From: Bythopirellula sp.
Lineage (GTDB): Bacteria; Planctomycetota; Planctomycetia; Pirellulales; Lacipirellulaceae
Direction: 5' to 3'
DNA: 64,000 nt
NCBI GenBank assembly: GCA_965216565.1
Contig: OZ244170.1
Span: 2,336,001-2,400,000 of the forward strand
In this document: positions 1 through 64,000 of the stretch, one piece after another
Layout of the letters: every line of letters begins with the position of its first letter
How positions within the stretch are numbered: the stretch's first letter is position 1
Notes under the pieces: model-generated
Database searches by the model: none
The model's input: only the letters and a program-made list of their open reading frames with translations
Told to the model about the DNA's origin: nothing
Made by a program: the position numbers and the translations under genes

Positions 1-60
1 GGTCATGCGACGGTTGGTCGCCATTCGGCAGGTAGCCAGCAACTTGATTGAGATACCTTC

Positions 61-2151
61 GTGACCACCTCCAATAGACAGCTTTTTCCTCTATCGCTCC
101 TGCTGGCAATTGTCGCGAACCTGCTGGCGATAACCACAGGCTGCGACAAGCCACATGCCCAACCCGGCTACCAGGGTGGGTCGATCCTTGCCGAAAACCA
201 AAGCAAGACTTCCCGCGTATTGATCGATTCCATCGCTCGCACGCTCAATCATTTGCCTTCCGAGGTCGTCACCGACCTCATGCCGCCCAAGAATGTGCTC
301 GATGATTCAAAGAGTGCTGACGGACAAGAAATCTTAGCCGTCCTTGGCCCCACTCCCGGTGTACCCAATAGCCCGTTCAATTACCTCAGCGTGCCGGAGG
401 GCAATGGCAATTTCCGCACGCAACAGGTCCAACCGGGCGACATCGTGCGCTATTTTGTCAAATACAATCAAGACGATCTGGAGCACGGGTACGAGAACGT
501 CACTTACTTGGAATTGATCGTTCGCCGACTCGACGTAAACAACCCTCAGAACGCTTTGATCCTTGAAGTGGGTTTGAATGGTCCTGTGGAGATTCCCCAC
601 CGTGTGGAGGTCTGGAGGTTTTCTGATCGTCGGATGCGTGAGATCCGGACCCGATTGAATCGGTATCTAGAAAAGCCAGACACCATGATCGGTTGGGAAC
701 CTAGCCCTGATGAATCAGCTTTGGTGCAGCTGACAGACCGTCTCAACCAGTGGTGGCGTAACCTACCTGCCGATACAGGAGATTGGAGTGCTTCTCCGCT
801 GCTGGCCTCACTCCCCTCGGAGCTGATGAAAGAGGCAAAAGTCTCTCAATACTGGCAACCCGAGTCTTTGGCTGATGATGGATTCGAACTTTGGGAAACG
901 AGGCTGCTACAGCAAGCCATTTGGCTGCGCGACATCTCAACCTGGGCTAAGAAGAACGCACTGACTGATCTCGAAGTGGCCCGCGCGCTTTTCGATTGGA
1001 CCATCCGCAATATCCAGTTGGATGGCCCCGACGAAGAGGCCATCGTCCACCATCCCTGGCAGGCCCTGATGTACGGACATGGCACCGCTGAGGATCGAGC
1101 GTGGGTGTTTGCCGAACTATGCCGTCACCAACAGTTGGATGTCGTCATGTTAGCGGTCGAGGACAATGGGAAGCCGCAGTGGTGGCTACCAGCTTTGCTC
1201 AGCGAAGGCCAACTCTATCTATTCGATACCCGTTTAGGATTGCCAATTCCAGGAGACTCCGCTGGGGAGATCGCCACGCTTGACGAGGTATTGGCTAATC
1301 CTGAAACTCTCGATCGCCTCTCAATAGAAGGGAAAGAGAGTTACCCCTTCTCTTCCGAAGCATTCCAGGGTGAGGACTCACCTGAAATTACAGCTTGGCT
1401 CGTTGGCTCACATCTGCAACTATCCCAGCGAGCCGCGGTCCTTCAGCAAGAACTGGAAGGTGAAGATTTTGTCACACTCACCGCCGACCTTGAAACGCAA
1501 TCTGACACGCTCGATGACATCGAAGCGATCGATCAAGTGCAACTCTGGGCCTATCCACTCCAGTCTCTGATGGAAGAACAAGGGATGTCCAGGTTGGCCC
1601 GCCTGAAGGCGGCTCAGCGGTTCTTGATATTTGCCCAACGTCCCAAATTGTGGGAGGCTCGTGTGTTGCATTTTCAGGGCACAAAAGATATCCCGCTTGG
1701 AGAACGCAACGATCCACTCGCTCAGGCCGACAGGGGACACCGACGTGCGACTGGACTCTACCAGGATCGTGGCATTCGACCCTCCGATCGAATCCTGGAA
1801 AAACTCGATCCCACTAAGCAGGCGATCTACCGCATATCTAAGCAGGACGCCAGCTATTGGCTCGGACTGCTAAAGGCAGACGAGGGGAATCCATCCGTGG
1901 CCCGACATTGGCTCGAAGAGCAGACGCTAAAAGCCAATCCTGATGGGCGTTGGTCCACTGGCGCTAGATACAATCTGGCACGCGTTTACGAAGAGCTTGG
2001 CGAATTGCAAAAAGCCATCGAACTTCTCGAGGCTGACAAGTCTCCTCAGCGATTGGGAAATCTTCTACGTGCTCAGCAGCTGAAAGAGCAACTCAATAAG
2101 CAGGACGGCTCCTCAGAACAGGCGAGTGAGGAGGAATCGGCCGGGGACTGA
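61..2151 (+). CDS. Putative lipoprotein with transglutaminase-like core and C-terminal TPR
   Basis: 696-aa ORF. Hydrophobic N-terminus ending AITTG-C (lipobox-like). TGL-like segment LFDWTIRNI...GHGTAEDRAWVFAELCR. TPR-like helix ARYNLARVYEELGELQKAIELLE. Confidence 0.7.
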   Translation: MTTSNRQLFPLSLLLAIVANLLAITTGCDKPHAQPGYQGGSILAENQSKTSRVLIDSIARTLNHLPSEVVTDLMPPKNVLDDSKSADGQEILAVLGPTPGVPNSPFNYLSVPEGNGNFRTQQVQPGDIVRYFVKYNQDDLEHGYENVTYLELIVRRLDVNNPQNALILEVGLNGPVEIPHRVEVWRFSDRRMREIRTRLNRYLEKPDTMIGWEPSPDESALVQLTDRLNQWWRNLPADTGDWSASPLLASLPSELMKEAKVSQYWQPESLADDGFELWETRLLQQAIWLRDISTWAKKNALTDLEVARALFDWTIRNIQLDGPDEEAIVHHPWQALMYGHGTAEDRAWVFAELCRHQQLDVVMLAVEDNGKPQWWLPALLSEGQLYLFDTRLGLPIPGDSAGEIATLDEVLANPETLDRLSIEGKESYPFSSEAFQGEDSPEITAWLVGSHLQLSQRAAVLQQELEGEDFVTLTADLETQSDTLDDIEAIDQVQLWAYPLQSLMEEQGMSRLARLKAAQRFLIFAQRPKLWEARVLHFQGTKDIPLGERNDPLAQADRGHRRATGLYQDRGIRPSDRILEKLDPTKQAIYRISKQDASYWLGLLKADEGNPSVARHWLEEQTLKANPDGRWSTGARYNLARVYEELGELQKAIELLEADKSPQRLGNLLRAQQLKEQLNKQDGSSEQASEEESAGD

Positions 2152-3543
2152 TTACTCAACGAGGGAGGCGGGAGTCAACTTTAGTTCCACCTTACTTTTT
2201 TTGACAGTGCTCGCCAGCTTGCGATCTGCTTCAATGAAAAGCCACCCATTTTCGCAATGTAAGCTTGTGGGTGATAGTGGCTGAAAAAGACTGCTTGGAA
2301 TCGGCAGTTCCAACTCGCTCACGGCGATTCGCTCGGGTAGATCTCGCTTGAGCACATTCACCAGAATTCGGCGTAACGACAGATCGCGAAGACCGAGCTT
2401 AGGTCGTTTGCCCGCCTCGTCAGTGGGACGTTGGACTAGGGGTTGCCCGGCGAGAACTAACACTTGCTCATCTTGTTCAACCTCCGAACGATAGGCAAAC
2501 GAAATCTCCATTCCTCCATACGCCTGTCCGGCACGCTCAAAACCCTCGGCTGACAAGGTAACTGTGAGAGTTTCGTCTGCGAAAGAAACGACAAATGGGG
2601 AATGCTCTGCGAATTTGATTTTAAGGTCCGATTCGCTCCCTGCCGCGTCCTGATCGCCTGATACTACATTTTGTAACGTTGCACTTAGCGACTTGGACTT
2701 GCCGGCCAAAGGCTTCGAAGTGTAATTCACCGCATCTTGATGCACAGCTAAACGCAATTGCTTTCCTGCGTAAAACTTTTCCCTAGGCGTAGTAAAGCGA
2801 TTCTGCGGCGAGGGGGCAAAGCAGAGAGCTACTTGCACTGCCTTATTGTGGCTCACAACACTTGTTCGTATCGGATAGATATCGTTTTTCACTAACGGTG
2901 TGATCACTTCTCTCTGGTAGTCGCGATTCATCTTACTCACCGCCGATTGCAACTCGCGACGAAAAGAGTTGGAAACGTCGCGGAGCCCAATTCTCTCAGC
3001 AATCCGCCGATTCGAGCCACTTTGGTTTCTTACTTTCCGCAGCGCAATGCGACGTCGCAAACCTTTGAACGGCGTATAAATCGAAGTCGTTCTAGTTCTC
3101 AGTTTGCCAGAGGTAGAGACTTTTCCGGTTCGGAATCCAGAAAAGTCAAAGCGAACTTTCCCATTGGAATCGAAGTTCAATGTCCCGTGCTGACGGACAG
3201 TCACACGCTGCTGAGTGGCGCGCGTTCGCGAAAAACTTGTTCCTTGAAAGTCGACATCCCATAGAGCCGATTGATTGCTACTGATCAATTGCTGCTGGTA
3301 GTTGCCAGTGAGATTTCCAGATCCTCGCACGCGCGATCCGGCGATGCACTGCGAGACGGGAAAGCTCTGTTGCACATTATCCTCGCCAGATATACGGATC
3401 AGGTGACTAGGAATATGCAGCATGAAGTTCTCTTGCGTCTTTGGTCGTGAGAGAGGGACGACGGACGTAGAATCATCCGCACTTTCAATCGAAAGAGGCA
3501 ACAAGAGCAAAAGCTTGATACTGGAGACAAGGATAGCGTTCAT
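2152..3543 (-). CDS. Secreted hypothetical protein (planctomycete-type), last gene of the PKS/MMPL operon
   Basis: ATG at 3543 overlaps the MMPL stop (ATGA). Signal-peptide-like MNAILVSSIKLLLLLPLSIESA. Long ORF. Confidence 0.65.
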   Translation of the reverse strand: MNAILVSSIKLLLLLPLSIESADDSTSVVPLSRPKTQENFMLHIPSHLIRISGEDNVQQSFPVSQCIAGSRVRGSGNLTGNYQQQLISSNQSALWDVDFQGTSFSRTRATQQRVTVRQHGTLNFDSNGKVRFDFSGFRTGKVSTSGKLRTRTTSIYTPFKGLRRRIALRKVRNQSGSNRRIAERIGLRDVSNSFRRELQSAVSKMNRDYQREVITPLVKNDIYPIRTSVVSHNKAVQVALCFAPSPQNRFTTPREKFYAGKQLRLAVHQDAVNYTSKPLAGKSKSLSATLQNVVSGDQDAAGSESDLKIKFAEHSPFVVSFADETLTVTLSAEGFERAGQAYGGMEISFAYRSEVEQDEQVLVLAGQPLVQRPTDEAGKRPKLGLRDLSLRRILVNVLKRDLPERIAVSELELPIPSSLFQPLSPTSLHCENGWLFIEADRKLASTVKKSKVELKLTPASLVE

Positions 3544-6500
3544 GGTTGTGTCGTCGTTTGGGTACTGGAGTAAAACTTGAGGCCATCTTCGCTGAGATAA
3601 CCAATCGTGCAATCAAATGAATCGGAAATCGGCATCACCACCGAGAACAGCTGACTAGTCGGCGCGTCTCGATCTCCTTCGTCTACGGATGAATAGCCTT
3701 TAAATAAGGCCACAAACGGATTGGCCGTCGACCTCCGCTCGTTCTGTGATTCTCCCGAAGGTGAGCCTCGAACTACAATGACGCCAGGCTGCTCCTCGCT
3801 AGCTGAACTCGCATTCTCGATGCATTGCTTTACCTGCAGACTACCGGCTAGTGAGTTGCCCGCTGCTGTGTCCAATACCTGTCGCATGAGAGAAACGTCA
3901 TTGGTGTAAAACAAATAGTCATGGGCAACCATCATGACGAAATCTTCCCCACCCTCACTTTGCGGGGGAACGTGGTACATCGGAAACTCGACGCCGGGAA
4001 CTTCGATCGTCTGCTTTTGATCGTCTCCATCCATTAGCTTAAATACTACTTCAGCTGCCTTTTCGGGGGCAGCTGTTTCGACGGCGATTAGAAACCCCTG
4101 GGGGCGATCATCCGAAGGGACGCCGCGAATGATGTAAGCCCTGCTGAGGAAATCTGCGTAGAGATCCTCAACCATCTCCACCTCAATCCCTTGCTTGATA
4201 TCCGTGAGCAGATCACGGTAGGTGCCTGCGACGCCCTCCGCAAAACCATCGTCGAACACCGCATCGATATGATCAAATGCCCGGGGCAAGTCGAGAGAGA
4301 GGAGAGTTACGCTCTCTATTTGTTGTGGAACCCATGTTGCTAACTCGGTCGATTCCATAGGCTTTAAAAACTTCAGCATTTTCAGCGTCGATTTCCATTC
4401 ACCGCCTACCGTGCATTCGACTTCTGCAGAATGAGCCTTTAAACCCACAACAATAATAGTGCCCGCAAGTGCCTCGATGCTGGAAAGCCCATGGCGCTCT
4501 GCCTCTCGATAACGCTTACTCGCCCTGAGTTTCGGCTGCTGCTGGGCCAATATCCGATCTTTTAGCCAAGGGTCTACATACCAGGACAGACTTAGTTCGC
4601 CGCTATCTTTCGAGTCGAATTGCGTGAGTGCCTGCTGCCAGGAAAACGTGGCATGTTCCTGTTGTGGTTGTTCAATCTTATCAATCACACCCTGCTGTAT
4701 TTTCTTGTTGGTAGCCGCTAGGAACACTCCACCGTGAATGTACTGCTTGAGCGACTCTGCGCTATTCTCCTGAACTCGGACGACGACCAGTTGCTCTTCT
4801 TTCAGGTTGTGCAATATCTTGGCCCGAATCAGAGGCCCCTCGCTAACCTCGGCCAATGTCGGCGGAGAAATACCGAATAGCTTCTCGAAATCGCCCCATC
4901 TATCTTGCTGGTCGCCGGGGAACTCGGCCTGTTCCGCAACGGCCAGTGAGAAGTCGCTTACACAGGCCAACGACAAGACTTTCTCGGGCAAGATCCGAGC
5001 GAGAGCATCTCGTTGCTCGGCGAGTGTCTGAGCATAGGTTTCTGAGGCGACGAGGCTCCCGCCAATGATGAGTATTAGAACGATTCCCTTACGCAGTGCA
5101 CCCCGCGCCTCCGCCGACTGACTTGCCGAAGTCGCTCGGTTGTCAGCAGGAACGAACAGTCGGCCGAGGGGGCTGAGTAGAATCGCTGGCAATACGACTA
5201 AGTCGGCAACTAGTGCTAGAAACAGTAGCGTGAACATACACCAACCAAATCGTGATATCGGCGAGAAACCACTTCCCGCAAATACCAGGAGTCCCAATCC
5301 ACAGACTAAAGTTGTTTGGAGCATCGCGGCACCGCAACGTCGATAAGCACTACCCACAGCTTGTGGAATGGATTTGCCAGCCGAGAGAGCCCTTTGGAAC
5401 CAGGTGATGAAATGAAGCGAGTCGTCTACTGCAATCCCTAAGGCAGCACTCGCGGTGAGGACCGTGCCTACTTCGACCGACCATCCCAACCAGCCCATTA
5501 GACCAAATACAATCGCGCTGGGCAGTAGATTTGGGATCATGCACACCAGTCCGCACCACACACTACGGAACAGAAGCATTAGCGCTAATGAAACCAAAGA
5601 AAAGGCGAGTAGGAAACTATCGATCAGATCGTTCAGAAGCTCTTGCTGAACGTTGTAAATCAAAGGAATTCCGCCGCACACAAGTACCTGCTTGGGAACA
5701 ATCTTAGGACTATCAGCGAGAACGGCATCGACCACAGTTTCCGCCTCAGCAAGCAAGGCTCCGTAATTCACATCCTGCATCGAGGGTGCTCGCAGTGTGA
5801 TGCGCCAGTAGTTACTGGCATCCGTCAAACGCAAGTAGCCAAGATTACTCAACTCTTCCTGATTGCTCACCAATTGTCTCCTGAAAGCTGCCGCCCTCGC
5901 GAGTTGACGGAATCCGCCGCCGGGCGGAGGTGGATCTGGAGACAAAGTCGCTGAGCTGATTACGGCGTACCCTGGGTCGATTTCGGCGAGCTTTTCGTGT
6001 AATCGATGGACGACTCGAAATTGAGCCAGCAATTCATAGGCATCCCCAGTTGGCAATTCCAGTACAAGTTCCACTGGTACGAGAGGACCGATATTATTTT
6101 CTAACCATACGAAATCCTGGGACGATTGCATCTGGGGCGAAACTAATTCACGAAGTCCTACCGCCGTTTGAAGTCTTTTGACTCCCAGAGCCCCAACAAC
6201 TAATGTCGCGGCAACGACTAGCAAAAGCGGGACAGCTATCTTCGGGAGCCATTTGAGGGCAGACGTTTCGACTACTGCGTCTTTTGGTTCTTCGAGACCA
6301 CCTCCCAGCGACACCCTCCGCATTGGCCAGATCCGAAAGTGAGTCGGAACGAACACCATTACGACAGCCGTGCCTATGAGAATCGACAAGGCCGAAAAGA
6401 GCCCAAACCTCGATAGTGGCAACACATCGCTGATGCCTAATGACACCAACCCTAATGCTGTTGTCGCAGTTGCGACCAGTGTCGGACGCAACGCTACCCG

Positions 6501-7373
6501 CAGGGCCATCGCGGGGGCCTGGTCTGCGTCATACTCATCCACCGCGTCGCGGTAGTAATTGACAAGATGGACACCAACAGAGATCGTCAACACAAACGTT
6601 AAATTTGCCGTCAATAATAGAATAGAATCAAGATTCGATCCCAGATAGTGAATGAGAGCGAGACTTAGCTGCTCGTTGAACAACGCGAGCAAGAATACTA
6701 GCAAAGCCGCTCGCAAACTCTTTAAACAGACAACCAATATCGTCAGGCAAATTACATAAGAATAGAGATTTAGTTTTAGTAGCCCTTCTTGACTGGCGTT
6801 GTCGATGGCCACTCCTTCGATCGTTGGACCCGCCATACGCAGCGACTGGGGTTCAAGGCCTTCGACATTGTTCGCCGCGTTTCGCGCAAACGCCACGGCA
6901 CGGTGCCGATCAGCAGCTCCTGCGTATGACACCAAGGCGATGACGCAAGTGGTTGCATCGTCTGCGCTTACGATCCACCCTCCCATGCGATCCAACGCCT
7001 CGTCGCGGTCCATCTCTAGTGGCTCAGACTCGTAGAATTCTAAGATCTCGGGCCCTGTGATCGCATCGCGGTAAAAGACATCGCCAGCACTATTCGGACT
7101 TTGTAGAGCTTCGGCGTAAAGAGCAATTCTTGGATCATCAAGTGAGCAACCCTCCCAACTGATCATCAACAATTCGTCGCTACCAAAAAGCCCGACAAAC
7201 TCGGTGAGTTGCTCATCAATAGGCAACCAATCTTCCACGTTGTTGCTATTGCTCAGCCAAGATTGCCAAGCCGCATTTAGCGAGAAAGGCAAGAAAGCAA
7301 ACAAGGCCACAATCAACGCCCAGCGGTATGAGAGTAGGCGTTCGATGCGACCAACATGTTTATCTTGTGACAT
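3540..7373 (-). CDS. MMPL/RND-family lipid exporter with fused C-terminal extracytoplasmic domain
   Basis: Two repeats of TM, periplasmic loop and 5 TMs. Motifs GIAVDDSLHF and TTALGLVSL/TTLVCGLG. About 530 extra C-terminal residues. Confidence 0.85.
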   Translation of the reverse strand: MSQDKHVGRIERLLSYRWALIVALFAFLPFSLNAAWQSWLSNSNNVEDWLPIDEQLTEFVGLFGSDELLMISWEGCSLDDPRIALYAEALQSPNSAGDVFYRDAITGPEILEFYESEPLEMDRDEALDRMGGWIVSADDATTCVIALVSYAGAADRHRAVAFARNAANNVEGLEPQSLRMAGPTIEGVAIDNASQEGLLKLNLYSYVICLTILVVCLKSLRAALLVFLLALFNEQLSLALIHYLGSNLDSILLLTANLTFVLTISVGVHLVNYYRDAVDEYDADQAPAMALRVALRPTLVATATTALGLVSLGISDVLPLSRFGLFSALSILIGTAVVMVFVPTHFRIWPMRRVSLGGGLEEPKDAVVETSALKWLPKIAVPLLLVVAATLVVGALGVKRLQTAVGLRELVSPQMQSSQDFVWLENNIGPLVPVELVLELPTGDAYELLAQFRVVHRLHEKLAEIDPGYAVISSATLSPDPPPPGGGFRQLARAAAFRRQLVSNQEELSNLGYLRLTDASNYWRITLRAPSMQDVNYGALLAEAETVVDAVLADSPKIVPKQVLVCGGIPLIYNVQQELLNDLIDSFLLAFSLVSLALMLLFRSVWCGLVCMIPNLLPSAIVFGLMGWLGWSVEVGTVLTASAALGIAVDDSLHFITWFQRALSAGKSIPQAVGSAYRRCGAAMLQTTLVCGLGLLVFAGSGFSPISRFGWCMFTLLFLALVADLVVLPAILLSPLGRLFVPADNRATSASQSAEARGALRKGIVLILIIGGSLVASETYAQTLAEQRDALARILPEKVLSLACVSDFSLAVAEQAEFPGDQQDRWGDFEKLFGISPPTLAEVSEGPLIRAKILHNLKEEQLVVVRVQENSAESLKQYIHGGVFLAATNKKIQQGVIDKIEQPQQEHATFSWQQALTQFDSKDSGELSLSWYVDPWLKDRILAQQQPKLRASKRYREAERHGLSSIEALAGTIIVVGLKAHSAEVECTVGGEWKSTLKMLKFLKPMESTELATWVPQQIESVTLLSLDLPRAFDHIDAVFDDGFAEGVAGTYRDLLTDIKQGIEVEMVEDLYADFLSRAYIIRGVPSDDRPQGFLIAVETAAPEKAAEVVFKLMDGDDQKQTIEVPGVEFPMYHVPPQSEGGEDFVMMVAHDYLFYTNDVSLMRQVLDTAAGNSLAGSLQVKQCIENASSASEEQPGVIVVRGSPSGESQNERRSTANPFVALFKGYSSVDEGDRDAPTSQLFSVVMPISDSFDCTIGYLSEDGLKFYSSTQTTTQP

Positions 7374-7375
7374 GC

Positions 7376-8833
7376 TCAGCGACCTGCCTGATCATTAAAA
7401 CTATCGGTCGATCGCTGGGATGTGCCCCTCTCAGTTTTCAGCACCTGTTGCACATACTTTGCAAGAAATACCCGAACGTCGGATTCTGAGATCACTTGGC
7501 TATCGTACTGAGCACAAAAGTTGAGTTTGCCTGCACATCCTGTTATTGCCAGTGCCAGAGAAGTTCCTGGGCGAACTGGGGGGGCTGCGGTCAGGTTGGT
7601 GAGTGTTAAGTTGCCCACCACTACCTGGCCATTTTTTCGAGGGAGCTTGGCTGACATGCGGCGTGTGACTTCTCCCAAATTGGAAAGCACCGCGGACACA
7701 AGGCGTCGCCTGCGTCGCGTGACAAAACTCAACATGCCGGGGAAACGATCGACAAATGCCACCGCAGCGGAAAACATCGTGCCCATGGCCCACCGCTGTA
7801 CAAAATTGACTTCCTCGACGATTCCTTTCAGTAGATCTCCTGAATTCTTGCACTCACTCCGATGGCGCGTAAGGAATGTGTAACCCAGAATATTCGTGGC
7901 CGGCGTAGCGCGGTCTTGCCTGGAACGCAGACTTGTAGGTATGGCAAGACGTAACCATGGGCCGCTCCGAGCAGATTGCCCCTCTGTCCACTCGCCCATG
8001 ATCTGAAACAAGTCGCGAATCAGCACATCGTTGAGCGTTGCGCCACTTTGTGACGCCAGCTTTCTAACCGGGGCTAGATCCTGATCGTCGACAGTCACTA
8101 CGACATAGTCTCTCTGAACATCCGCTGAGGGCTTCAGGCCATTTCGGGCAGTTATTAGTGCAGGTTGGCGCGAGAACATTTTCCAAGCTTCGCCGATCAT
8201 GCTTTTGACGACAGTCCAAGCTGAGACTGGATGAGGAATCGAAACCTGATAGACGCCCCGATTGCGAAGACGCGACGGGTCGAGTTCCACCAATTCTGGT
8301 TGCCTTTCGCTCACACTCTTCTCAGCTGCGTAAGCCGCCATTGCATCGCCTACGATTTGCAGCAGCCCCAGGCCATCCGTCACAGCATGGTGCGTGGAGA
8401 AGACTAAATAAGGACTCTCACCCGTGGAGAAACCATCGATTCGAAAGCAGGACTCGGCAGATGGATCAACTCTCTGACCGGCAAATGGTAAACGCGAGGG
8501 AGGTACATCATGCCATGTCACTGGCTGCTGCGGTAGCGAACCCAATACCCAGCAGTCCTGCGTTCCAATCTCCCGAACTTTTGAGCAAGTAAGCGGATGT
8601 CGGGCCAATGCAGACAGAATCGCAGATTCCATTGCTTCACGATCAAGCACTCCGTGGAGATCAACCACATAGGCATATGTCATTGGATAGTCGGGGCGAT
8701 CGTCTACCAACATATAGCGTTCGAAAGGCGTTAGCGGGAGAGGGAACACTGCTGCTGCTCGCTTCAGTTGCGCAGCATAACTCTGTTCGCTCCCTTTGCT
8801 CTTATCAGTTTCTCTGGATACGACTTGGCTCAT
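7376..8833 (-). CDS. Stand-alone condensation-domain/CoA-dependent acyltransferase (HHxxxDG; PapA5/alcohol acyltransferase-like)
   Basis: STHHAVTDGLG active-site motif, ARHPL, GATLND and LSNLG motifs. Start chosen at MSQVVS (8833). Confidence 0.8.
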   Translation of the reverse strand: MSQVVSRETDKSKGSEQSYAAQLKRAAAVFPLPLTPFERYMLVDDRPDYPMTYAYVVDLHGVLDREAMESAILSALARHPLTCSKVREIGTQDCWVLGSLPQQPVTWHDVPPSRLPFAGQRVDPSAESCFRIDGFSTGESPYLVFSTHHAVTDGLGLLQIVGDAMAAYAAEKSVSERQPELVELDPSRLRNRGVYQVSIPHPVSAWTVVKSMIGEAWKMFSRQPALITARNGLKPSADVQRDYVVVTVDDQDLAPVRKLASQSGATLNDVLIRDLFQIMGEWTEGQSARSGPWLRLAIPTSLRSRQDRATPATNILGYTFLTRHRSECKNSGDLLKGIVEEVNFVQRWAMGTMFSAAVAFVDRFPGMLSFVTRRRRRLVSAVLSNLGEVTRRMSAKLPRKNGQVVVGNLTLTNLTAAPPVRPGTSLALAITGCAGKLNFCAQYDSQVISESDVRVFLAKYVQQVLKTERGTSQRSTDSFNDQAGR

Positions 8834-8928
8834 TCTTAAAACGATCCCAGAGTTCCCGATCTCGTAGTTTCTCCGGCCCTGACAGCCTAGACACAACTCA
8901 CTGCCACATGCACATACTTTAGATTGAT

Positions 8929-9693
8929 TTAGACATGCACTGCTGCGCCACCATCGACGGTGAGTGTTTCGCCCTGCACAAGATCACTCAGTGGACTAGC
9001 CAGGTAGAGGACCGCATTGGCGACATCCTCGGCCTCTAGCAGTCGCTCGCCGGTCATGCTCTTATGCTCCCGCCCAGCAAACATTTGCTCAGCACCAGGG
9101 AGCCGTTTCGTCGAGTCTGTCGGCACAAGCCCCGCCCGGATTACGTTGAAATTGATATTCCGATCACCAAGTTCCAAAGCAAAGTGCCGCATCACCGATT
9201 CCAAGGCTGCCTTCGAACTGCCAATCGTCCCATACATGGGCAGTGCCATGAATGAACCATGGCTAGAGATGGCTACCACTTTGGCTCTCTGTTCGGAGGA
9301 TTCCAGCAAGGGCAATGCAGCCTGGACTAGATATATAACCGGCCGAACATTCGTGTTCATCGCTGCTTCAAAATTTCGTTCCGTCGTAGCAATTAGCGGA
9401 CGAAACCCTCCCGTGGCTGCGTTGCTGACAATAATGTCTAACGAGCCGAAAGCGAGTTTGATTTCGTTGATCATCTCGTCAACGTCTTCGCGCTCGCTCA
9501 CGTCGGCCCGAATGACCGCCACCGACCTACCCATGGCATGAATCTGTTCGCCGACTTCCATGGCAGCGTCTTTGGAGCTCACATAGTTTATAATCACATC
9601 AGCACCGGCATCGGCCAATGCAAGAGCGGTTGCTCGCCCAATGCCACGCGCGGAGCCAGTCACAAGTGCCACACGTCCTGTTAGATCGATCAT
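8929..9693 (-). CDS. fabL: FabL-like enoyl-ACP reductase (SDR)
   Basis: TGSARGIG, SNAATGGFRP, and catalytic YxxxxxxK (YGTIGSSK) as in FabL-type ENRs. ATGA overlap with the PPTase. Confidence 0.75.
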   Translation of the reverse strand: MIDLTGRVALVTGSARGIGRATALALADAGADVIINYVSSKDAAMEVGEQIHAMGRSVAVIRADVSEREDVDEMINEIKLAFGSLDIIVSNAATGGFRPLIATTERNFEAAMNTNVRPVIYLVQAALPLLESSEQRAKVVAISSHGSFMALPMYGTIGSSKAALESVMRHFALELGDRNINFNVIRAGLVPTDSTKRLPGAEQMFAGREHKSMTGERLLEAEDVANAVLYLASPLSDLVQGETLTVDGGAAVHV

Positions 9694-10484
9694 TGCAGAA
9701 TTGCCTCGCGTCGCAGGTGTTTATGAACAGCAGAGTTGTTCTTTGAGTTGAATGCTAAGTTGCTTAACTCCCCATCGGTACTAGGCTCCACCAAGAGGAG
9801 CAGCTCTCGATCGAAGTGTTCCCAGTGGATGATTCCTAGCCCGTCGATGGGCATGCGATTGTTTACGCCGAAGTTCATGCCGGTCGAGTGACTGGCAATA
9901 CTCCCAGCAATTTGCTGCATGTGTTCCAAGCGAAACCAACGGCTTGTGTCCAACTTCCTAGGTTGAAAACGTGCGTTGTTTCCAATTGACTTATAAATAG
10001 CTTCTTTCAATGCCCACACAATGGCCGGGATGACCCCATCACCCGAGCTTGCATCGCACCAAGCAGCCTCGCGTGGCGTTAGCCACATACGTTCGATTCG
10101 CGTGCAATCAGATTCAAGATTGACGATGTCGAGGCCCAAGCTCGTACTCAGATCCAGCGATATTGCGGCCGCACAGATGTAATCTCCGTGCGAGATTGTA
10201 AGCTTCCACGGCTGGAGCCGGCCCTGAATAAGGATCCGTGGCGCGATACCTTGCCGGAGACCGTTGCGTGATTCGATGTGGATATCGCTAAGCCCCATCC
10301 TCTGGCAATTTGGCAATTTCTGTAGCAGTTGTTTAGCACACCAACGCCCCCCCAGCCAGGCAAGAGTAGATCGGTTCGAAGGTAGATCGACGTAGTGGGT
10401 CCACTCAGCGTTAGACAGCCAAGACTCAGCGGGGCATTCTTCCGCAAGCTGGTTCAATTCAATAGCATGAGTGAGGACGTGCAT
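9690..10484 (-). CDS. Sfp-type 4'-phosphopantetheinyl transferase
   Basis: ISHG, LGLDIV and WALKEAIYKS motifs. ATG overlaps the PKS stop (TGATG). Confidence 0.85.
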   Translation of the reverse strand: MHVLTHAIELNQLAEECPAESWLSNAEWTHYVDLPSNRSTLAWLGGRWCAKQLLQKLPNCQRMGLSDIHIESRNGLRQGIAPRILIQGRLQPWKLTISHGDYICAAAISLDLSTSLGLDIVNLESDCTRIERMWLTPREAAWCDASSGDGVIPAIVWALKEAIYKSIGNNARFQPRKLDTSRWFRLEHMQQIAGSIASHSTGMNFGVNNRMPIDGLGIIHWEHFDRELLLLVEPSTDGELSNLAFNSKNNSAVHKHLRREAILQ

Positions 10485-13400
10485 CAATCTGCATCCACAA
10501 CGAGTGACGATTGATAGCCCTTCACGTCCATGATCACATCACCTGCTTCACCAAGAACTACAAAGTCGTGTACGTCGCCTACTTCGTTACTCGACTGGTA
10601 GAAGAATCTCAAAGTGCAAGTTTCAAACTCCCGGGGTAGTCGCACCTGTCGATACTGCTCGATGGAGTGAGGGAGACCCACGCTCGTTTCCAACATGCAA
10701 AAACCATAGAATCCGCAACAAACCATCGACCCATCTAGGACTAAACTGGCCACCTTCATCGCTCGCGGCTGCCGATCACCCATCACTTGCTGGATCGATC
10801 CACTATTGAGTCGCGCCCTGCCTCCCCCGTGCTTGTAGTCCAATTGGTTCAGGCACTGCATGGGCTGGCCGTGAGAAATTACAATCTCTTCCGGATAGTA
10901 AAACGGGGACCAACCAAAAATTGGCGTTCCTGGATTAATGGGTTCAATCTGTGGAGGCTTGCCAAAGCGAGCTATTGCCGAGGAATAAACTCGCTCTTCA
11001 TTGATTACATCGCCCTGTGAATTGGAGAACGGAGCAATCACTTTACACGAGATACCATCAGCGACAGATTCGACCCGAACACGAACTTCACGAGCTTGGT
11101 TATCTTGAAATGCCATGCCCTTTTCCATATGGACATTTGCAAATCCGATGAACTCCTCGTCTGGGCACAGCAATTGGGCTGCCTCGGCCATCATCTCCAT
11201 CGAGATCACACCGGGCAAGAATGGTCGATCACGGAAGCGATGCTGCGCGAGGAACGGATCGTTTACCGGATCCAGTAAACAGGTGGCCTCGAAAACATTC
11301 GGCTGATTCCCAGCCACGAACGACTGAATCATCGGCAAGTCCGACGTATCGGAATTCGGAGATTCGATTGAGAGTGATGCAGCGCTACGAGGCTGCCGCT
11401 TAGGCTCGTCGCGTGGAGGTGTGGGTACAGCGGACGGTGGCAATGGAGCCGGTACTGTAGTGCGGGTCATCGTGCCATCCGTGTCGAGTATGCCACCTTG
11501 GTCAAGCAGCAAGACCTCTCGCTCCGGCGCACCTGCCAGCAATTCATTGATTAAATGGTTCGCGCCCTCATTAGCTGGCATGTAGGCAAGGCCACTGGCC
11601 TCGAGTGCCATGCGACTCTCTGGTCGCATGGCCATTCCTACATCGCCCCAAGCAGGCCAGTGGAAGCACACAGCGTGAGTTTCGGGTCGTTCCTGAGCTA
11701 GTCGGCTAGTCATTTTGGCCAACAAGTCGGACGCCAAAGAGTAGTCCGCTTGTCCTAAACCGCCGAAGCGACCGCTCGTTGACCCAAAGCCGACAAAATA
11801 CTGCAGCGGATCGTTTTGCGTGAGCTCCATCAGCAGCGCGGCTCCATCGCATTTCGAAGCGATCGTGCGGCGAACATTTTCTGGTTTTTTGCTGACAAAT
11901 TTACAGGCCGCTTCGATTCCTGCCCCGTGAATAATTCCCTCAATGGGTCCCTGCTCGGAGCGAATGCTTCGAAGTGTCGATTCCAGCTCTGTTCGATTGG
12001 TGATATCGCAACTGTGATATTGCCAGTCGATGCCCTCTTCGCTGAATTGCCGCAAACTTCCGTCCAACTCGATCGCTTTTTCGATCCGACTCCACTCGTC
12101 GATTGGCGATAAGCCATTAGCCCGCGCTTCGATGGCAATCTCTCGCTTCAACTCCTTGAGCTGAGCCTGATCCATTCCACGCCATCTAGCATCAGCAGCA
12201 GGTTCTGGAGCTGTGCCAAATAGGTGCAACTTGAGTTGGAATCGACGACCGATCTCGCGGGCGACCACGGAAGTCACGCCCCGTCCGCCACCGGTGCAAA
12301 TCCACACTCCGCCCGCGCGTATCGCGGATTGATCGCCTGCAGGCACTTCTTGTTGTACCGCTTGAACTACATACCGCTGACCATCTCGGTAGGCGACTTC
12401 TAAGTCTCCGGTACCACCGGCTAGTTCTTCCAATAGCAAATTCGCCGCTTCAGTCGGGCTCGGACTCGCATCACAATCGACAACCTTCACTTGCAACTGA
12501 GGATGTTCCCGACGTAGTGCTTTGGCGAAGCCAGTGAGACCTCCCCCAGCGAAGTCCGTGATCGCTCCGCCAAAACCCAAATCCCCGCCTAGGCGAGTGA
12601 CAGCGGAAACGGTGACACTCTCCGAAACATCTTGGGTTGCTAAGGTGATGAGCCATTTCTGGACGTCAGCACACAATTGCACAAACTCGTCAGACGGATT
12701 CGAACCAGCTAGCTGTCGACCTAAATCTTCGCCGCAGCAAGCGAGTATTAAATGTTCGGGAGCTTCTCCACCGAACTCGTTCATCACTGAATCTATGTCG
12801 GCATGGACAGAAGCTGTGCCGCCTTGCTCTCGAATTGCAACGGAACATGCCTTGGCAAATTCGCCTTCCCCCAACACTCCGTAACGCTTTCCAGCACAGA
12901 CGCTACGCGGGTTGGCCGGCGGTAGGTTTTCTACAGTCGTCCTTAAAACCCAGCGTTTCATGACTGTAGTAATCTGATCTTCTTCGACAAAACCCTGCGT
13001 TCGTTTTGGTTGCGGTAGATATTCGGATAAGTTGAGTGTAAACGTACCACCAGATTGTTTGTGTACGAACCGAATTACTTGGGAATCGTTTGTCTGTGAT
13101 TCGTGAAATGCACGTTGCATCTCTGTGCCCTGCTGGACCGGCACCGCTTCTCTAGCCCCACCATCGAAGCTCAGGTATTCAGCACTTCGTCGAGTGGGGC
13201 TGCTTAGGCCGATACACCATTGGCCCTGGATTGCTAACTCGCTCAGCTGGGACTTGGCATCTGCCAAGGTGGTCGACTTCGCTAGAATCTGATGCAAACG
13301 ACCTGTTACCTTCACCACGTCTTCGGCCAATGTGTTTGCACTGAGAGGTTCGCAACTCACAGCAAGCCCTGCCGAGTTGACGCCAGCACGAATATGAATC

Positions 13401-16400
13401 TGACCCACTTCGGCAATACCCAAGTAGGGAAGTTGCTCGACTTCATGATGAACATGTACTGCTACGGGAACCGCAAAAGCTCCGGTACCACTAGCGGTTG
13501 CCGTATCGTCGCTAAATCCGCAGACCCAGTTGCTCATTGGTGCGAACTGTTGGTTGAGCTTTACGACTGACTGCTGCGGGACACTCGCCCCAATGGCTGC
13601 CCCTACCAGTGCGTCATTCAAGGCACAGGGCCATTCGACTAGTTCGTTCGTTGCGCTCGTCGACCAACTATCCATCATACGCGCCAGAGCAGCCTGAACC
13701 TCGTCGCGCAACATTTCGCCGTACTGGCGGCCTCGCTGATCCGCAGTTCCATAAAGTTCAACGACCTGCACGACGTCTTGCTGTGTGTTGCCACTAGAAT
13801 TCCGCTCAGTTGCTATTGGTGCCGTCACTTCGGGCGCAGAAACGGGAGTTTCCACAGGAGCTGAAGTAACGGACGTCACTACTTCCACAGACACGATTTC
13901 CGAAGCGGCCATCGGTGCTGCGGAGGCCCCTAATTCTTCCTGGAGGAAACACAATACATGGCCAAGGGTGGGGAAGTCGTCCAAAGATAAATCTTCCCGT
14001 GGGGCAATCTGGAAATGGGCTCCCACTTCACCAAACAGCTGAGCTTTCTTGATGCTATCGATACCCAAATCGGCTTCCAGATCGGCATCAAGTTCAATGA
14101 TCTCCTCGGGATAGCCTGTCTGCTCAACCACGAAGTCGACCAGGACACGACGAATCTCGCTATCGTCGATGGAAGTCGATGTTTCCATGCTCGATGGAAT
14201 TGGTTCCGCAGATACCGACCCATTAGAGTGGCTGAGCGTTTCGGCAGAAGTTTGGGAACTGGAGGGGGGAGTCTGACTCTCGATCAGGCCCACAGTGGGA
14301 TTGCTGGCCGGCTCTGGCGATGAAGCGGAGGAGGCACTGAGTTCTAAACACAGAAATTCCAGTACATGCCCCAAGGTAGGAAAATCATCCAGAGACAAAT
14401 CTTCGCGGGGCGCGATCCGAAAATGCGCGCCCACCTCGCCGAAAAGTTGGGCCTTTTTGATACTATCGATTCCCAGATCCGCTTCCAGATCAGCATCGAG
14501 TTCGATGATCTCTTCCGGATAGCCCGTCTGCTCAACCACAAAATCAATTAATACCTGACGGATTTCCTGCTCTGCAACAGCTCCACTTGTGGGAGCCACG
14601 ACACCAGCAGGCGTTTGTGCCACGGGCGCCGGCAATGGAGCAGAGTCGTGGACAGAATCCTGAATTCGAGAGGCAGGCATTTGAATCTCTTGCTCGACCG
14701 TCGTTGTACTCCCATTCGCACTAGATTCGATACTCTGAGTCGTGACAGGGTTTGAATCCGTTCCGGCTCCCAGTTCTTCTCGCAAAAATGCTAATACATG
14801 CTCTAGAGTAGGAAAATCATCCAGAGACAAATCTTCGCGCGGCGCGATCCGGAAATGTGCACCCACCTCGCCGAATAGTTGAGCCTTCTTAATGCTATCG
14901 ATTCCAAGGTCCGCTTCCAAATCGGCATCCAACTCGATGATTTCTTCTGGATAGCCGGTCTGCTCTACAACAAACTCTATCAGCACCTGACGGATTTCGG
15001 CTTCTGCTACGGCGGTGCTATCCGAAGCAGCGGCCACTGGGGAAGTGTGTTCAGTTTGTTGCACAACCAATTCCGACGACGTACTTGCAGGTTGTGGGGA
15101 AGCAGGCTGTGTTGATGTCGCTGGAGCACTGACGGACTCGGTCGAAAAGCTCGATTGAGTCGTGGAGCCGTTGCTATGCGTGTTTTCGTATTGGTTGACG
15201 GATCCATTCGATCTGACTGACGCCTCTGGAGAAGCCGCAGGGGCAGCACCCTCGTTCGCTTTAGCTTTGCGGACCTGGGACCCTACTGAATGGCTCTTAC
15301 CCGGAGCAGTGCCGCCCTTCGATGCGGCCCGTAAACGTTCGCGTCGTTTCTCAGTTGCATCAAAGACTATAAACTGAGCGTCTCCTCGTCGGCCTCGGAA
15401 GGTAGGATCTTGGGCCCGTGTTCCTGGAACAAGACAATCAAGGCACTCTGCCTGGGCTTGAATATCGATGATCGCCAACTCACCCGGACGCTGGGAGTTG
15501 TCCGTAGACATGAATACAACTTCTGATTCGGGAAGATTCCGCTTACCAAGTCGGGTAAGTACCTGTTTGGGCCCCACTTCTACCAACAGGGCCGGACGGT
15601 GGCTGAGAACTTGATTGAGAATCTGCGGGAAGTCGACCTTAGTCACCAATTGTTTTTCCAGACTCTGCAGGAACTGTTCCCGCGTGTTCATCTCACCCAA
15701 TTGTGCGGTAGAAACCACAGGAACAGAAGTTTCCTGGAGCGGCATCGATTGCAAACGCTCCATCAGGTTCTCCGCCACAGGCTGCAGCAAGGGAGAATGG
15801 AAAGGGCAGGGCACGTTCAATTTGACTGCTACTTGCTTGCGTTGGGTGAGACTCTGGGCCGCCTGCTCCATGGCGATGGTTGAACCGGAAAGCACAACTT
15901 GGTCGCGACTATTAAAATTGGCAACATAGGCATCTGGTATGTCCTGCAGCACTTCTTCGACGACCTCGATGGGAGCAGACGTTGCGACCATGTGGCCGCG
16001 AGCGCCTGCCGACTGCTCGATCGCTTCAGCGCGGTGAATTGCTGCTCGAATGGCATCGGTTATACTCCAGCCACCTGCGGCAGTGATCGCAGGGTATTCG
16101 CCAAAGCTATGGCCCGCTATTACACTTGGCCGCACACCCCGGCTGCGCAGCGACTGCTCGACAATCCAAGCGGAGACCAACATCGAAGTTTGCGTTCGCC
16201 AGACGGCTTCGCCCAAACCCACCGCCTCGCTGCCTATCAGTTCTTCTAATGCGCCTAGGCCAAGCAGATCAAATGCTGCCTGCACTTGCTCGGCGGCACT
16301 TTGAGCAGCTTGATTGCTAGAAATCAACTCGTGAAACATGCCCGGGTATTGCGAACCAAGTCCGGGAAACATAAATCCCGTACAGCAATAGTCCGCCCGG

Positions 16401-19400
16401 GGCACACCGAAGAAAATTCCCTCCGCGGACCAACGATTTCGCAATTCGTGGCGAAGCTTATCGAATTCCGCGCTGGCTTTTGCAATTTGATTTTGAAGCT
16501 GTGCAGCATCCTGGCAAACAAATGCCATCCTGGCCCGATCCTGTACCTGGAAGCTCCTGCGTTGTTGGAACAACTCTGCCGCGTTCGCATCTGCAAGGGC
16601 GGCAGGCAACGACTTCCAACTGGACGCGCCAAGGCGAATTACTTCAACACTAGAATCATCTTTCAAATTCATTGATTGGAACTGAGCTTTCTGAGGCGGG
16701 CTGACTGCAGGAGCAGGTTTATGGACTGTATCTACGATGGCATGATAGGCGGTGCCTATTTCCATTGCGGAGACGATCCCAATTGAACTGGCTCCCGCTA
16801 CATCAATTGCCTTAGCTTCTTGCAATGGTTGGACGGCAGATGATGGAAATAAACTGGGACGGGGATTCTGTGGGACGATACCCGCGGGAAGCTTCTTATG
16901 ATCCTCAGCCAGGCAAGCCTTGATGACCGCCGCCATTGAGTGATTGGCCCCCATATATCCGAACTGCGAGACCAGCGAACTAACGGGCAGAGGCTCGCTA
17001 TCGGAACGCTTTTCGCAGCAGGCCGTCACCTGATGCAGCATTTGTTCTTCTAAATCTGGGACCGAACCAATGACGTCCATCATGCACAAATCGTCGGGAC
17101 CGATGCCAGTTTGCTCCCACGTTCTTGTGATGGCCTGGCGAATGGCATCGCCCGGCTGCTGCCAATTGGCCCCGCAACCGATACCGCGGATGACCGAATA
17201 AATTTTGTCGCCATCACGCTCGGCATCGCTTAGCCGTTTCAAGGCAAGGACTCCGCAACCCTCACCCGGCACAAAACCTTGGCCATCAGCTTCAAAGTCT
17301 GCCTGAGGATTTCGGGCCAGCATCTTCTGATTGGTGAGGCTCTCATAAATAACGAGGTCCATGCTCCGCTCGCCTACCGCACAAAGCATCATGTCGCAAT
17401 CGGTGCTTCGGAGTGTATCGAGACATACCGAGAGTGCCGCCATCCCTGTGGGCAGACTACCATCGAGGCTTAGCGCTCCGCCTTTGAGATTGAAAGTCTT
17501 CGTGATTCGCGACGCAAGCGTACTGCTGGTGAAGCTACCGGTTTCGTCAATCAGCGCTGGCATATCCTTCAGCACTTGTTTGTCGAATTCGCTTAGAACT
17601 TCCTCGACATTGGACAGGGCGATGCCATTAGTGGCAAAGAGTCGACGCAGCTTTTGAGCAAGCTCTGGCAGGCGCAGACCCACCTGCAATTGATTGGCGA
17701 ATTCACCGCCAAATATTGAGCCCACGACAACGCCGATCCGCTCCCGAGGAAGCTTATCGCCGTAGTAGCCGGAATTCTTGAGGGCCCTGTCGGCCGCATC
17801 GAGGAGTTGGAATTGCAATGGATTCGCGTTGGCCACCTGCTTGGGTGGTACCTTGTGCGATCGCCAGTCGTATTGATAGTCGGTGATAAATCCACCGCGT
17901 GCGCCAATACTGCGGTACTTCTGCGGGCTCGACGAGCAATAGTGCTGGACATTCCAGCGATCTTTGGGAGCGTCGCGTTTGGGATCTTGACCTGATTTCA
18001 GAAGTTGCCAAAACTCTTCGGGAGACTCGGCACCCGGCAAAATCGTGCCAATGCCGATCACCGCGATGGGTTCCAGGGGTTCGGATTTGAGCCGCGACTG
18101 CGGACTGCCCTTCACACCGTAATGTTCGAGTGGCTTGGAAGCGTCGTATTCCTCTAAGACAACATGGACGTTGAGGCCGCCGATACCGAAAGCGTTGACA
18201 GCCGCTTTGCGAGTTTCTCCCTCCGTTCTCCGCGGCCAAGGCTGTGGAGCGTTTGGAAGCCGAAATGGGAGTTCATCCCAAGCAACGTTCTTGTTCGGAT
18301 TCTCAAGGTTAGCGCAAGGAGGAAACGTTTCGTGCTCCATCGCCAGAATTGTCTTAACCATACCTGCCATACCAGCAGTCTCCAGCGTGTGACCAACGTT
18401 GGCTTTGACACTGCCGATGGGTATCTTTTCTTGGCCTGGCTCCGGCTGTGGAAATGTATCGGCCAAGGCAGAAAGTTCAGTGGCGTCTCCCACCTGTGTG
18501 GATGTGGCATGGGCCTCGACATATTGAATTTCAGCAGGCGTAAACTGGCATTTCTCGTAAGCGCGCTGAACTGCCAGTTTTTGTCCTGTTTTTAGAGGTG
18601 CCCAGAGGCTTTTGCCTTTGCCATCGGCACTCATTCCGATGCCTCGAACCACACATCGAACGGGATCACCGTCGCGAACTGCAGCTTCCAGGGTTTTGAC
18701 GATCACATTCACGTAACCTTCAGATGTCACCAGTCCACTGGCGTCTTCGTCAAACGGCCGAGACCTACTATTCGTCACAGACTGAGCTGCTGAGAAGAGG
18801 ATGAGCGATTCCTTTTTGCAAACAGAGGCTCCCCCGACAACCGCCATGTCGATGTGCCCTTGCTGCAGGGCCCGCGAAGCTAAGGCTAGAGCCTGCATTG
18901 ACGATGCACAGGCCGCATCGATCACCATCGACGGGCCCTCAAGCCCAAATGCCCTACTAATCAGTTGCGCACCTGTGCTTGAATCTAGCTTTAGCTCTGC
19001 GTTTGAATCTCGATGGTCGTTCTCGCGCCGTACTTCCTCGATCAACTGGTCGACAACCGCACGCCGTTGTTCAACGGGAAGATGAGCCAACGAATCAAGG
19101 TCCATCAGGTAATTTGCAACTTGCTCGATGTAGATCGCAAATACCACATCGCCAGCTTTGTTCGTTCCGCCGGTATGGCCTATATAGACACCGACGTTTT
19201 TGGTCGGCAAGTTAAATGGATCGAGTTTCGCATCTCGTAAAGCGTCTGAGGCAACCTCGCAAGTCGTTAGATGTGCGGGATCGTAGTCACCCAAGATTCC
19301 CTCGGGCAGACGACATTTGGTATTGTCGAAGGGCAAACGATCGACGAGTCCACCCATAAACGAATAGCTCTTGCCTAGGACTCCCTTCTCTGGATCGAAA

Positions 19401-19549
19401 TAGAGTTCTCGATCAAGAATCTCTTCTGGCAGTTCGCCGGTTGCATCTCGAGCCGAACGAATCAATTCCCAATACTCGTCGGGGCCATTCGCACCGGGCA
19501 CCCTGCAAGAGATACCAATAATTGCGAGTGGTTGAGATAAGGAACTCAT
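10484..19549 (-). CDS. Iterative type I PKS/PfaA-HglE-like fatty acyl synthase: KS-KS0(CLF-like)-AT-ACP3-(C45-like)-KR-DH
   Basis: KS1 has DAACASS/EAHATST/NVGHT. KS2 is degenerate. AT has GHSFG and PFHS. Three DLGIDSIKK ACPs. KR has TGGGRGV...HGAG...QADY. DH has HRFRDRPFLP. Start MSSLSQP at 19549 after a G-rich RBS. Confidence 0.92.
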   Translation of the reverse strand: MSSLSQPLAIIGISCRVPGANGPDEYWELIRSARDATGELPEEILDRELYFDPEKGVLGKSYSFMGGLVDRLPFDNTKCRLPEGILGDYDPAHLTTCEVASDALRDAKLDPFNLPTKNVGVYIGHTGGTNKAGDVVFAIYIEQVANYLMDLDSLAHLPVEQRRAVVDQLIEEVRRENDHRDSNAELKLDSSTGAQLISRAFGLEGPSMVIDAACASSMQALALASRALQQGHIDMAVVGGASVCKKESLILFSAAQSVTNSRSRPFDEDASGLVTSEGYVNVIVKTLEAAVRDGDPVRCVVRGIGMSADGKGKSLWAPLKTGQKLAVQRAYEKCQFTPAEIQYVEAHATSTQVGDATELSALADTFPQPEPGQEKIPIGSVKANVGHTLETAGMAGMVKTILAMEHETFPPCANLENPNKNVAWDELPFRLPNAPQPWPRRTEGETRKAAVNAFGIGGLNVHVVLEEYDASKPLEHYGVKGSPQSRLKSEPLEPIAVIGIGTILPGAESPEEFWQLLKSGQDPKRDAPKDRWNVQHYCSSSPQKYRSIGARGGFITDYQYDWRSHKVPPKQVANANPLQFQLLDAADRALKNSGYYGDKLPRERIGVVVGSIFGGEFANQLQVGLRLPELAQKLRRLFATNGIALSNVEEVLSEFDKQVLKDMPALIDETGSFTSSTLASRITKTFNLKGGALSLDGSLPTGMAALSVCLDTLRSTDCDMMLCAVGERSMDLVIYESLTNQKMLARNPQADFEADGQGFVPGEGCGVLALKRLSDAERDGDKIYSVIRGIGCGANWQQPGDAIRQAITRTWEQTGIGPDDLCMMDVIGSVPDLEEQMLHQVTACCEKRSDSEPLPVSSLVSQFGYMGANHSMAAVIKACLAEDHKKLPAGIVPQNPRPSLFPSSAVQPLQEAKAIDVAGASSIGIVSAMEIGTAYHAIVDTVHKPAPAVSPPQKAQFQSMNLKDDSSVEVIRLGASSWKSLPAALADANAAELFQQRRSFQVQDRARMAFVCQDAAQLQNQIAKASAEFDKLRHELRNRWSAEGIFFGVPRADYCCTGFMFPGLGSQYPGMFHELISSNQAAQSAAEQVQAAFDLLGLGALEELIGSEAVGLGEAVWRTQTSMLVSAWIVEQSLRSRGVRPSVIAGHSFGEYPAITAAGGWSITDAIRAAIHRAEAIEQSAGARGHMVATSAPIEVVEEVLQDIPDAYVANFNSRDQVVLSGSTIAMEQAAQSLTQRKQVAVKLNVPCPFHSPLLQPVAENLMERLQSMPLQETSVPVVSTAQLGEMNTREQFLQSLEKQLVTKVDFPQILNQVLSHRPALLVEVGPKQVLTRLGKRNLPESEVVFMSTDNSQRPGELAIIDIQAQAECLDCLVPGTRAQDPTFRGRRGDAQFIVFDATEKRRERLRAASKGGTAPGKSHSVGSQVRKAKANEGAAPAASPEASVRSNGSVNQYENTHSNGSTTQSSFSTESVSAPATSTQPASPQPASTSSELVVQQTEHTSPVAAASDSTAVAEAEIRQVLIEFVVEQTGYPEEIIELDADLEADLGIDSIKKAQLFGEVGAHFRIAPREDLSLDDFPTLEHVLAFLREELGAGTDSNPVTTQSIESSANGSTTTVEQEIQMPASRIQDSVHDSAPLPAPVAQTPAGVVAPTSGAVAEQEIRQVLIDFVVEQTGYPEEIIELDADLEADLGIDSIKKAQLFGEVGAHFRIAPREDLSLDDFPTLGHVLEFLCLELSASSASSPEPASNPTVGLIESQTPPSSSQTSAETLSHSNGSVSAEPIPSSMETSTSIDDSEIRRVLVDFVVEQTGYPEEIIELDADLEADLGIDSIKKAQLFGEVGAHFQIAPREDLSLDDFPTLGHVLCFLQEELGASAAPMAASEIVSVEVVTSVTSAPVETPVSAPEVTAPIATERNSSGNTQQDVVQVVELYGTADQRGRQYGEMLRDEVQAALARMMDSWSTSATNELVEWPCALNDALVGAAIGASVPQQSVVKLNQQFAPMSNWVCGFSDDTATASGTGAFAVPVAVHVHHEVEQLPYLGIAEVGQIHIRAGVNSAGLAVSCEPLSANTLAEDVVKVTGRLHQILAKSTTLADAKSQLSELAIQGQWCIGLSSPTRRSAEYLSFDGGAREAVPVQQGTEMQRAFHESQTNDSQVIRFVHKQSGGTFTLNLSEYLPQPKRTQGFVEEDQITTVMKRWVLRTTVENLPPANPRSVCAGKRYGVLGEGEFAKACSVAIREQGGTASVHADIDSVMNEFGGEAPEHLILACCGEDLGRQLAGSNPSDEFVQLCADVQKWLITLATQDVSESVTVSAVTRLGGDLGFGGAITDFAGGGLTGFAKALRREHPQLQVKVVDCDASPSPTEAANLLLEELAGGTGDLEVAYRDGQRYVVQAVQQEVPAGDQSAIRAGGVWICTGGGRGVTSVVAREIGRRFQLKLHLFGTAPEPAADARWRGMDQAQLKELKREIAIEARANGLSPIDEWSRIEKAIELDGSLRQFSEEGIDWQYHSCDITNRTELESTLRSIRSEQGPIEGIIHGAGIEAACKFVSKKPENVRRTIASKCDGAALLMELTQNDPLQYFVGFGSTSGRFGGLGQADYSLASDLLAKMTSRLAQERPETHAVCFHWPAWGDVGMAMRPESRMALEASGLAYMPANEGANHLINELLAGAPEREVLLLDQGGILDTDGTMTRTTVPAPLPPSAVPTPPRDEPKRQPRSAASLSIESPNSDTSDLPMIQSFVAGNQPNVFEATCLLDPVNDPFLAQHRFRDRPFLPGVISMEMMAEAAQLLCPDEEFIGFANVHMEKGMAFQDNQAREVRVRVESVADGISCKVIAPFSNSQGDVINEERVYSSAIARFGKPPQIEPINPGTPIFGWSPFYYPEEIVISHGQPMQCLNQLDYKHGGGRARLNSGSIQQVMGDRQPRAMKVASLVLDGSMVCCGFYGFCMLETSVGLPHSIEQYRQVRLPREFETCTLRFFYQSSNEVGDVHDFVVLGEAGDVIMDVKGYQSSLVVDAD
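13943..14995 (-). repeat. Three tandem ACP domain copies (13943-14155, 14351-14563, 14781-14995)
   Basis: Near-identical peptide IRxVLxxFVVEQTGYPEEIIELDADLEADLGIDSIKKAQLFGEVGAHFxIAPREDLSLDDFPTL, separated by S/T/P/A-rich linkers. Confidence 0.95.
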
Positions 19550-19735
19550 CTGATGCTGCCCCCCTGGAAGCTTAGGCACTGATGTCTTTCGAGAATGACT
19601 GCGGACCACGGGATATCTGAACCAACCCAATGGATTGGCAAGTGCACGACGACTTAGCTAGCTGAACCAGACGCATGCTGAATTCTTACTGCGTTAACCC
19701 AACAAAAATCCGTAGTAGGTGCAAATATGGAAGAC

Positions 19736-19905
19736 TATCATTGTATTTTAGTGGTGGGCCGGTACAAGGGTTTAGGCTATCTAGAGTAAATAGAAAACCC
19801 GGATGGACTGGCTCACTTGTGCACTGATCTCTTGTTGTGCGACTCCTAGATTCGACGGAGAGGCCATCAGCCACCCACCAAGTGCGACAGAATCTTGGTA
19901 TACTG
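19736..19905. promoter_or_regulatory. Divergent promoter region between the PKS and the thioester reductase
   Basis: TACAAT on the minus strand (19740-19745) and extended -10-like TGGTATACT on the plus strand (about 19896-19904). Confidence 0.35.
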
Positions 19906-20048
19906 CGAACTTTAAGTAGAATGAGGCAACTGCACTATGGACCATTCACAGCTTCTGGCAGCCCTATTCCTGACGGTTGCGAGTGAGTTTCAGACAGTCT
20001 GGAGCCCAGATTGGCCCTGCAATTCGAACTACTTGGCCAACAAATAGC

Positions 20049-21560
20049 ATGAATCACACCCTGTTAACTGGTGCTACGGGCCTTCTCGGGAGATACCTGC
20101 TGCGCGATCTGCTGCTGCGAGATCATCCGATAGCAGTCGTAGTTCGTCCAACCAAGTACGAGAGTGCCGCCCAGAGAATCGACAATCTACTAGCTCACTG
20201 GGAGGATCAATGGCAACGTTGGTTGCCTCGACCGGTGATTCTTGCCGGGGACATCAACCAACCAGGCTTGGGTCTAGATGCTTCGCAGAGAAGGTGGGTG
20301 CAAGACAACTGCCGTCGCGTGTTACATAGTGCCGCCAGCCTGGCCTTTCAGCAGGAAGGCGATGAACCATGGCGCACCAACGTTGATGGATTGAGAAATC
20401 TCCTCGGCTTCTGCGAAGAGAATTCACTGCGAGACTTTCTTCACATCTCGTCTTGCTATGTGTGTGGATTGAGAGAGGGGAGCGTTCGTGAAGAGGAGTT
20501 AGACGTCGGGCAAGCTTTCGGGAATATTTACGAAGAATCGAAAGTCGCAGGCGAGAAACTAGTCCGTGCCGCAAGTCACCTTGATTCCTTCACTATCTTC
20601 AGACCATCGATTATTGTGGGTGACACCGAGACTGGATTCTCTACAACCTTTCATGGGTTCTACACACCACTGAGGCTCTTGAGTGCGCTCGCCAATTACG
20701 TGCCGCATGAGCTACTGTTTTCTGTGAACCACATGGAAAATCTGGGGCTGGAAGGGCACGAGGGTAAGAACTTTATCCCAGTTCAATGGCTCAGCGACGC
20801 GATGGTTGCTTTGATGGAGCGGAGGGAAAGCTGCGGCCAGACCTACGCACTTGCCGCGGAACAGCCAGTGCGGGTAGACCACTTAACCGAAGTCTTCAAC
20901 AAAGCAATCAAACAGTATCAGTCTCCTAAGGACTTGCCAGTCGCCGCAAGCCAGGAGCTGAACCTCGATTCCCCCGAAATCCAAGCCAGCCTGAACACTT
21001 ACCTGGAGAGTTTTGCCGTCTATCAAAGCTACTGGCGAGACGACCCCGTGTTCGACATGCGTAACACGCTGGAGGTTATCCCCGATAAAAGGCCTCCTAA
21101 ACTCAATGATGCCCATCTACTCAAGTTATGCGAGTACGCTATCCACAACAACTTTGCCTGGAAGCCGTTTCGCCAGAAACTACAACAAACTACTGCGAGG
21201 GATTTCTTCTTGCAGTGGGAGAATCAGTCGGCCATCCAGACCTCGAATGGGAGTCACATTGGCAACGATTCTCCGCTGGCTGCAACCAACGGAGCGAATG
21301 GCACAACTTTAGAAGTTGTCGTTACTGGCCCCGGAGGAGGATGCTGGACCATCTGCGACAATGGAATAAAGACACACTGCCAACCCGGAAAGCAGGGGCA
21401 ATCGGCTATGGTTCGGCTCAATAGCAAATCGTTCCATGAATTGACCGCAGGAACTATAACTCTAGAGGATTCGATAGCGGCCGGGCAACTTTTCTATACC
21501 GGCGGGCCGAAAGAGATTGAGATCTTGCGAAATGCTCTCAGTCAATCTGCCAAGACGTAG
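20049..21560 (+). CDS. Thioester reductase/fatty acyl reductase (extended SDR, male-sterility type) with C-terminal SCP2-like domain
   Basis: LLTGATGLLG, HSAA, YEESK and FRPSIIVG motifs. C-terminal GPGGGCWTI...FHELTAG...AGQLFYTG resembles SCP2. Confidence 0.8.
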   Translation: MNHTLLTGATGLLGRYLLRDLLLRDHPIAVVVRPTKYESAAQRIDNLLAHWEDQWQRWLPRPVILAGDINQPGLGLDASQRRWVQDNCRRVLHSAASLAFQQEGDEPWRTNVDGLRNLLGFCEENSLRDFLHISSCYVCGLREGSVREEELDVGQAFGNIYEESKVAGEKLVRAASHLDSFTIFRPSIIVGDTETGFSTTFHGFYTPLRLLSALANYVPHELLFSVNHMENLGLEGHEGKNFIPVQWLSDAMVALMERRESCGQTYALAAEQPVRVDHLTEVFNKAIKQYQSPKDLPVAASQELNLDSPEIQASLNTYLESFAVYQSYWRDDPVFDMRNTLEVIPDKRPPKLNDAHLLKLCEYAIHNNFAWKPFRQKLQQTTARDFFLQWENQSAIQTSNGSHIGNDSPLAATNGANGTTLEVVVTGPGGGCWTICDNGIKTHCQPGKQGQSAMVRLNSKSFHELTAGTITLEDSIAAGQLFYTGGPKEIEILRNALSQSAKT

Positions 21561-21565
21561 TTTAA

Positions 21566-22033
21566 TTACCTAGGCGCTGGGGCCGCCTGGTAGTCCGGCG
21601 AGAGTGCCACCAAGGTATCGACGATTCCAGTTTGCACGACCTCGTCTCTTTGATTGTGCAATGTTCTTCGCCAAGTAACCTGTCCGCGTCGGTTTATATT
21701 CGGACGTTTTTCAAGGACCTCTGCGGTGCTATAGACTGTGTCGCCAAAGTAGATGGGTTTGAGAAATTGCCACTCTTTTATTGTGATGAAGGCGACGGTA
21801 TGAACTGCAGGAGCATCGATGTTAAGCCCTGCCATGTACGAGATTCCCAGCAATCCATGCGCGACGCGCTGACCAAAAGGTCCCTTGCTGGCATACTCGG
21901 CATCCATGTGCAATGGATCGAAGTCTCCCGTTAAGGTTGCGAAATTCAGCACATCTGCCTCTGTAATCGTGCGACCCCGCGAACGCCAGCTTGCGCCGAT
22001 GTTGAGTTGATCGAAATAAAGTGGCTCACTCAC
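21566..22033 (-). CDS. MaoC-family (R)-hydratase/dehydratase
   Basis: GRTITEAD, TGDFDPLHMD, VAHG and FLKPIYFGD motifs. Confidence 0.9.
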   Translation of the reverse strand: MSEPLYFDQLNIGASWRSRGRTITEADVLNFATLTGDFDPLHMDAEYASKGPFGQRVAHGLLGISYMAGLNIDAPAVHTVAFITIKEWQFLKPIYFGDTVYSTAEVLEKRPNINRRGQVTWRRTLHNQRDEVVQTGIVDTLVALSPDYQAAPAPR

Positions 22034-22303
22034 GATAATTAACTCTTTGTGCTGAATAGGGAACTGATAACTAACAATAGTCTATCTCTGATTCAGTTTA
22101 TCTGAGTGTTGGGCCGGTCTCAACAATATCCATGTCAATCTTTGCAGATGGAAAAGCCACCTAGAATACACTGCGAGAGGGAGGCCCAGCGAATGGTGAA
22201 ATTCCTGATATTTAGTATTAAATACTCCTGGATGGTCGAAATAGAGTCCGTCCAGCGTTAGGCTGAGGTGGTACAGATTCTTCTAAGCCTCATGTTACCT
22301 CAC

Positions 22304-23224
22304 ATGCTTTCAGATTTTCGCAATCGAGTCGCGGTCATCACAGGAGCTGCCAGCGGAATCGGCAAGGCATTGGCCGAGGCATTGCTGGTGGAAGGCGCCA
22401 ACGTGGTATTGGCCGATGTCGATGCTTCCGCGCTCGAGCACACTGCCAATGAGTTTCGCCACTCGGGTTACGAGCCATTAACGGTTCAAACTGACGTTTC
22501 GCAGCCCGCCCAATTGGAGCGTCTTGCAGTCCAGTCGTTCAGACAATTCGGCAAAGTAGACATTCTATGCAATAACGCAGCCGTCACTCCCGGGGGACCT
22601 TCAACGTGGGAAAATTCACTGGAAGACTGGGAGTGGGTCTTAGGGATCAACCTCATGGGGGTGGTTCATGGCATCAAGAGTTTTGTGCCGCGGATGATTA
22701 AGCAGGGAACCCCCGGGGTAGTGCTGAACACTTCGTCCATTCTCGGACTCACATTGGGTTCCACCAATGCGGCCTATCCTGTATCGAAGCATGGCGTGGT
22801 TGTGCTCTCGGAATGCTTAAGTAATGAATTTCGAAGACAGAAAGTCCCCATCTCGGTGCACGTTCTATGCCCTAGCTTCGTTGCTACTAATATTCTTAAA
22901 TCTACGAGCGAGTTGCCTTCCTCAGCAGGTGACACGAACAGAAAGCCCGTCAGCGAGCAGACCGAAACATACAACGAGTGGTTTGCCCGACAACATAACC
23001 GGGGGATGTCGCCCCAGGATGCCGCCGAATTAACGCTCGACGCGATACGAGCAGGTCGCTTTTATATCCTAACGCACCCGGCTATGAAGCGGTTGGTCGA
23101 GCATCGAATGCAAGCGATTCTCAACGATAGAGAGCCATCGGACGACGAATTCTTGAAGCAGCATGCGCTCGATCTCGGTTTCGAGTCCGCCCCACCTCCA
23201 CGGCCGGACGAGGTCATGGAATAG
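22304..23224 (+). CDS. Classical SDR oxidoreductase
   Basis: ITGAASGIG, CNNA and YPVSK motifs. Confidence 0.88.
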   Translation: MLSDFRNRVAVITGAASGIGKALAEALLVEGANVVLADVDASALEHTANEFRHSGYEPLTVQTDVSQPAQLERLAVQSFRQFGKVDILCNNAAVTPGGPSTWENSLEDWEWVLGINLMGVVHGIKSFVPRMIKQGTPGVVLNTSSILGLTLGSTNAAYPVSKHGVVVLSECLSNEFRRQKVPISVHVLCPSFVATNILKSTSELPSSAGDTNRKPVSEQTETYNEWFARQHNRGMSPQDAAELTLDAIRAGRFYILTHPAMKRLVEHRMQAILNDREPSDDEFLKQHALDLGFESAPPPRPDEVME

Positions 23225-23250
23225 CCATGCCCTCCGACACCTAGCTGGCG

Positions 23251-23276
23251 ATCCTGCCCATAAATCCTGCCCATAA
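23251..23276 (+). repeat. Perfect 13-bp tandem duplication ATCCTGCCCATAA x2
   Basis: Read directly in the intergenic region before the carbonic anhydrase. Confidence 0.85.
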
Positions 23277-23409
23277 GTCGTCTTGGTTCGGCCCTAAAAT
23301 GGCGAATCGACTCTTTGCGTATTCGTCCTTGTTTGGCAAAATAGTTGCACGACCCGTCGGTCGAGCATCATTCAGACAAACTAGAAACAATTTTGGGAAT
23401 TGAAACGAA

Positions 23410-23991
23410 ATGAGCAAGAAAAAGCAGAAGAGTGCCAAGGAAGCACTGAAGGCGCTGAAAGAAGGCAACAAGCGATTTGCTAGCGACAAGCCCATTTACG
23501 ATCGTCACGACGCAGATGCACGTGCAGAGCTCGTCGATGGACAGCATCCATTCGCAATTGTCTTGAGTTGTGCCGATAGTCGGGTGATTCCGGAACTAGT
23601 TTTCGACGCCGGCCTCAGCGATCTTTTCGTGGTGCGTGTGGCTGGAAATGTTGCCAATACAAGCACAATCGCAAGCATCGAATACGCCGTAGCGAACCTC
23701 GATGTCCGTCTGGTGGTTGTATTGGGTCACGAAAATTGCGGTGCTGTGAGTGCCGCACTAGCTGGTGGCGAACATGGCCACAATCTCAATGTGCTGCTTG
23801 CGCATTTAAAACCGGCTGTTCCTAAATCAACTGCGAAGATTACAGGTACGACATTAAAAAACGCCGTTAAGAAAAACGCAAAGCTAACGGCGAAAACACT
23901 CCGCGAGCGATCGACCATCCTCGATAATAAGAGACTGGAGATCGTACCCGCCTATTACAACCTAGCTTCGGGTAAGGTTGATTTCCTATAA
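23410..23991 (+). CDS. Beta-class carbonic anhydrase
   Basis: LKEGNKRF, CADSR, RVAGN and GHENCG zinc-ligand motifs. Confidence 0.93.
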   Translation: MSKKKQKSAKEALKALKEGNKRFASDKPIYDRHDADARAELVDGQHPFAIVLSCADSRVIPELVFDAGLSDLFVVRVAGNVANTSTIASIEYAVANLDVRLVVVLGHENCGAVSAALAGGEHGHNLNVLLAHLKPAVPKSTAKITGTTLKNAVKKNAKLTAKTLRERSTILDNKRLEIVPAYYNLASGKVDFL

Positions 23992-24099
23992 ATCGGTTGG
24001 TGTCCGATAAAAATGACGGGTGGCTGGCAGCCGACCTTCCAGGTGAAGGTCTCGTAAGGCACCGGTACAACTGCCGAGCCACCCGTGCTACCCCTTCCG

Positions 24100-25935
24100 T
24101 CACCCGATCCGCACTGTACGTCGACGTATGCCCCACACGCATACGATCAGCAGCATCAGTAGTATCCAAGCTTGCGGTTCAGGGATCGCTATAAACGCAT
24201 TCGCTTGCATCACAGCGATGGAGGTATTTTGCAGAATGACATCGGATAAACGGGTGCTACTAATGTCTGGGTACAGATCCAGTAGCATCGAGTCGTTCAA
24301 GTAAAAGAACCGATCGCCATCGCGGGTGCGAGTGAACTGGTCGGCGATAATGACTTGCAAGAGCTCGCCAACCAGTCCATCTCCCACCGCGTCCTCGGCA
24401 ATTGCCCCTAACCAAAGATCGACATCTTCAATCGAGTCGTATTGGTCTGCCAAGGCAGCTGCAACCTGGGGATCGCTGGTAATCTCAGAGAAATCTGTTC
24501 GTGGCGTTAGCCCCAAGCCACGACGGGCATCGTTATAGCTTGGCAAACCGTGATCTCGGCCACGTTGGATGTTGACCGCCGGTAAGTCCAAACCGCCATT
24601 GGCCTCGGCAAACAGGAAGTTTCGCACCTCGTCGATCACTTTGGCATCGACATCCTGCGCCTGCTGCATCGAAAGGCCCTTGAGCAGCAGTTCGACTCCG
24701 TTATTTTGAGCGAAGTTGGGATCGAAAAAGGCATCCCGAAGTGCAATCGAACCTTGCGAGACACCTGCTCCATCGACCATTCGAATTTCTGGAGAAAGGA
24801 GCGTATGACCCACTCGATATGCCGCATTGGCAAATTCGTTGCTCAGCGCGGCATTGAGATTAGGGTCGTACCCGGAATACGAGGGCAGTGCCCCATTGCC
24901 CAACAACATCGGCAGGAATTCGTTGTAGGTGATGACCTGAATTTTCGCCCCCACTGCCTTGCGAGCTGTTTGATAGACAAACTCATCCACATCGGCAGCC
25001 ACGTTGGGATCGAACCCGTTCAAATCCATTAGCTGCTGAAAATCACTTCTCACAACGAGTTCTCCAGCCATTCGATTGTGTTCGCGAACAAACAGCGTAT
25101 GAACAGCCGTGAGACCCACCTGTTCGTTCGCTCGCACATCACCGGCAAGAAACAATTCTTCGGCCGCAGGTGGCGTAGCAGCAGTAGTAACGGGAGGGTT
25201 CGCATTCGGAAACGGATCCACTGCCCGATTGAATGGAAGCAGCACTTCTCCGTTGGCGGCTATGGTTGTTTTCAGCAATCCGCCTGACCCTGTCCGCAAG
25301 AAGTCGGCCCGCGCTTGGTCGGAGCCATAGACATTTGAACCATCGATATACGCAGTGAGTGCGTTGACCTGCTCGCGCGGATTAAGCGTTCCCACGCCTG
25401 TGCCGTCAGCAGGGTCATTTCGCCGGAACGGTATAAACGGGAAGCCCGGGTTGAATAGCGAATCATTGGGATCCGTAACCGGTATAAGCATGGGCGTACT
25501 TGAAGGTGTCGGTTCCTCCAAGGAGAAATCATGATCGATAAATTGCCCCCATTGCCAAAGCCAGTCGCTGGCTCCTTTGGGGTTAAGAATCGATTGTTCT
25601 TGCGAAACGACCGCATTGCTGATTGCCCGGGGATTGGGCAGCACAGAAGTGCCAACACCGCTGGGGGTATTCGGATCGCTCATCCCGCGCGGTGAGTCAA
25701 TTCCATCAAAATATGCTGGTGCCAATGCGCTATAGTCGAACCCTGGGAGAGGATTGGCTATCACATCGCGGATTCGCACGAGTGGAGTGTCGGCCCGCCC
25801 CTGGGTTACATTGATTTGATTGTTGTTCGAGCCGTCGATCGTGCGAAACTCGAGTGCGAAGAGACAAGATGTACTGGCGATTGTCAACAAAGCGGATATT
25901 AACGATATTTGGAGCCTTCTTCTCATAGTTAGCAT
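24100..25935 (-). CDS. Animal-type (peroxidase-cyclooxygenase superfamily) heme peroxidase with PEP-CTERM anchor
   Basis: Signal peptide, RTIDGSNNN, WGQFIDHD (distal His), GDVRANE, AYRVGH (proximal His), NIQRGRDHG, GDRFFY, and IPEP-TM-RRR tail. Confidence 0.92.
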   Translation of the reverse strand: MLTMRRRLQISLISALLTIASTSCLFALEFRTIDGSNNNQINVTQGRADTPLVRIRDVIANPLPGFDYSALAPAYFDGIDSPRGMSDPNTPSGVGTSVLPNPRAISNAVVSQEQSILNPKGASDWLWQWGQFIDHDFSLEEPTPSSTPMLIPVTDPNDSLFNPGFPFIPFRRNDPADGTGVGTLNPREQVNALTAYIDGSNVYGSDQARADFLRTGSGGLLKTTIAANGEVLLPFNRAVDPFPNANPPVTTAATPPAAEELFLAGDVRANEQVGLTAVHTLFVREHNRMAGELVVRSDFQQLMDLNGFDPNVAADVDEFVYQTARKAVGAKIQVITYNEFLPMLLGNGALPSYSGYDPNLNAALSNEFANAAYRVGHTLLSPEIRMVDGAGVSQGSIALRDAFFDPNFAQNNGVELLLKGLSMQQAQDVDAKVIDEVRNFLFAEANGGLDLPAVNIQRGRDHGLPSYNDARRGLGLTPRTDFSEITSDPQVAAALADQYDSIEDVDLWLGAIAEDAVGDGLVGELLQVIIADQFTRTRDGDRFFYLNDSMLLDLYPDISSTRLSDVILQNTSIAVMQANAFIAIPEPQAWILLMLLIVCVWGIRRRTVRIG

Positions 25936-26032
25936 TACCTCTTAGCTGTAGTAAAGTCGGTGCACCCCGTTTCGAAGGTGCGTTGTCGATAACGATCGAG
26001 TCCAGAGAAATAAATCACTTGGTTCGGATTCG

Positions 26033-26713
26033 TTAGCGTCGACCTCGGTAAGCTGCGATAACGCAACCCAACACAAAGAGGCAAGAAGTACTAGGCTCCG
26101 GTACAGAATGTACGGTTGCCGTTAAGGAAGTTCCTGAGGATTGCACCTGCCAGAGTAGAAAATCGATTCCATCAACGACACCATCAAGATTGGCATCTCC
26201 ATCGCTATGCGCCGCGCTGGTATTGGTGCCGTAGCCACCTTCCCAGATAGCCAGGTCGGCTGATCCAACTTGCCCGTTGGCACTAAAATCGCCAGGGGCC
26301 AAGATGCTAAAACTGGAGTCGCTTTCGTCGAAGTAATCGATGTCTTGGTCGTTGTCCTGACTGACCTGAATCCAGGCAGACGTATCAAAATCATCAGGGA
26401 CAAGCCAGTCGAAGAAGTGGGGAATTCCCACAGCGGGATCTCCCAAGGGCAAGTTCAACGATATCTCGGTCCAAGGTCCCGACGAGCTATCCGTGGAGTA
26501 CCACAGATCCCAGTCGACGGTGTCGTGTTGCACCTCCGCATGCCATTCGATTGTAACTGTGGAACCAGCGACGAAGGATTCACCCCCGTTAGGCGAATCG
26601 AGCCCGACGTGGGCCTCCAGATTGGCAGAAAAACATACAAATAGCACAGCGCAACTAGACGTTCGGCGCATACTCTTGCCCAGAGTAAACAACATCCTCT
26701 TCTCCTTTCTCAT
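26033..26713 (-). CDS. PEP-CTERM protein with Ig-like SPNGGE domain and dockerin-like repeats
   Basis: LDSPNGGE, GDFSANGQVGSADLAIW, GDANLDGVVDGIDFLLWQ, and VPEP-TM-RGRR tail. Confidence 0.85.
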   Translation of the reverse strand: MRKEKRMLFTLGKSMRRTSSCAVLFVCFSANLEAHVGLDSPNGGESFVAGSTVTIEWHAEVQHDTVDWDLWYSTDSSSGPWTEISLNLPLGDPAVGIPHFFDWLVPDDFDTSAWIQVSQDNDQDIDYFDESDSSFSILAPGDFSANGQVGSADLAIWEGGYGTNTSAAHSDGDANLDGVVDGIDFLLWQVQSSGTSLTATVHSVPEPSTSCLFVLGCVIAAYRGRR

Positions 26714-27013
26714 TGCGAAAATGAGACGGAGGGCGCATTCCTATATTGCACGACAAGCGTGCGCTACCGAATTGGAATTACCCCCAGTAACCCGTTTCCG
26801 TGGTAACGCAGAAGTTCCGTTCCTAGAAATTCTGTTCCGACGTTGAGAAGGTGCCTCAAGAAACTCACCCGCGGCGAGCTACTATTCGCAACGTTGGCGC
26901 GAATATGACAAATGGAAGGTGGCTTGTAAATCCCCTATTTCGGGGGTATTGTTTTCCAAGTTCACGTTGTGAATTCTCACGATTCAGTCATTTCATTCAT
27001 CGGCACGTGTGCA

Positions 27014-27985
27014 CTAGCAGTCGTCCGATAGAAACAATCCTAGGACGCCAATACCGTAGAAGGAATACTCGACATCAACGACATCATCCCAGGCAGCGGC
27101 TCGAAAACCGCCGGATTCTTCCTGTAATGATGTTGCGTATGACAGACATTTCTTCCTATCGAATGCTGTTATTACATCCAAATCTGCTGCGGTGTGAAGT
27201 CCCGTAAATGTGCTCAGCAAATCGGCAATCGGTATCTGCGTGTTGGCACGCAGCCCGCCTTCGTCGGTAACCGAATTGAATAGGAATTCGGCAACGGAAT
27301 TCTTGAGATCCTCGTCAACGTGGTGCTGTCCTAGCACTCGTAGCGTACCAATAGCTGCAGCTGTCGGATTGGTTCCGCTGCGACGCATCACCCTAATTTC
27401 GACAAATCCGCCATCGTCACGATGTTGGTTGAGAACGAACTCGCAAGCTCGCTCAGGATCTGGCAATGGGCGATCCATAAGCTGATACGTCAAGGCAATC
27501 AGGAACGTTTGATAAGTGCTACTAGCCTGACCCTCAAACGTCTTCGCGTATCCACCATCCTCGCGCCGCAGACTTTCGAATGTGTCGGCTAGCTTCTCCG
27601 ACCACTCTGGGGATAGTTCACCGAGAACTTCGATCCCAGAACTCGATTCCAGCAACCTTGCTGCAAACACTAGCGACATCAGGTCGATTAAGGTCGTTTC
27701 GCCCTGAAGCTGCTGCCGCAGGAAATCTGCAACGCGATTGGCGACACGGTCGTCCAATTCTCCCAGTAGAACTAATCCACGCAGCGCGAAAGCGGTGTAG
27801 TACAAATCGCTTCGAACATCCCTGCCACAAAAACCACCATCCTGAGTTTGAAAAGAAGCAATCCGTTGTGCATGAAGCTTGCGGTCACTCTCAGGAATAC
27901 GTGCGACTCCCTCTGCCAATCGCATTGTCAATTCGACGAGATAAGGAAGATTTGCGTCGATTGTATACCCCGCACACCAACTCAA
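27014..27985 (-). CDS. Single alpha/alpha-barrel prenyltransferase/squalene-oxidase-repeat protein (GGTase beta-like)
   Basis: Repeated Q/RxxDGG(F/Y) motifs (QTQDGGF, RREDGGY, HRDDGGF, QEESGGF), DLYYT and DVEYSFYG. Start uncertain. Confidence 0.8.
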   Translation of the reverse strand: MSWCAGYTIDANLPYLVELTMRLAEGVARIPESDRKLHAQRIASFQTQDGGFCGRDVRSDLYYTAFALRGLVLLGELDDRVANRVADFLRQQLQGETTLIDLMSLVFAARLLESSSGIEVLGELSPEWSEKLADTFESLRREDGGYAKTFEGQASSTYQTFLIALTYQLMDRPLPDPERACEFVLNQHRDDGGFVEIRVMRRSGTNPTAAAIGTLRVLGQHHVDEDLKNSVAEFLFNSVTDEGGLRANTQIPIADLLSTFTGLHTAADLDVITAFDRKKCLSYATSLQEESGGFRAAAWDDVVDVEYSFYGIGVLGLFLSDDC

Positions 27986-27989
27986 GTAG

Positions 27990-28412
27990 CTACTCGGTCA
28001 CATACTTTCGGAGTTCATTGGCTAGCTCCGCTGGTATCGGTACAGACGCTAATGGCTGATCTGGGTCAATACGGCAACAGACACTCGTCATTTGTCCCTC
28101 CGCCACTTCACGTCCCTGATGCGTAAAGTTGAATCGGTAAGAGATGCTCTTTGTTCCCAGTCGCGTAATTCGGATTGAAATCTCTAGCAACTCCTCACAA
28201 CGGGCCGGAGACTTGAAGTCGCAAGAGACAGCGACCCGCGGGAAACTCAACGTTTGACCTTCGAACGTGGAGTAGATGCTAAAGCCCGTAGAACGTAGCA
28301 ATTCGTGCTCGGCCGATTCCATGTAATGGAAGAACGAGGCAAAGTGCATGATGCCCGCCATATCCGTGTCGTGAAATTCGACGAGTCGCGTCGTACGGAA
28401 TGGTTCGGCCAT
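27990..28412 (-). CDS. Hot-dog acyl/aryl-CoA thioesterase (4HBT/YbgC family)
   Basis: VEFHDTDMAGIMHFASFFHYMESAE and FKSPAR motifs. Confidence 0.88.
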   Translation of the reverse strand: MAEPFRTTRLVEFHDTDMAGIMHFASFFHYMESAEHELLRSTGFSIYSTFEGQTLSFPRVAVSCDFKSPARCEELLEISIRITRLGTKSISYRFNFTHQGREVAEGQMTSVCCRIDPDQPLASVPIPAELANELRKYVTE

Positions 28413-28469
28413 CGTAAAGACCGGAGGGCAGGGGAGAGGCAGCGAGGACAAAGACTCTTGGCAATAAGC

Positions 28470-28712
28470 CTAGCTTCCAGAGTAAGGAAGCAACGCCATG
28501 AATCGTGCGCGTTTGATCGCCTTGGATACCGCATGCTGGCTAGCAGCCTGGCAACCTGTCTTACGACGACTGACGATACGACCGTGGCGATTGGTAAGCT
28601 TGCTCAGCAAGTCTAAATCTTTGTAATCAACATACATTGGGCGTGGACGGACACCATCGACGCACACGGGATCTTTTTTAACAGCTTTTGGAGCGGACTT
28701 TCTCTTGGGCAT
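28470..28712 (-). CDS. rpsR: 30S ribosomal protein S18
   Basis: VDYKDLDLL, GRIVSRRKTG and AIKRARFMALLPY motifs. Confidence 0.96.
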   Translation of the reverse strand: MPKRKSAPKAVKKDPVCVDGVRPRPMYVDYKDLDLLSKLTNRHGRIVSRRKTGCQAASQHAVSKAIKRARFMALLPYSGS

Positions 28713-28783
28713 TTTCTGTTCTTACTCTCGAATTAAGGAGCTTTTCGATGTGACACTGGGGAGTGTGGCCTGCTGGGTACTTT

Positions 28784-28824
28784 CGCCGAATCGCTTATTT
28801 TAACAGATTCGGCGGTCGCCACAA
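28784..28824 (-). promoter_or_regulatory. Candidate rpsR sigma70 promoter inside a 9-bp inverted repeat
   Basis: Minus-strand TTGTGG-N16-TAAAAT, with TG upstream of the -10. The -10 is flanked by CGCCGAATC (28784-28792) and GATTCGGCG (28806-28814). Confidence 0.45.
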
Positions 28825-28932
28825 GGTGCTATAGGCTCTATGTTTACGCAGTTTTCCTTAGCTTTTTCGCTATTCAGCCTCTTTGTGCGGGAGTCTTGGT
28901 GTGTGCGTTTTGCTTACGTTTTCGAGTCTTGC

Positions 28933-29565
28933 CTACGCCTGCTCTTCTTTTCTTCGTAACACGCCGGCAGTGATGGCAAAACGAACTAGCTCGGCAAGGG
29001 AGTCAGCCCCCATTTTCTGGAAAATCTTTTGACGATGGTTTTCGACGGTCCGAATACTGACATCTAGCTTTCGAGCTACTACTTTATTGGCGTCGCCCGC
29101 CACAATGAATTCCAAAACTTGGCGTTCCTTGGGCGTAAGCGTTTCGAGTCGTTGCATGATCGAGCCACGATGCTGCTCCATCTCCCAGTTTTTCACATCA
29201 TTGGCCAGGCCAGTCCGGATGGCGTCCCATAGTTCGTCGTCGTCACATGGTTTTTCCATGAGTGTCAGCGCACCGTTTCGCATGGCTCGCACTGTAGTGG
29301 GTGTCGTGGCGAAAGCGGTCAGTACGACTACTGATATTGTGACGCCTCGATCTGAAAGTTGTTCCTGCAACTCAAGCCCACTCATCCCGAGCATACGGAC
29401 ATCAGTTACCAAGCAAGCGGGTCGATGACCTTCGTAGGCTTCGAGAAACTCTTCCGCTGAGGCAAAGCCTTCACTCGGGACACCCATAGCACTAACCAGT
29501 GCCATTACCGCCTTGCGAACTTGCTGATCGTCGTCAACGACATAGACAATTGCATTCTCGATCAT
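28933..29565 (-). CDS. FixJ/TodT-type response regulator (REC + LuxR HTH)
   Basis: VVDDD, VTDVRM, EKP and LTPKERQV...NKVVA...RTVENHR motifs. ATGA overlap with the kinase. Confidence 0.92.
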   Translation of the reverse strand: MIENAIVYVVDDDQQVRKAVMALVSAMGVPSEGFASAEEFLEAYEGHRPACLVTDVRMLGMSGLELQEQLSDRGVTISVVVLTAFATTPTTVRAMRNGALTLMEKPCDDDELWDAIRTGLANDVKNWEMEQHRGSIMQRLETLTPKERQVLEFIVAGDANKVVARKLDVSIRTVENHRQKIFQKMGADSLAELVRFAITAGVLRRKEEQA

Positions 29566-31142
29566 GAGTTATTTCTCTTAGGGATAGGTAAGGATACCAC
29601 GAATGTCGCTCCTGGGCCTGTGTTAGAAAAGGCACTGATCTTTCCCCCATGTGCCTCCGCAATAGTTTGGCATAAAGAAAGGCCCATGCCCATGCCGTGG
29701 GGCTTCGTCGTGTAGAAAGCGTCAAAGAGCCGTTGTTTTTGCTCGTCGGAGATACCGCAGCCCGCATCGCAAAACGAAAGTTCAACATTTTGCTTGTCCG
29801 ACTTGGTTGAAATCACCAAGTTTCTTCGTTGTTCTGGCACCTCGTTCATCGCGTCGTAGGCATTGATAAGCATATTGATGCATACCTGCACTAGTTGCAC
29901 TTGATCGCCGCGTACAGTGGGCAAATCGACTGACAAGTCCCAATGCAATCGTGCACCAGCGCGTCCTGTTTCAAACGATATTATCTCTGCAGCTTCTTGG
30001 ACAATGTCATTGAGGTCAAGAGACTCGAATTGAATCGGCTTTGGTTTCGTGAAAGTCCGCAGATGACGTATTATTTTTGCCGTGCGAGATACGGCTTCGG
30101 AGATTTCCTGCATGCAGTCTTTAGCCCGGGCGCTGCCTTCGGCTGTTCCGCTGTCGAGGCTCCTTCTCGCTGCTTCTGCAAATGTTTTTGCCGCGTGCAA
30201 TGGCTGATGAACTTCGTGAGCGATACCTGCCACTAACTCGCCCATCGTGGCAAGTCTGGATACATGAGCTAGATAAGCTTCCCGCTCGCGAATTGTATCG
30301 GCAGCTTCCTTTAAGTCAGTTATGTCGCGGCCAACAGACTGGTACTCTTCCAGATTCCCTTGGTCATCGAACAACGCGCGATTCGTCCAGTGATTCCAAC
30401 CAATCGATCCATCGGGACGGTAGACGCGATGCTCGCTCGTGATCGAGGGCCTTTCTGGCGTCAGCGATGCGATTTCTCGCTCCACTCGTGCGCGGTCGTC
30501 CTCGTGGATGGTTGGGATGAAGGTCGATCCGACAAGTTCGTTACGCGACTTATGGACATACCGACAGTAAGCCTCGTTGACGAACGTGTATTTTCCGCCG
30601 GGTAACCATCTGGCGATAAACTCTGTTTGGTCTTCAACGACGTTTCGGTACCGCGACTCACTCTCCTTCAGCTTCTCGTTAATTCGGATCAATTCGGCCG
30701 TCCGCTCGGCAACGCGTTGCTCGAGGTCCTTCTTTAGTCGCTGCAACTCTTCTGCTGTCCGCGTTTCCGTCGTGATGTCCTTGGCGATTCCTTCCATCGC
30801 CCGATAGTTTCCCGCCTCGTCAAAGAGAGCATGTTCCTGAACTTCGAGCAAACGTGTGCTGCCATCCGCGTGCGTTACTTCCAAATCGAACTTGAAGAAT
30901 GCGGTCCCAGCTTCGACAGCTTGCTGCACTTGTTCGGCTGTTTGGCGCCCGCGATTCTGCTCGCCTACCCACTCTCGCCAATTGTGCCCTAGCATTTCCT
31001 CAGGACGAAATCCCAGAACTTGTTCTACGGAGGGACTGATAAAAGTGATTTCACCTACCGGAGCATGGGTGTAAAAGATGTAGTCGCCGATTGCGGTCGG
31101 CAACATCTCGCTCCAGGTATCTGGTCTTTGATCAGTCGACAT
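29562..31142 (-). CDS. Cytoplasmic two-PAS sensor histidine kinase (FixL-like HisKA)
   Basis: Two PAS/PAC (KDIT, RDIT), H-box GIAHEVHQPL, N box, DAGCGI and FYTTKPHGMGMGL. No TM segments. Confidence 0.92.
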   Translation of the reverse strand: MSTDQRPDTWSEMLPTAIGDYIFYTHAPVGEITFISPSVEQVLGFRPEEMLGHNWREWVGEQNRGRQTAEQVQQAVEAGTAFFKFDLEVTHADGSTRLLEVQEHALFDEAGNYRAMEGIAKDITTETRTAEELQRLKKDLEQRVAERTAELIRINEKLKESESRYRNVVEDQTEFIARWLPGGKYTFVNEAYCRYVHKSRNELVGSTFIPTIHEDDRARVEREIASLTPERPSITSEHRVYRPDGSIGWNHWTNRALFDDQGNLEEYQSVGRDITDLKEAADTIREREAYLAHVSRLATMGELVAGIAHEVHQPLHAAKTFAEAARRSLDSGTAEGSARAKDCMQEISEAVSRTAKIIRHLRTFTKPKPIQFESLDLNDIVQEAAEIISFETGRAGARLHWDLSVDLPTVRGDQVQLVQVCINMLINAYDAMNEVPEQRRNLVISTKSDKQNVELSFCDAGCGISDEQKQRLFDAFYTTKPHGMGMGLSLCQTIAEAHGGKISAFSNTGPGATFVVSLPIPKRNNS

Positions 31143-31241
31143 CCGAAGACAAACTTATAAGAAAAGAAGAGGAACAACTCATTTCATTGTAGCTAAAATC
31201 AGCCCAGCTGTGGGCCCCGTTATTCTCAGCCGACTGGCCTT

Positions 31242-32531
31242 TTAAACTACCAATTCGGCATAGAGTGATAACGTTTGTTGTGCCATCTCTGCAGAATGAT
31301 ACCGATCTTCTACCGCCAACCGTCCCGAGCTGCCCAGTTGTTCCGCCTTCACTGGATTAGATATTATCTCAGCTAAGGTGTTGGCCAGATCGGTGGAGTT
31401 CTCCGGCTCGTGGAGTAGGCCCGCCTGAGTGTCGGTGATCAACTCGGTGAACGAACCATGGTTGGGTAACACGACTGGGACGCCATTGGCCATAGCTTCC
31501 AGAGCAGGGAGGCCCTTGCTTTCGCGATAGATAGTCGGTGTGCTGAAAACGTGGAGTGATTGGATAAATGCTATCTTTTGGGCTCGATCTAGCTCGCCCA
31601 CGTAGCGAAATCGACCGGCAAGGGGCCCCTCACTAACGCGCTGTTGGATCTCTGCCAAGTAGGGGCGATCGCGACTGCCTAAATAGCCTGCCGCGTGAAG
31701 CTCGAGTGCAACGAATTCTGGACGTTCCGCTAATTGCTCGCAGGCATCTACTAGCAGATGCAGTCCTTTCTCGTGACAGACGCGTGCCAGATAACCGATG
31801 CGCGGTGCGCTCGACAAATTCTCAGCGGCCCGCTGCGAGTGCCCCTCCAAATTCAGACCGTGCGGAATGACACGAATCTTTTGCCGCTCAACTGAAAGAT
31901 AGTCAGACATGAAATTTGCATAGTATTCATTCAATGCCACAAAGGCGTGGACGTCGGCTACACGTTCGCGCAATAGCTGCCTCACTTGTTGATAGTATGG
32001 TGGCGAAAGCTGTTCGATAAAGATGTCCTCACCCGAAAGTGAGCAGACAACCGGCGGACCACAACGTTCGGCAATCATACGAGCCAGTCCGAGCATCATC
32101 GAATTCGAGAGGTGCACCACGTCCGGCTTGACTTCGTCAATCAGCCAATCGACGAGGGCTTCCAATTCCTTTAATTGATTGCCACTTTCGCCACGTAGCA
32201 TTGAGACAGTCAAATCGCCTAACTGACTAGGATCGACACTGTCGGCCCGCCCCGATAATTGCCGCAGAATGGCAGGATGATCGAGCCAGCGATCTATCCA
32301 CCTCGGCAGGTGACGAAACAATTTCCACTTCTGCTGCAGGTAGACGTTGATTCCCCCAAAGAAGACGCGTTGTTCACTGACATCGGATTCGTCGGTTCGG
32401 ATTGGGGTATAGATGGGGACTAATACGACGTCCTCGCCCATCTTCAGCATTTGAGCTGCCAAGGTGTTGTCGTGCAGACAACTGCCGCAATACATTCCCG
32501 CGGCACCAGCAGCTAGATAGGCGATTCGCAT
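31242..32531 (-). CDS. GT4 glycosyltransferase with N-terminal GMYCGSC motif
   Basis: ARVCHEKG and ESKGLPALEAMANG (EX7E) motifs. Start at MRIAYL. Confidence 0.88.
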   Translation of the reverse strand: MRIAYLAAGAAGMYCGSCLHDNTLAAQMLKMGEDVVLVPIYTPIRTDESDVSEQRVFFGGINVYLQQKWKLFRHLPRWIDRWLDHPAILRQLSGRADSVDPSQLGDLTVSMLRGESGNQLKELEALVDWLIDEVKPDVVHLSNSMMLGLARMIAERCGPPVVCSLSGEDIFIEQLSPPYYQQVRQLLRERVADVHAFVALNEYYANFMSDYLSVERQKIRVIPHGLNLEGHSQRAAENLSSAPRIGYLARVCHEKGLHLLVDACEQLAERPEFVALELHAAGYLGSRDRPYLAEIQQRVSEGPLAGRFRYVGELDRAQKIAFIQSLHVFSTPTIYRESKGLPALEAMANGVPVVLPNHGSFTELITDTQAGLLHEPENSTDLANTLAEIISNPVKAEQLGSSGRLAVEDRYHSAEMAQQTLSLYAELVV

Positions 32532-32579
32532 GAGAATGACTAACCACAGAGGCTCGAAGGGCACGGAAACTACTTGATA

Positions 32580-34139
32580 CTAAGAAGCCTCGGAAAAAAA
32601 CTTTTCCAGGGTCGCTGCTTTCGGACGCTTAGTAATCAGAGAGACAGCAACTAATGCAATGGTCGAAGCAGTAAATATGGCGGCTACTGGCATGATTTCG
32701 TAAACGCTTTCGCCAAGAGAAATGTTCAGAGAATATGTGCGGTTCTTTCCAAACCCAGATAGGTAGAACAAATAACCCCATGTCGTGGTGGCCGCCAATA
32801 TACTGGCAATGGCTCCGGCCTTGGTGAGGCGTTGCCAATAGACAGACGCAAATATGAGAGGAAACAGAGAGGAAAAACCAGAGAAACACCAAACCGCCAA
32901 GGCGAACACACTGCGGTTGTTCGAGAGACTCATCAGATAGGTCAGTATGACAATGCAGATGATGAATCCTCGCGTAGTTACCACTTGGCCGCGATCGCTG
33001 AGAGGTTTGCTTCGATAATGGTTCACAACATCAGTACTAAACATGGTCCCCAGACAGAGGAACTGACTATCCAGGCTAGACATGATCGCTGCTAGAATTC
33101 CCGCAGTGAGTAGCCCCCCCAACACCGGCGTGGTTTGGGTTTTGACCAAGAACGGTAGAATCGCGTTTGGATTCTTCGGCAGAGGAGGTGCGGAAGGGAC
33201 CAAACTCGTTGTGGCCCACACTCCTACTAGGACGCAAGGCACCCAGACGATCATGATAAATAGCGGATGAGCCACGACAGGAAGCTTGAATGAGTTGGCA
33301 CTCTTGGCAGTCAACCAATGTTGAAACAAGTGGGGAAACATACCTACGGATAGCGGTATGAGCATATAAGTGAAAAACTTTGTCTTCGACATCTCTACTC
33401 GAGTAGCTTTGTCGAGTGGAATCGCTTCACCGAGTATCTCCAAGTTCTCAAACAGAGTCGACTTGCCACCCAGTTTATTGGCAATCACGCAAAAGGTGAC
33501 AATTCCGAGCACCATGAAGACCATCGTTTGAAAGGCATTGGCCCACGCAGTCCCCCGCATCCCCCCCATAAACACGTAGCAGAGGACAACCAAACAAATT
33601 ACCAACGAACCAATTTGCGGCGGGACACCGCCATGGGTGGCGGGACTATCAGTGGCAAACATCGCCAAATCGGGATACGCGCCGGCTGTCATGCTCTGGA
33701 TGACAATTCCCCCGGACATCACTCCGATCAACAAGTAAGGAATCACCAATCCCACGAGGATAGGAAACAACAGAATCCCGATAAAATCACTGTCGAGCCT
33801 TTCTCGAAAATACTCGATTTGCGTCGTGTAGCCATGCTCTTTCGCAATGGCCCAGACTTTCACCCCGATTAGGAAGAAGCAAAGGGAATGAATAATTCCG
33901 CTTGAGGAGGCTAACATTCCATAGACGCCGATTCCTTCTTTGAATGCTTCGCCGCTCGATCCCACCAAAGCAAAGGCTGTCATCGTCGTTCCGAATAACG
34001 ACATGAGCAACAGGAACGGCCCAATCGAGTGACTCGCTAGTTGGTAATCTGATTTTGTCCCAGAAAAAAACCGACTCGCCACGTAACCCAGTAAGAGCAG
34101 TAATCCCAAATAACCAGCGATAATCCAGAGCTGCGTCAA
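32580..34139 (-). CDS. Sodium:solute symporter (SSS) family transporter
   Basis: Many TM helices, GGMRGTAW and AAIMSSLDSQ motifs. TTG start overlaps the upstream TGA. Confidence 0.9.
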   Translation of the reverse strand: MTQLWIIAGYLGLLLLLGYVASRFFSGTKSDYQLASHSIGPFLLLMSLFGTTMTAFALVGSSGEAFKEGIGVYGMLASSSGIIHSLCFFLIGVKVWAIAKEHGYTTQIEYFRERLDSDFIGILLFPILVGLVIPYLLIGVMSGGIVIQSMTAGAYPDLAMFATDSPATHGGVPPQIGSLVICLVVLCYVFMGGMRGTAWANAFQTMVFMVLGIVTFCVIANKLGGKSTLFENLEILGEAIPLDKATRVEMSKTKFFTYMLIPLSVGMFPHLFQHWLTAKSANSFKLPVVAHPLFIMIVWVPCVLVGVWATTSLVPSAPPLPKNPNAILPFLVKTQTTPVLGGLLTAGILAAIMSSLDSQFLCLGTMFSTDVVNHYRSKPLSDRGQVVTTRGFIICIVILTYLMSLSNNRSVFALAVWCFSGFSSLFPLIFASVYWQRLTKAGAIASILAATTTWGYLFYLSGFGKNRTYSLNISLGESVYEIMPVAAIFTASTIALVAVSLITKRPKAATLEKFFSEAS

Positions 34140-34345
34140 TTGCCGCTCCTTTTCGCATCGTCGATCTTAGGCCAATAGAACTTGATCGCCCAAAACCAAA
34201 GTGCACTTGCAGCAATCGAAATACAGGTGTGGTAAAAGAGCCCCACTGGCAGGAAGCCGAAGACCAACCGATCGTCCGTCCAAAACCAATTGTCTTGGTG
34301 CAAGACAATTAGAACTAAGACCATTGCCCACAATTTCACTGGCAT
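34136..34345 (-). CDS. Small two-TM SSS partner (DUF3311-like)
   Basis: LHQDNWFWTDDRLVFGFLPVGLFYH. Translationally coupled to the SSS gene, as is typical of such partners. Confidence 0.8.
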   Translation of the reverse strand: MPVKLWAMVLVLIVLHQDNWFWTDDRLVFGFLPVGLFYHTCISIAASALWFWAIKFYWPKIDDAKRSGN

Positions 34346-34481
34346 CGAAGGTAGATCGCTTGGTTCGGAGGGCCGGGTGGGTCCTAGGACTGAGCCGAAC
34401 GAGAAGTTCGATCGTCCACTACGCTGGTCACAAGCTAGCAGATCAAGCACAAGAATTGAAGACCGGGCCACTCGTGGCCCA

Positions 34482-35720
34482 TTAGTCCGGCAAGCTGCCG
34501 CCGCGATTGCGGATCCAAGGATAAAGATCCTCAAATATTTCTCCGGTGCGGCCACTAAAGACTCGTCCAATCAGCAAATCGACCAACTCTTCCTGATGGT
34601 GCGGAAACTCTTGCAAGAACCGGCCGACGCGAAACTCTCCCGAGTAGAAGGCATGAACAAGCTTTCGAATCAATCCAGTCTGCTTAGAAAACTCGGGCAC
34701 CCATGACCCGAGCGCGTTGGCAGTTGTGTCGTTGTTCTTAATCGCACCAATAATACAATCTGCGGCGAGTTCCCCCGACTTTAACGCGAAGTAAACGCCC
34801 GAAGAATAGACAGGATCAATAAATCCCCAGGCATCTCCCACCAATACCCAACCGTCGCCGGCAGAACGACTGGTCGTATAAGAAAACTCTTTGGCCACCT
34901 TCATTTCGTTAACAGGCTCTGCTTCGTGAAGCCAACAACAAAGTGTGGGACACAATTGCTGCTCTTCTTCAAATACTTGCTGGGGTGTGCCGCGTCCTTT
35001 CAGTAAGTAGTCTCGGTCTCCCACCACGCCGACACTCACCATATTGTTGGACTGAGGAATGTACCAGAACCAGGATTTCTTTTCTGCGGTATGCATAATA
35101 ACTGTCTTCACACCGCCGCCAGCCTCGTCGCGATAGGCTCCGCGATAGTGGCACCAGATGGCTGCTTTTTTCAGATGAGGATTGACGGTACGCAATCCCT
35201 TCTTTGTAGCGACGACCGACTGCTGGCCGCTGGCGTCGACGATCACCTGCGCATAGATTTCTTGAATTTCGCCTGAAGGTACTTGAACCTTCACACCAAC
35301 CGCTCGCTCATCTTTGAAGATCACATCGACCACGCGCGTTCGATCCTGGCAGGTCGCTCCGAGGGACGCCGCATTCTCGAATAACATCTGGTCAAACTCA
35401 GCACGATCTACATGCCAAGTTTGTGTAGATTCGTGCGGATCGTGATTGCGGAAAAAAAACGGTGCCGATTCTTTACCCGCGTCGCTGACAAACTGAACGC
35501 CAACTTTTTGAGACCAAGCACTCTGCTTGAGCCGCTCGAGAACCCCAAGCCGTTGGAAAACCCAATACGTCTCCGGCATCAAGGACTCACCCACATGTTG
35601 GCGGGGCATAGACTCACGTTCGAGCTGAAGAACTTGAAAACCACCTTGGGCAACGAGGGCGGCTGTCGTTGAACCCGCGGGGCCGCCGCCAATGACAATG
35701 CAGTCGTATTGAGAATTCAT
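34482..35720 (-). CDS. Flavin-dependent halogenase-like/geranylgeranyl-reductase-family FAD oxidoreductase
   Basis: GGGPAG, HVGES, Lys in SQKVG, WFWYIP (WxWxIP) and GDAWGFIDPVYSSG motifs. Confidence 0.8.
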   Translation of the reverse strand: MNSQYDCIVIGGGPAGSTTAALVAQGGFQVLQLERESMPRQHVGESLMPETYWVFQRLGVLERLKQSAWSQKVGVQFVSDAGKESAPFFFRNHDPHESTQTWHVDRAEFDQMLFENAASLGATCQDRTRVVDVIFKDERAVGVKVQVPSGEIQEIYAQVIVDASGQQSVVATKKGLRTVNPHLKKAAIWCHYRGAYRDEAGGGVKTVIMHTAEKKSWFWYIPQSNNMVSVGVVGDRDYLLKGRGTPQQVFEEEQQLCPTLCCWLHEAEPVNEMKVAKEFSYTTSRSAGDGWVLVGDAWGFIDPVYSSGVYFALKSGELAADCIIGAIKNNDTTANALGSWVPEFSKQTGLIRKLVHAFYSGEFRVGRFLQEFPHHQEELVDLLIGRVFSGRTGEIFEDLYPWIRNRGGSLPD

Positions 35721-35742
35721 GAGAAATGTGTACCGGCGCCAG

Positions 35743-36267
35743 TCATGAGAGGGCGATTTCCAGTAACTCCACCAGAACTTCGCCCTCCATCAATATCCTA
35801 GCAGTGCGACCAAAAACGGGAACCTCCGGATTGCACAAGAGATGGGTCTGCAACTCCTCCCCCGGTTGGACACGCCAGAGCTGGCACAATTCAACTTCTC
35901 GCAACAAATGATGACGAATCATGATTCGCCCTAAGGGCAATGCGCGCGATTCAATCTCCATACGAACAATTTCTGGCAGGCTAGCCAGATTAATCCGCAT
36001 GATCCCAAATTGCACAGGAGTTCCGTCGCGTTGGCGAGTTAAAACGATCCGCCGCGCGTATTTGTCCTTTTCTTGGACGGCTTCCAAGACATGAACGTCA
36101 ACCAAGCTATTGTGCCAGGCCTCGACGGTCACCGTCATATGATCAGTATGAGCTAGGAGTGAGGCGTACTGCTGTGATAGCTCGTCAGCCTCGACAGGCG
36201 TGAACTCTCCCACCTTATCGCGGGAAGAATAAAACTGCTTGATTAATGAGTCGAGTTGATCGTCCAC
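35743..36267 (-). CDS. Chorismate lyase (UbiC)-like/UTRA-fold protein
   Basis: LLAHTDHMTVTVE, YARRIVL, PLGRIM, and FGRTARI...LVELLE pattern resembling the chorismate-lyase fold. Confidence 0.55.
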   Translation of the reverse strand: MDDQLDSLIKQFYSSRDKVGEFTPVEADELSQQYASLLAHTDHMTVTVEAWHNSLVDVHVLEAVQEKDKYARRIVLTRQRDGTPVQFGIMRINLASLPEIVRMEIESRALPLGRIMIRHHLLREVELCQLWRVQPGEELQTHLLCNPEVPVFGRTARILMEGEVLVELLEIALS

Positions 36268-36338
36268 AATTCATCACAAGGGGGGAAGTAATCGGTGATC
36301 CAACCACTTAGACCATGTGGTTGAAGATTGAAACCAGT

Positions 36339-38180
36339 CTAAGTGGGAAGCGTTGGTTGAATGATGTTCAGTTGCGCTTCGGCAGGCCGTTCTAGTACCG
36401 TATCGACCAAATAGTAGAGTAAGCGACGAAGATTGTCTGGCGAAGTATCATCGGCAATTCGTTCGGCGCGTTCCTGGTACTTGTCGACTAAGGCATTGGC
36501 TTTTTCGAATACATCGGCTTGGCGGTAAAGGTGCTCGACTCGCGACAAGCGTTTCGTTGAATCTTCGGTTGAGTTGGCTAGCTCGATTAATTCCTGCTGA
36601 TCTGCGTTGGACAATTCTTCCAAGGCTAGGGCCCACAGTAGGGTGGGGCGACCCGCCAGTGCATCGAGCCCCGCAGCCAGCTTATTGTCTTGATCTCCCT
36701 GCCAATCTTTTAAGTCGTTGAGAATCTGAAATGCGATGCCCATGTACTTGGAAAACTGCTTCATCGGCTCGGCCAATTCACCCAACGGACCGGCACAGCG
36801 AAGTCCTCCCAGCAAAGCAGCTTCAAATGCTGGGGCCGTCTTAAGGGCATAGATTTTCAAGGCATCCAGAGGCGCGAGACGTTTGTCGTGCGAGTCTCTC
36901 CACAACAGTTCCGCGCCCTGACCCTCCGACAACCGCAAATGGGCATCCGCCAATTGGTCTAGTACGTCGCAAACCACTTCCGTCCCCAAGCTGCCCGATT
37001 CTCGACTGACAAGACGATATCCCAAACCGATCATGTAATCGCCGACATTGATGGCCGTGGACACTCCATGTTGACGATGGAGTGTTGGATTTCCATAGCG
37101 GAACTCATCGCCATCCTCGATGTCATCGTGCACCAGCGAAGCTTTGTGAAATGTTTCGATCGACAGAGCCACGCGGCGGACAGCGTCTGGTAGTTCGGCC
37201 AAATGCTCGGCCCCGGTGGGCAGCGTCCCTTCGCCGCCGGTCATCGCATCGTAAGCGGCCAGGGTGATGAAAGGCCGGGCATATTTGCCGCCTTGGCCAA
37301 GAAAATCTTGAGAGATCGTCTCCGTAGCGGCGATGGGATCGAGTCCAGCGGCGCCCTGACCATTGACTTCAACCAGGCTAGGTCCGCCCCGCTGTCGGGG
37401 AGCCAATCGCTGAAGGGTCGCGGGTTCAAACAGTCCTTTCGCTTCTCTCAACAAATGTAAATACGTGCTGCTCCGTTTCGGTGCCTGATCTTGTCGCACA
37501 TGAATCATCTCGTGTACCCAGTCTTCATCCACAGACGTATTTCGACAATCGCTGGAGAGAAGCGGCACCGCCATGCAAGGAATGCCAGCCAGGAGTACCT
37601 TGTCGATGGCTTTCTCAAGCACATTCAAGCAAGCCACGCCGACGATGGCATCGACATAGCCGCTGACAATGATTTTCATCACGATGGGAGAGCCTTCGGC
37701 CACAAGCACCTTGTAGCCCATCTCTTCGCCGATTGTTCGATAGTCGGCAATGCTGCATGCCCCACACTGCTTGCAGTCGAGGCCAAACTGATCGTAATCG
37801 GCCGGACAACCCTCGGCATGCTTCAGACAATGGGGTAGCAGGAGCAAACGACGCGAAGGCGGGACCGCAGCAACTTGATCTCGCCAAAACTCCGAGGCGA
37901 GCACCACCATCGTCCAACCGAGCAGTCCCTCGGGGAGTTCGAGTTCGTCGAGAATCTTTCGAGAAACCCACTCCAGGTCGTCCTTGGTGGGTGAAAGATC
38001 GGCGTCCATCTGCCGCGACACTTGTTGGCAGTGCTCGCGGAGGCGAACTCGTAGCTCCAGAGATTCCGGAACATCCTTAAGATGACTCGTGCGGCGACGA
38101 TTGCCACGGGCAGTCGAGTTAGCAGCCCGCCCCGTGGCAGACTGACTGGGGAGGGTCAGCTTATCAGACAACAACGACAC
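36339..38180 (-). CDS. DUF116 + polyprenyl diphosphate synthase fusion
   Basis: Cys-rich DUF116 (LPHCL, CKQCGAC, GVAC), FARM SLVHDDIEDG...R, GQ, KT and FQILNDLKD. GTG start after AGGAGG. Confidence 0.88.
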   Translation of the reverse strand: MSLLSDKLTLPSQSATGRAANSTARGNRRRTSHLKDVPESLELRVRLREHCQQVSRQMDADLSPTKDDLEWVSRKILDELELPEGLLGWTMVVLASEFWRDQVAAVPPSRRLLLLPHCLKHAEGCPADYDQFGLDCKQCGACSIADYRTIGEEMGYKVLVAEGSPIVMKIIVSGYVDAIVGVACLNVLEKAIDKVLLAGIPCMAVPLLSSDCRNTSVDEDWVHEMIHVRQDQAPKRSSTYLHLLREAKGLFEPATLQRLAPRQRGGPSLVEVNGQGAAGLDPIAATETISQDFLGQGGKYARPFITLAAYDAMTGGEGTLPTGAEHLAELPDAVRRVALSIETFHKASLVHDDIEDGDEFRYGNPTLHRQHGVSTAINVGDYMIGLGYRLVSRESGSLGTEVVCDVLDQLADAHLRLSEGQGAELLWRDSHDKRLAPLDALKIYALKTAPAFEAALLGGLRCAGPLGELAEPMKQFSKYMGIAFQILNDLKDWQGDQDNKLAAGLDALAGRPTLLWALALEELSNADQQELIELANSTEDSTKRLSRVEHLYRQADVFEKANALVDKYQERAERIADDTSPDNLRRLLYYLVDTVLERPAEAQLNIIQPTLPT

Positions 38181-38302
38181 CAACTCCTCCTTTCCGTTCG
38201 AACGTCGTCTCGTGCCCTGTTTCAATCGTGGGCTAAATCCAGCGAATCGGCCTCATCACAGATCCGCCTCAAGTTTCCATCGTTAGCATAGCAAAACTAG
38301 GG

Positions 38303-40255
38303 TCAAACTGCACTCGAAACCCTTGTCTTCTCTGCTTCCTGCGTTAGTTCTCGCCTGGCTCGGGCTAAGGCGCTCGAGGCAAAAATAAGCGGATACAGAC
38401 GCTCATAATACCACAACTTGGCGAAGTAGAAACCTATGGGGGCAGGCTCTTTGTGACGGTTCTGCTCGACGGCGTCGATCAACCAGGAGACTCCATGCTC
38501 GACGGCAGTTCGGAATTCCGGCTGGCGATCCACGAAAGGCAACAATGCCTCGATGGCCAGGGCGGTTTCTTCCACGCTGGGTGCAATTCCAGATTCGTTC
38601 ATTTGCTTGAGCAAAATTGGCTTCTTAGGCAAAGCGGTGCCCCAGGCGCCACTCGCATGCTGAACACTCGCCAGCCACTTGGCCGCACGCACCGCCATCT
38701 CTGTGTCGCACCATCCCAGGTCTCGGCACATCTGCAGCACTTTGGAAGTCCCATAGACAGGATTCTGTTCGGCCATGTGATGTTGATTGCCAAACCACAA
38801 GGGCAGGAAGCTACCGTCTGTTTGTTGCTGGCGTCCAAGATATTGAGATCCCAACGAGACAGCGCTGGAAACTCGCCGTGCGAATGGCTTGTTGGATTGT
38901 GAAAGATTGAGCAGAAGCTTCCAAGTGTTGAGCGCTCGCATGGCGTGGGCGGTGATATCGGTGCTGCTGCGGTCAAATGGCAATCGCCCCCAGCCCCGGC
39001 AGAAGGTCGGCCAACCGCCATCCTTATTCTGTATTTCCAAGAGCCACTTCACGCCAGCTCGGGCAGCAGTTTTGATTTCCGAGTCGCGAATCTCAGGCCA
39101 CCGACGGTTCCAAGCTGCCAAGGCTAGTAAGGCAGCCGCCGTATCGTCTGCATCGGGGATCCCACCGGACAGATCGGTCCAAGCCCAGCCACCTGGCAGC
39201 GCTCCCGTCGCTCTATGAATCTCCTGATGTTGACACGAAAGCAACCAATCAAGCGATTGGTGCGCCTCGGCCGAGGGTCCTCCCGTTTGGTAAGCATCGT
39301 CCTCCAGCTTCCAGTTGAGCGCTGTCAGCGTCTGGGAACTGTTCCAGGTAGCAAGATTGGAATCAATAGGCCAACTTCCATCTTCCCGGACCGAAGAGAG
39401 CAAGAATCGCACCCCGCGCCGTACCACCGGATGTTCGACCAGTCCCATACTCGAAAGACTCATCACTACAAAGCTTGTCAGCGGCGTGGCTTCCAGGAAA
39501 CCTCCCGAAGCGGGTTGCATTTCGTTCAGGATTTCCAAGCTGCGATTCTTGGCCGCAGTGCGTAACCAGCGCACTAATGGGTTGCGAGGCGCTGCGTGGT
39601 GAAAGCGAGCTTGCCCAATTGCTACCAGAGCCGGCAGGGCATAGCTGACGACTGGTAAATTCAAATGATGATAGAGTCGCTGCGGCAGGCAGGCCAGTTC
39701 AAAAGGCAACGCGGGAACCTTGCGCCACGGCACCATATCTGCAAGTGCACAGTTGGTAAGAATCGGTACCGCGAAGGTCTTGTCGCCGGCGTATCGCTGC
39801 TTGAGCGCCGGCAGACCTCCCTGAGCCGCGACATATTGTGCGGCTCGCGCCATCAGATCGTTGTACTTGGCTGGCACACCCGTTAGCTGAAATGCCGCCT
39901 GAACCAACATCGTGGTTGCGATATTCGACAGGCTTTGATCAGTATCGCCCCAGCCGCCATCCTCATTTTGTTGCCCAGCCAGCCAGTGCAACGAATGAAC
40001 GATTAGCTCGCTCAAATCTCCCTGATAAATTTCGTGGAGACTATCCTCAGAGCTTCCAGGAGAATAGGCAGGCAACCCGCAGCTTGTGCCATTCTGTTCC
40101 GCTAACACCAGTGCGCTGATGGCTGTAGCCGTAGAGAGCGGTGAACTCGACAGACGACCAGCCCAAAATCCGCGCGCATTTCGCTCCTCGAGCAGGTCAT
40201 TGCGAACAGATAGATGGGCGGCAGCTAACCGCTCAGTATCAACAGGGGAAGTCAT
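38303..40255 (-). CDS. Class II terpene cyclase, squalene-hopene-cyclase-like (beta-gamma)
   Basis: PDADDTA (DxDD) and QW repeats (QNEDGGWG, QNKDGGW, QQTDGSF, QHASGAWG). Lacks several canonical Shc signatures. Confidence 0.85.
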   Translation of the reverse strand: MTSPVDTERLAAAHLSVRNDLLEERNARGFWAGRLSSSPLSTATAISALVLAEQNGTSCGLPAYSPGSSEDSLHEIYQGDLSELIVHSLHWLAGQQNEDGGWGDTDQSLSNIATTMLVQAAFQLTGVPAKYNDLMARAAQYVAAQGGLPALKQRYAGDKTFAVPILTNCALADMVPWRKVPALPFELACLPQRLYHHLNLPVVSYALPALVAIGQARFHHAAPRNPLVRWLRTAAKNRSLEILNEMQPASGGFLEATPLTSFVVMSLSSMGLVEHPVVRRGVRFLLSSVREDGSWPIDSNLATWNSSQTLTALNWKLEDDAYQTGGPSAEAHQSLDWLLSCQHQEIHRATGALPGGWAWTDLSGGIPDADDTAAALLALAAWNRRWPEIRDSEIKTAARAGVKWLLEIQNKDGGWPTFCRGWGRLPFDRSSTDITAHAMRALNTWKLLLNLSQSNKPFARRVSSAVSLGSQYLGRQQQTDGSFLPLWFGNQHHMAEQNPVYGTSKVLQMCRDLGWCDTEMAVRAAKWLASVQHASGAWGTALPKKPILLKQMNESGIAPSVEETALAIEALLPFVDRQPEFRTAVEHGVSWLIDAVEQNRHKEPAPIGFYFAKLWYYERLYPLIFASSALARARRELTQEAEKTRVSSAV

Positions 40256-40453
40256 CGAGCCGACTGGCTCCGGGGTTGGTGGGGCAGCCGAACCAACCGG
40301 TCCGACGCAAATCAAATTTTAAGTGCAGTAGCCCAACGTGTCGAGTGCCGCGACCGCCAGCAATCGGGGGGGAAACCTTTCTGCCGCTAGTTTGATAGGC
40401 CCAAAACAGGCATAATATTTTGTATCAAAATCGTCCAAACCCAATAGGGCCGC

Positions 40454-41686
40454 ATGTATCTCCGCTACGCCAAAAGATTGCTGACCGAAACAGATAAACG
40501 GCTCCTTTGGAAGTTGACCTGGAATTTCGCGTACAAGGGCGCACGAGCCATCGGTAAGCATAAGCGCCGCCTCGCACGGGGGGAATTCTTCCCACCCTTC
40601 TTGTACATTTCGATCATCAATAGCTGCAATCTTCGCTGCCAGGGTTGCTGGGTGGATGTCGCTGCCAAACAGGAGAAGATTGAAGTCGATGCGCTGTCGC
40701 GCGTCATTACCGAAGCAAACGCGGCGGGGAACTACTTCTTCGGCATCGTCGGTGGCGAACCGTTTATGCATGCCGACATCCTCGAAATCTTTCGCCGGCA
40801 TCCAGACTGCTATTTCCAAGTCTTCACCAACGGGCATTTCATCACGCCCGAGGTCGCTGCGGAGCTGCGCAAATGTGGTAATGTCACGCCGCTGATTAGT
40901 GTCGAAGGCACAGAAATTGTGAGCGATGAGCGACGCGGCGGTGCCGATGTGCTCAACAAAACTATGCAGGGCATCCACAACTGTATCGAACACCGCGTCA
41001 TTACCGGCGTTTGCACGAGCGTTTGTAAAACGAATCTCGACGATCTGGTGAACGAGGCGTGGGTCGATCGCTTGATCGAGCTGGGCGTGCTGTACATGTG
41101 GTACCACACCTATCGACCCATGGGACCAGAGGCCGCGCCGGAACTGGCGTTGTCGCCGGAGGAGCAAGTTCGGATCCGACGCTTTGTGGTCGAGATGCGT
41201 TGCCGCAAACCGATCGGTATTATCGATGCCTACTACGACGCGGGCGGTCAGGCATTGTGCCCCGCCGCTACCGGTTTCACGCACCACATCAGCCCCTGGG
41301 GCGACATCGAGCCGTGCCCCATCGTGCAATTTGCCAAGGATTCGATTTACGACGAGCGCCCCTTGGCCGACACGTTTAACAATTCGGAGTTTTTGAAAGA
41401 CTTCCGCGAACTCGCCGCCTCGCAAACCCGTGGCTGCATCGTGCTCGAGCGCCCCGACCTGCTACACGAGCTAACAGTCCTTCACGGTGCCCGCGATACC
41501 ACAGCCCGTCAGAGCGCCGTTGGGGAACTGCAATCGATGCATCCCCGCCCCTCACAATACAACGTGCAGGAGCAAGTCCCCGAAAAAAGCTGGGCATACC
41601 GCTTCGCCAAACGGCACTTCTTCAACGACTTCGGAGCTTATGATGCGCCCCAGAATCCAATCGATCGTCTTACCCAGAACGCTTAA
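40454..41686 (+). CDS. Radical SAM protein with SPASM/Twitch domain
   Basis: CNLRCQGC, GGEPF, TNG, and C-terminal CPAATG...GDIEPC...GC. Confidence 0.9.
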   Translation: MYLRYAKRLLTETDKRLLWKLTWNFAYKGARAIGKHKRRLARGEFFPPFLYISIINSCNLRCQGCWVDVAAKQEKIEVDALSRVITEANAAGNYFFGIVGGEPFMHADILEIFRRHPDCYFQVFTNGHFITPEVAAELRKCGNVTPLISVEGTEIVSDERRGGADVLNKTMQGIHNCIEHRVITGVCTSVCKTNLDDLVNEAWVDRLIELGVLYMWYHTYRPMGPEAAPELALSPEEQVRIRRFVVEMRCRKPIGIIDAYYDAGGQALCPAATGFTHHISPWGDIEPCPIVQFAKDSIYDERPLADTFNNSEFLKDFRELAASQTRGCIVLERPDLLHELTVLHGARDTTARQSAVGELQSMHPRPSQYNVQEQVPEKSWAYRFAKRHFFNDFGAYDAPQNPIDRLTQNA

Positions 41687-41699
41687 AACGACTTTCTAG

Positions 41700-42089
41700 G
41701 TGTCGTCCTACAGACTGTTTCGAGAGGCTAGCGTGGATCCATTTCCTGAAGATTGGGAACTTCTGGCTCTATTCGAGGTCGAGCCCGTGCTCACTGACCT
41801 AAACGTCCCTTGGTCTTACAACAAGCTGACGTTTGAAACTAAGAGGGAAGAATACCTTGTTCGGTGTGAGATTGAGCCAAGTTATGAAATCATTCGACTC
41901 TCATGCTGGCAGATGGGACGAGAGCTTTTCTCTCTCGACCTACACTGGGTAATTTCTTTGCGAGTGCACACGGGAGAGGGCAAAGACTACTTCGTAGCTC
42001 ACTTCCGCGACCCCAATCTTCTTCCTCTCGAATTTCATCTAAAACCCTCGGTTAGATTGCTTTGGGGAACAAGCTCTGATTGTCCTTAA
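41700..42089 (+). CDS. Hypothetical protein
   Basis: 129-aa GTG-start ORF 13 nt after the radical SAM gene, with no overlapping long ORF. Confidence 0.55.
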   Translation: MSSYRLFREASVDPFPEDWELLALFEVEPVLTDLNVPWSYNKLTFETKREEYLVRCEIEPSYEIIRLSCWQMGRELFSLDLHWVISLRVHTGEGKDYFVAHFRDPNLLPLEFHLKPSVRLLWGTSSDCP

Positions 42090-42200
42090 GCTCTACTAGT
42101 TCCCCGCCGGGGGCTTATTCCGGCTTACATCTAAACGCAATCTGCATTCGCATTGAAGCTGATTCGTCCGTGCTCGAAGCGGTTCGTGTGTTGCCTAAGT

Positions 42201-42356
42201 CCGTAGGCTGGGTTAGCCGCTAGGCGTAACCCAGCTTTAGGTTATGTCAGAATTGTCACCGCACCTCTGCCTGCCGGTATCCCACAATGGAGCATCTAAT
42301 TCTGAGAGGCCAATGAGGGATGCTGGGTTACGCCTAGCGGCTAACCCAGCCTACGG
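42201..42356. repeat. GTAG-family REP doublet (REPIN): perfect 35-bp inverted repeat
   Basis: CCGTAGGCTGGGTTAGCCGCTAGGCGTAACCCAGC (42201-42235) and its exact reverse complement (42322-42356). Each unit is GTAG plus a hairpin. Confidence 0.9.
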
Positions 42357-42453
42357 TACTACGATTCTGTGCTGCTGAAAAAAGCTGCTACAATAACGAA
42401 AGCAATCCAGCAGCAGTAGCACCGAAGAAACCTCGTGGGGGAGGGCCCTCTTT

Positions 42454-43281
42454 TTGGCGGAGCGATCTAAATCTGCGGAGCAAGATCCGCGTCGGTTGCT
42501 TGCGGAACGTCGCATGCAGGCGGCGCATGCGGAGTTGGAAGCCAAGGAGGCTGAATCTTCTCGCTCGCGTCGCAAACCTAAACCGACGAGGGACCGAGAT
42601 TTCAAGGCCGCCGATCTGCAGCCCTCGATCTCCGGTTCTACGATTATCCATTGCATCTTGCTGATGATGGTGCTCCTGCTCTGCGACCTCTCGGTCATCG
42701 GTTGCCTGATCTTGCTGAGCGTGGTGCCCATTGCTGCTTGGGCGACATGTTTGGCAGCGGGCGTGCTCAATGCCGTCGGGCTCTCCTACGCATCGGCGTA
42801 CTATCTGGGAGTCATCGAATCGACATCCAACGGACATACGACTCCCGATGAATCGTTGCGGGAAGATTGGCGGAGTTGGTTTTGGACCTTGCCCTCCACC
42901 CTGGGCATGTTGGCGCTCGCGGCGTTTGTCGGCTATGGCTTGAGTCGTGTCGTTCCCAATTTATCGATCGAGATCATCGGCATCACCACTTGGTTCCTCT
43001 ATCCAATTCTCCAACTCTCGACACTAGAGACAGGATCACCGCTCGAACCAATTTCTATGCCGATACTCCGCACGCTCGTTACGCGGCCCTTGGCCTGGTT
43101 AGCGTTCTACTCTGTTTCTTTTCTGTTCATGTTGTTTGGTTATGTGCTTATGCGGCTCACTTGGATGGATCCACCGATCCTTTCGGTATTGCTCGGCGGA
43201 CCGATGGAGGCGGTTGGGTTGTTATGCTACGGTTGGATGTTGGGGCAACTTGGCAAATACTTCACGCTGGGTGGTGGATAA
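42454..43281 (+). CDS. Hypothetical multi-pass membrane protein
   Basis: About 6-7 hydrophobic segments after a charged N-terminus. TTG start uncertain. Confidence 0.7.
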   Translation: MAERSKSAEQDPRRLLAERRMQAAHAELEAKEAESSRSRRKPKPTRDRDFKAADLQPSISGSTIIHCILLMMVLLLCDLSVIGCLILLSVVPIAAWATCLAAGVLNAVGLSYASAYYLGVIESTSNGHTTPDESLREDWRSWFWTLPSTLGMLALAAFVGYGLSRVVPNLSIEIIGITTWFLYPILQLSTLETGSPLEPISMPILRTLVTRPLAWLAFYSVSFLFMLFGYVLMRLTWMDPPILSVLLGGPMEAVGLLCYGWMLGQLGKYFTLGGG

Positions 43282-43286
43282 TTATA

Positions 43287-43306
43287 TTTTTTTTTTGGGG
43301 GGGGGG
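43287..43306 (+). repeat. Adjacent homopolymers T10-G10
   Basis: TTTTTTTTTTGGGGGGGGGG in the 34-nt intergenic gap, ending 9 nt before the GTG at 43316. Confidence 0.9.
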
Positions 43307-43315
43307 TACGCGATC

Positions 43316-43924
43316 GTGACGACTCTACAAAAATCGAAAACGCTGTATGCTTCTATCCACATCGCTTTGCTGTTGATGTTAGTCGGCTGCGGTTCCCAAC
43401 CGGCTGAAATCCCGACGAGCTACGCCCCGTACTTTTCCAAAGGTGGAACCTTCCAGTGCGAGGTCCCGGAAGACTGGGAGGCCAAAGGGGGCGGCAAGCA
43501 TGGTCCTGAGTGGGCGAAGATCGCTTCCGGCGATGCGTTGATTCACATCAAGGTCGGCGTGGCCGGCTCTTTGATGAACGACGCGGCAGGTGGAAGTATC
43601 CCCGGCGGAGGGGGCCTCCCACAGTTTGAACCCGTCCATGATATTCACATCGTCAATGCGGAAATCGCAGAGCAGCAGTACCCAGAATACACCGAACTTG
43701 CAGGTAGCCCGGTAGTGCTCAAATGCAAGCTGGGCCCCGCGCGAATTAGCGAGTTCACCGCCCAATCGGCATTCGGCACCGACCAGCACGGTTATCGCGC
43801 CACAATCATCGGCCACAGCAAATCGCTCAATGTCATTTGCATCTGCAACGAATCTGATTGGGCAGCACTTAAGCCAACTTTCGACAGAGTCTTCGTCACG
43901 CTGGATCGCGGTACGAGCGAATGA
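43316..43924 (+). CDS. Hypothetical lipoprotein
   Basis: GTG start, hydrophobic stretch and lipobox LVG-C. Confidence 0.7.
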   Translation: MTTLQKSKTLYASIHIALLLMLVGCGSQPAEIPTSYAPYFSKGGTFQCEVPEDWEAKGGGKHGPEWAKIASGDALIHIKVGVAGSLMNDAAGGSIPGGGGLPQFEPVHDIHIVNAEIAEQQYPEYTELAGSPVVLKCKLGPARISEFTAQSAFGTDQHGYRATIIGHSKSLNVICICNESDWAALKPTFDRVFVTLDRGTSE

Positions 43925-43947
43925 ATCCGCTAAGCGGCAACCCACTA

Positions 43948-43990
43948 GTCCCCCACCCACGTTTTCGGGGGAGGGGTTAGGGCAGGGGGC
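43948..43990. repeat. Degenerate CCCC...GGGGAGGGGTTAGGG-type intergenic hairpin repeat between convergent genes
   Basis: GTCCCCCACCCACGTTTTCGGGGGAGGGGTTAGGGCAGGGGGC, single copy in the window. Confidence 0.4.
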
Positions 43991-43992
43991 TT

Positions 43993-45318
43993 TCACAATT
44001 CGTACAAATTCTCGAAATCGCGTCGCACACTGCGTCGGACAAACAACCTGCAAAGACCACCCAACACCAACAGTTGCCAGGAGAAAGGCTCGGGGATAGC
44101 CGCTACGGAAGCTGGGGTGCCAGTCCACTCTTCCTGCCACTTTAGAAAATCCAAACCGTCAACGTGGCCATCGCCATTGGCATCCCCCTCGGAGCGCAAC
44201 GTGCCTGTGGCGTAGCCCGTCTCCCAGACTGTACGATCGGCGGAATCGACCGTCCTGGTGAAATTGAAATCACTTCCCGCGATGCTCGGCAAACGAAAAT
44301 CGACCACCACCGGCAGGTGATCGTAATTGTCACCAAACGTATCGACCGTGATGTCGTAAAGCTGAAGCCCTGTAGCGACACGCTCTGCCGGGCTCATGGC
44401 AACCGTATTCAGCACAAATTGATTACCGACGTCCAACACCGAATCGGAGTAGATAATGTAATCGAGGACTCCGGGATCGAAGCTTGAGTTGTCGTTTCTC
44501 CAAGTGTATTCGTCGGTGCCCGAGCCATTGTGAACCGGACGGGCATCGGTCAGATGGCTGCCATCCCAATCGGGAATAAAATCGGGGCCGTAGGTCGATT
44601 CGTCGATGATATTGCCGTCGATCAAAGTATCGAGCGGTTGAGGTCCGCCAACGATATTCAAATCTCCCAAGACCGCAAACGGTGTTCCCGGCGTTAGGTC
44701 GACCGCACCGCCGGGCGTGCGTGCATCGCGAAGCCAATTGACGATGGCGTCCGACTGCTCTTGTCTCTGATCGTCTTCACTGCTTCCTGGACTGCCACAA
44801 CATTTGTAATGGTTGTTCATGAAATAAAAATCAGACTCGAATTGCGCATCGGGCAAGTCGACCAGCGCGATCGCTTGTTGCCTATCCCCTGAGGGAACCG
44901 TATCGACGGCAGTCATCGAGAGCGGGTACTTGCTGGCAATCACATTGTCGCCACCCTGATGCACCTGCCAGCCATTGCCACCGATCGGGTCAATCGTATT
45001 GAGCAACGTTTGCACGTCCGCCGCTGTCTTCGGGATGCAGGACTGACAAAAGAAGTGGCCGATCTCCTGCAGATTCCAAATGTCGGCGTCCAATGCGGCA
45101 ACCACCCGTTCGAACTTAGCCGCTTGTGACGGATTGTTTTCGGCAAAAATCGTATCCCACAAGACGTTGTAGGAAACAACCCGCAAATCCGTGGCTTGCT
45201 GACGATCAACAAAAGTCCCAGTCTGGGCCGTGACACGGGGGGCCTGGCAAAAGACAAGTGCCAAGAATAGCCAACCCAAAGTCAGCGAACCTACCAGCTG
45301 AAAGTCTAATCTGTACAT
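43993..45318 (-). CDS. Secreted endonuclease/exonuclease/phosphatase-family protein with dockerin-like repeats and PEP-CTERM
   Basis: RVVSYNV, LQE, NHYK, GDLN, LDYI, DHLPV, GDANGDGHVDGLDFLKWQ, and IPEP-TM-RR tail. Confidence 0.88.
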   Translation of the reverse strand: MYRLDFQLVGSLTLGWLFLALVFCQAPRVTAQTGTFVDRQQATDLRVVSYNVLWDTIFAENNPSQAAKFERVVAALDADIWNLQEIGHFFCQSCIPKTAADVQTLLNTIDPIGGNGWQVHQGGDNVIASKYPLSMTAVDTVPSGDRQQAIALVDLPDAQFESDFYFMNNHYKCCGSPGSSEDDQRQEQSDAIVNWLRDARTPGGAVDLTPGTPFAVLGDLNIVGGPQPLDTLIDGNIIDESTYGPDFIPDWDGSHLTDARPVHNGSGTDEYTWRNDNSSFDPGVLDYIIYSDSVLDVGNQFVLNTVAMSPAERVATGLQLYDITVDTFGDNYDHLPVVVDFRLPSIAGSDFNFTRTVDSADRTVWETGYATGTLRSEGDANGDGHVDGLDFLKWQEEWTGTPASVAAIPEPFSWQLLVLGGLCRLFVRRSVRRDFENLYEL

Positions 45319-45473
45319 TGTACGGTTGTTCCTGAATTGACTGTGCGCGGACTAGCTCCATTGTCAGCCCCACTCACTTTTGGGATAATTATTAGTTTAC
45401 ACAAATCTTTCATTGCTGAACTGCAGAAAACCTTGCCATGACTCAGCAGGTTTGACCAAAAGCCAGGATTACG

Positions 45474-49184
<3,711 letters not shown>

Positions 49185-49250
49185 TCAAACTCTGTCACTC
49201 GTCAGTGTGAGGTGCCACCGCGCAGCGGGGGTATACCGTTCCTGCCTGCC

Positions 49251-50402
49251 TTATTGTTCCTCAGTAGCAGCTTTATTCTGCTGGTCTTCGACCTCGAATT
49301 TCAAAGCTGCAGAGTTCATGCAGTAACGAAGGCCCGTAGGTTCAGGTCCGTCGTTGAAGACGTGTCCTAAGTGGGCATCGCAGCGGGCACAGCGGGTTTC
49401 GGTTCGCGTATAAAGGAGTTTGCGATCCTTGTGCTCAGAAACGTTGTCTTTATCGATGGGCTGATAGAAGCTGGGCCAACCCGTGCCCGACTTATATTTG
49501 GTTTCTGCATCGAAAAGCGGCAGTCCACAACATACGCACTTGTATACGCCATCGCGTTTGTTATCCCAGTATTCATTCTGGAAAGGACGCTCTGTCCCTT
49601 CTTGCCGCGTGACGCGGTACTGCTCGGGCGTGAGTTTGCTCTTCCAGTCTACCTCTGACCAGTTGACTTCCTCGGCTGGACTCGATTCTTTGCTTTCCAT
49701 GTTGCCCTCGTCATTCTTTCTGAGAATTCCGTCGAATGCCTTACGGAATTTGCTAAGCTTCGGTGCGATGATTGCTCGGCAATAACCTTGCTCGGGGTTA
49801 CGACTAAAGTAATCCTGATGATATTTCTCGGCGGGATAGAATTCCTCGGCAGGGCTAATTTCCGTAACAATCGGACCGGCAAAAGCGCCTGACTCATCCA
49901 GTTTGGATCGGATCTCTTCGGCGATTTCCTTTTGACTTTCGTTCTCGTAGAAAATCACGGAGCGGTATTGCGTTCCGACGTCTGCTCCCTGTCGATTGAG
50001 CGTAGTTGGATCGTGTGTTCGCCAAAAGACTTCCAGCAATTGGGCAAAGGAGACTTTCTGCGGATCAAACTCGATTCGAACGACCTCGGCATGGCCGGTA
50101 AAACCAGAGCAAATTTCTTCGTAGGTAGGATTTGCTTTCTTTCCTCCGCTGTAGCCTGAGGTTACTGAGTGAACGCCGTCAATTTCTTGATAAACAGCCT
50201 CGGTACACCAGAAACAGCCGCCTCCAAACGTGGCTTTGGCTAAGTTAGAATCTTGGTTCATTTTTTCCTCAGCTTGATCAGACTTAGTGTCACTTCCCTG
50301 TGAGAGCGGTTGCTCGGCGGGCGGGATCGCATAGGCTGCCAGGCAGACCAATGCCAGGCCAAAAAACAATGTTAGATAATGCGTAAGCTTGAAGCGAATC
50401 AT
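49251..50402 (-). CDS. msrAB: Exported bifunctional methionine sulfoxide reductase MsrA-MsrB
   Basis: Signal peptide, MsrA GGCFWC and EKYHQDY, MsrB GTERPF, two CxxC and RYCMNS. RBS GAGGAGG. Confidence 0.95.
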
Positions 50403-50448
50403 GGATGTTGCCTCCTCAGGGCTCGCAAAAGTAGCCGATGTCTACAGG

Positions 50449-50478
50449 AATAGACGGCTCAAGCAAGTATCCCTTACA
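50449..50478 (-). promoter_or_regulatory. Candidate ECF sigma promoter for msrAB (GTAAG-N16-CGTCTA)
   Basis: Minus strand TGTAAGGGATACTTGCTTGAGCCGTCTATT, about 50 nt upstream of the msrAB start. Confidence 0.55.
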
Positions 50479-50599
50479 ACATTATTGATTTTAGACCGAG
50501 ATTAGCAGACGGGCACCCCGCATTCCGCCGAACCTGGGAAGCAAGGCTTCTGAACCTGATCGGTTGCGATCCCGCAAGTCTCGATTTTAGCGTCGGATT

Positions 50600-51400
50600 C
50601 TAGCGCCGTTTGAGAATCGACCGCTCGCCGCTACGAGGTTCGGGACTGGGTGGAACCAATAGTTCGGAAGAATCGTCAGGCGCTGTCACCGGCCCCGGGT
50701 CCTGCTGCCTTTGACTACCGTCTGGATCGCCCAAGATTGGACCGGCTTGTGTGAATCGGTCTACGACCAACTCCAGAGTAAAAAGGGTAGCTTTGAAAGG
50801 CTGCAGCTTCGAAATTTTTGCAAACTCAGCATCGTTCGCAACATTGCGAAAACGGTCTAATTTTTTCTCTAGTGCTGACAAGTCGATTGCCACTTCCTCG
50901 ATTCCTGGCGAACCAAGTGCAGTATCGGGAATCTCTAGATAGCGTTGCCAACCTGTGGGGTCGTCAAACTTCTCAAGTGAATCATGCAAGATTCGGGAAA
51001 GATCCCGCAGCGCAGAGACTAGTTCGGTTAACTCTAGCGCCTCGAGTTCCGCAGGACTCGGCAATGGGGGAGTTTCAGCCAGAGTCGGTGGCTCGGCTTG
51101 CACTTGGCCGAAGCTCTGCGATTGCTCAGTTTGTTCCAATGCTCTTCGTTCGGCGCGGATCTGACGTCTTAGTAGTCGGCGACGGGGGCCTACTTGAACG
51201 GCGCCTGGATCCACGGCAACGAATGGGGCTCGTACCGACGTTCCACCATAGGCGCCAACATCGACGCGTACAAAGGGAGCACGGACGGTAAGCCCGCCGC
51301 CTGGATATCTGCGGACAATCTGACTGTTGGCGTCTCCCGCCAAAACAAAGGTTATGGCGAAAAGTGAAAGGGCAATTTGCAATCCAAGCTTGCAACTCAT
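50600..51400 (-). CDS. Secreted hypothetical protein with VRAPFV repeats (planctomycete-type)
   Basis: Signal peptide from MSCKLG and a duplicated GG(L/T)xVRAPFV motif. Confidence 0.65.
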   Translation of the reverse strand: MSCKLGLQIALSLFAITFVLAGDANSQIVRRYPGGGLTVRAPFVRVDVGAYGGTSVRAPFVAVDPGAVQVGPRRRLLRRQIRAERRALEQTEQSQSFGQVQAEPPTLAETPPLPSPAELEALELTELVSALRDLSRILHDSLEKFDDPTGWQRYLEIPDTALGSPGIEEVAIDLSALEKKLDRFRNVANDAEFAKISKLQPFKATLFTLELVVDRFTQAGPILGDPDGSQRQQDPGPVTAPDDSSELLVPPSPEPRSGERSILKRR

Positions 51401-51540
51401 GTTGAGTTCTCTTTTTATTGAGCGATCAATCGGGAGGGTATCAGGCGAGGCTGGAATTCTAGTCGATTCAACAAATCCAGGCAAACGCCCAATACGCACC
51501 AACCTGACCTGGGGTTCAGAAAGCACCCTAAACCCATACT

Positions 51541-52131
51541 TCAGCGTCGTTTAGCAGGCTTGTCGGTTGCGTCTATCTCAGCACTGGTGCTGGCAAGCTC
51601 CTTCACGCCCTGAGCCGGTCGGATGAGTCTTGCCCAGGCAGACAATTCATCCAGTTCACGCTCGTCGCTCGACACAACCTGGACATTGAATCCTTTGCTG
51701 GTGAAGAAAATGAATTGACGGACAAAAAGTCGCGTTTCGTCATCTTTAGCAAATTCCATCTCAACCTGAAGCGGCTTAGTGAAATCTGTGTCCTTCAGGT
51801 TTGGGACTCGATTAGAGACTAGCTTGAATCCGGAGTTCTTTAAACCATTTGCAATTCCATTCACGTAGCCTTTGAGGCCGGCAACTCGCGATTCCTTTTT
51901 CGAGCGATCGTAAGACGTCTCGATCTGAACGATTACTTTGCTCACACCTTGATCGTCCGAAAGCTGAACGTGGTAGCCAACGATTTCGTCTTCCACCCGC
52001 AAAGCTTGCTTCGATACCGACATCCCTTCGGGCGGTTCCGGCATGCTTAGCAGCACTTCGTGGCCAGCCTCCGCTGCGAGTGGCATGACGAGTGGTAAGA
52101 CGAATACAGCGAACACGATGCGAATAGCCAT
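51541..52131 (-). CDS. Secreted hypothetical protein
   Basis: Signal peptide ending AEA. RBS GAGGAG. Confidence 0.7.
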   Translation of the reverse strand: MAIRIVFAVFVLPLVMPLAAEAGHEVLLSMPEPPEGMSVSKQALRVEDEIVGYHVQLSDDQGVSKVIVQIETSYDRSKKESRVAGLKGYVNGIANGLKNSGFKLVSNRVPNLKDTDFTKPLQVEMEFAKDDETRLFVRQFIFFTSKGFNVQVVSSDERELDELSAWARLIRPAQGVKELASTSAEIDATDKPAKRR

Positions 52132-52286
52132 ACTTGCTAGTTTCTCCTCACGAGCAATTAAGTTCGTATTACGTTTGAAGTTTGATTTTAAGTCAATTCT
52201 ATAATATCAAATGGGCATAAATCGTAACCGCATCGGGACGAATCGCCAATGCGGATGGCTTTGCTAGCAGAAATGCCCAGAGCATA

Positions 52287-52982
52287 TTAGAACTTTAGCT
52301 TCACCGCTTGGCACAGAAAGGCCATCCACGACTTTCCGGCACGGAAGTTGGACATGACCTCTTTTACTAGATCGGGACCAAACAGCACATCGTGATCGAG
52401 TTGATGGACAGCGATAAAATCTTTTCGCTTTAAATCTTCGATCATTGGATGCTCGGCATCGTATCCACGAGGGGGCCGCTTTAAACTGTCGCCCACTATC
52501 TGAAACCGATCGCGGAAGGCTTTGCCGCCTTTGGCTTTCTTCCAGAGATCAGGTTTCTTATCAATCATTTGACGAATCTTTCTTAATGCCCCCGAATCTG
52601 GGTGCCACATTCCGACTCCCAAGAACACCTCGTTGGGGTCGATGTGAAGATAGAACCCAGGTGCATGGACGTCGCGTCCTTTCTCATGACGAAATTGAAT
52701 TCCGACATTCGTCTTGTAAGGACGTTTATCTTTAGAAAACCGTACGTCTCGGTAAATTCGCATTAGCGAGCCGCCAACCGTTTTCGGCTCTGCTCGAAAA
52801 TGTGGCGAGAGCTTAGCCAGAGGCACTTGCATCGCCTCGATAAATGCCAATGCAGGAGTGCGGATCTCCTCTTCATAGCGAAACTTATTGGCCTGGAACC
52901 ATTTTCGATCATTGTTCTTTGACAACTCACTGAGAAAGTGCAACATGCTCAATGAGAATCCTGGAAATTTAGTCTTAAGCAC
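52287..52982 (-). CDS. DUF2461/TIGR02453 family protein
   Basis: FLSELSKNNDRKWF, RIYRDVRFSKDKRPYK and LKRPPRGY...HP motifs. GTG start after GGAGAGG. Confidence 0.9.
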   Translation of the reverse strand: MLKTKFPGFSLSMLHFLSELSKNNDRKWFQANKFRYEEEIRTPALAFIEAMQVPLAKLSPHFRAEPKTVGGSLMRIYRDVRFSKDKRPYKTNVGIQFRHEKGRDVHAPGFYLHIDPNEVFLGVGMWHPDSGALRKIRQMIDKKPDLWKKAKGGKAFRDRFQIVGDSLKRPPRGYDAEHPMIEDLKRKDFIAVHQLDHDVLFGPDLVKEVMSNFRAGKSWMAFLCQAVKLKF

Positions 52983-53207
52983 TCTACCTCTCCGCAAGGT
53001 TGTTGCTTCTCTTTTGTTCTCATACCCCTCCAGGCCAATCTGAACTTGGCAATTCGCAATCGCGCATTGGAGAACGGGACCGACTAATGCCGATATTCCG
53101 ATTGACACAATATCCTACCGCCGAGGGATCGGCCCTGCTAGTTTGCCCCACCGCTAGACCCGCCCATTCAGGCCCTACAGGCCGTAAACCTTCACAGGAT
53201 TCCAAGG

Positions 53208-54122
53208 ATGGAAGCCTTCCGAAATAGACTACTGTTCGTGCTGTCGCTCTGCGCTTTGGCCAGTGGTTGTGGACTGAACACGGCCGTCATCCAATCGGGT
53301 GGCAATGGTCGCAAAGGTGTGTTGCTCAACTATTCTTGCGGGGCACACCCCTGTGATCCCATCGATCCATCCAAGCCCACGATCGTTATCACACACGGGT
53401 GGAATCCTCTGCCCAAACGAATTCACACCACTTTCGGATGCGCAGGGGCAAACGCTCTGAAATGTCGCTGTGGCGATCGTTACAACCTACTTAGCTGGGA
53501 TTGGAATGCCGTGAAAGTTTCGCCGTTCAACGACGAACCCCTGCGCATTGGTAGATGCCAAGGGCGGATGTTGGCGGCGGCTTTGCGTTGCCGGGGGGTT
53601 CAGCCTTGCCGTACCCAAATTATCGCCCATAGCTTAGGAACCGTAGCCGCTTCTCAGGCAGCCGCATGCTTAAGCGATCTCGGCCCCATACGTCAGCTGA
53701 CGCTCCTCGATCCCCCTGAGCAATTTCACGATGAAATCTTCTGCTGCCTAGGAGCCACGAGGCATGCCTGTGTTGTGGAAAACTATTGGGCACCTGGCAT
53801 TAGCGGATATGGTGCCGAGGCGAATCAACGGGGCGTTCGAAATTACAAGGTGAAAGGCACCGCTCCGGTTCGCGGGATCGTCGATCTGAGCGTGTCGAAT
53901 CATGTGCATGTGATGCGTTGGTATTACGATACCATGCGATGCGGCTCGATCCCTTGCGGTTTTCAGAATAGTTGTTTTCCTTGCTGCAATTCTTGTCACA
54001 TTCTATCTGACAATGATCTAGGCACCGAAGAGAGCAACGAGAAACACCCCGAAGAGACTGTCGAATCCACCGGACAGGTCACATCAGCAGAAATTGAAGT
54101 GGCTTCACGCCCCCAGCACTAA
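53208..54122 (+). CDS. Cys-rich alpha/beta-hydrolase (lipase-like) lipoprotein
   Basis: Lipobox LASG-C, ITHGW oxyanion motif, AHSLG nucleophile elbow, LTLLDP and His in SNHV. Confidence 0.75.
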   Translation: MEAFRNRLLFVLSLCALASGCGLNTAVIQSGGNGRKGVLLNYSCGAHPCDPIDPSKPTIVITHGWNPLPKRIHTTFGCAGANALKCRCGDRYNLLSWDWNAVKVSPFNDEPLRIGRCQGRMLAAALRCRGVQPCRTQIIAHSLGTVAASQAAACLSDLGPIRQLTLLDPPEQFHDEIFCCLGATRHACVVENYWAPGISGYGAEANQRGVRNYKVKGTAPVRGIVDLSVSNHVHVMRWYYDTMRCGSIPCGFQNSCFPCCNSCHILSDNDLGTEESNEKHPEETVESTGQVTSAEIEVASRPQH

Positions 54123-54132
54123 GAACACCTCG

Positions 54133-55212
54133 TCAGAGATCAAACTCTTCCAGGGCGTCGATCAAGTCGTCCAGTTCATCCTTGGCTGAGGCAGTGGGTG
54201 GTTCAGACTCATGGCGTCTGGGAACACCAATACCCACACCAAGCGGTTCGCGCCCGACTTTCATCAACTGCTCGTCCCGTTCGCGGGCTGCCACCTCCAG
54301 GGCCTTCTCGGCACCGGGCTCCCCCGGATCAGGAGCTCCAAATAACAGAGACAGATCGATCTTCATGTTGCCGCCAACTTCGTTGCTGCCGGCAATGGTG
54401 GGACTCTTATGTTGTGGGAAGATGATCGCATTCTCGGGACACACGCGGCTACACGCAGGGCACCCTTGCCGACAATTGTCGGGCTGCTCAACAAGAATCG
54501 TCTCTTGCCCATCGATGCCATAAACGCCAAATAAACAGAAGTCGATACACTCTAAGCAGTTGGTGCACCGACTAAAATCAATCACCGGATACCAGCGTCG
54601 TGCCACATTGCCCTCTACCGGCTCCGACGATGCAGGCTGCTTGCCACCATTCACACCAGAGTCGTCCGCATTCAGGTAGCGCTCCATCTGCTCGGGTTTT
54701 GGATCGCCTTGGATCCAGCTCCCTAGTTCTACCGTCGGCGTGCTGAGTTCCTGGGAAATTCGCTCAACCTCATCCAAGTACTGCGTGGCAGTTTCGTGAG
54801 CGCGGAGGTCGAGGCAATAGATGCGCCGCGCTGGCAACTCGAGTTGGTCGATCACGCGTGGCTTGGACTCTAAATCGTCTGCTTCCTCGGCGGCCTCTTC
54901 TTCGTCGCCATCTTCACCAAGCGATTTCAAAAGCGAGACGCCTTCGCGACCGCGCACTCCGTTGCGGTCCAAAATCCATCGCGCCGCCCGGGGGTAGAGC
55001 CAGCTACACACCACCACGTCGCCAGCCAGTCCCGTCAGGCAAAGCATCCCGGTGCCATCCGCCTTCAAATCGTAGAGGTGGGGCACCACGGTAACATCGA
55101 TGCCGGGCCTGCCAAGCAGCTCGCCGACGATAGACTCTTCGAGCATCCGTTTCTTCGGATTTTGGCTGCGGCTCTGAGAAACAACAACGGTAAGGCGATG
55201 GGGCATGTTCAA
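54133..55212 (-). CDS. 4Fe-4S dicluster ferredoxin-domain protein with large N-terminal domain
   Basis: CTNCLECIDFC and CRQGCPACSRVCP motifs. Confidence 0.85.
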   Translation of the reverse strand: MNMPHRLTVVVSQSRSQNPKKRMLEESIVGELLGRPGIDVTVVPHLYDLKADGTGMLCLTGLAGDVVVCSWLYPRAARWILDRNGVRGREGVSLLKSLGEDGDEEEAAEEADDLESKPRVIDQLELPARRIYCLDLRAHETATQYLDEVERISQELSTPTVELGSWIQGDPKPEQMERYLNADDSGVNGGKQPASSEPVEGNVARRWYPVIDFSRCTNCLECIDFCLFGVYGIDGQETILVEQPDNCRQGCPACSRVCPENAIIFPQHKSPTIAGSNEVGGNMKIDLSLLFGAPDPGEPGAEKALEVAARERDEQLMKVGREPLGVGIGVPRRHESEPPTASAKDELDDLIDALEEFDL

Positions 55213-55361
55213 AGGTCAGCAAACGTAGCCGGGCAATTCTTGAAGACCCCCTGATTGTAGCCGATCGCAGGCAAGGGACAATGTGTGGCCGTTTTCGCAC
55301 AGACTTTACGGCAACAGAAAGTTTTTCCGACGTTAGTTTGTCAGGGGGTCGTCGAACCCAC

Positions 55362-55820
55362 TCACTTGTTCAATTGCCCTTTGATCGTCTGCTGAGTTAC
55401 TTCCCACACGGCTGCCAGATGCACCAGATATTCTTTGGGACTTAAAAGTTCGTGGCTCGCGACCCGTAGCTCAAACAGCCAGCCATTGCCGTACTTGTCG
55501 ACGTTGATGGCCGAAGGATCTTGCAACAAACTGTCGTTGATGGCCACCAGCTCACCGCCACAGGGTGCGTAGAGCGAGGCTTCTGCCTTCTGGCTTTCGA
55601 TCTGCCCGATCTCTTGCTTTTCAACCAGCATCGTGCCGGGCGGATGATCCCAATCGAGGAAGTACACATCTTGCAGCAAACGGACCGCGTAGGCGGCAAA
55701 GCCAAACTGGAATCGATCCTGGCCAGCCTCCTTGGCCCACATATGATTTCGCGCGTAAAGTCGATCCGACGGAAACTCCGCCTGATACTCGCCCATCATA
55801 AAGTGCAACTCGTCTACCAT
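55362..55820 (-). CDS. Glycine-cleavage H-like lipoyl-carrier protein (orphan)
   Basis: YARNHMW, IESQKAEASLYAP (lipoyl Lys retained) and DPSAINVDKYGNGWL motifs. Confidence 0.82.
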   Translation of the reverse strand: MVDELHFMMGEYQAEFPSDRLYARNHMWAKEAGQDRFQFGFAAYAVRLLQDVYFLDWDHPPGTMLVEKQEIGQIESQKAEASLYAPCGGELVAINDSLLQDPSAINVDKYGNGWLFELRVASHELLSPKEYLVHLAAVWEVTQQTIKGQLNK

Positions 55821-55848
55821 TTCTATCAAACGCTAACTTTCACTTTGT

Positions 55849-55980
55849 TAGCCACAGAGTGCACAGAGGAGTTCTTGTACCTAGGCAACAATAGCAGTTT
55901 TATTGGTCGCCGATTCAAATGGTTTATTGCTTAATATGCTGAGCGATTGATCTCTGTGCTCTCTGTGTTCTCTGTGGCTA
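55849..55980. repeat. CACAGAG-type imperfect inverted repeat (MITE/REP-like)
   Basis: TAGCCACAGAGTGCACAGAG ... CTCTGTGCTCTCTGTGTTCTCTGTGGCTA flanking an AT-rich spacer. Confidence 0.75.
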
Positions 55981-55996
55981 GTTCCTTAAACTGTCC

Positions 55997-57304
55997 CTAC
56001 GTGTAGCGGACATCCTGGTGTTGCGGTTCAAAGAATGCGGGCAGTAAGGCATCGGCCCGCAACAGGCCCTCGCGAGTTAGCCGAATGTGATCCCCGTCGA
56101 TCTCTGCCCAACCTTGGTCGGCATAGTCCTGCCAAACGTCGGCCCACTTCTCTAACACATTCTGCCCAAACTTCTGCTGGAAGTAATTCGTATCCAGATA
56201 ACCCCGCTTCAAAAGCAGAATCATTTCCCGAATCAACTGTTGCTCCGGAGTCGTCTCCAGCGCTCGACTCAACGGCAGCTGCTCTTCTTCCAGCGAATGA
56301 CAGTAAGCCTCCCACTCCGGAAGGTTTTGGTAGTGGACCCCAGAAACATGGCCAAAACTGGCAATCCCTGTCGCCAGCAGATCGCTCCCTTGCCACAGAT
56401 TATCGCGGTAGCTGAAGATCACGCGCGTCGGATCTTTCACAAGTGTATACGCGCTAGAAATGGAGTATCCCGCATCGACAAAGCGATCGAATGCGTAATC
56501 GACCCACCGCCGCTTAGTCGGCCAGTCGGCCACGGGCGTTTCTATCTTGTTGCCTAAAATGTCCTGCGAGTAAACCGTGTTGAATGGCAGCTCCATTTGA
56601 TAAATCGTGACGCTGTCGGGCTCCATGGCCAGCGCCTGCTCGACGGCGTCCTGCCATTTGTCGTCGGTATCACCCACCATGCCCGCAATCAGATCGATGT
56701 TGACGTTGTAAAACCCAGCCGCTTGGATCCAGGGCCAAGCACGCTCGATCTCTGCCGACTCGTGGGCTCGACCATTGTTTCTAAGAATCTCGTCGTCGAA
56801 GTGCTCTACCCCCAGGCTCAGCCGCGTGACGCCCAATTCGCGGAGCGTATGGACTTTGGCCTCGCTCAACGTGCCCGGTTCGCACTCGAACGTCACTTCT
56901 TCTGCCTGATCCCAATTGATGTTGGCCTGCAGTCGTTCGACCAATCGCTTCAATTGCCGGGAACTTAAAAACGACGGCGTGCCCCCACCGAAGTACACAA
57001 ACCGAAAGGGCCGATCCCCCATCACCGGCAGCGCACTCACCAGTTCGATCTCTTTGGAAAGGGCTGCCAGATAGCGCTCTACCTCTTGCGAGTTCTTATC
57101 GGTGAACACTTTGAAGTAGCAGAACTTGCAGCGTTTGCGACAGAAGGGAATATGCAAGTACAAACCCAGAGGAACCTTTGCCGGCTGCGAAGCAAAGGCC
57201 TGTCGCACCGCTGGGAGATTCTCCTCCGACCATTGCGAGAAGGGCGGATAGTTACTGATAAAGTAACTTCCAACTTCCGTCTTTTTCGAATCTGTGGCCA
57301 TCAA
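55997..57304 (-). CDS. HemN-like (class C) radical SAM enzyme
   Basis: LYLHIPFCRKRCKFC, YFGGGTPS, RLSLGV, NIDLIAG, and a HemN_C-like tail (LTREG). Confidence 0.88.
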   Translation of the reverse strand: MMATDSKKTEVGSYFISNYPPFSQWSEENLPAVRQAFASQPAKVPLGLYLHIPFCRKRCKFCYFKVFTDKNSQEVERYLAALSKEIELVSALPVMGDRPFRFVYFGGGTPSFLSSRQLKRLVERLQANINWDQAEEVTFECEPGTLSEAKVHTLRELGVTRLSLGVEHFDDEILRNNGRAHESAEIERAWPWIQAAGFYNVNIDLIAGMVGDTDDKWQDAVEQALAMEPDSVTIYQMELPFNTVYSQDILGNKIETPVADWPTKRRWVDYAFDRFVDAGYSISSAYTLVKDPTRVIFSYRDNLWQGSDLLATGIASFGHVSGVHYQNLPEWEAYCHSLEEEQLPLSRALETTPEQQLIREMILLLKRGYLDTNYFQQKFGQNVLEKWADVWQDYADQGWAEIDGDHIRLTREGLLRADALLPAFFEPQHQDVRYT

Positions 57305-57328
57305 ACAGGTGCTTTCGCTCGATTCACG

Positions 57329-58474
57329 TCAATCTCTCTCGCTGCTCTCTTCGCGCGGCCCAAAGCAATACAACGTTCCATCGCTATTGGCGATCACAAG
57401 TTTTCCGTCGCTCACCGCTGGAGAAGCGAGAAAGTTCCCTCCAGCCTCATACTCCCAGTTTTGCTTGCCTGTTGCCAGTTCCAGCGAAATCAATCGGCCT
57501 CGCTTCGTGCCGAACAGTACGGAATTCCCCACGATGATCGGAGCACTCTCCACGGGCATCCGGACCGACGTGTCCCATTCTAGCTTGCCTGAGTCGGGAT
57601 TGAGAGCGTAGATTTTCTTTCCTTTGGAGGTGTAAACCACCGTTGCGTCGCTCGTGGCAGCGGAGTACGACTCCTGTTGCGAGTCGTCTTCGTAGGTCCA
57701 GGTGACCTCTAAATCGTCGATGCGATAGAATGTTCCTCCGAAGGTCCCAAAAAACATGCCTTCCTGCCATCGCGCGGGAGTCGAACCGGTTTGTCCTGCC
57801 AATTCGAAACTTTGAGTCTCCTGCCCCGTCTGCAAATCGACCGAGTGCAGTCGGCTATCGCAACCGGCGAGAAACACATTGCCGGCAACGATCGTGGGCC
57901 AGCAACGTAGCGGAGCCTCGATTTCGAACTTCCACTGCAGTTTGCCGGTGTCGGCAGCGAGGCAAATCAATTCGCCTGCCTCAGTGGTCACCAACACTCG
58001 GCCTTCATGCACATTGGGCCCGGCATACATCTCGCCGCGGGCCTCGTACTGCCAAAGCAACTTTCCTGAATCCGCCGCCAATGAGCGGAGCATGCCATTG
58101 AAATCGCCGACGAACACCTTGCCATCCACCACCGCGGCTGCCGAAATAAAGCCACTGTCTGCGAACTCTTTCTTCCACAGCAACTTTCCATCCGCGATTT
58201 TGACAGCGTAGAAAGTGCCATCCACGTCTCCTAGGTAGGCAATCCCCTTGGCAATGACGGGGGTCACCTCGAATCCACTTTCTTCGATCTCAAAACGCCA
58301 CAATTCTTTTGGCTCTTGCGAGAATTGGCCAGCGGCAGTGCCAGTCGCGGCTCGATCGCCCCGTTCGAACGGCCAATCGCCTGCTGCCGAGTAAGCTCCC
58401 AGCACAAATAGCGCGATTCCAAATAGGCTGAACAGCCGGAGCGCATCGAAAGCTGCCCAGTCACTGCGCTGCAT
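57329..58474 (-). CDS. Exported PQQ-like/BamB-type beta-propeller protein
   Basis: Signal peptide, DWPFERGD, and repeated A(L)DxxxGKLxW blades. Start may be upstream (the ORF opens at 58591). Confidence 0.85.
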   Translation of the reverse strand: MQRSDWAAFDALRLFSLFGIALFVLGAYSAAGDWPFERGDRAATGTAAGQFSQEPKELWRFEIEESGFEVTPVIAKGIAYLGDVDGTFYAVKIADGKLLWKKEFADSGFISAAAVVDGKVFVGDFNGMLRSLAADSGKLLWQYEARGEMYAGPNVHEGRVLVTTEAGELICLAADTGKLQWKFEIEAPLRCWPTIVAGNVFLAGCDSRLHSVDLQTGQETQSFELAGQTGSTPARWQEGMFFGTFGGTFYRIDDLEVTWTYEDDSQQESYSAATSDATVVYTSKGKKIYALNPDSGKLEWDTSVRMPVESAPIIVGNSVLFGTKRGRLISLELATGKQNWEYEAGGNFLASPAVSDGKLVIANSDGTLYCFGPREESSERD

Positions 58475-58480
58475 GAGAAA

Positions 58481-58556
58481 TGGACCGTCCGCGCTAGCCA
58501 CGGGTGCCTCGCCCAGGCTTACACTATCGGCAACTGACGCTCGTGCGTTCGGATTC
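58481..58556. repeat. Degenerate GCGCTAGC-family REP doublet
   Basis: TGGACCGTCCGCGCTAGCCACGGGTGC ... GCAACTGACGCTCGTGCGTTCGGATTC aligns with the repeat at 62761-62839. Confidence 0.55.
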
Positions 58557-58574
58557 TCGATTTGAGTATCTACT

Positions 58575-59723
58575 CTAGTAAGCTTTTTCATATAGACCGA
58601 GCAAGTCGTCGACGTCGACGGCGATTGGATTGAACGTGGCGGTCCACTGCTTGGCAGCTTCTTCCGCGAGTGTCGCTAAGCTCTCTTTCGGCACTTCCTT
58701 CTCTTGCAGTGTACCGGGCAGCCCCGCCTGCGTGGCGATCGAGGCAAGAAAATCGGCAAGCTCTTCACTGCCACCGGAGGGACAATCCGCAAACTCGGCT
58801 GTCACCGCAAGCAGTTCTTCGTACCATGCTTCGCACTCTTTTGCGTTGAATCGCACCACCTGCGGCAACATCAGCGCAATGGCCTCTCCATGGGCAATGC
58901 CGAAGTTGGCCGTTAAGGGATTCGCAAGGGCATGGGCAGCACCTAGCATGGAGTTTTCGATCGCCACGCCCGCGCAACAGGCTCCCAACTGCATATGCGA
59001 TCGCGCTTCGATATCGTCCGGCGTTTGCAACACCTTGAGATAGTTGGGTGCAAGTTCCAGCCACGCCTCCTGACTAAAATGGCAAGAAATTTCCGTTCGC
59101 TTGGTGGTCACAAATGTTTCGACCGCATGGGAAATGGCATCGAAGCCCGAGAGGGCGGCCACACGCGGAGGCTGCGTAAGCGTCAACTCTGGATCGAGTA
59201 CCGCAATGCGAAAGGCGGCGCGTTTATCGCCACAGGCCATTTTCACGTGCGTCTCAGCGTCGGAGATCAGCGCGAACGATTGAGTCTCGCTGCCCGTGCC
59301 CGCGGTGGTGGGTACCGCAATCATGGGGAGCAACGGGCCCGTGGCCTTTCCTACACCCCAATAGTCCTGCATCCGCCCGCCACAGGAATAGAGAAAGTTA
59401 ATCCCCTTGGCACAATCCATCGAGCTTCCACCGCCAAGCCCAATAATCAGTTCCGGCTGAAACCCTTTTGCCTGTTTGAGTCCCGACTCAACGTGGTCGG
59501 TTGTAGGATTTTCCTCGACGCCACCAAAGAGCGCCGTTTCGAGACCTGCCTTCTGCAACGAGGTCAGACCCCGTTCGGTATGACCAGCCGAGATCACCCC
59601 CTGATCGCTGACAACCAGCACCCGCCGCGCTTCCAAATCCTGTGCAAAACTGCCCAGCTCATCAAGGCGGCCGACACCAAATTCGATCCTGGTCGGCGAA
59701 GCGTACTGGTCGATTTGGGCCAT
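58575..59723 (-). CDS. Iron-containing alcohol dehydrogenase
   Basis: NP, GGGSSMD, PTTAGTGSE, DAISHAVE, AHALA and HGEA motifs. Confidence 0.93.
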   Translation of the reverse strand: MAQIDQYASPTRIEFGVGRLDELGSFAQDLEARRVLVVSDQGVISAGHTERGLTSLQKAGLETALFGGVEENPTTDHVESGLKQAKGFQPELIIGLGGGSSMDCAKGINFLYSCGGRMQDYWGVGKATGPLLPMIAVPTTAGTGSETQSFALISDAETHVKMACGDKRAAFRIAVLDPELTLTQPPRVAALSGFDAISHAVETFVTTKRTEISCHFSQEAWLELAPNYLKVLQTPDDIEARSHMQLGACCAGVAIENSMLGAAHALANPLTANFGIAHGEAIALMLPQVVRFNAKECEAWYEELLAVTAEFADCPSGGSEELADFLASIATQAGLPGTLQEKEVPKESLATLAEEAAKQWTATFNPIAVDVDDLLGLYEKAY

Positions 59724-59845
59724 GGCGGTCGCAGATTCAGAGGTGCGGTCGGGGGGAGTGGAATTATTGAAGCTTCGAAAGATTTGGCAAGTTTAAATCA
59801 AATACTTGTTACATCTAGCCAAATGACTCAGTGCAATCACAATGA

Positions 59846-61270
59846 CTACTCACTATGCACCTGCAAGGCACGATTGCGATACAACAACTCGGTGAGATTG
59901 CCTTCGTGGGGTTGTAGCCAATTGAGTTGCGGAGTGGGAATCGGCCCTAGGTTGAGCCGGTCGATATGGGTGGTAGCAATCAATTGTCGGCGAAACGCTT
60001 CGTCGTCTGTAATCGCCGATGCGACTAGGGTGGGTCCAATTGAATCGAGCATCTTCGATTGCTCGCATTGCACAACGCTTACTAGCGGAAACATGTACTC
60101 TTTGTTGGCGGCCGCGCACTCGGGAGATTCGCAGTGCAACACAGTGGGACGTAAATAAGCGCAAGTTTCTCGCCTGTCTAATCGCGAACCATACTCAGCC
60201 GTGGCATGAGTTGTGCCGCTATCTTCGGCGTCGCGCTCGACCATCTTCCAAATCGCCTCAGCAACATCTGCATTGGTAAACGCCGCGAGCCCCGCTTCGG
60301 GATCCTCAGGCGGCAACGCGGTAACAGGTCCCAATCGCTCGGCAAGCGCCGCGGCAATCTCCTGTGTGTGACGCGATGCATAAATGCTGGAGCAGTTAAT
60401 ACAACTCCGCCCACCATTGCGGTAGACGCTATCGACCATCAAATCGAGATGCTGTTCCCACTCGTCGACTTTGTCGTCGCCCAACAAGATCTTGCTGAAA
60501 CCTGGACCATGCACCTGCACGCCAGGATTCCCGGCGTATTGTTGAATCGTCTGCTCCCCTCCAAAAATCATGCTCCGCCGATAACTCGCCAACAGGGCAC
60601 CTCCGACGTCCGCCCCACTACCTGGGTAAATGGAAATTGCAGCAGCGGGAATGCCGGCCTCAGTCATCGCGGCCGCCACGCGGAAGGGTGTCCAAGGTTC
60701 TTGCGAACCGGGCTTGAGCGCCAACCCAATTTGCAAAGCCACCACTGGCAGCCATAACGTATGCACGCCGGGAGAGTTTGACGGCAACACGGCACCCAGC
60801 ACGTCGGTCTGGGCCTGATAGCTCACCGTCACGTTGCGACCCTCTTCGCCATAGCCGCGGGCAAGAATGTTCAGATCAAGACCGCGCGTCAGGGCATCGA
60901 GAATTTTATCGATGTTCTTCAGCACAAACGCGTTCTTTGCCACGTTGGCCTCGCACATGGAATGCGGCATGCCTGTGGTGGCCGACTGCTGTTTGACAAA
61001 GTCGGCGGGCGACTGCGTGGAATCACCAATCTTGAGATTCCCCGACTCGAATAACTCGCCTGCTTGCTTACAACAGGCAATCAGCTCCGCAGGATTCATC
61101 TGTTGCAACGATTCACGTGCCTTGGCGGCATGTCGAGAATCACGCCGTACGATTCCCGCACCTGTGAGTCCGACGCGAGCAACAACCTCTCCCGTGAGGA
61201 AATCTATAATCTCCTCAGATTCCAAAGATTCGTAGGGCTCACCCCAACGAAGCGGAGAAAGATTCACCAT
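59846..61270 (-). CDS. ALDH-fold acyl reductase (GriD/EhpG-like)
   Basis: LPSNSP, LKPG and catalytic NGGRSCINCS. HGPGFSK replaces the ELGG general-base motif. Confidence 0.75.
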   Translation of the reverse strand: MVNLSPLRWGEPYESLESEEIIDFLTGEVVARVGLTGAGIVRRDSRHAAKARESLQQMNPAELIACCKQAGELFESGNLKIGDSTQSPADFVKQQSATTGMPHSMCEANVAKNAFVLKNIDKILDALTRGLDLNILARGYGEEGRNVTVSYQAQTDVLGAVLPSNSPGVHTLWLPVVALQIGLALKPGSQEPWTPFRVAAAMTEAGIPAAAISIYPGSGADVGGALLASYRRSMIFGGEQTIQQYAGNPGVQVHGPGFSKILLGDDKVDEWEQHLDLMVDSVYRNGGRSCINCSSIYASRHTQEIAAALAERLGPVTALPPEDPEAGLAAFTNADVAEAIWKMVERDAEDSGTTHATAEYGSRLDRRETCAYLRPTVLHCESPECAAANKEYMFPLVSVVQCEQSKMLDSIGPTLVASAITDDEAFRRQLIATTHIDRLNLGPIPTPQLNWLQPHEGNLTELLYRNRALQVHSE

Positions 61271-61334
61271 ATTTAGTACCAGTGTGAGAAACCTTGTGCC
61301 CTAAAGCTGCGCCGTCAGAAGAAGTCGCGGGCGA

Positions 61335-62465
61335 TTAATAAACCCCAACCGTTGTGGATTGTTCCAATTTGTGGAATGGCCGCACGCCGCTCACACCGTC
61401 CCACGGATACCAGTTACTCGGAGGTTCTCGCTCTCCCTCGTCCCGTTCCAGGAATCCCGGCACGAAGAATTCCTTGGTAAGTGTGGTGAGTTTGATGCGC
61501 CCTGTCTCACCGTACTCTACGAGTCGATTGGAGTCTTCGAAGTCGACGACCTCGACCACTGCGCGAGGTTGTGGCGAGTGGTAAGTTATCTTGTAACCGT
61601 TCTCTTTACTAATGGGTTCACTGCAAGCGAGCCCCATGAGCGTATTTCCGTAGGTAGGCGTCATATAGATGCCACTTTCCTGCGGCGGCCCGCCGAAGAG
61701 TTCTTCCACGCAGAACTTTGTCCACTGCGGCGTAAACTCCGTGCCGCCAGAGAATATGCCGCAGATGCCCATTTCTGCCAGGCTCGTCCCACGATCTTCC
61801 AATGCCAAGCACAGTGCCTCGATCAACTTCGGCGTGCCAAACATGCATCGAACATCGTGGCCAGCTTCGAGAATTGTAATCGCCTGATCGATGCAGTGAT
61901 TCTTATATTCCTCGAGATGCTCCATCCACCCTTTCTTTATGAGCTTCACGACCCAGCGGGGATCGAGATCGATACAAAACGAAATACCACCGCGATGTTG
62001 GGCTAAATGCTCGACTGCCAACCGCAGCCTGCGCGGACCACTTGGCCCCAACATCAACCAGTTTGCCCCAGGCGGAAAATAGCGGTCCGGCAAGGTATCG
62101 CTGAACAGCGAATAATCGGTGCGAAAATCATCAATTGAAATTCGACTCTTCGGCGTGCCCGTCGTTCCTCCAGTTTCGAACACATAGACGGGCTTGTCCG
62201 CCATGGCCTGTGGCACCCAACGCCGCACTGGTCCGCCCCGCAACCACTCGTCTTGAAATGGCTCGAACTTCTGCAAGTCTTCGAAGCAAGAAATTTCCGA
62301 CAGTGGATCGAACTTGAGCGAACGTTTCTTTTCCAGCCAAAATGGGCAGCCTGTCGCATCGTCGAAGTGCCACCGCACTGTCTTTACAGTATGAGCATCC
62401 AACAGTGCTTTGGCAGAGTCGACGCGTGTGAGCGCATCTGACTGATCGTTCGACAAAGGAGACAT
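61335..62465 (-). CDS. Truncated ANL-type adenylating enzyme (GriC/EhpF-like)
   Basis: ETGGTTGTPK P-loop, GGT, TYGNT and ERD motifs. No C-terminal ANL subdomain. Start at MSPLSND. Confidence 0.72.
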   Translation of the reverse strand: MSPLSNDQSDALTRVDSAKALLDAHTVKTVRWHFDDATGCPFWLEKKRSLKFDPLSEISCFEDLQKFEPFQDEWLRGGPVRRWVPQAMADKPVYVFETGGTTGTPKSRISIDDFRTDYSLFSDTLPDRYFPPGANWLMLGPSGPRRLRLAVEHLAQHRGGISFCIDLDPRWVVKLIKKGWMEHLEEYKNHCIDQAITILEAGHDVRCMFGTPKLIEALCLALEDRGTSLAEMGICGIFSGGTEFTPQWTKFCVEELFGGPPQESGIYMTPTYGNTLMGLACSEPISKENGYKITYHSPQPRAVVEVVDFEDSNRLVEYGETGRIKLTTLTKEFFVPGFLERDEGEREPPSNWYPWDGVSGVRPFHKLEQSTTVGVY

Positions 62466-62647
62466 GGGTTTGCCTTTCGCTACGCAGCTATTGCGACGAA
62501 TCCGACAGGGAATACGACCTGGCAACCATGCCAAGTATCTATGGTTGAGCAATATCTTGAGCAACCATCAAAAAATAACGTATCGCCATTGGAACAGCAA
62601 GCTACCGAACGCGCATCCAACTCACTTATCTGCTCAAACTCGGGCAT

Positions 62648-62708
62648 AAAAAAAGCCACGGTCGGCAAGCCAGTCGCATGAAGCGAACGGCCAACTCTCC
62701 GTGGCTCT
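62648..62708 (-). terminator. Long irregular hairpin followed by U7 (terminator or attenuator)
   Basis: Minus strand AGCCACGG...TCGC-TTCAT-GCGA...CCGTGGCT followed by a T run. Confidence 0.55.
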
Positions 62709-62760
62709 GGGTTTTATATTCTATTCGGTTCGGGTTGCTTAGAAGCAGTATCTAAACCAA

Positions 62761-62839
62761 TGAGCCGAACGCGCTAGCGCCGGGTAGCATCAGAACAATA
62801 CCTAGACTTACGCTACCGGCGGCTAGCGCCTTCGGCTCA
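62761..62839. repeat. GCGCTAGC-family REP doublet (28-bp imperfect inverted repeat)
   Basis: TGAGCCGAACGCGCTAGCGCCGGGTAGC ... GCTACCGGCGGCTAGCGCCTTCGGCTCA. Confidence 0.8.
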
Positions 62840-62871
62840 CATAGAATTGTTTTCGATTCTTGAATCTGTTT

Positions 62872-63336
62872 CTAGTGAGGCTGTGATGTCGTAGCAGCAG
62901 GAGTACTGCTGAGCTGAGCAAGCACCTGGATCACACCATTGAGATGGGCAAGCCGCGGACCGAAGCGGTCCACGAATTCGTTCAACATAAATTCGCCATC
63001 TTCCATATCCTCGGCAGTGTCGCGAATCTCATCGGTCATGCGCTCCAGGTATTCTACCTGAACTCTCGAAAGCGATTCGGCTGCTTCTCGGCACGACTCC
63101 GCCAAATCGGGATTCGCGTGACGCCATTGATGCAATTCCTGGGAGCGCTGTTTGTGCGAACTTGCCATCACGGAGACTAAGTCTTCCAGCAATTCGTTCG
63201 TGCGATCTTGAGCGGCTAATACTTCTCGCAGCAACACGGTATTTTCGTCCCCTGATGAATCCGATTCAGAAGAACTACCGGCGCTAACGTCTACCTGTGA
63301 AAATATTGGGAGCGAAGGATGCTGACTCTGAGACAT
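62872..63336 (-). CDS. Conserved hypothetical coiled-coil protein (planctomycete-type)
   Basis: LLREVLAAQDRTNELLE and EFVDRFGPRLAHLNG. Helical composition. Confidence 0.75.
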   Translation of the reverse strand: MSQSQHPSLPIFSQVDVSAGSSSESDSSGDENTVLLREVLAAQDRTNELLEDLVSVMASSHKQRSQELHQWRHANPDLAESCREAAESLSRVQVEYLERMTDEIRDTAEDMEDGEFMLNEFVDRFGPRLAHLNGVIQVLAQLSSTPAATTSQPH

Positions 63337-63819
63337 GTTAGAAGGTTATCCTTTTGTGTTTCTAAGTCTGTGTTTCGAAGAACGAGTCGATGAGGAGTGA
63401 AATGAGTTCCAGCTTGTCCATTGTCACTGGGATTGGAAGTCACCTACTGAGACCCCATCTTGAGAAGACAGGAAACGTAGGTCGATGCCAGGGAGGTAAT
63501 CCTAGGCAAGTTCTTGGCCTGGATGGCCATGGAGGGTAAAAGTGCCTCTTTGCTGCTAAAGTAGTTGACACCGCTAGCAAGAAACCCCCCAGCGGCTCTT
63601 ACTACTGCGATCAAATGATCTGGATACGTCCCAGTTTAACGAAAACTTCCAGAAATTCCAGATTTCTGCACCCAACTTTTCCTCAATCCCCTGAATTCTA
63701 AAGTTCTGTACGGATCGGGTTCGATGGAGGGGTTATTGCCTCAGTCGAATGATGGGCAAAATTTAGGCCCACCGCCAACCCTTTCTGCGACCCACAGTCG
63801 GGTCACCCGCTGGATTTCA

Positions 63820-64000
63820 ATGCCCACCCAAACCGCTAAACCCTTGGCTGCCTTCGGCTTTTTGACGGCTATCGAAGATCCTACGCACGGGCTGTTCGGC
63901 GGCTATCTCACCCTCTCTACGCTCGGCAGGCCTTTGGAGTTTCATTGCACAACGCCCGTACTTCCCTCACCAGCCCAGGAAATCCTGTACGGGGCCTCGA
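63820..64000 (+). CDS. 5' part of a conserved planctomycete hypothetical protein (runs off the window)
   Basis: Own translation: MPTQTAKPLAAFGFLTAIEDPTHGLFGGYLTLSTLGRPLEFHCTTPVLPSPAQEILYGAS. Open to the window end. Confidence 0.65.
   Translation, partial: MPTQTAKPLAAFGFLTAIEDPTHGLFGGYLTLSTLGRPLEFHCTTPVLPSPAQEILYGAS

Follow-up and report, generated by a model that had tools for sequence, protein, structure and literature searches.

Organization of the locus

The question raised by this locus is whether three groups of genes, set apart by genes of unrelated function, belong to one cluster and, if so, what that cluster makes. The window, which is the whole stretch of 64,000 nucleotides analyzed, comes from a complete genome of one contig, and a sequence-only reading had divided its pathway genes into blocks A, B, and C. 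All the genes listed in that reading were found at the place and on the strand given for them by Pfam, NCBIfam, and the translations, and the separators rpsR, metH, and msrAB were confirmed.

27014-27985, minus: block A, Prenyltrans alpha-alpha toroid, hereafter barrel (Pfam, 64 bits)
27990-28451, minus: block A, 4HBT/YbgC-type hotdog thioesterase (Pfam, NCBIfam)
28470-28712: rpsR, separator
28933-31142, minus: PAS histidine kinase and LuxR-type response regulator (Pfam)
31242-32564, minus: block B, GT4 glycosyltransferase (Pfam)
32580-34139, minus: block B, sodium:solute symporter (Pfam SSF, 121 bits)
34136-34570, minus: block B, DUF3311 small membrane protein (Pfam, residues 81-135)
34482-35720, minus: block B, flavin-dependent halogenase homolog (Trp_halogenase/FAD_binding_3)
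35743-36267, minus: block B, predicted chorismate-lyase-fold protein (model and Foldseek; no family at E<=0.001)
36339-38225, minus: block B, DUF116 and polyprenyl_synt fusion (Pfam, 135 and 142 bits)
38303-40315, minus: block B, SHC-like class II terpene cyclase (Pfam SQHop_cyclase N and C domains)
40454-41686, plus: block B, radical SAM enzyme (Radical_SAM, 53 bits)
45474-49184: metH, separator
49251-50402: msrAB, separator
54133-55212, minus: block C, 359-aa ferredoxin-like protein with a 4Fe-4S dicluster domain
55362-55829, minus: block C, GcvH-like protein (GCV_H, 73 bits)
55997-57304, minus: block C, HemN-like radical SAM protein (Radical_SAM and HemN_C)
57329-58591, minus: block C, PQQ_2/BamB-like beta-propeller (Pfam and sequence)
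58575-59723, minus: block C, iron-containing alcohol dehydrogenase (Fe-ADH, 163.6 bits, and ADH_Fe_C)
59846-61270, minus: block C, ALDH-fold protein (Pfam Aldedh, 85.5 bits)
61335-62564, minus: block C, EhpF/GriC-type short adenylating enzyme (weak AMP-binding, Pfam)
62872-63336, minus: 154-aa protein of no known family (no Pfam or NCBIfam match)

The separators are real, but the division into three separate blocks holds only in part: A and B form one co-directional string, interrupted only by the kinase/regulator pair and rpsR, and the natural units cut across the blocks. The thioesterase goes with an aromatic operon, and the barrel, GcvH-like, and ferredoxin-like proteins go with a terpenoid operon. 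The adenylating enzyme probably starts near 62465, as had been proposed, the alignment of its orthologs starting at about residue 27-50; the real start of the DUF3311 protein is probably near 34345.

Conservation of the cluster in Planctomycetota

Comparison with other genomes, all from Planctomycetota, shows that the three blocks are pieces of one cluster that is unbroken in related planctomycete genomes. In other Pirellulales, the genes follow one another, all in the same direction, as adenylating enzyme, ALDH-like, Fe-ADH, propeller, HemN-like, GcvH-like, ferredoxin-like, radical SAM, and cyclase, then DUF116-polyprenyl synthase, chorismate-lyase-like, (halogenase, symporter, GT4), thioesterase, and prenyltransferase-like barrel. 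G032/L116 and G033/L132 carry all three blocks (C, B, A) side by side and in one direction, as runs of 13 and 15 genes, respectively, and G031/L087 comes close to this; block B adjoins block C in G034/L128, in G035/L107, and probably in G021. The search for contiguous clusters that had been suggested as a check is thus positive, and the blocks are not independent elements that never co-localize. In the window, the split into three stems from later insertions, namely metH, msrAB, and others, and the kinase pair and rpsR.

Counts over many loci extend this picture. In 68 Pirellulales loci, the sequence ahead of the lyase-like gene extends for 4.5 kb or more; there, the cyclase gene lies upstream in 57/68, the polyprenyl synthase gene in 49/68, and both in 48/68, while 10/68 show lyase, halogenase, GT4, and thioesterase genes with neither of the two upstream. 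Among the 48 loci with at least 9 kb downstream, halogenase (35/48), GT4 (37/48), thioesterase (32/48), and barrel (14/48) genes were found, and the two genes of the kinase pair are themselves common members, between GT4 and thioesterase (histidine kinase 18/48, response regulator 17/48). Genes of block C occur no farther than 10 kb away in 10/80 loci, and in the five genomes of this kind that were checked, the adenylating-enzyme gene is directly upstream (5/5). An ortholog of the 154-aa protein occurs upstream of the adenylating-enzyme gene, either next to it or up to about 7 kb away, in 11/15 loci. Because the grouping recurs in dozens of genomes, it is far beyond chance, although the co-occurrence counts overstate the case since related genomes are not independent.

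Taken together, these data lead us to regard blocks A to C as fragments of a single conserved supercluster. Its likely product is a hydroxybenzoate derivative that is halogenated and glycosylated and is predicted to be joined to a cyclized polyprenyl lipid; to this reading as a whole we give a probability of about 0.5.

Two ancestral operons

Genomes from other classes of Planctomycetota have the cluster resolved into two operons, one aromatic and one terpenoid, which are the ancestral building units of the supercluster. The first runs DUF3311-symporter-adenylating enzyme-ALDH-FeADH-propeller-HemN-lyase-halogenase-GT4-thioesterase, all genes pointing one way, in L134, L136, and L139, with a version devoid of the thioesterase in L140 and variants in L133, L135, and L141; outside the order, it therefore unites in compact form genes of blocks C and B and the thioesterase of block A. 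The second, radical SAM-polyprenyl synthase-barrel-cyclase, stands separate in L137, L138, and G020, and in L137 it abuts the adenylating-enzyme and ALDH genes. In Pirellulales, the terpenoid operon is placed inside the aromatic one, between the HemN-like and lyase-like genes.

This arrangement may also reflect two separate pathways sharing a neighborhood by history or co-regulation, the aromatic operon giving soluble halogenated phenolics or glycosides (for example a bromo-hydroxybenzoate, -benzaldehyde, and -benzyl alcohol series including dibromo-anisic acid) and the terpenoid operon a cyclic polyprenoid membrane lipid replacing hopanoids. We hold this to be a serious possibility, albeit not the favored one. 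Both operons are compact, complete, and stand alone in other classes; they lie 0.16 to 4.7 Mb apart in G043, G077, G099, G103, and G125, and either half occurs without the other. Thus, 11 of the 31 cyclase-bearing genomes in a draw of 120 from the phylum have no strong adenylating-enzyme homolog, and among the relatives with no cyclase match, G019, G022, G025, G026, and G006 hold the adenylating-enzyme and lyase-like genes and G001 the former only. On the other hand, the insertion is co-directional and found in several Pirellulales genomes, the two operons adjoin once more in G111 and lie near each other in G107, and the barrel gene comes after the thioesterase gene in 13/14 loci. Furthermore, 20 of the 22 genomes of the draw with a strong adenylating-enzyme homolog carry the cyclase, leaving two with the former only; the lyase-like gene, present in 14, is accompanied by the adenylating-enzyme gene in 14/14 and by the cyclase in 12/14. 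Many members of the draw have none of the cluster, and the distributions of its genes are nested rather than identical.

The aromatic genes

Within the supercluster, the aromatic steps are proposed from homology. The lyase-like protein would convert chorismate into 4-hydroxybenzoate, the symporter may also bring in an acid, and bromination or chlorination of the phenol would fall to the flavin halogenase. Next, the carboxylate would be reduced in two steps, first to the aldehyde by the adenylating enzyme with its ALDH-fold partner and then to the benzyl alcohol by the Fe-ADH, GT4 presumably adding a sugar.

The lyase-like gene is present in 28/31 relatives. Its product falls below the Pfam cut-off for the Rv2949c-like family (E=0.021; 15.2 versus 22 bits), but its structural model (pLDDT 93.4) suggests a DUF98/UbiC-like chorismate-lyase fold, with Foldseek matches to 2nwi (E=9e-9, TM 0.72-0.78) and to UbiC (1jd3/1g81/1fw9, TM 0.57-0.62). 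The adenylating enzyme matches EhpF (PDB 3hgu, E=1.4e-41, residues 61-401) and is found in 29/31 relatives, with identities of 68-85% over full-length matches. The ALDH-like gene adjoins it in 15/15 loci, and its product is predicted to be the partner subunit of an aryl-acid reductase; all 15 orthologs retain the catalytic Cys column (15/15) and have HGPG (15/15) where ALDHs have ELGG. The Fe-ADH gene comes after the ALDH-like gene in 13/15 loci and also in distant operons. The propeller, which has a hydrophobic N-terminal segment, goes together with the HemN-like protein in 10/15 loci and in L134, L136, L139, and L140. The HemN-like protein is under the cut-off of all NCBIfam HemN, HemW, and ChuW models; in the distant operons L133, L134, L136, L139, and L140, its gene is immediately followed by the lyase-like gene.

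The halogenase homolog, which is the best Trp_halogenase match of the genome, is related to PltA (1e-53), 8zop, CndH (3e1t), Bmp2 (5bva), Mpy16 (5buk), and CmlS. WFW[YHF]IP is retained in 49/49 orthologs, and the Lys column is present in all eight commonest forms listed, which make up 36/47 orthologs; the gene is absent beside the lyase-like gene in 19/63 loci, a point against the supercluster reading. The GT4 gene is also found in L134, L136, L139, and L140. The best PDB match of the thioesterase is 5wh9, titled 4-hydroxybenzoyl-CoA thioesterase (E=3.5e-13); its gene follows GT4 in L134, L136, and L139 and elsewhere closes the aromatic operon.

Could this operon serve uptake and conversion instead of biosynthesis, the symporter importing an aromatic or other carboxylic acid (e.g., algal) to be reduced to the alcohol and glycosylated for detoxification or storage? 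Detoxification commonly proceeds by reduction and then glycosylation, the DUF3311-symporter pair, conserved in distant operons, opens the operon in L134, L136, L139, and L140, and the nearest NCBIfam models of the symporter, all below cut-off, are uptake permeases. However, the same operon holds the chorismate-lyase-fold gene, a supplier of endogenous acid, a halogenase and a HemN-like radical SAM enzyme are unusual in catabolism, and the symporter gene, found downstream of the lyase-like gene in 20/48 Pirellulales loci, is absent in 28/48, while the lyase, GT4, and thioesterase genes remain. Uptake as the main function is therefore quite improbable.

The terpenoid genes

For the terpenoid part of the supercluster, the DUF116-fused synthase would produce a head-to-tail polyprenyl diphosphate that the DxDD cyclase would fold, the radical SAM, ferredoxin-like, GcvH-like, and zinc-less barrel proteins possibly preparing or tailoring the polyprenyl product. 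The cyclase belongs to a family without known product, and the lipid is predicted to be ring-closed.

With both Pfam SQHop_cyclase domains and a DxDDTA motif (DADDTA in the translation), the cyclase could be taken for an ordinary hopanoid squalene-hopene cyclase (SHC) amid unrelated genes, a case that the sequence-only reading had itself raised. It is not a hopanoid SHC, because its TIGR01507 score (107 bits) is far below the cut-off of 431, which no match reached, and because the whole one-contig genome contains no gene of the SQS_PSY (squalene/phytoene synthase) family. Its match to the SHC in PDB is only E=5e-16, and a dedicated polyprenyl synthase gene adjoins the cyclase gene in 18/18 and 48/57 loci. 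Two papers placed the planctomycete cyclase clade outside SHC, and a third reports true SHC to be absent from all Pirellulales members. The hopanoid explanation is thus already contradicted and retains virtually no probability.

The cyclase was found in 26/31 relatives and in 31/120 genomes of the phylum draw. The DxDD motif is lacking in 19/56 cyclases, as is an adjacent radical SAM gene, which adjoins the cyclase gene in 25/34 loci with DxDD versus 1/18 without. The five relatives whose cyclase is devoid of DxDD have no radical SAM, barrel, ferredoxin-like, or GcvH-like genes: a sister clade has lost the DADD motif together with these four. The radical SAM enzyme retains CNLRCQGC in 29/29 and has three conserved C-terminal Cys (partial SPASM/twitch-like), its best NCBIfam matches being SPASM families, all below cut-off. 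In the fusion protein, a Cys-rich DUF116 part, whose model gives only a generic Rossmann-like fold, is joined to a trans-polyprenyl diphosphate synthase domain; all of the best 120 homologs have both domains, the FARM DDI[EQ]D is retained in 129/129, and the second Asp-rich motif is NDxxD in 125/129, counting the eight commonest forms listed, a form that weighs against the proposed scheme.

The GcvH-like protein scores below the NCBIfam GcvH cut-offs and retains the lipoyl-lysine column (Lys in IES.KAE, 8/8). Orthologs with at least 56% identity occur in 14/30 relatives, 13 with a DxDD-type cyclase and one (G001) with no cyclase match, and the genome carries a separate gcvH-like gene elsewhere. 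The ferredoxin-like protein is found in 18/30 relatives, 17 of these with the cyclase, and its gene adjoins the radical SAM gene in L087, L116, L120, L132, and G021. The barrel resembles the beta subunit of prenyltransferases (RabGGTase beta, E=5e-9) but has no zinc ligands, Leu and Tyr occupying the columns of the Cys and His ligands. It is present only where the radical SAM gene is (14/21 versus 0/23), and its gene lies between those of the polyprenyl synthase and the cyclase in G020, G111, and G107.

Proposed coupling of the two halves

Coupling of the aromatic and terpenoid halves is the least certain step of the scheme. The chemical interlock proposed earlier finds support by homology in the UbiC/DUF98 fold, the EhpF homology, the halogenase signatures, and a DxDD cyclase in a genome with no squalene synthase; its prenylation step is unsupported because no aromatic prenyltransferase was found in the cluster. 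As had been noted, ubiA is absent from the window; the three UbiA-family genes of the genome are elsewhere and correspond to heme o synthase, an MqnP-like protein beside mqnE/ubiX/menG, and EboC. No coupling enzyme was identified in the cluster or among these three, which favors separate pathways, as does the only planctomycete product tied to the lyase/halogenase pair, a small non-terpenoid acid.

A chorismate lyase, a polyprenyl synthase, a flavoprotein, and a methylating radical SAM enzyme also recall the logic of ubiquinone or plastoquinone, and the product might be a prenylated phenol or quinone that serves, like a cofactor, the redox or C1 metabolism of the cell itself instead of a secondary metabolite. 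The conservation of the adenylating-enzyme/ALDH pair and the lyase-like gene, near-universal in the order, and the two putative redox carriers, ferredoxin-like and GcvH-like, would suit such a role. We nevertheless consider it very improbable: the flavoprotein signatures are those of a halogenase and not of a hydroxylase, the cluster has no UbiA, UbiD, or UbiX genes and the menaquinone genes lie elsewhere, the cyclase and GT4 belong to no known quinone route, and the cluster is wholly absent from many members of the phylum.

As for the supercluster reading, the term "undescribed" applies to the whole cluster only: our literature search found no description of the combined aromatic and terpenoid cluster, but its parts are in print. 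The "SHC-like" clade of planctomycetes and the polyprenyl synthase near it have been published, as have baaA/baaB for dibromo-anisic acid, and by description the lyase-like protein and the halogenase homolog fit BaaA and BaaB, respectively.

Gene content and layout

Searches of the long ORFs at 24-64 kb of the window against Pfam and NCBIfam confirmed the family, strand and place of every gene named in the sequence-only reading, which had spread one candidate terpenoid-aromatic pathway over three blocks, A (27014-28412), B (31242-41686) and C (54133-62465), of a genome that consists of one contig of 5.21 Mb. Blocks A and B are encoded on the minus strand except for a divergent radical SAM gene (rSAM), and the stretch from 41.7 to 54.1 kb is occupied by metH, msrAB, an EEP-family gene, a DUF2461 gene and several ORFs that match no family.

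Genes of the three blocks in window coordinates, those of the minus strand in order of transcription
Blocks B and A
40454-41686, plus, radical SAM gene (rSAM), divergent from the string that starts with the cyclase
38303-40315, minus, cyclase, first of the string
36339-38225, minus, DUF116-polyprenyl synthase (synthase)
35743-36267, minus, 174-aa chorismate-lyase-like protein (lyase)
34482-35720, minus, halogenase-like flavoprotein (halogenase)
32580-34570, minus, DUF3311 protein and sodium:solute symporter (SSS)
31242-32564, minus, GT4 glycosyltransferase
28933-31142, minus, PAS histidine kinase and LuxR-type regulator
28470-28712, minus, rpsR, between the kinase/regulator pair and the thioesterase
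27990-28451, minus, thioesterase
27014-27985, minus, 323-aa prenyltransferase-like protein (barrel), last of the string
Block C
62872-63336, minus, 154-aa protein, first of the block
61335-62564, minus, AMP-ligase-like protein of EhpF/GriC type (AMP)
59846-61270, minus, ALDH-like protein (ALDH)
58575-59723, minus, iron-dependent alcohol dehydrogenase (Fe-ADH)
57329-58591, minus, beta-propeller
55997-57304, minus, HemN-like radical SAM protein (HemN)
55362-55829, minus, GcvH-like protein
54133-55212, minus, 359-aa 4Fe-4S protein (ferredoxin-like), last of the block

The three blocks run together in other Pirellulales

Among 31 genomes, namely 30 relatives of the same order and that of the window, the AMP gene is present in 29, the lyase in 28, the cyclase in 26, the barrel and the ferredoxin-like gene in 19 each and the rSAM in 18, and 14 of the 30 relatives have a GcvH-like ortholog of at least 56% identity. 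These distributions are nested: AMP and lyase are nearly universal, rSAM and barrel are confined to genomes whose cyclase is at least 49% identical, and so are the ferredoxin-like and GcvH-like genes, with the sole exception of relative G001, which has both and no cyclase. As for the relatives without a cyclase match, G019, G022, G025, G026 and G006 hold both AMP and lyase, and G001 AMP only. In relatives G005, G007, G008, G010 and G012 the cyclase is 41-47% identical, and rSAM, barrel, ferredoxin-like and GcvH-like genes are all absent.

At the cyclase loci of 18 relatives, the synthase is found in all 18 (directly adjacent in 17), followed by the lyase in 16 and the halogenase in 12, and the rSAM is adjacent in nine. 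The AMP loci of 15 relatives all have an adjacent ALDH gene, with Fe-ADH following in 13 and propeller plus HemN in ten. The distance between block C and the cyclase is 21-43 kb in close relatives and 0.24-2.7 Mb in others. Because the AMP gene occurs in 29 of the 31 genomes, cyclase-less ones included, block C was first read as independent; its interpretation as an unrelated housekeeping operon was rejected after a survey of 80 loci and a draw of genomes from the whole phylum.

For the survey, a scan with the lyase over one genome per species was restricted to the best 80 of 248 relatives, whose loci were searched by tblastn with all window proteins. These best 80 of the 248 all carry Planctomycetota/Pirellulales labels (Bythopirellula, Lacipirellula, Adhaeretor, Bremerella and many MAGs) except for one contig binned as Granulosicoccus. 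That contig (locus L053), labelled as a gammaproteobacterial MAG, encodes cyclase, synthase and lyase at 69-73% identity, and its label probably results from misbinning. With at least 4.5 kb visible upstream of the lyase (68 loci), the cyclase is found in 57 and the synthase in 49; 48 have both, nine the cyclase without the synthase, one the synthase only and ten neither, the last being of the Lacipirellula type, lyase-halogenase-GT4-kinase-regulators-thioesterase. Downstream, in the 48 loci with at least 9 kb to be seen, the genes found are GT4 (37), halogenase (35), thioesterase (32), symporter (20), kinase (18) and barrel (14). Loci with the barrel all have the rSAM too (barrel in 14 of 21 loci with rSAM, 0 of 23 without), and the barrel directly follows the thioesterase in 13 of its 14 loci.

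Block C genes lie at most 10 kb upstream in ten of the 80 loci (L087, L093, L107, L110, L115, L116, L117, L120, L128 and L132), with AMP just upstream in the five genomes that were checked (5/5). In L107 (G035:C1:6584908-6585948), a long-contig MAG, the AMP gene reads in four pieces in different frames, which could reflect frameshifts or assembly errors. Contiguous clusters in other genomes, which the sequence-only reading had looked to as support for one system, do exist, since blocks C, B and A run together in three of these genomes. In G032 (locus L116), 13 genes follow one another on one strand: AMP, ALDH, Fe-ADH, propeller, HemN, GcvH-like, ferredoxin-like, rSAM, cyclase, synthase, lyase, thioesterase and barrel, where ALDH and Fe-ADH are read from a 2.5-kb gap. 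In G033 (L132) the same run includes the halogenase and symporter genes, giving 15 genes with ALDH again read from a gap and the rSAM on the opposite strand, and G031 (L087) has a run like that of G033 with GT4 and about 5 kb extra. Relatives thus allow a cluster scattered in one genome to be reassembled.

Two ancestral operons in the phylum

One even draw of 120 genomes outside Pirellulales, in which an AMP homolog of at least 50% identity was counted as strong, yielded 31 genomes with the cyclase and 22 with a strong AMP homolog; 20 have both, two AMP only and 11 the cyclase only. The lyase occurs in 14 of the 120, of which 14 also have AMP and 12 the cyclase, and in seven of these 14 it is found 4-6 kb downstream of AMP, in the same orientation. 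The corresponding aromatic operon is compact and co-directional and comprises DUF3311, SSS, AMP, ALDH, Fe-ADH, propeller, HemN, lyase, halogenase, GT4 and thioesterase genes. It is complete in loci L134 (genome G121), L136 (G099) and L139 (G147), lacks the thioesterase in L140 (G046) and has variants in L133 (G043), L135 (G123) and L141 (G067). This operon of other classes draws its genes from all three blocks; together with the merged runs in relatives, it supports the central idea of the sequence-only reading that the blocks make up one system.

A terpenoid operon of rSAM, synthase, barrel and cyclase was seen in three places. In L137 (G111) it has a GcvH-like gene upstream and stands back to back with AMP-ALDH, and in L138 (G107) it lies 8.5 kb from SSS-AMP. 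In the third, L021 (G020:C30), which belongs to a member of Pirellulales, accessory genes precede rSAM-synthase-barrel-cyclase on the same strand (13771-19571), in the order ArsR, class V aminotransferase (cysteine-desulfurase-like), GcvH-like, CobW GTPase, a 146-aa ORF and ferredoxin-like, a set that hints at a dedicated supply of sulfur or metal clusters.

Since the aromatic and the terpenoid operon are each found alone elsewhere, they are two ancestral units, and in Pirellulales the terpenoid unit sits between the HemN and lyase genes of the aromatic unit, with the barrel gene moved behind the thioesterase. This architecture bears in two ways on the product. One joint aromatic-terpenoid product is favoured because the operons interleave and co-occur, and it is made doubtful by the occurrence of each unit alone and by the lack of a recognisable aromatic prenyltransferase; we put its probability at roughly 0.5. 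Two separate products that share one neighbourhood are a serious alternative, to which we give clearly less weight.

The cyclase is distinct from squalene-hopene cyclases

The window cyclase scores 107 bits against the squalene-hopene cyclase (SHC) model TIGR01507 (cut-off 431.1) and 120 bits against the general squalene-cyclase model (cut-off 323), and a solved SHC in the PDB matches it only at E=5e-16. In a six-frame search of the whole genome, no match reaches the TIGR01507 cut-off, the best having 71.3 bits. Likewise, no squalene source (SQS or HpnC/D, PF00494 squalene/phytoene synthase) was found in the one-contig genome, which is 94% complete by markers, and the control search detected PF00494 in eight of 14 reference genomes. 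The score far under the cut-off and the missing PF00494 gene led us to reject a canonical hopanoid SHC, and with it the housekeeping Shc that the sequence-only reading had named as the simple alternative. Judged by its sequence, the window cyclase is no enzyme of hopanoid synthesis. Its translation contains the class II proton-donor motif DxDD(TA), as PDADDTAAA.

A preprint on hopanoid distribution reports SHC to be absent from every member of Pirellulales (10.1101/2025.07.29.667474). Furthermore, Santana-Molina et al. 2020 (PMC7306690) describe planctomycete 'SHC-like' proteins whose catalytic residues are intact, with a polyprenyl synthase usually close by, a pairing already recorded in the supplement, and with a precursor that is probably not squalene. 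Two studies on the evolution of triterpene cyclases single them out as the main uncharacterised branch and ask for their substrate (PMC7306690; PMC12414744). Compared with these published descriptions, the window cyclase has the same traits: it is a divergent didomain class II protein, distant from SHC and OSC, with the catalytic residues kept, a polyprenyl synthase nearby and a presumed substrate other than squalene. Beyond what these papers describe, the cyclase is tied here to a chorismate-lyase/halogenase/acid-reductase operon, is accompanied by rSAM, ferredoxin-like, GcvH-like and barrel genes, and has a subclade that has lost DxDD. In the ESM Atlas, a search with the cyclase listed only planctomycete clusters of the SHC family.

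Both Asp residues of DxDD are kept in 37 of 56 cyclase orthologs that adjoin a lyase gene and are not kept in the other 19. Among the altered forms are NSFD, NSLD, NASD, NTTA and TTxA, and one of the 19 (L077) merely has a gap in the alignment. Where there is room to see it, the rSAM is adjacent to the cyclase in 25 of 34 loci with DxDD intact versus one of 18 with DxDD lost, that one being the L077 artefact. Indeed, the five relatives of the DxDD-lost type are exactly the five without rSAM, barrel, ferredoxin-like and GcvH-like genes, and they retain the synthase (first motif intact), lyase, halogenase and GT4. As the genomes with DxDD loss are related, this coupled loss of the motif and four accessory genes may represent just one or two evolutionary events.

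The motif-less cyclase gene stays conserved beside an apparently intact synthase gene in L017-L020, L031 and 18 of the loci L053-L132. At L017, L018 and L020, a divergent gene for a PQQ_2 beta-propeller of 453-468 aa, a paralog of the block C propeller, adjoins it, with a symporter gene between the two in L020.

Enzymes of the aromatic unit

The 174-aa lyase-like protein matches no Pfam family at the usual threshold; it scores 15.2 bits (E=0.021) against PF01947, the Rv2949c-like chorismate lyases, whose gathering cut-off is 22, and its profile finds PDB entry 2nwi at E=0.043. A structure model built from 32 homologs (pLDDT 93.4) has as its best Foldseek match this same DUF98 protein, 2nwi (E=9e-9, TM 0.72-0.78), and also matches E. 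coli chorismate lyase UbiC (TM 0.57-0.62) and UTRA ligand-binding domains. The protein is thus predicted to have the chorismate-lyase/UTRA fold. Its family has invariant columns at R72, R114, R123, R154, E167 and E170, and homologs are named chorismate-pyruvate lyase by one source (JGI).

The best solved relatives of the flavoprotein are halogenases, PltA (1e-53) followed by 8zop, CndH, Bmp2, Mpy16, RadH and CmlS, and geranylgeranyl reductases score far lower. It carries GGGPAGS (GxGxxG), WFWYIP (WxWxIP) and a QKVG Lys that aligns to KKFG of PltA, which we take to be the signatures of flavin-dependent halogenases. WxWxIP is kept in 49 of 49 orthologs and the PltA-aligned Lys in 36 of 47 (all eight commonest forms listed). 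The flavoprotein, also the best Trp_halogenase match of the genome, is by these signatures a homolog of flavin-dependent halogenases.

EhpF and GriC are short adenylating enzymes, each teamed with an ALDH-fold protein (EhpG and GriD, respectively) in the reduction of an aromatic acid to the corresponding aldehyde. The AMP protein, of at most 409 aa, is homologous to EhpF, a chain of 369 aa, at E=1.4e-41 over 341 residues. The nucleophilic Cys of the ALDH-like protein is kept in 15 of 15 orthologs, and all 15 have HGPG at the ELGG site of aldehyde-oxidising ALDHs, a change that would suit a thioester-reducing enzyme. The best solved match of the thioesterase is an entry titled 4-hydroxybenzoyl-CoA thioesterase (E=3.5e-13).

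None of the three UbiA genes in the window genome fits a 4-hydroxybenzoate prenyltransferase: one is a heme o synthase, one is MqnP-like and belongs to a menaquinone cluster, and the third is EboC. In G043, a UbiA-family gene (202 bits), then DUF420 and a DeoC aldolase, follows the aromatic operon (L133, G043:C1, 15033-17395). As DUF420 adjoins it, this gene is presumably a heme o synthase, and it was not counted as a prenyltransferase.

Synthase, barrel and radical SAM proteins

The polyprenyl synthase domain scores 141.6 bits against PF00348 (cut-off 27). Its first Asp-rich motif, DDI[EQ]D, stands in all 129 sequences, and the second reads NDxxD, not DDxxD, in 125 of 129 (eight commonest forms listed). 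The fused DUF116 domain has conserved Cys motifs and is modelled as a helical bundle with a Rossmann-like core. No PDB match to this model was found with Foldseek at E<=0.001, VIA-align wide yielded nothing beyond generic Rossmann-like rows (Z<=6.8) and no functional lead, and a literature search on DUF116 returned nothing relevant.

The barrel consists of alpha-alpha toroid repeats (PF00432, 64 bits), and its PDB sequence search at E<=1 returned only prenyltransferase beta subunits, Rab geranylgeranyltransferase (RabGGTase) beta being at E=5e-9, and no MstE entry. The zinc ligands of protein prenyltransferase beta subunits are Asp, Cys and His, and with columns assigned on this basis the RabGGTase beta alignment places IADLLST opposite PDVCYSW and DVEYS opposite DPFHT. 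The ligand columns are thus altered, and the Leu and Tyr that stand at the Cys and His columns are conserved in orthologs.

In the rSAM protein, CxxxCxxC is present, as CNLRCQGC in 29 of 29 sequences. Its C-terminus has only three conserved Cys, short of the full seven-Cys SPASM motif, and it belongs to no named SPASM family, all NCBIfam matches being far under their cut-offs (best 68.6 vs 400). The GcvH-like protein stays under the cut-offs for glycine cleavage protein H (87.3 vs 117, 72.3 vs 115.85) and keeps the lipoyl-lysine column (IESQKAEAS, Lys in eight of eight orthologs); the genome has a second gcvH-like gene at another place. The HemN-like protein is likewise under the cut-offs of ChuW (199.7/400), HemN (178.4/325) and HemW (170.3/205.4).

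Comparison with known systems

What emerges is a set of familiar enzyme families newly combined around an orphan cyclase clade, and parts of this set are in print. Our literature searches returned no paper that joins lyase/halogenase to an SHC-like cyclase plus synthase or that adds an EhpF/GriC-type operon. The closest case is 3,5-dibromo-p-anisic acid from a marine planctomycete, Planctomycetales strain 10988, for which Panter et al. (bioRxiv 10.1101/723874), the only work found on BaaA, BaaB or the brominase, propose the adjacent genes baaA (chorismate-lyase-like) and baaB (the best halogenase homolog of that genome), on one strand, plus an unlinked O-methyltransferase, with no genetic proof. 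A 2025 review also calls the pathway only postulated (PMC12078418). The window has the same arrangement, with lyase (35743-36267) then halogenase (34482-35720) on one strand, and the pair would be orthologous to BaaA/BaaB in a comparison by description only. Unlike the window, the locus as proposed there consists of two genes and the unlinked methyltransferase; section 2.3 of 10.1101/723874 is silent on cyclase, polyprenyl synthase, GT4, thioesterase and an EhpF/GriC-like operon, and its figure or supplements may show the neighbours. One of the few known natural products of planctomycetes is thereby reframed, the probable counterparts of its two proposed genes falling within an 11-gene operon. 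Because this operon is conserved across classes of the phylum, its real end product is probably something other than dibromo-anisic acid.

EhpF/EhpG of Pantoea phenazine (D-alanylgriseoluteic acid) and GriC/GriD of Streptomyces grixazone biosynthesis are reportedly two-protein aryl carboxylic acid reductases. As in these systems, the window has a short ANL-type EhpF homolog beside an ALDH-fold protein with a catalytic Cys, followed by an alcohol dehydrogenase, which fits the conversion of an aromatic acid through the aldehyde to the alcohol. Differences lie in the host phylum and the context of the pathway, and the likeness of the ALDH-fold partner is one of position and catalytic Cys. Mycobacterial p-hydroxybenzoic acid derivatives and phenolic glycolipids reportedly depend on the chorismate lyase Rv2949c, FadD22 and glycosyltransferases. 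Here too, an Rv2949c-like lyase, an adenylating enzyme and one or more glycosyltransferases would lead to a glycosylated phenol on a lipid; the mycobacterial lipid, however, is a polyketide and not a terpenoid, and neither halogenase nor acid-reductase pair takes part.

Bmp5 is reportedly a single-component decarboxylating brominase. The window halogenase, by contrast, is nearest to the PltA/CndH/Bmp2 type, and there is no P450 coupling enzyme here. The shared element with bmp5/bmp6 of the Pseudoalteromonas bromophenols is a chorismate lyase plus a flavin-dependent brominase acting on 4-hydroxybenzoate (as described in 10.1101/723874). In the merosterol pathway, described in PMC12414744 after Moosmann et al. 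2020, a polyprenyl chain with a benzoate-derived head is cyclised by a class II enzyme, the monodomain cyclase MstE, as would be the case here, and a single-barrel protein of 300-400 aa belongs to both sets. MstE has one domain, the main cyclase of the cluster two; by sequence, the 323-aa barrel resembles the beta subunits of protein prenyltransferases, and the cluster has no UbiA-type prenyltransferase.

Proposed pathway

Starting from what is directly established, namely the gene families, the two-operon architecture, the operon insertion, the missing squalene source and the coupled loss of DxDD and accessory genes, we propose the following scheme. In the aromatic unit, the lyase-fold protein would convert chorismate to 4-hydroxybenzoate, whose phenol would be halogenated by the flavoprotein; the EhpF/GriC-like and ALDH-like proteins would adenylate the acid and reduce it to the aldehyde, the Fe-ADH would yield the benzyl alcohol, and GT4 would glycosylate the aromatic product. 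The symporter may import an acid. In the terpenoid unit, the DUF116-fused synthase would make a head-to-tail polyprenyl diphosphate, the DxDD cyclase would cyclise it by protonation, and rSAM, ferredoxin-like, GcvH-like and barrel proteins could serve radical/redox tailoring or substrate preparation. The joining of the aromatic and terpenoid products is the least secure step. Besides the alternative of two separate products, readings as an uptake and conversion system or as a cofactor pathway share most of the remaining weight.

One specific form of the joint product is a new class of envelope lipid in Pirellulales and other planctomycetes. The SHC-like cyclase would then make a polycyclic head-to-tail polyprenoid, a squalene-free surrogate of hopanoids, capped with a halogenated, glycosylated 4-hydroxybenzyl head group. 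A new type of prenyl coupling would be carried out by the Cys-rich DUF116 domain, the zinc-less barrel or a twitch-type rSAM with its ferredoxin-like and GcvH-like helpers, and dibromo-anisic acid would be a shunt product. Taken as a whole, with head group, new coupling enzyme and shunt product included, we consider this reading unlikely.

For the SHC-like clade, the analysis defines a set of gene neighbours and a setting free of squalene, supplies a natural control clade with an inactive motif and draws a link to an aromatic pathway, so that the substrate and role of these planctomycete cyclases become an experimentally testable question. It also suggests hydroxybenzoate as a candidate substrate for the widespread EhpF/GriC-type acid-reductase pair.

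Other features of the window and genome

Upstream of the blocks, a lipid-type cluster (3540-23224) encodes a 1277-aa MMPL-family transporter, a condensation-domain-like protein, two SDRs, a PPTase, a 3048-aa type I PKS (KS-AT-ACP-KR-DH), a fatty acyl reductase (NAD_binding_4) and a MaoC dehydratase. Just downstream of block A, the stretch 24100-26713 has an animal-type haem peroxidase (465 bits), which might act as a haloperoxidase, adjoined by a 226-aa protein with weak PEP-CTERM and dockerin-like matches. Synteny of this PKS/MMPL cluster (about 3.5-23 kb) and the peroxidase with the three-block cluster was seen in 0 of 113 loci of other genomes. Elsewhere on the contig, at G000:C1:1756000-1764000 (L052), the EboC-type UbiA-like gene lies between two genes for TIM-barrel proteins resembling sugar-phosphate isomerases/epimerases, which has the look of an ebo-type cluster. 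Finally, the GT4 protein (31242-32564) starts with a conserved-looking CGSC motif (MYCGSCLHDN) that is unusual for GT4 enzymes.
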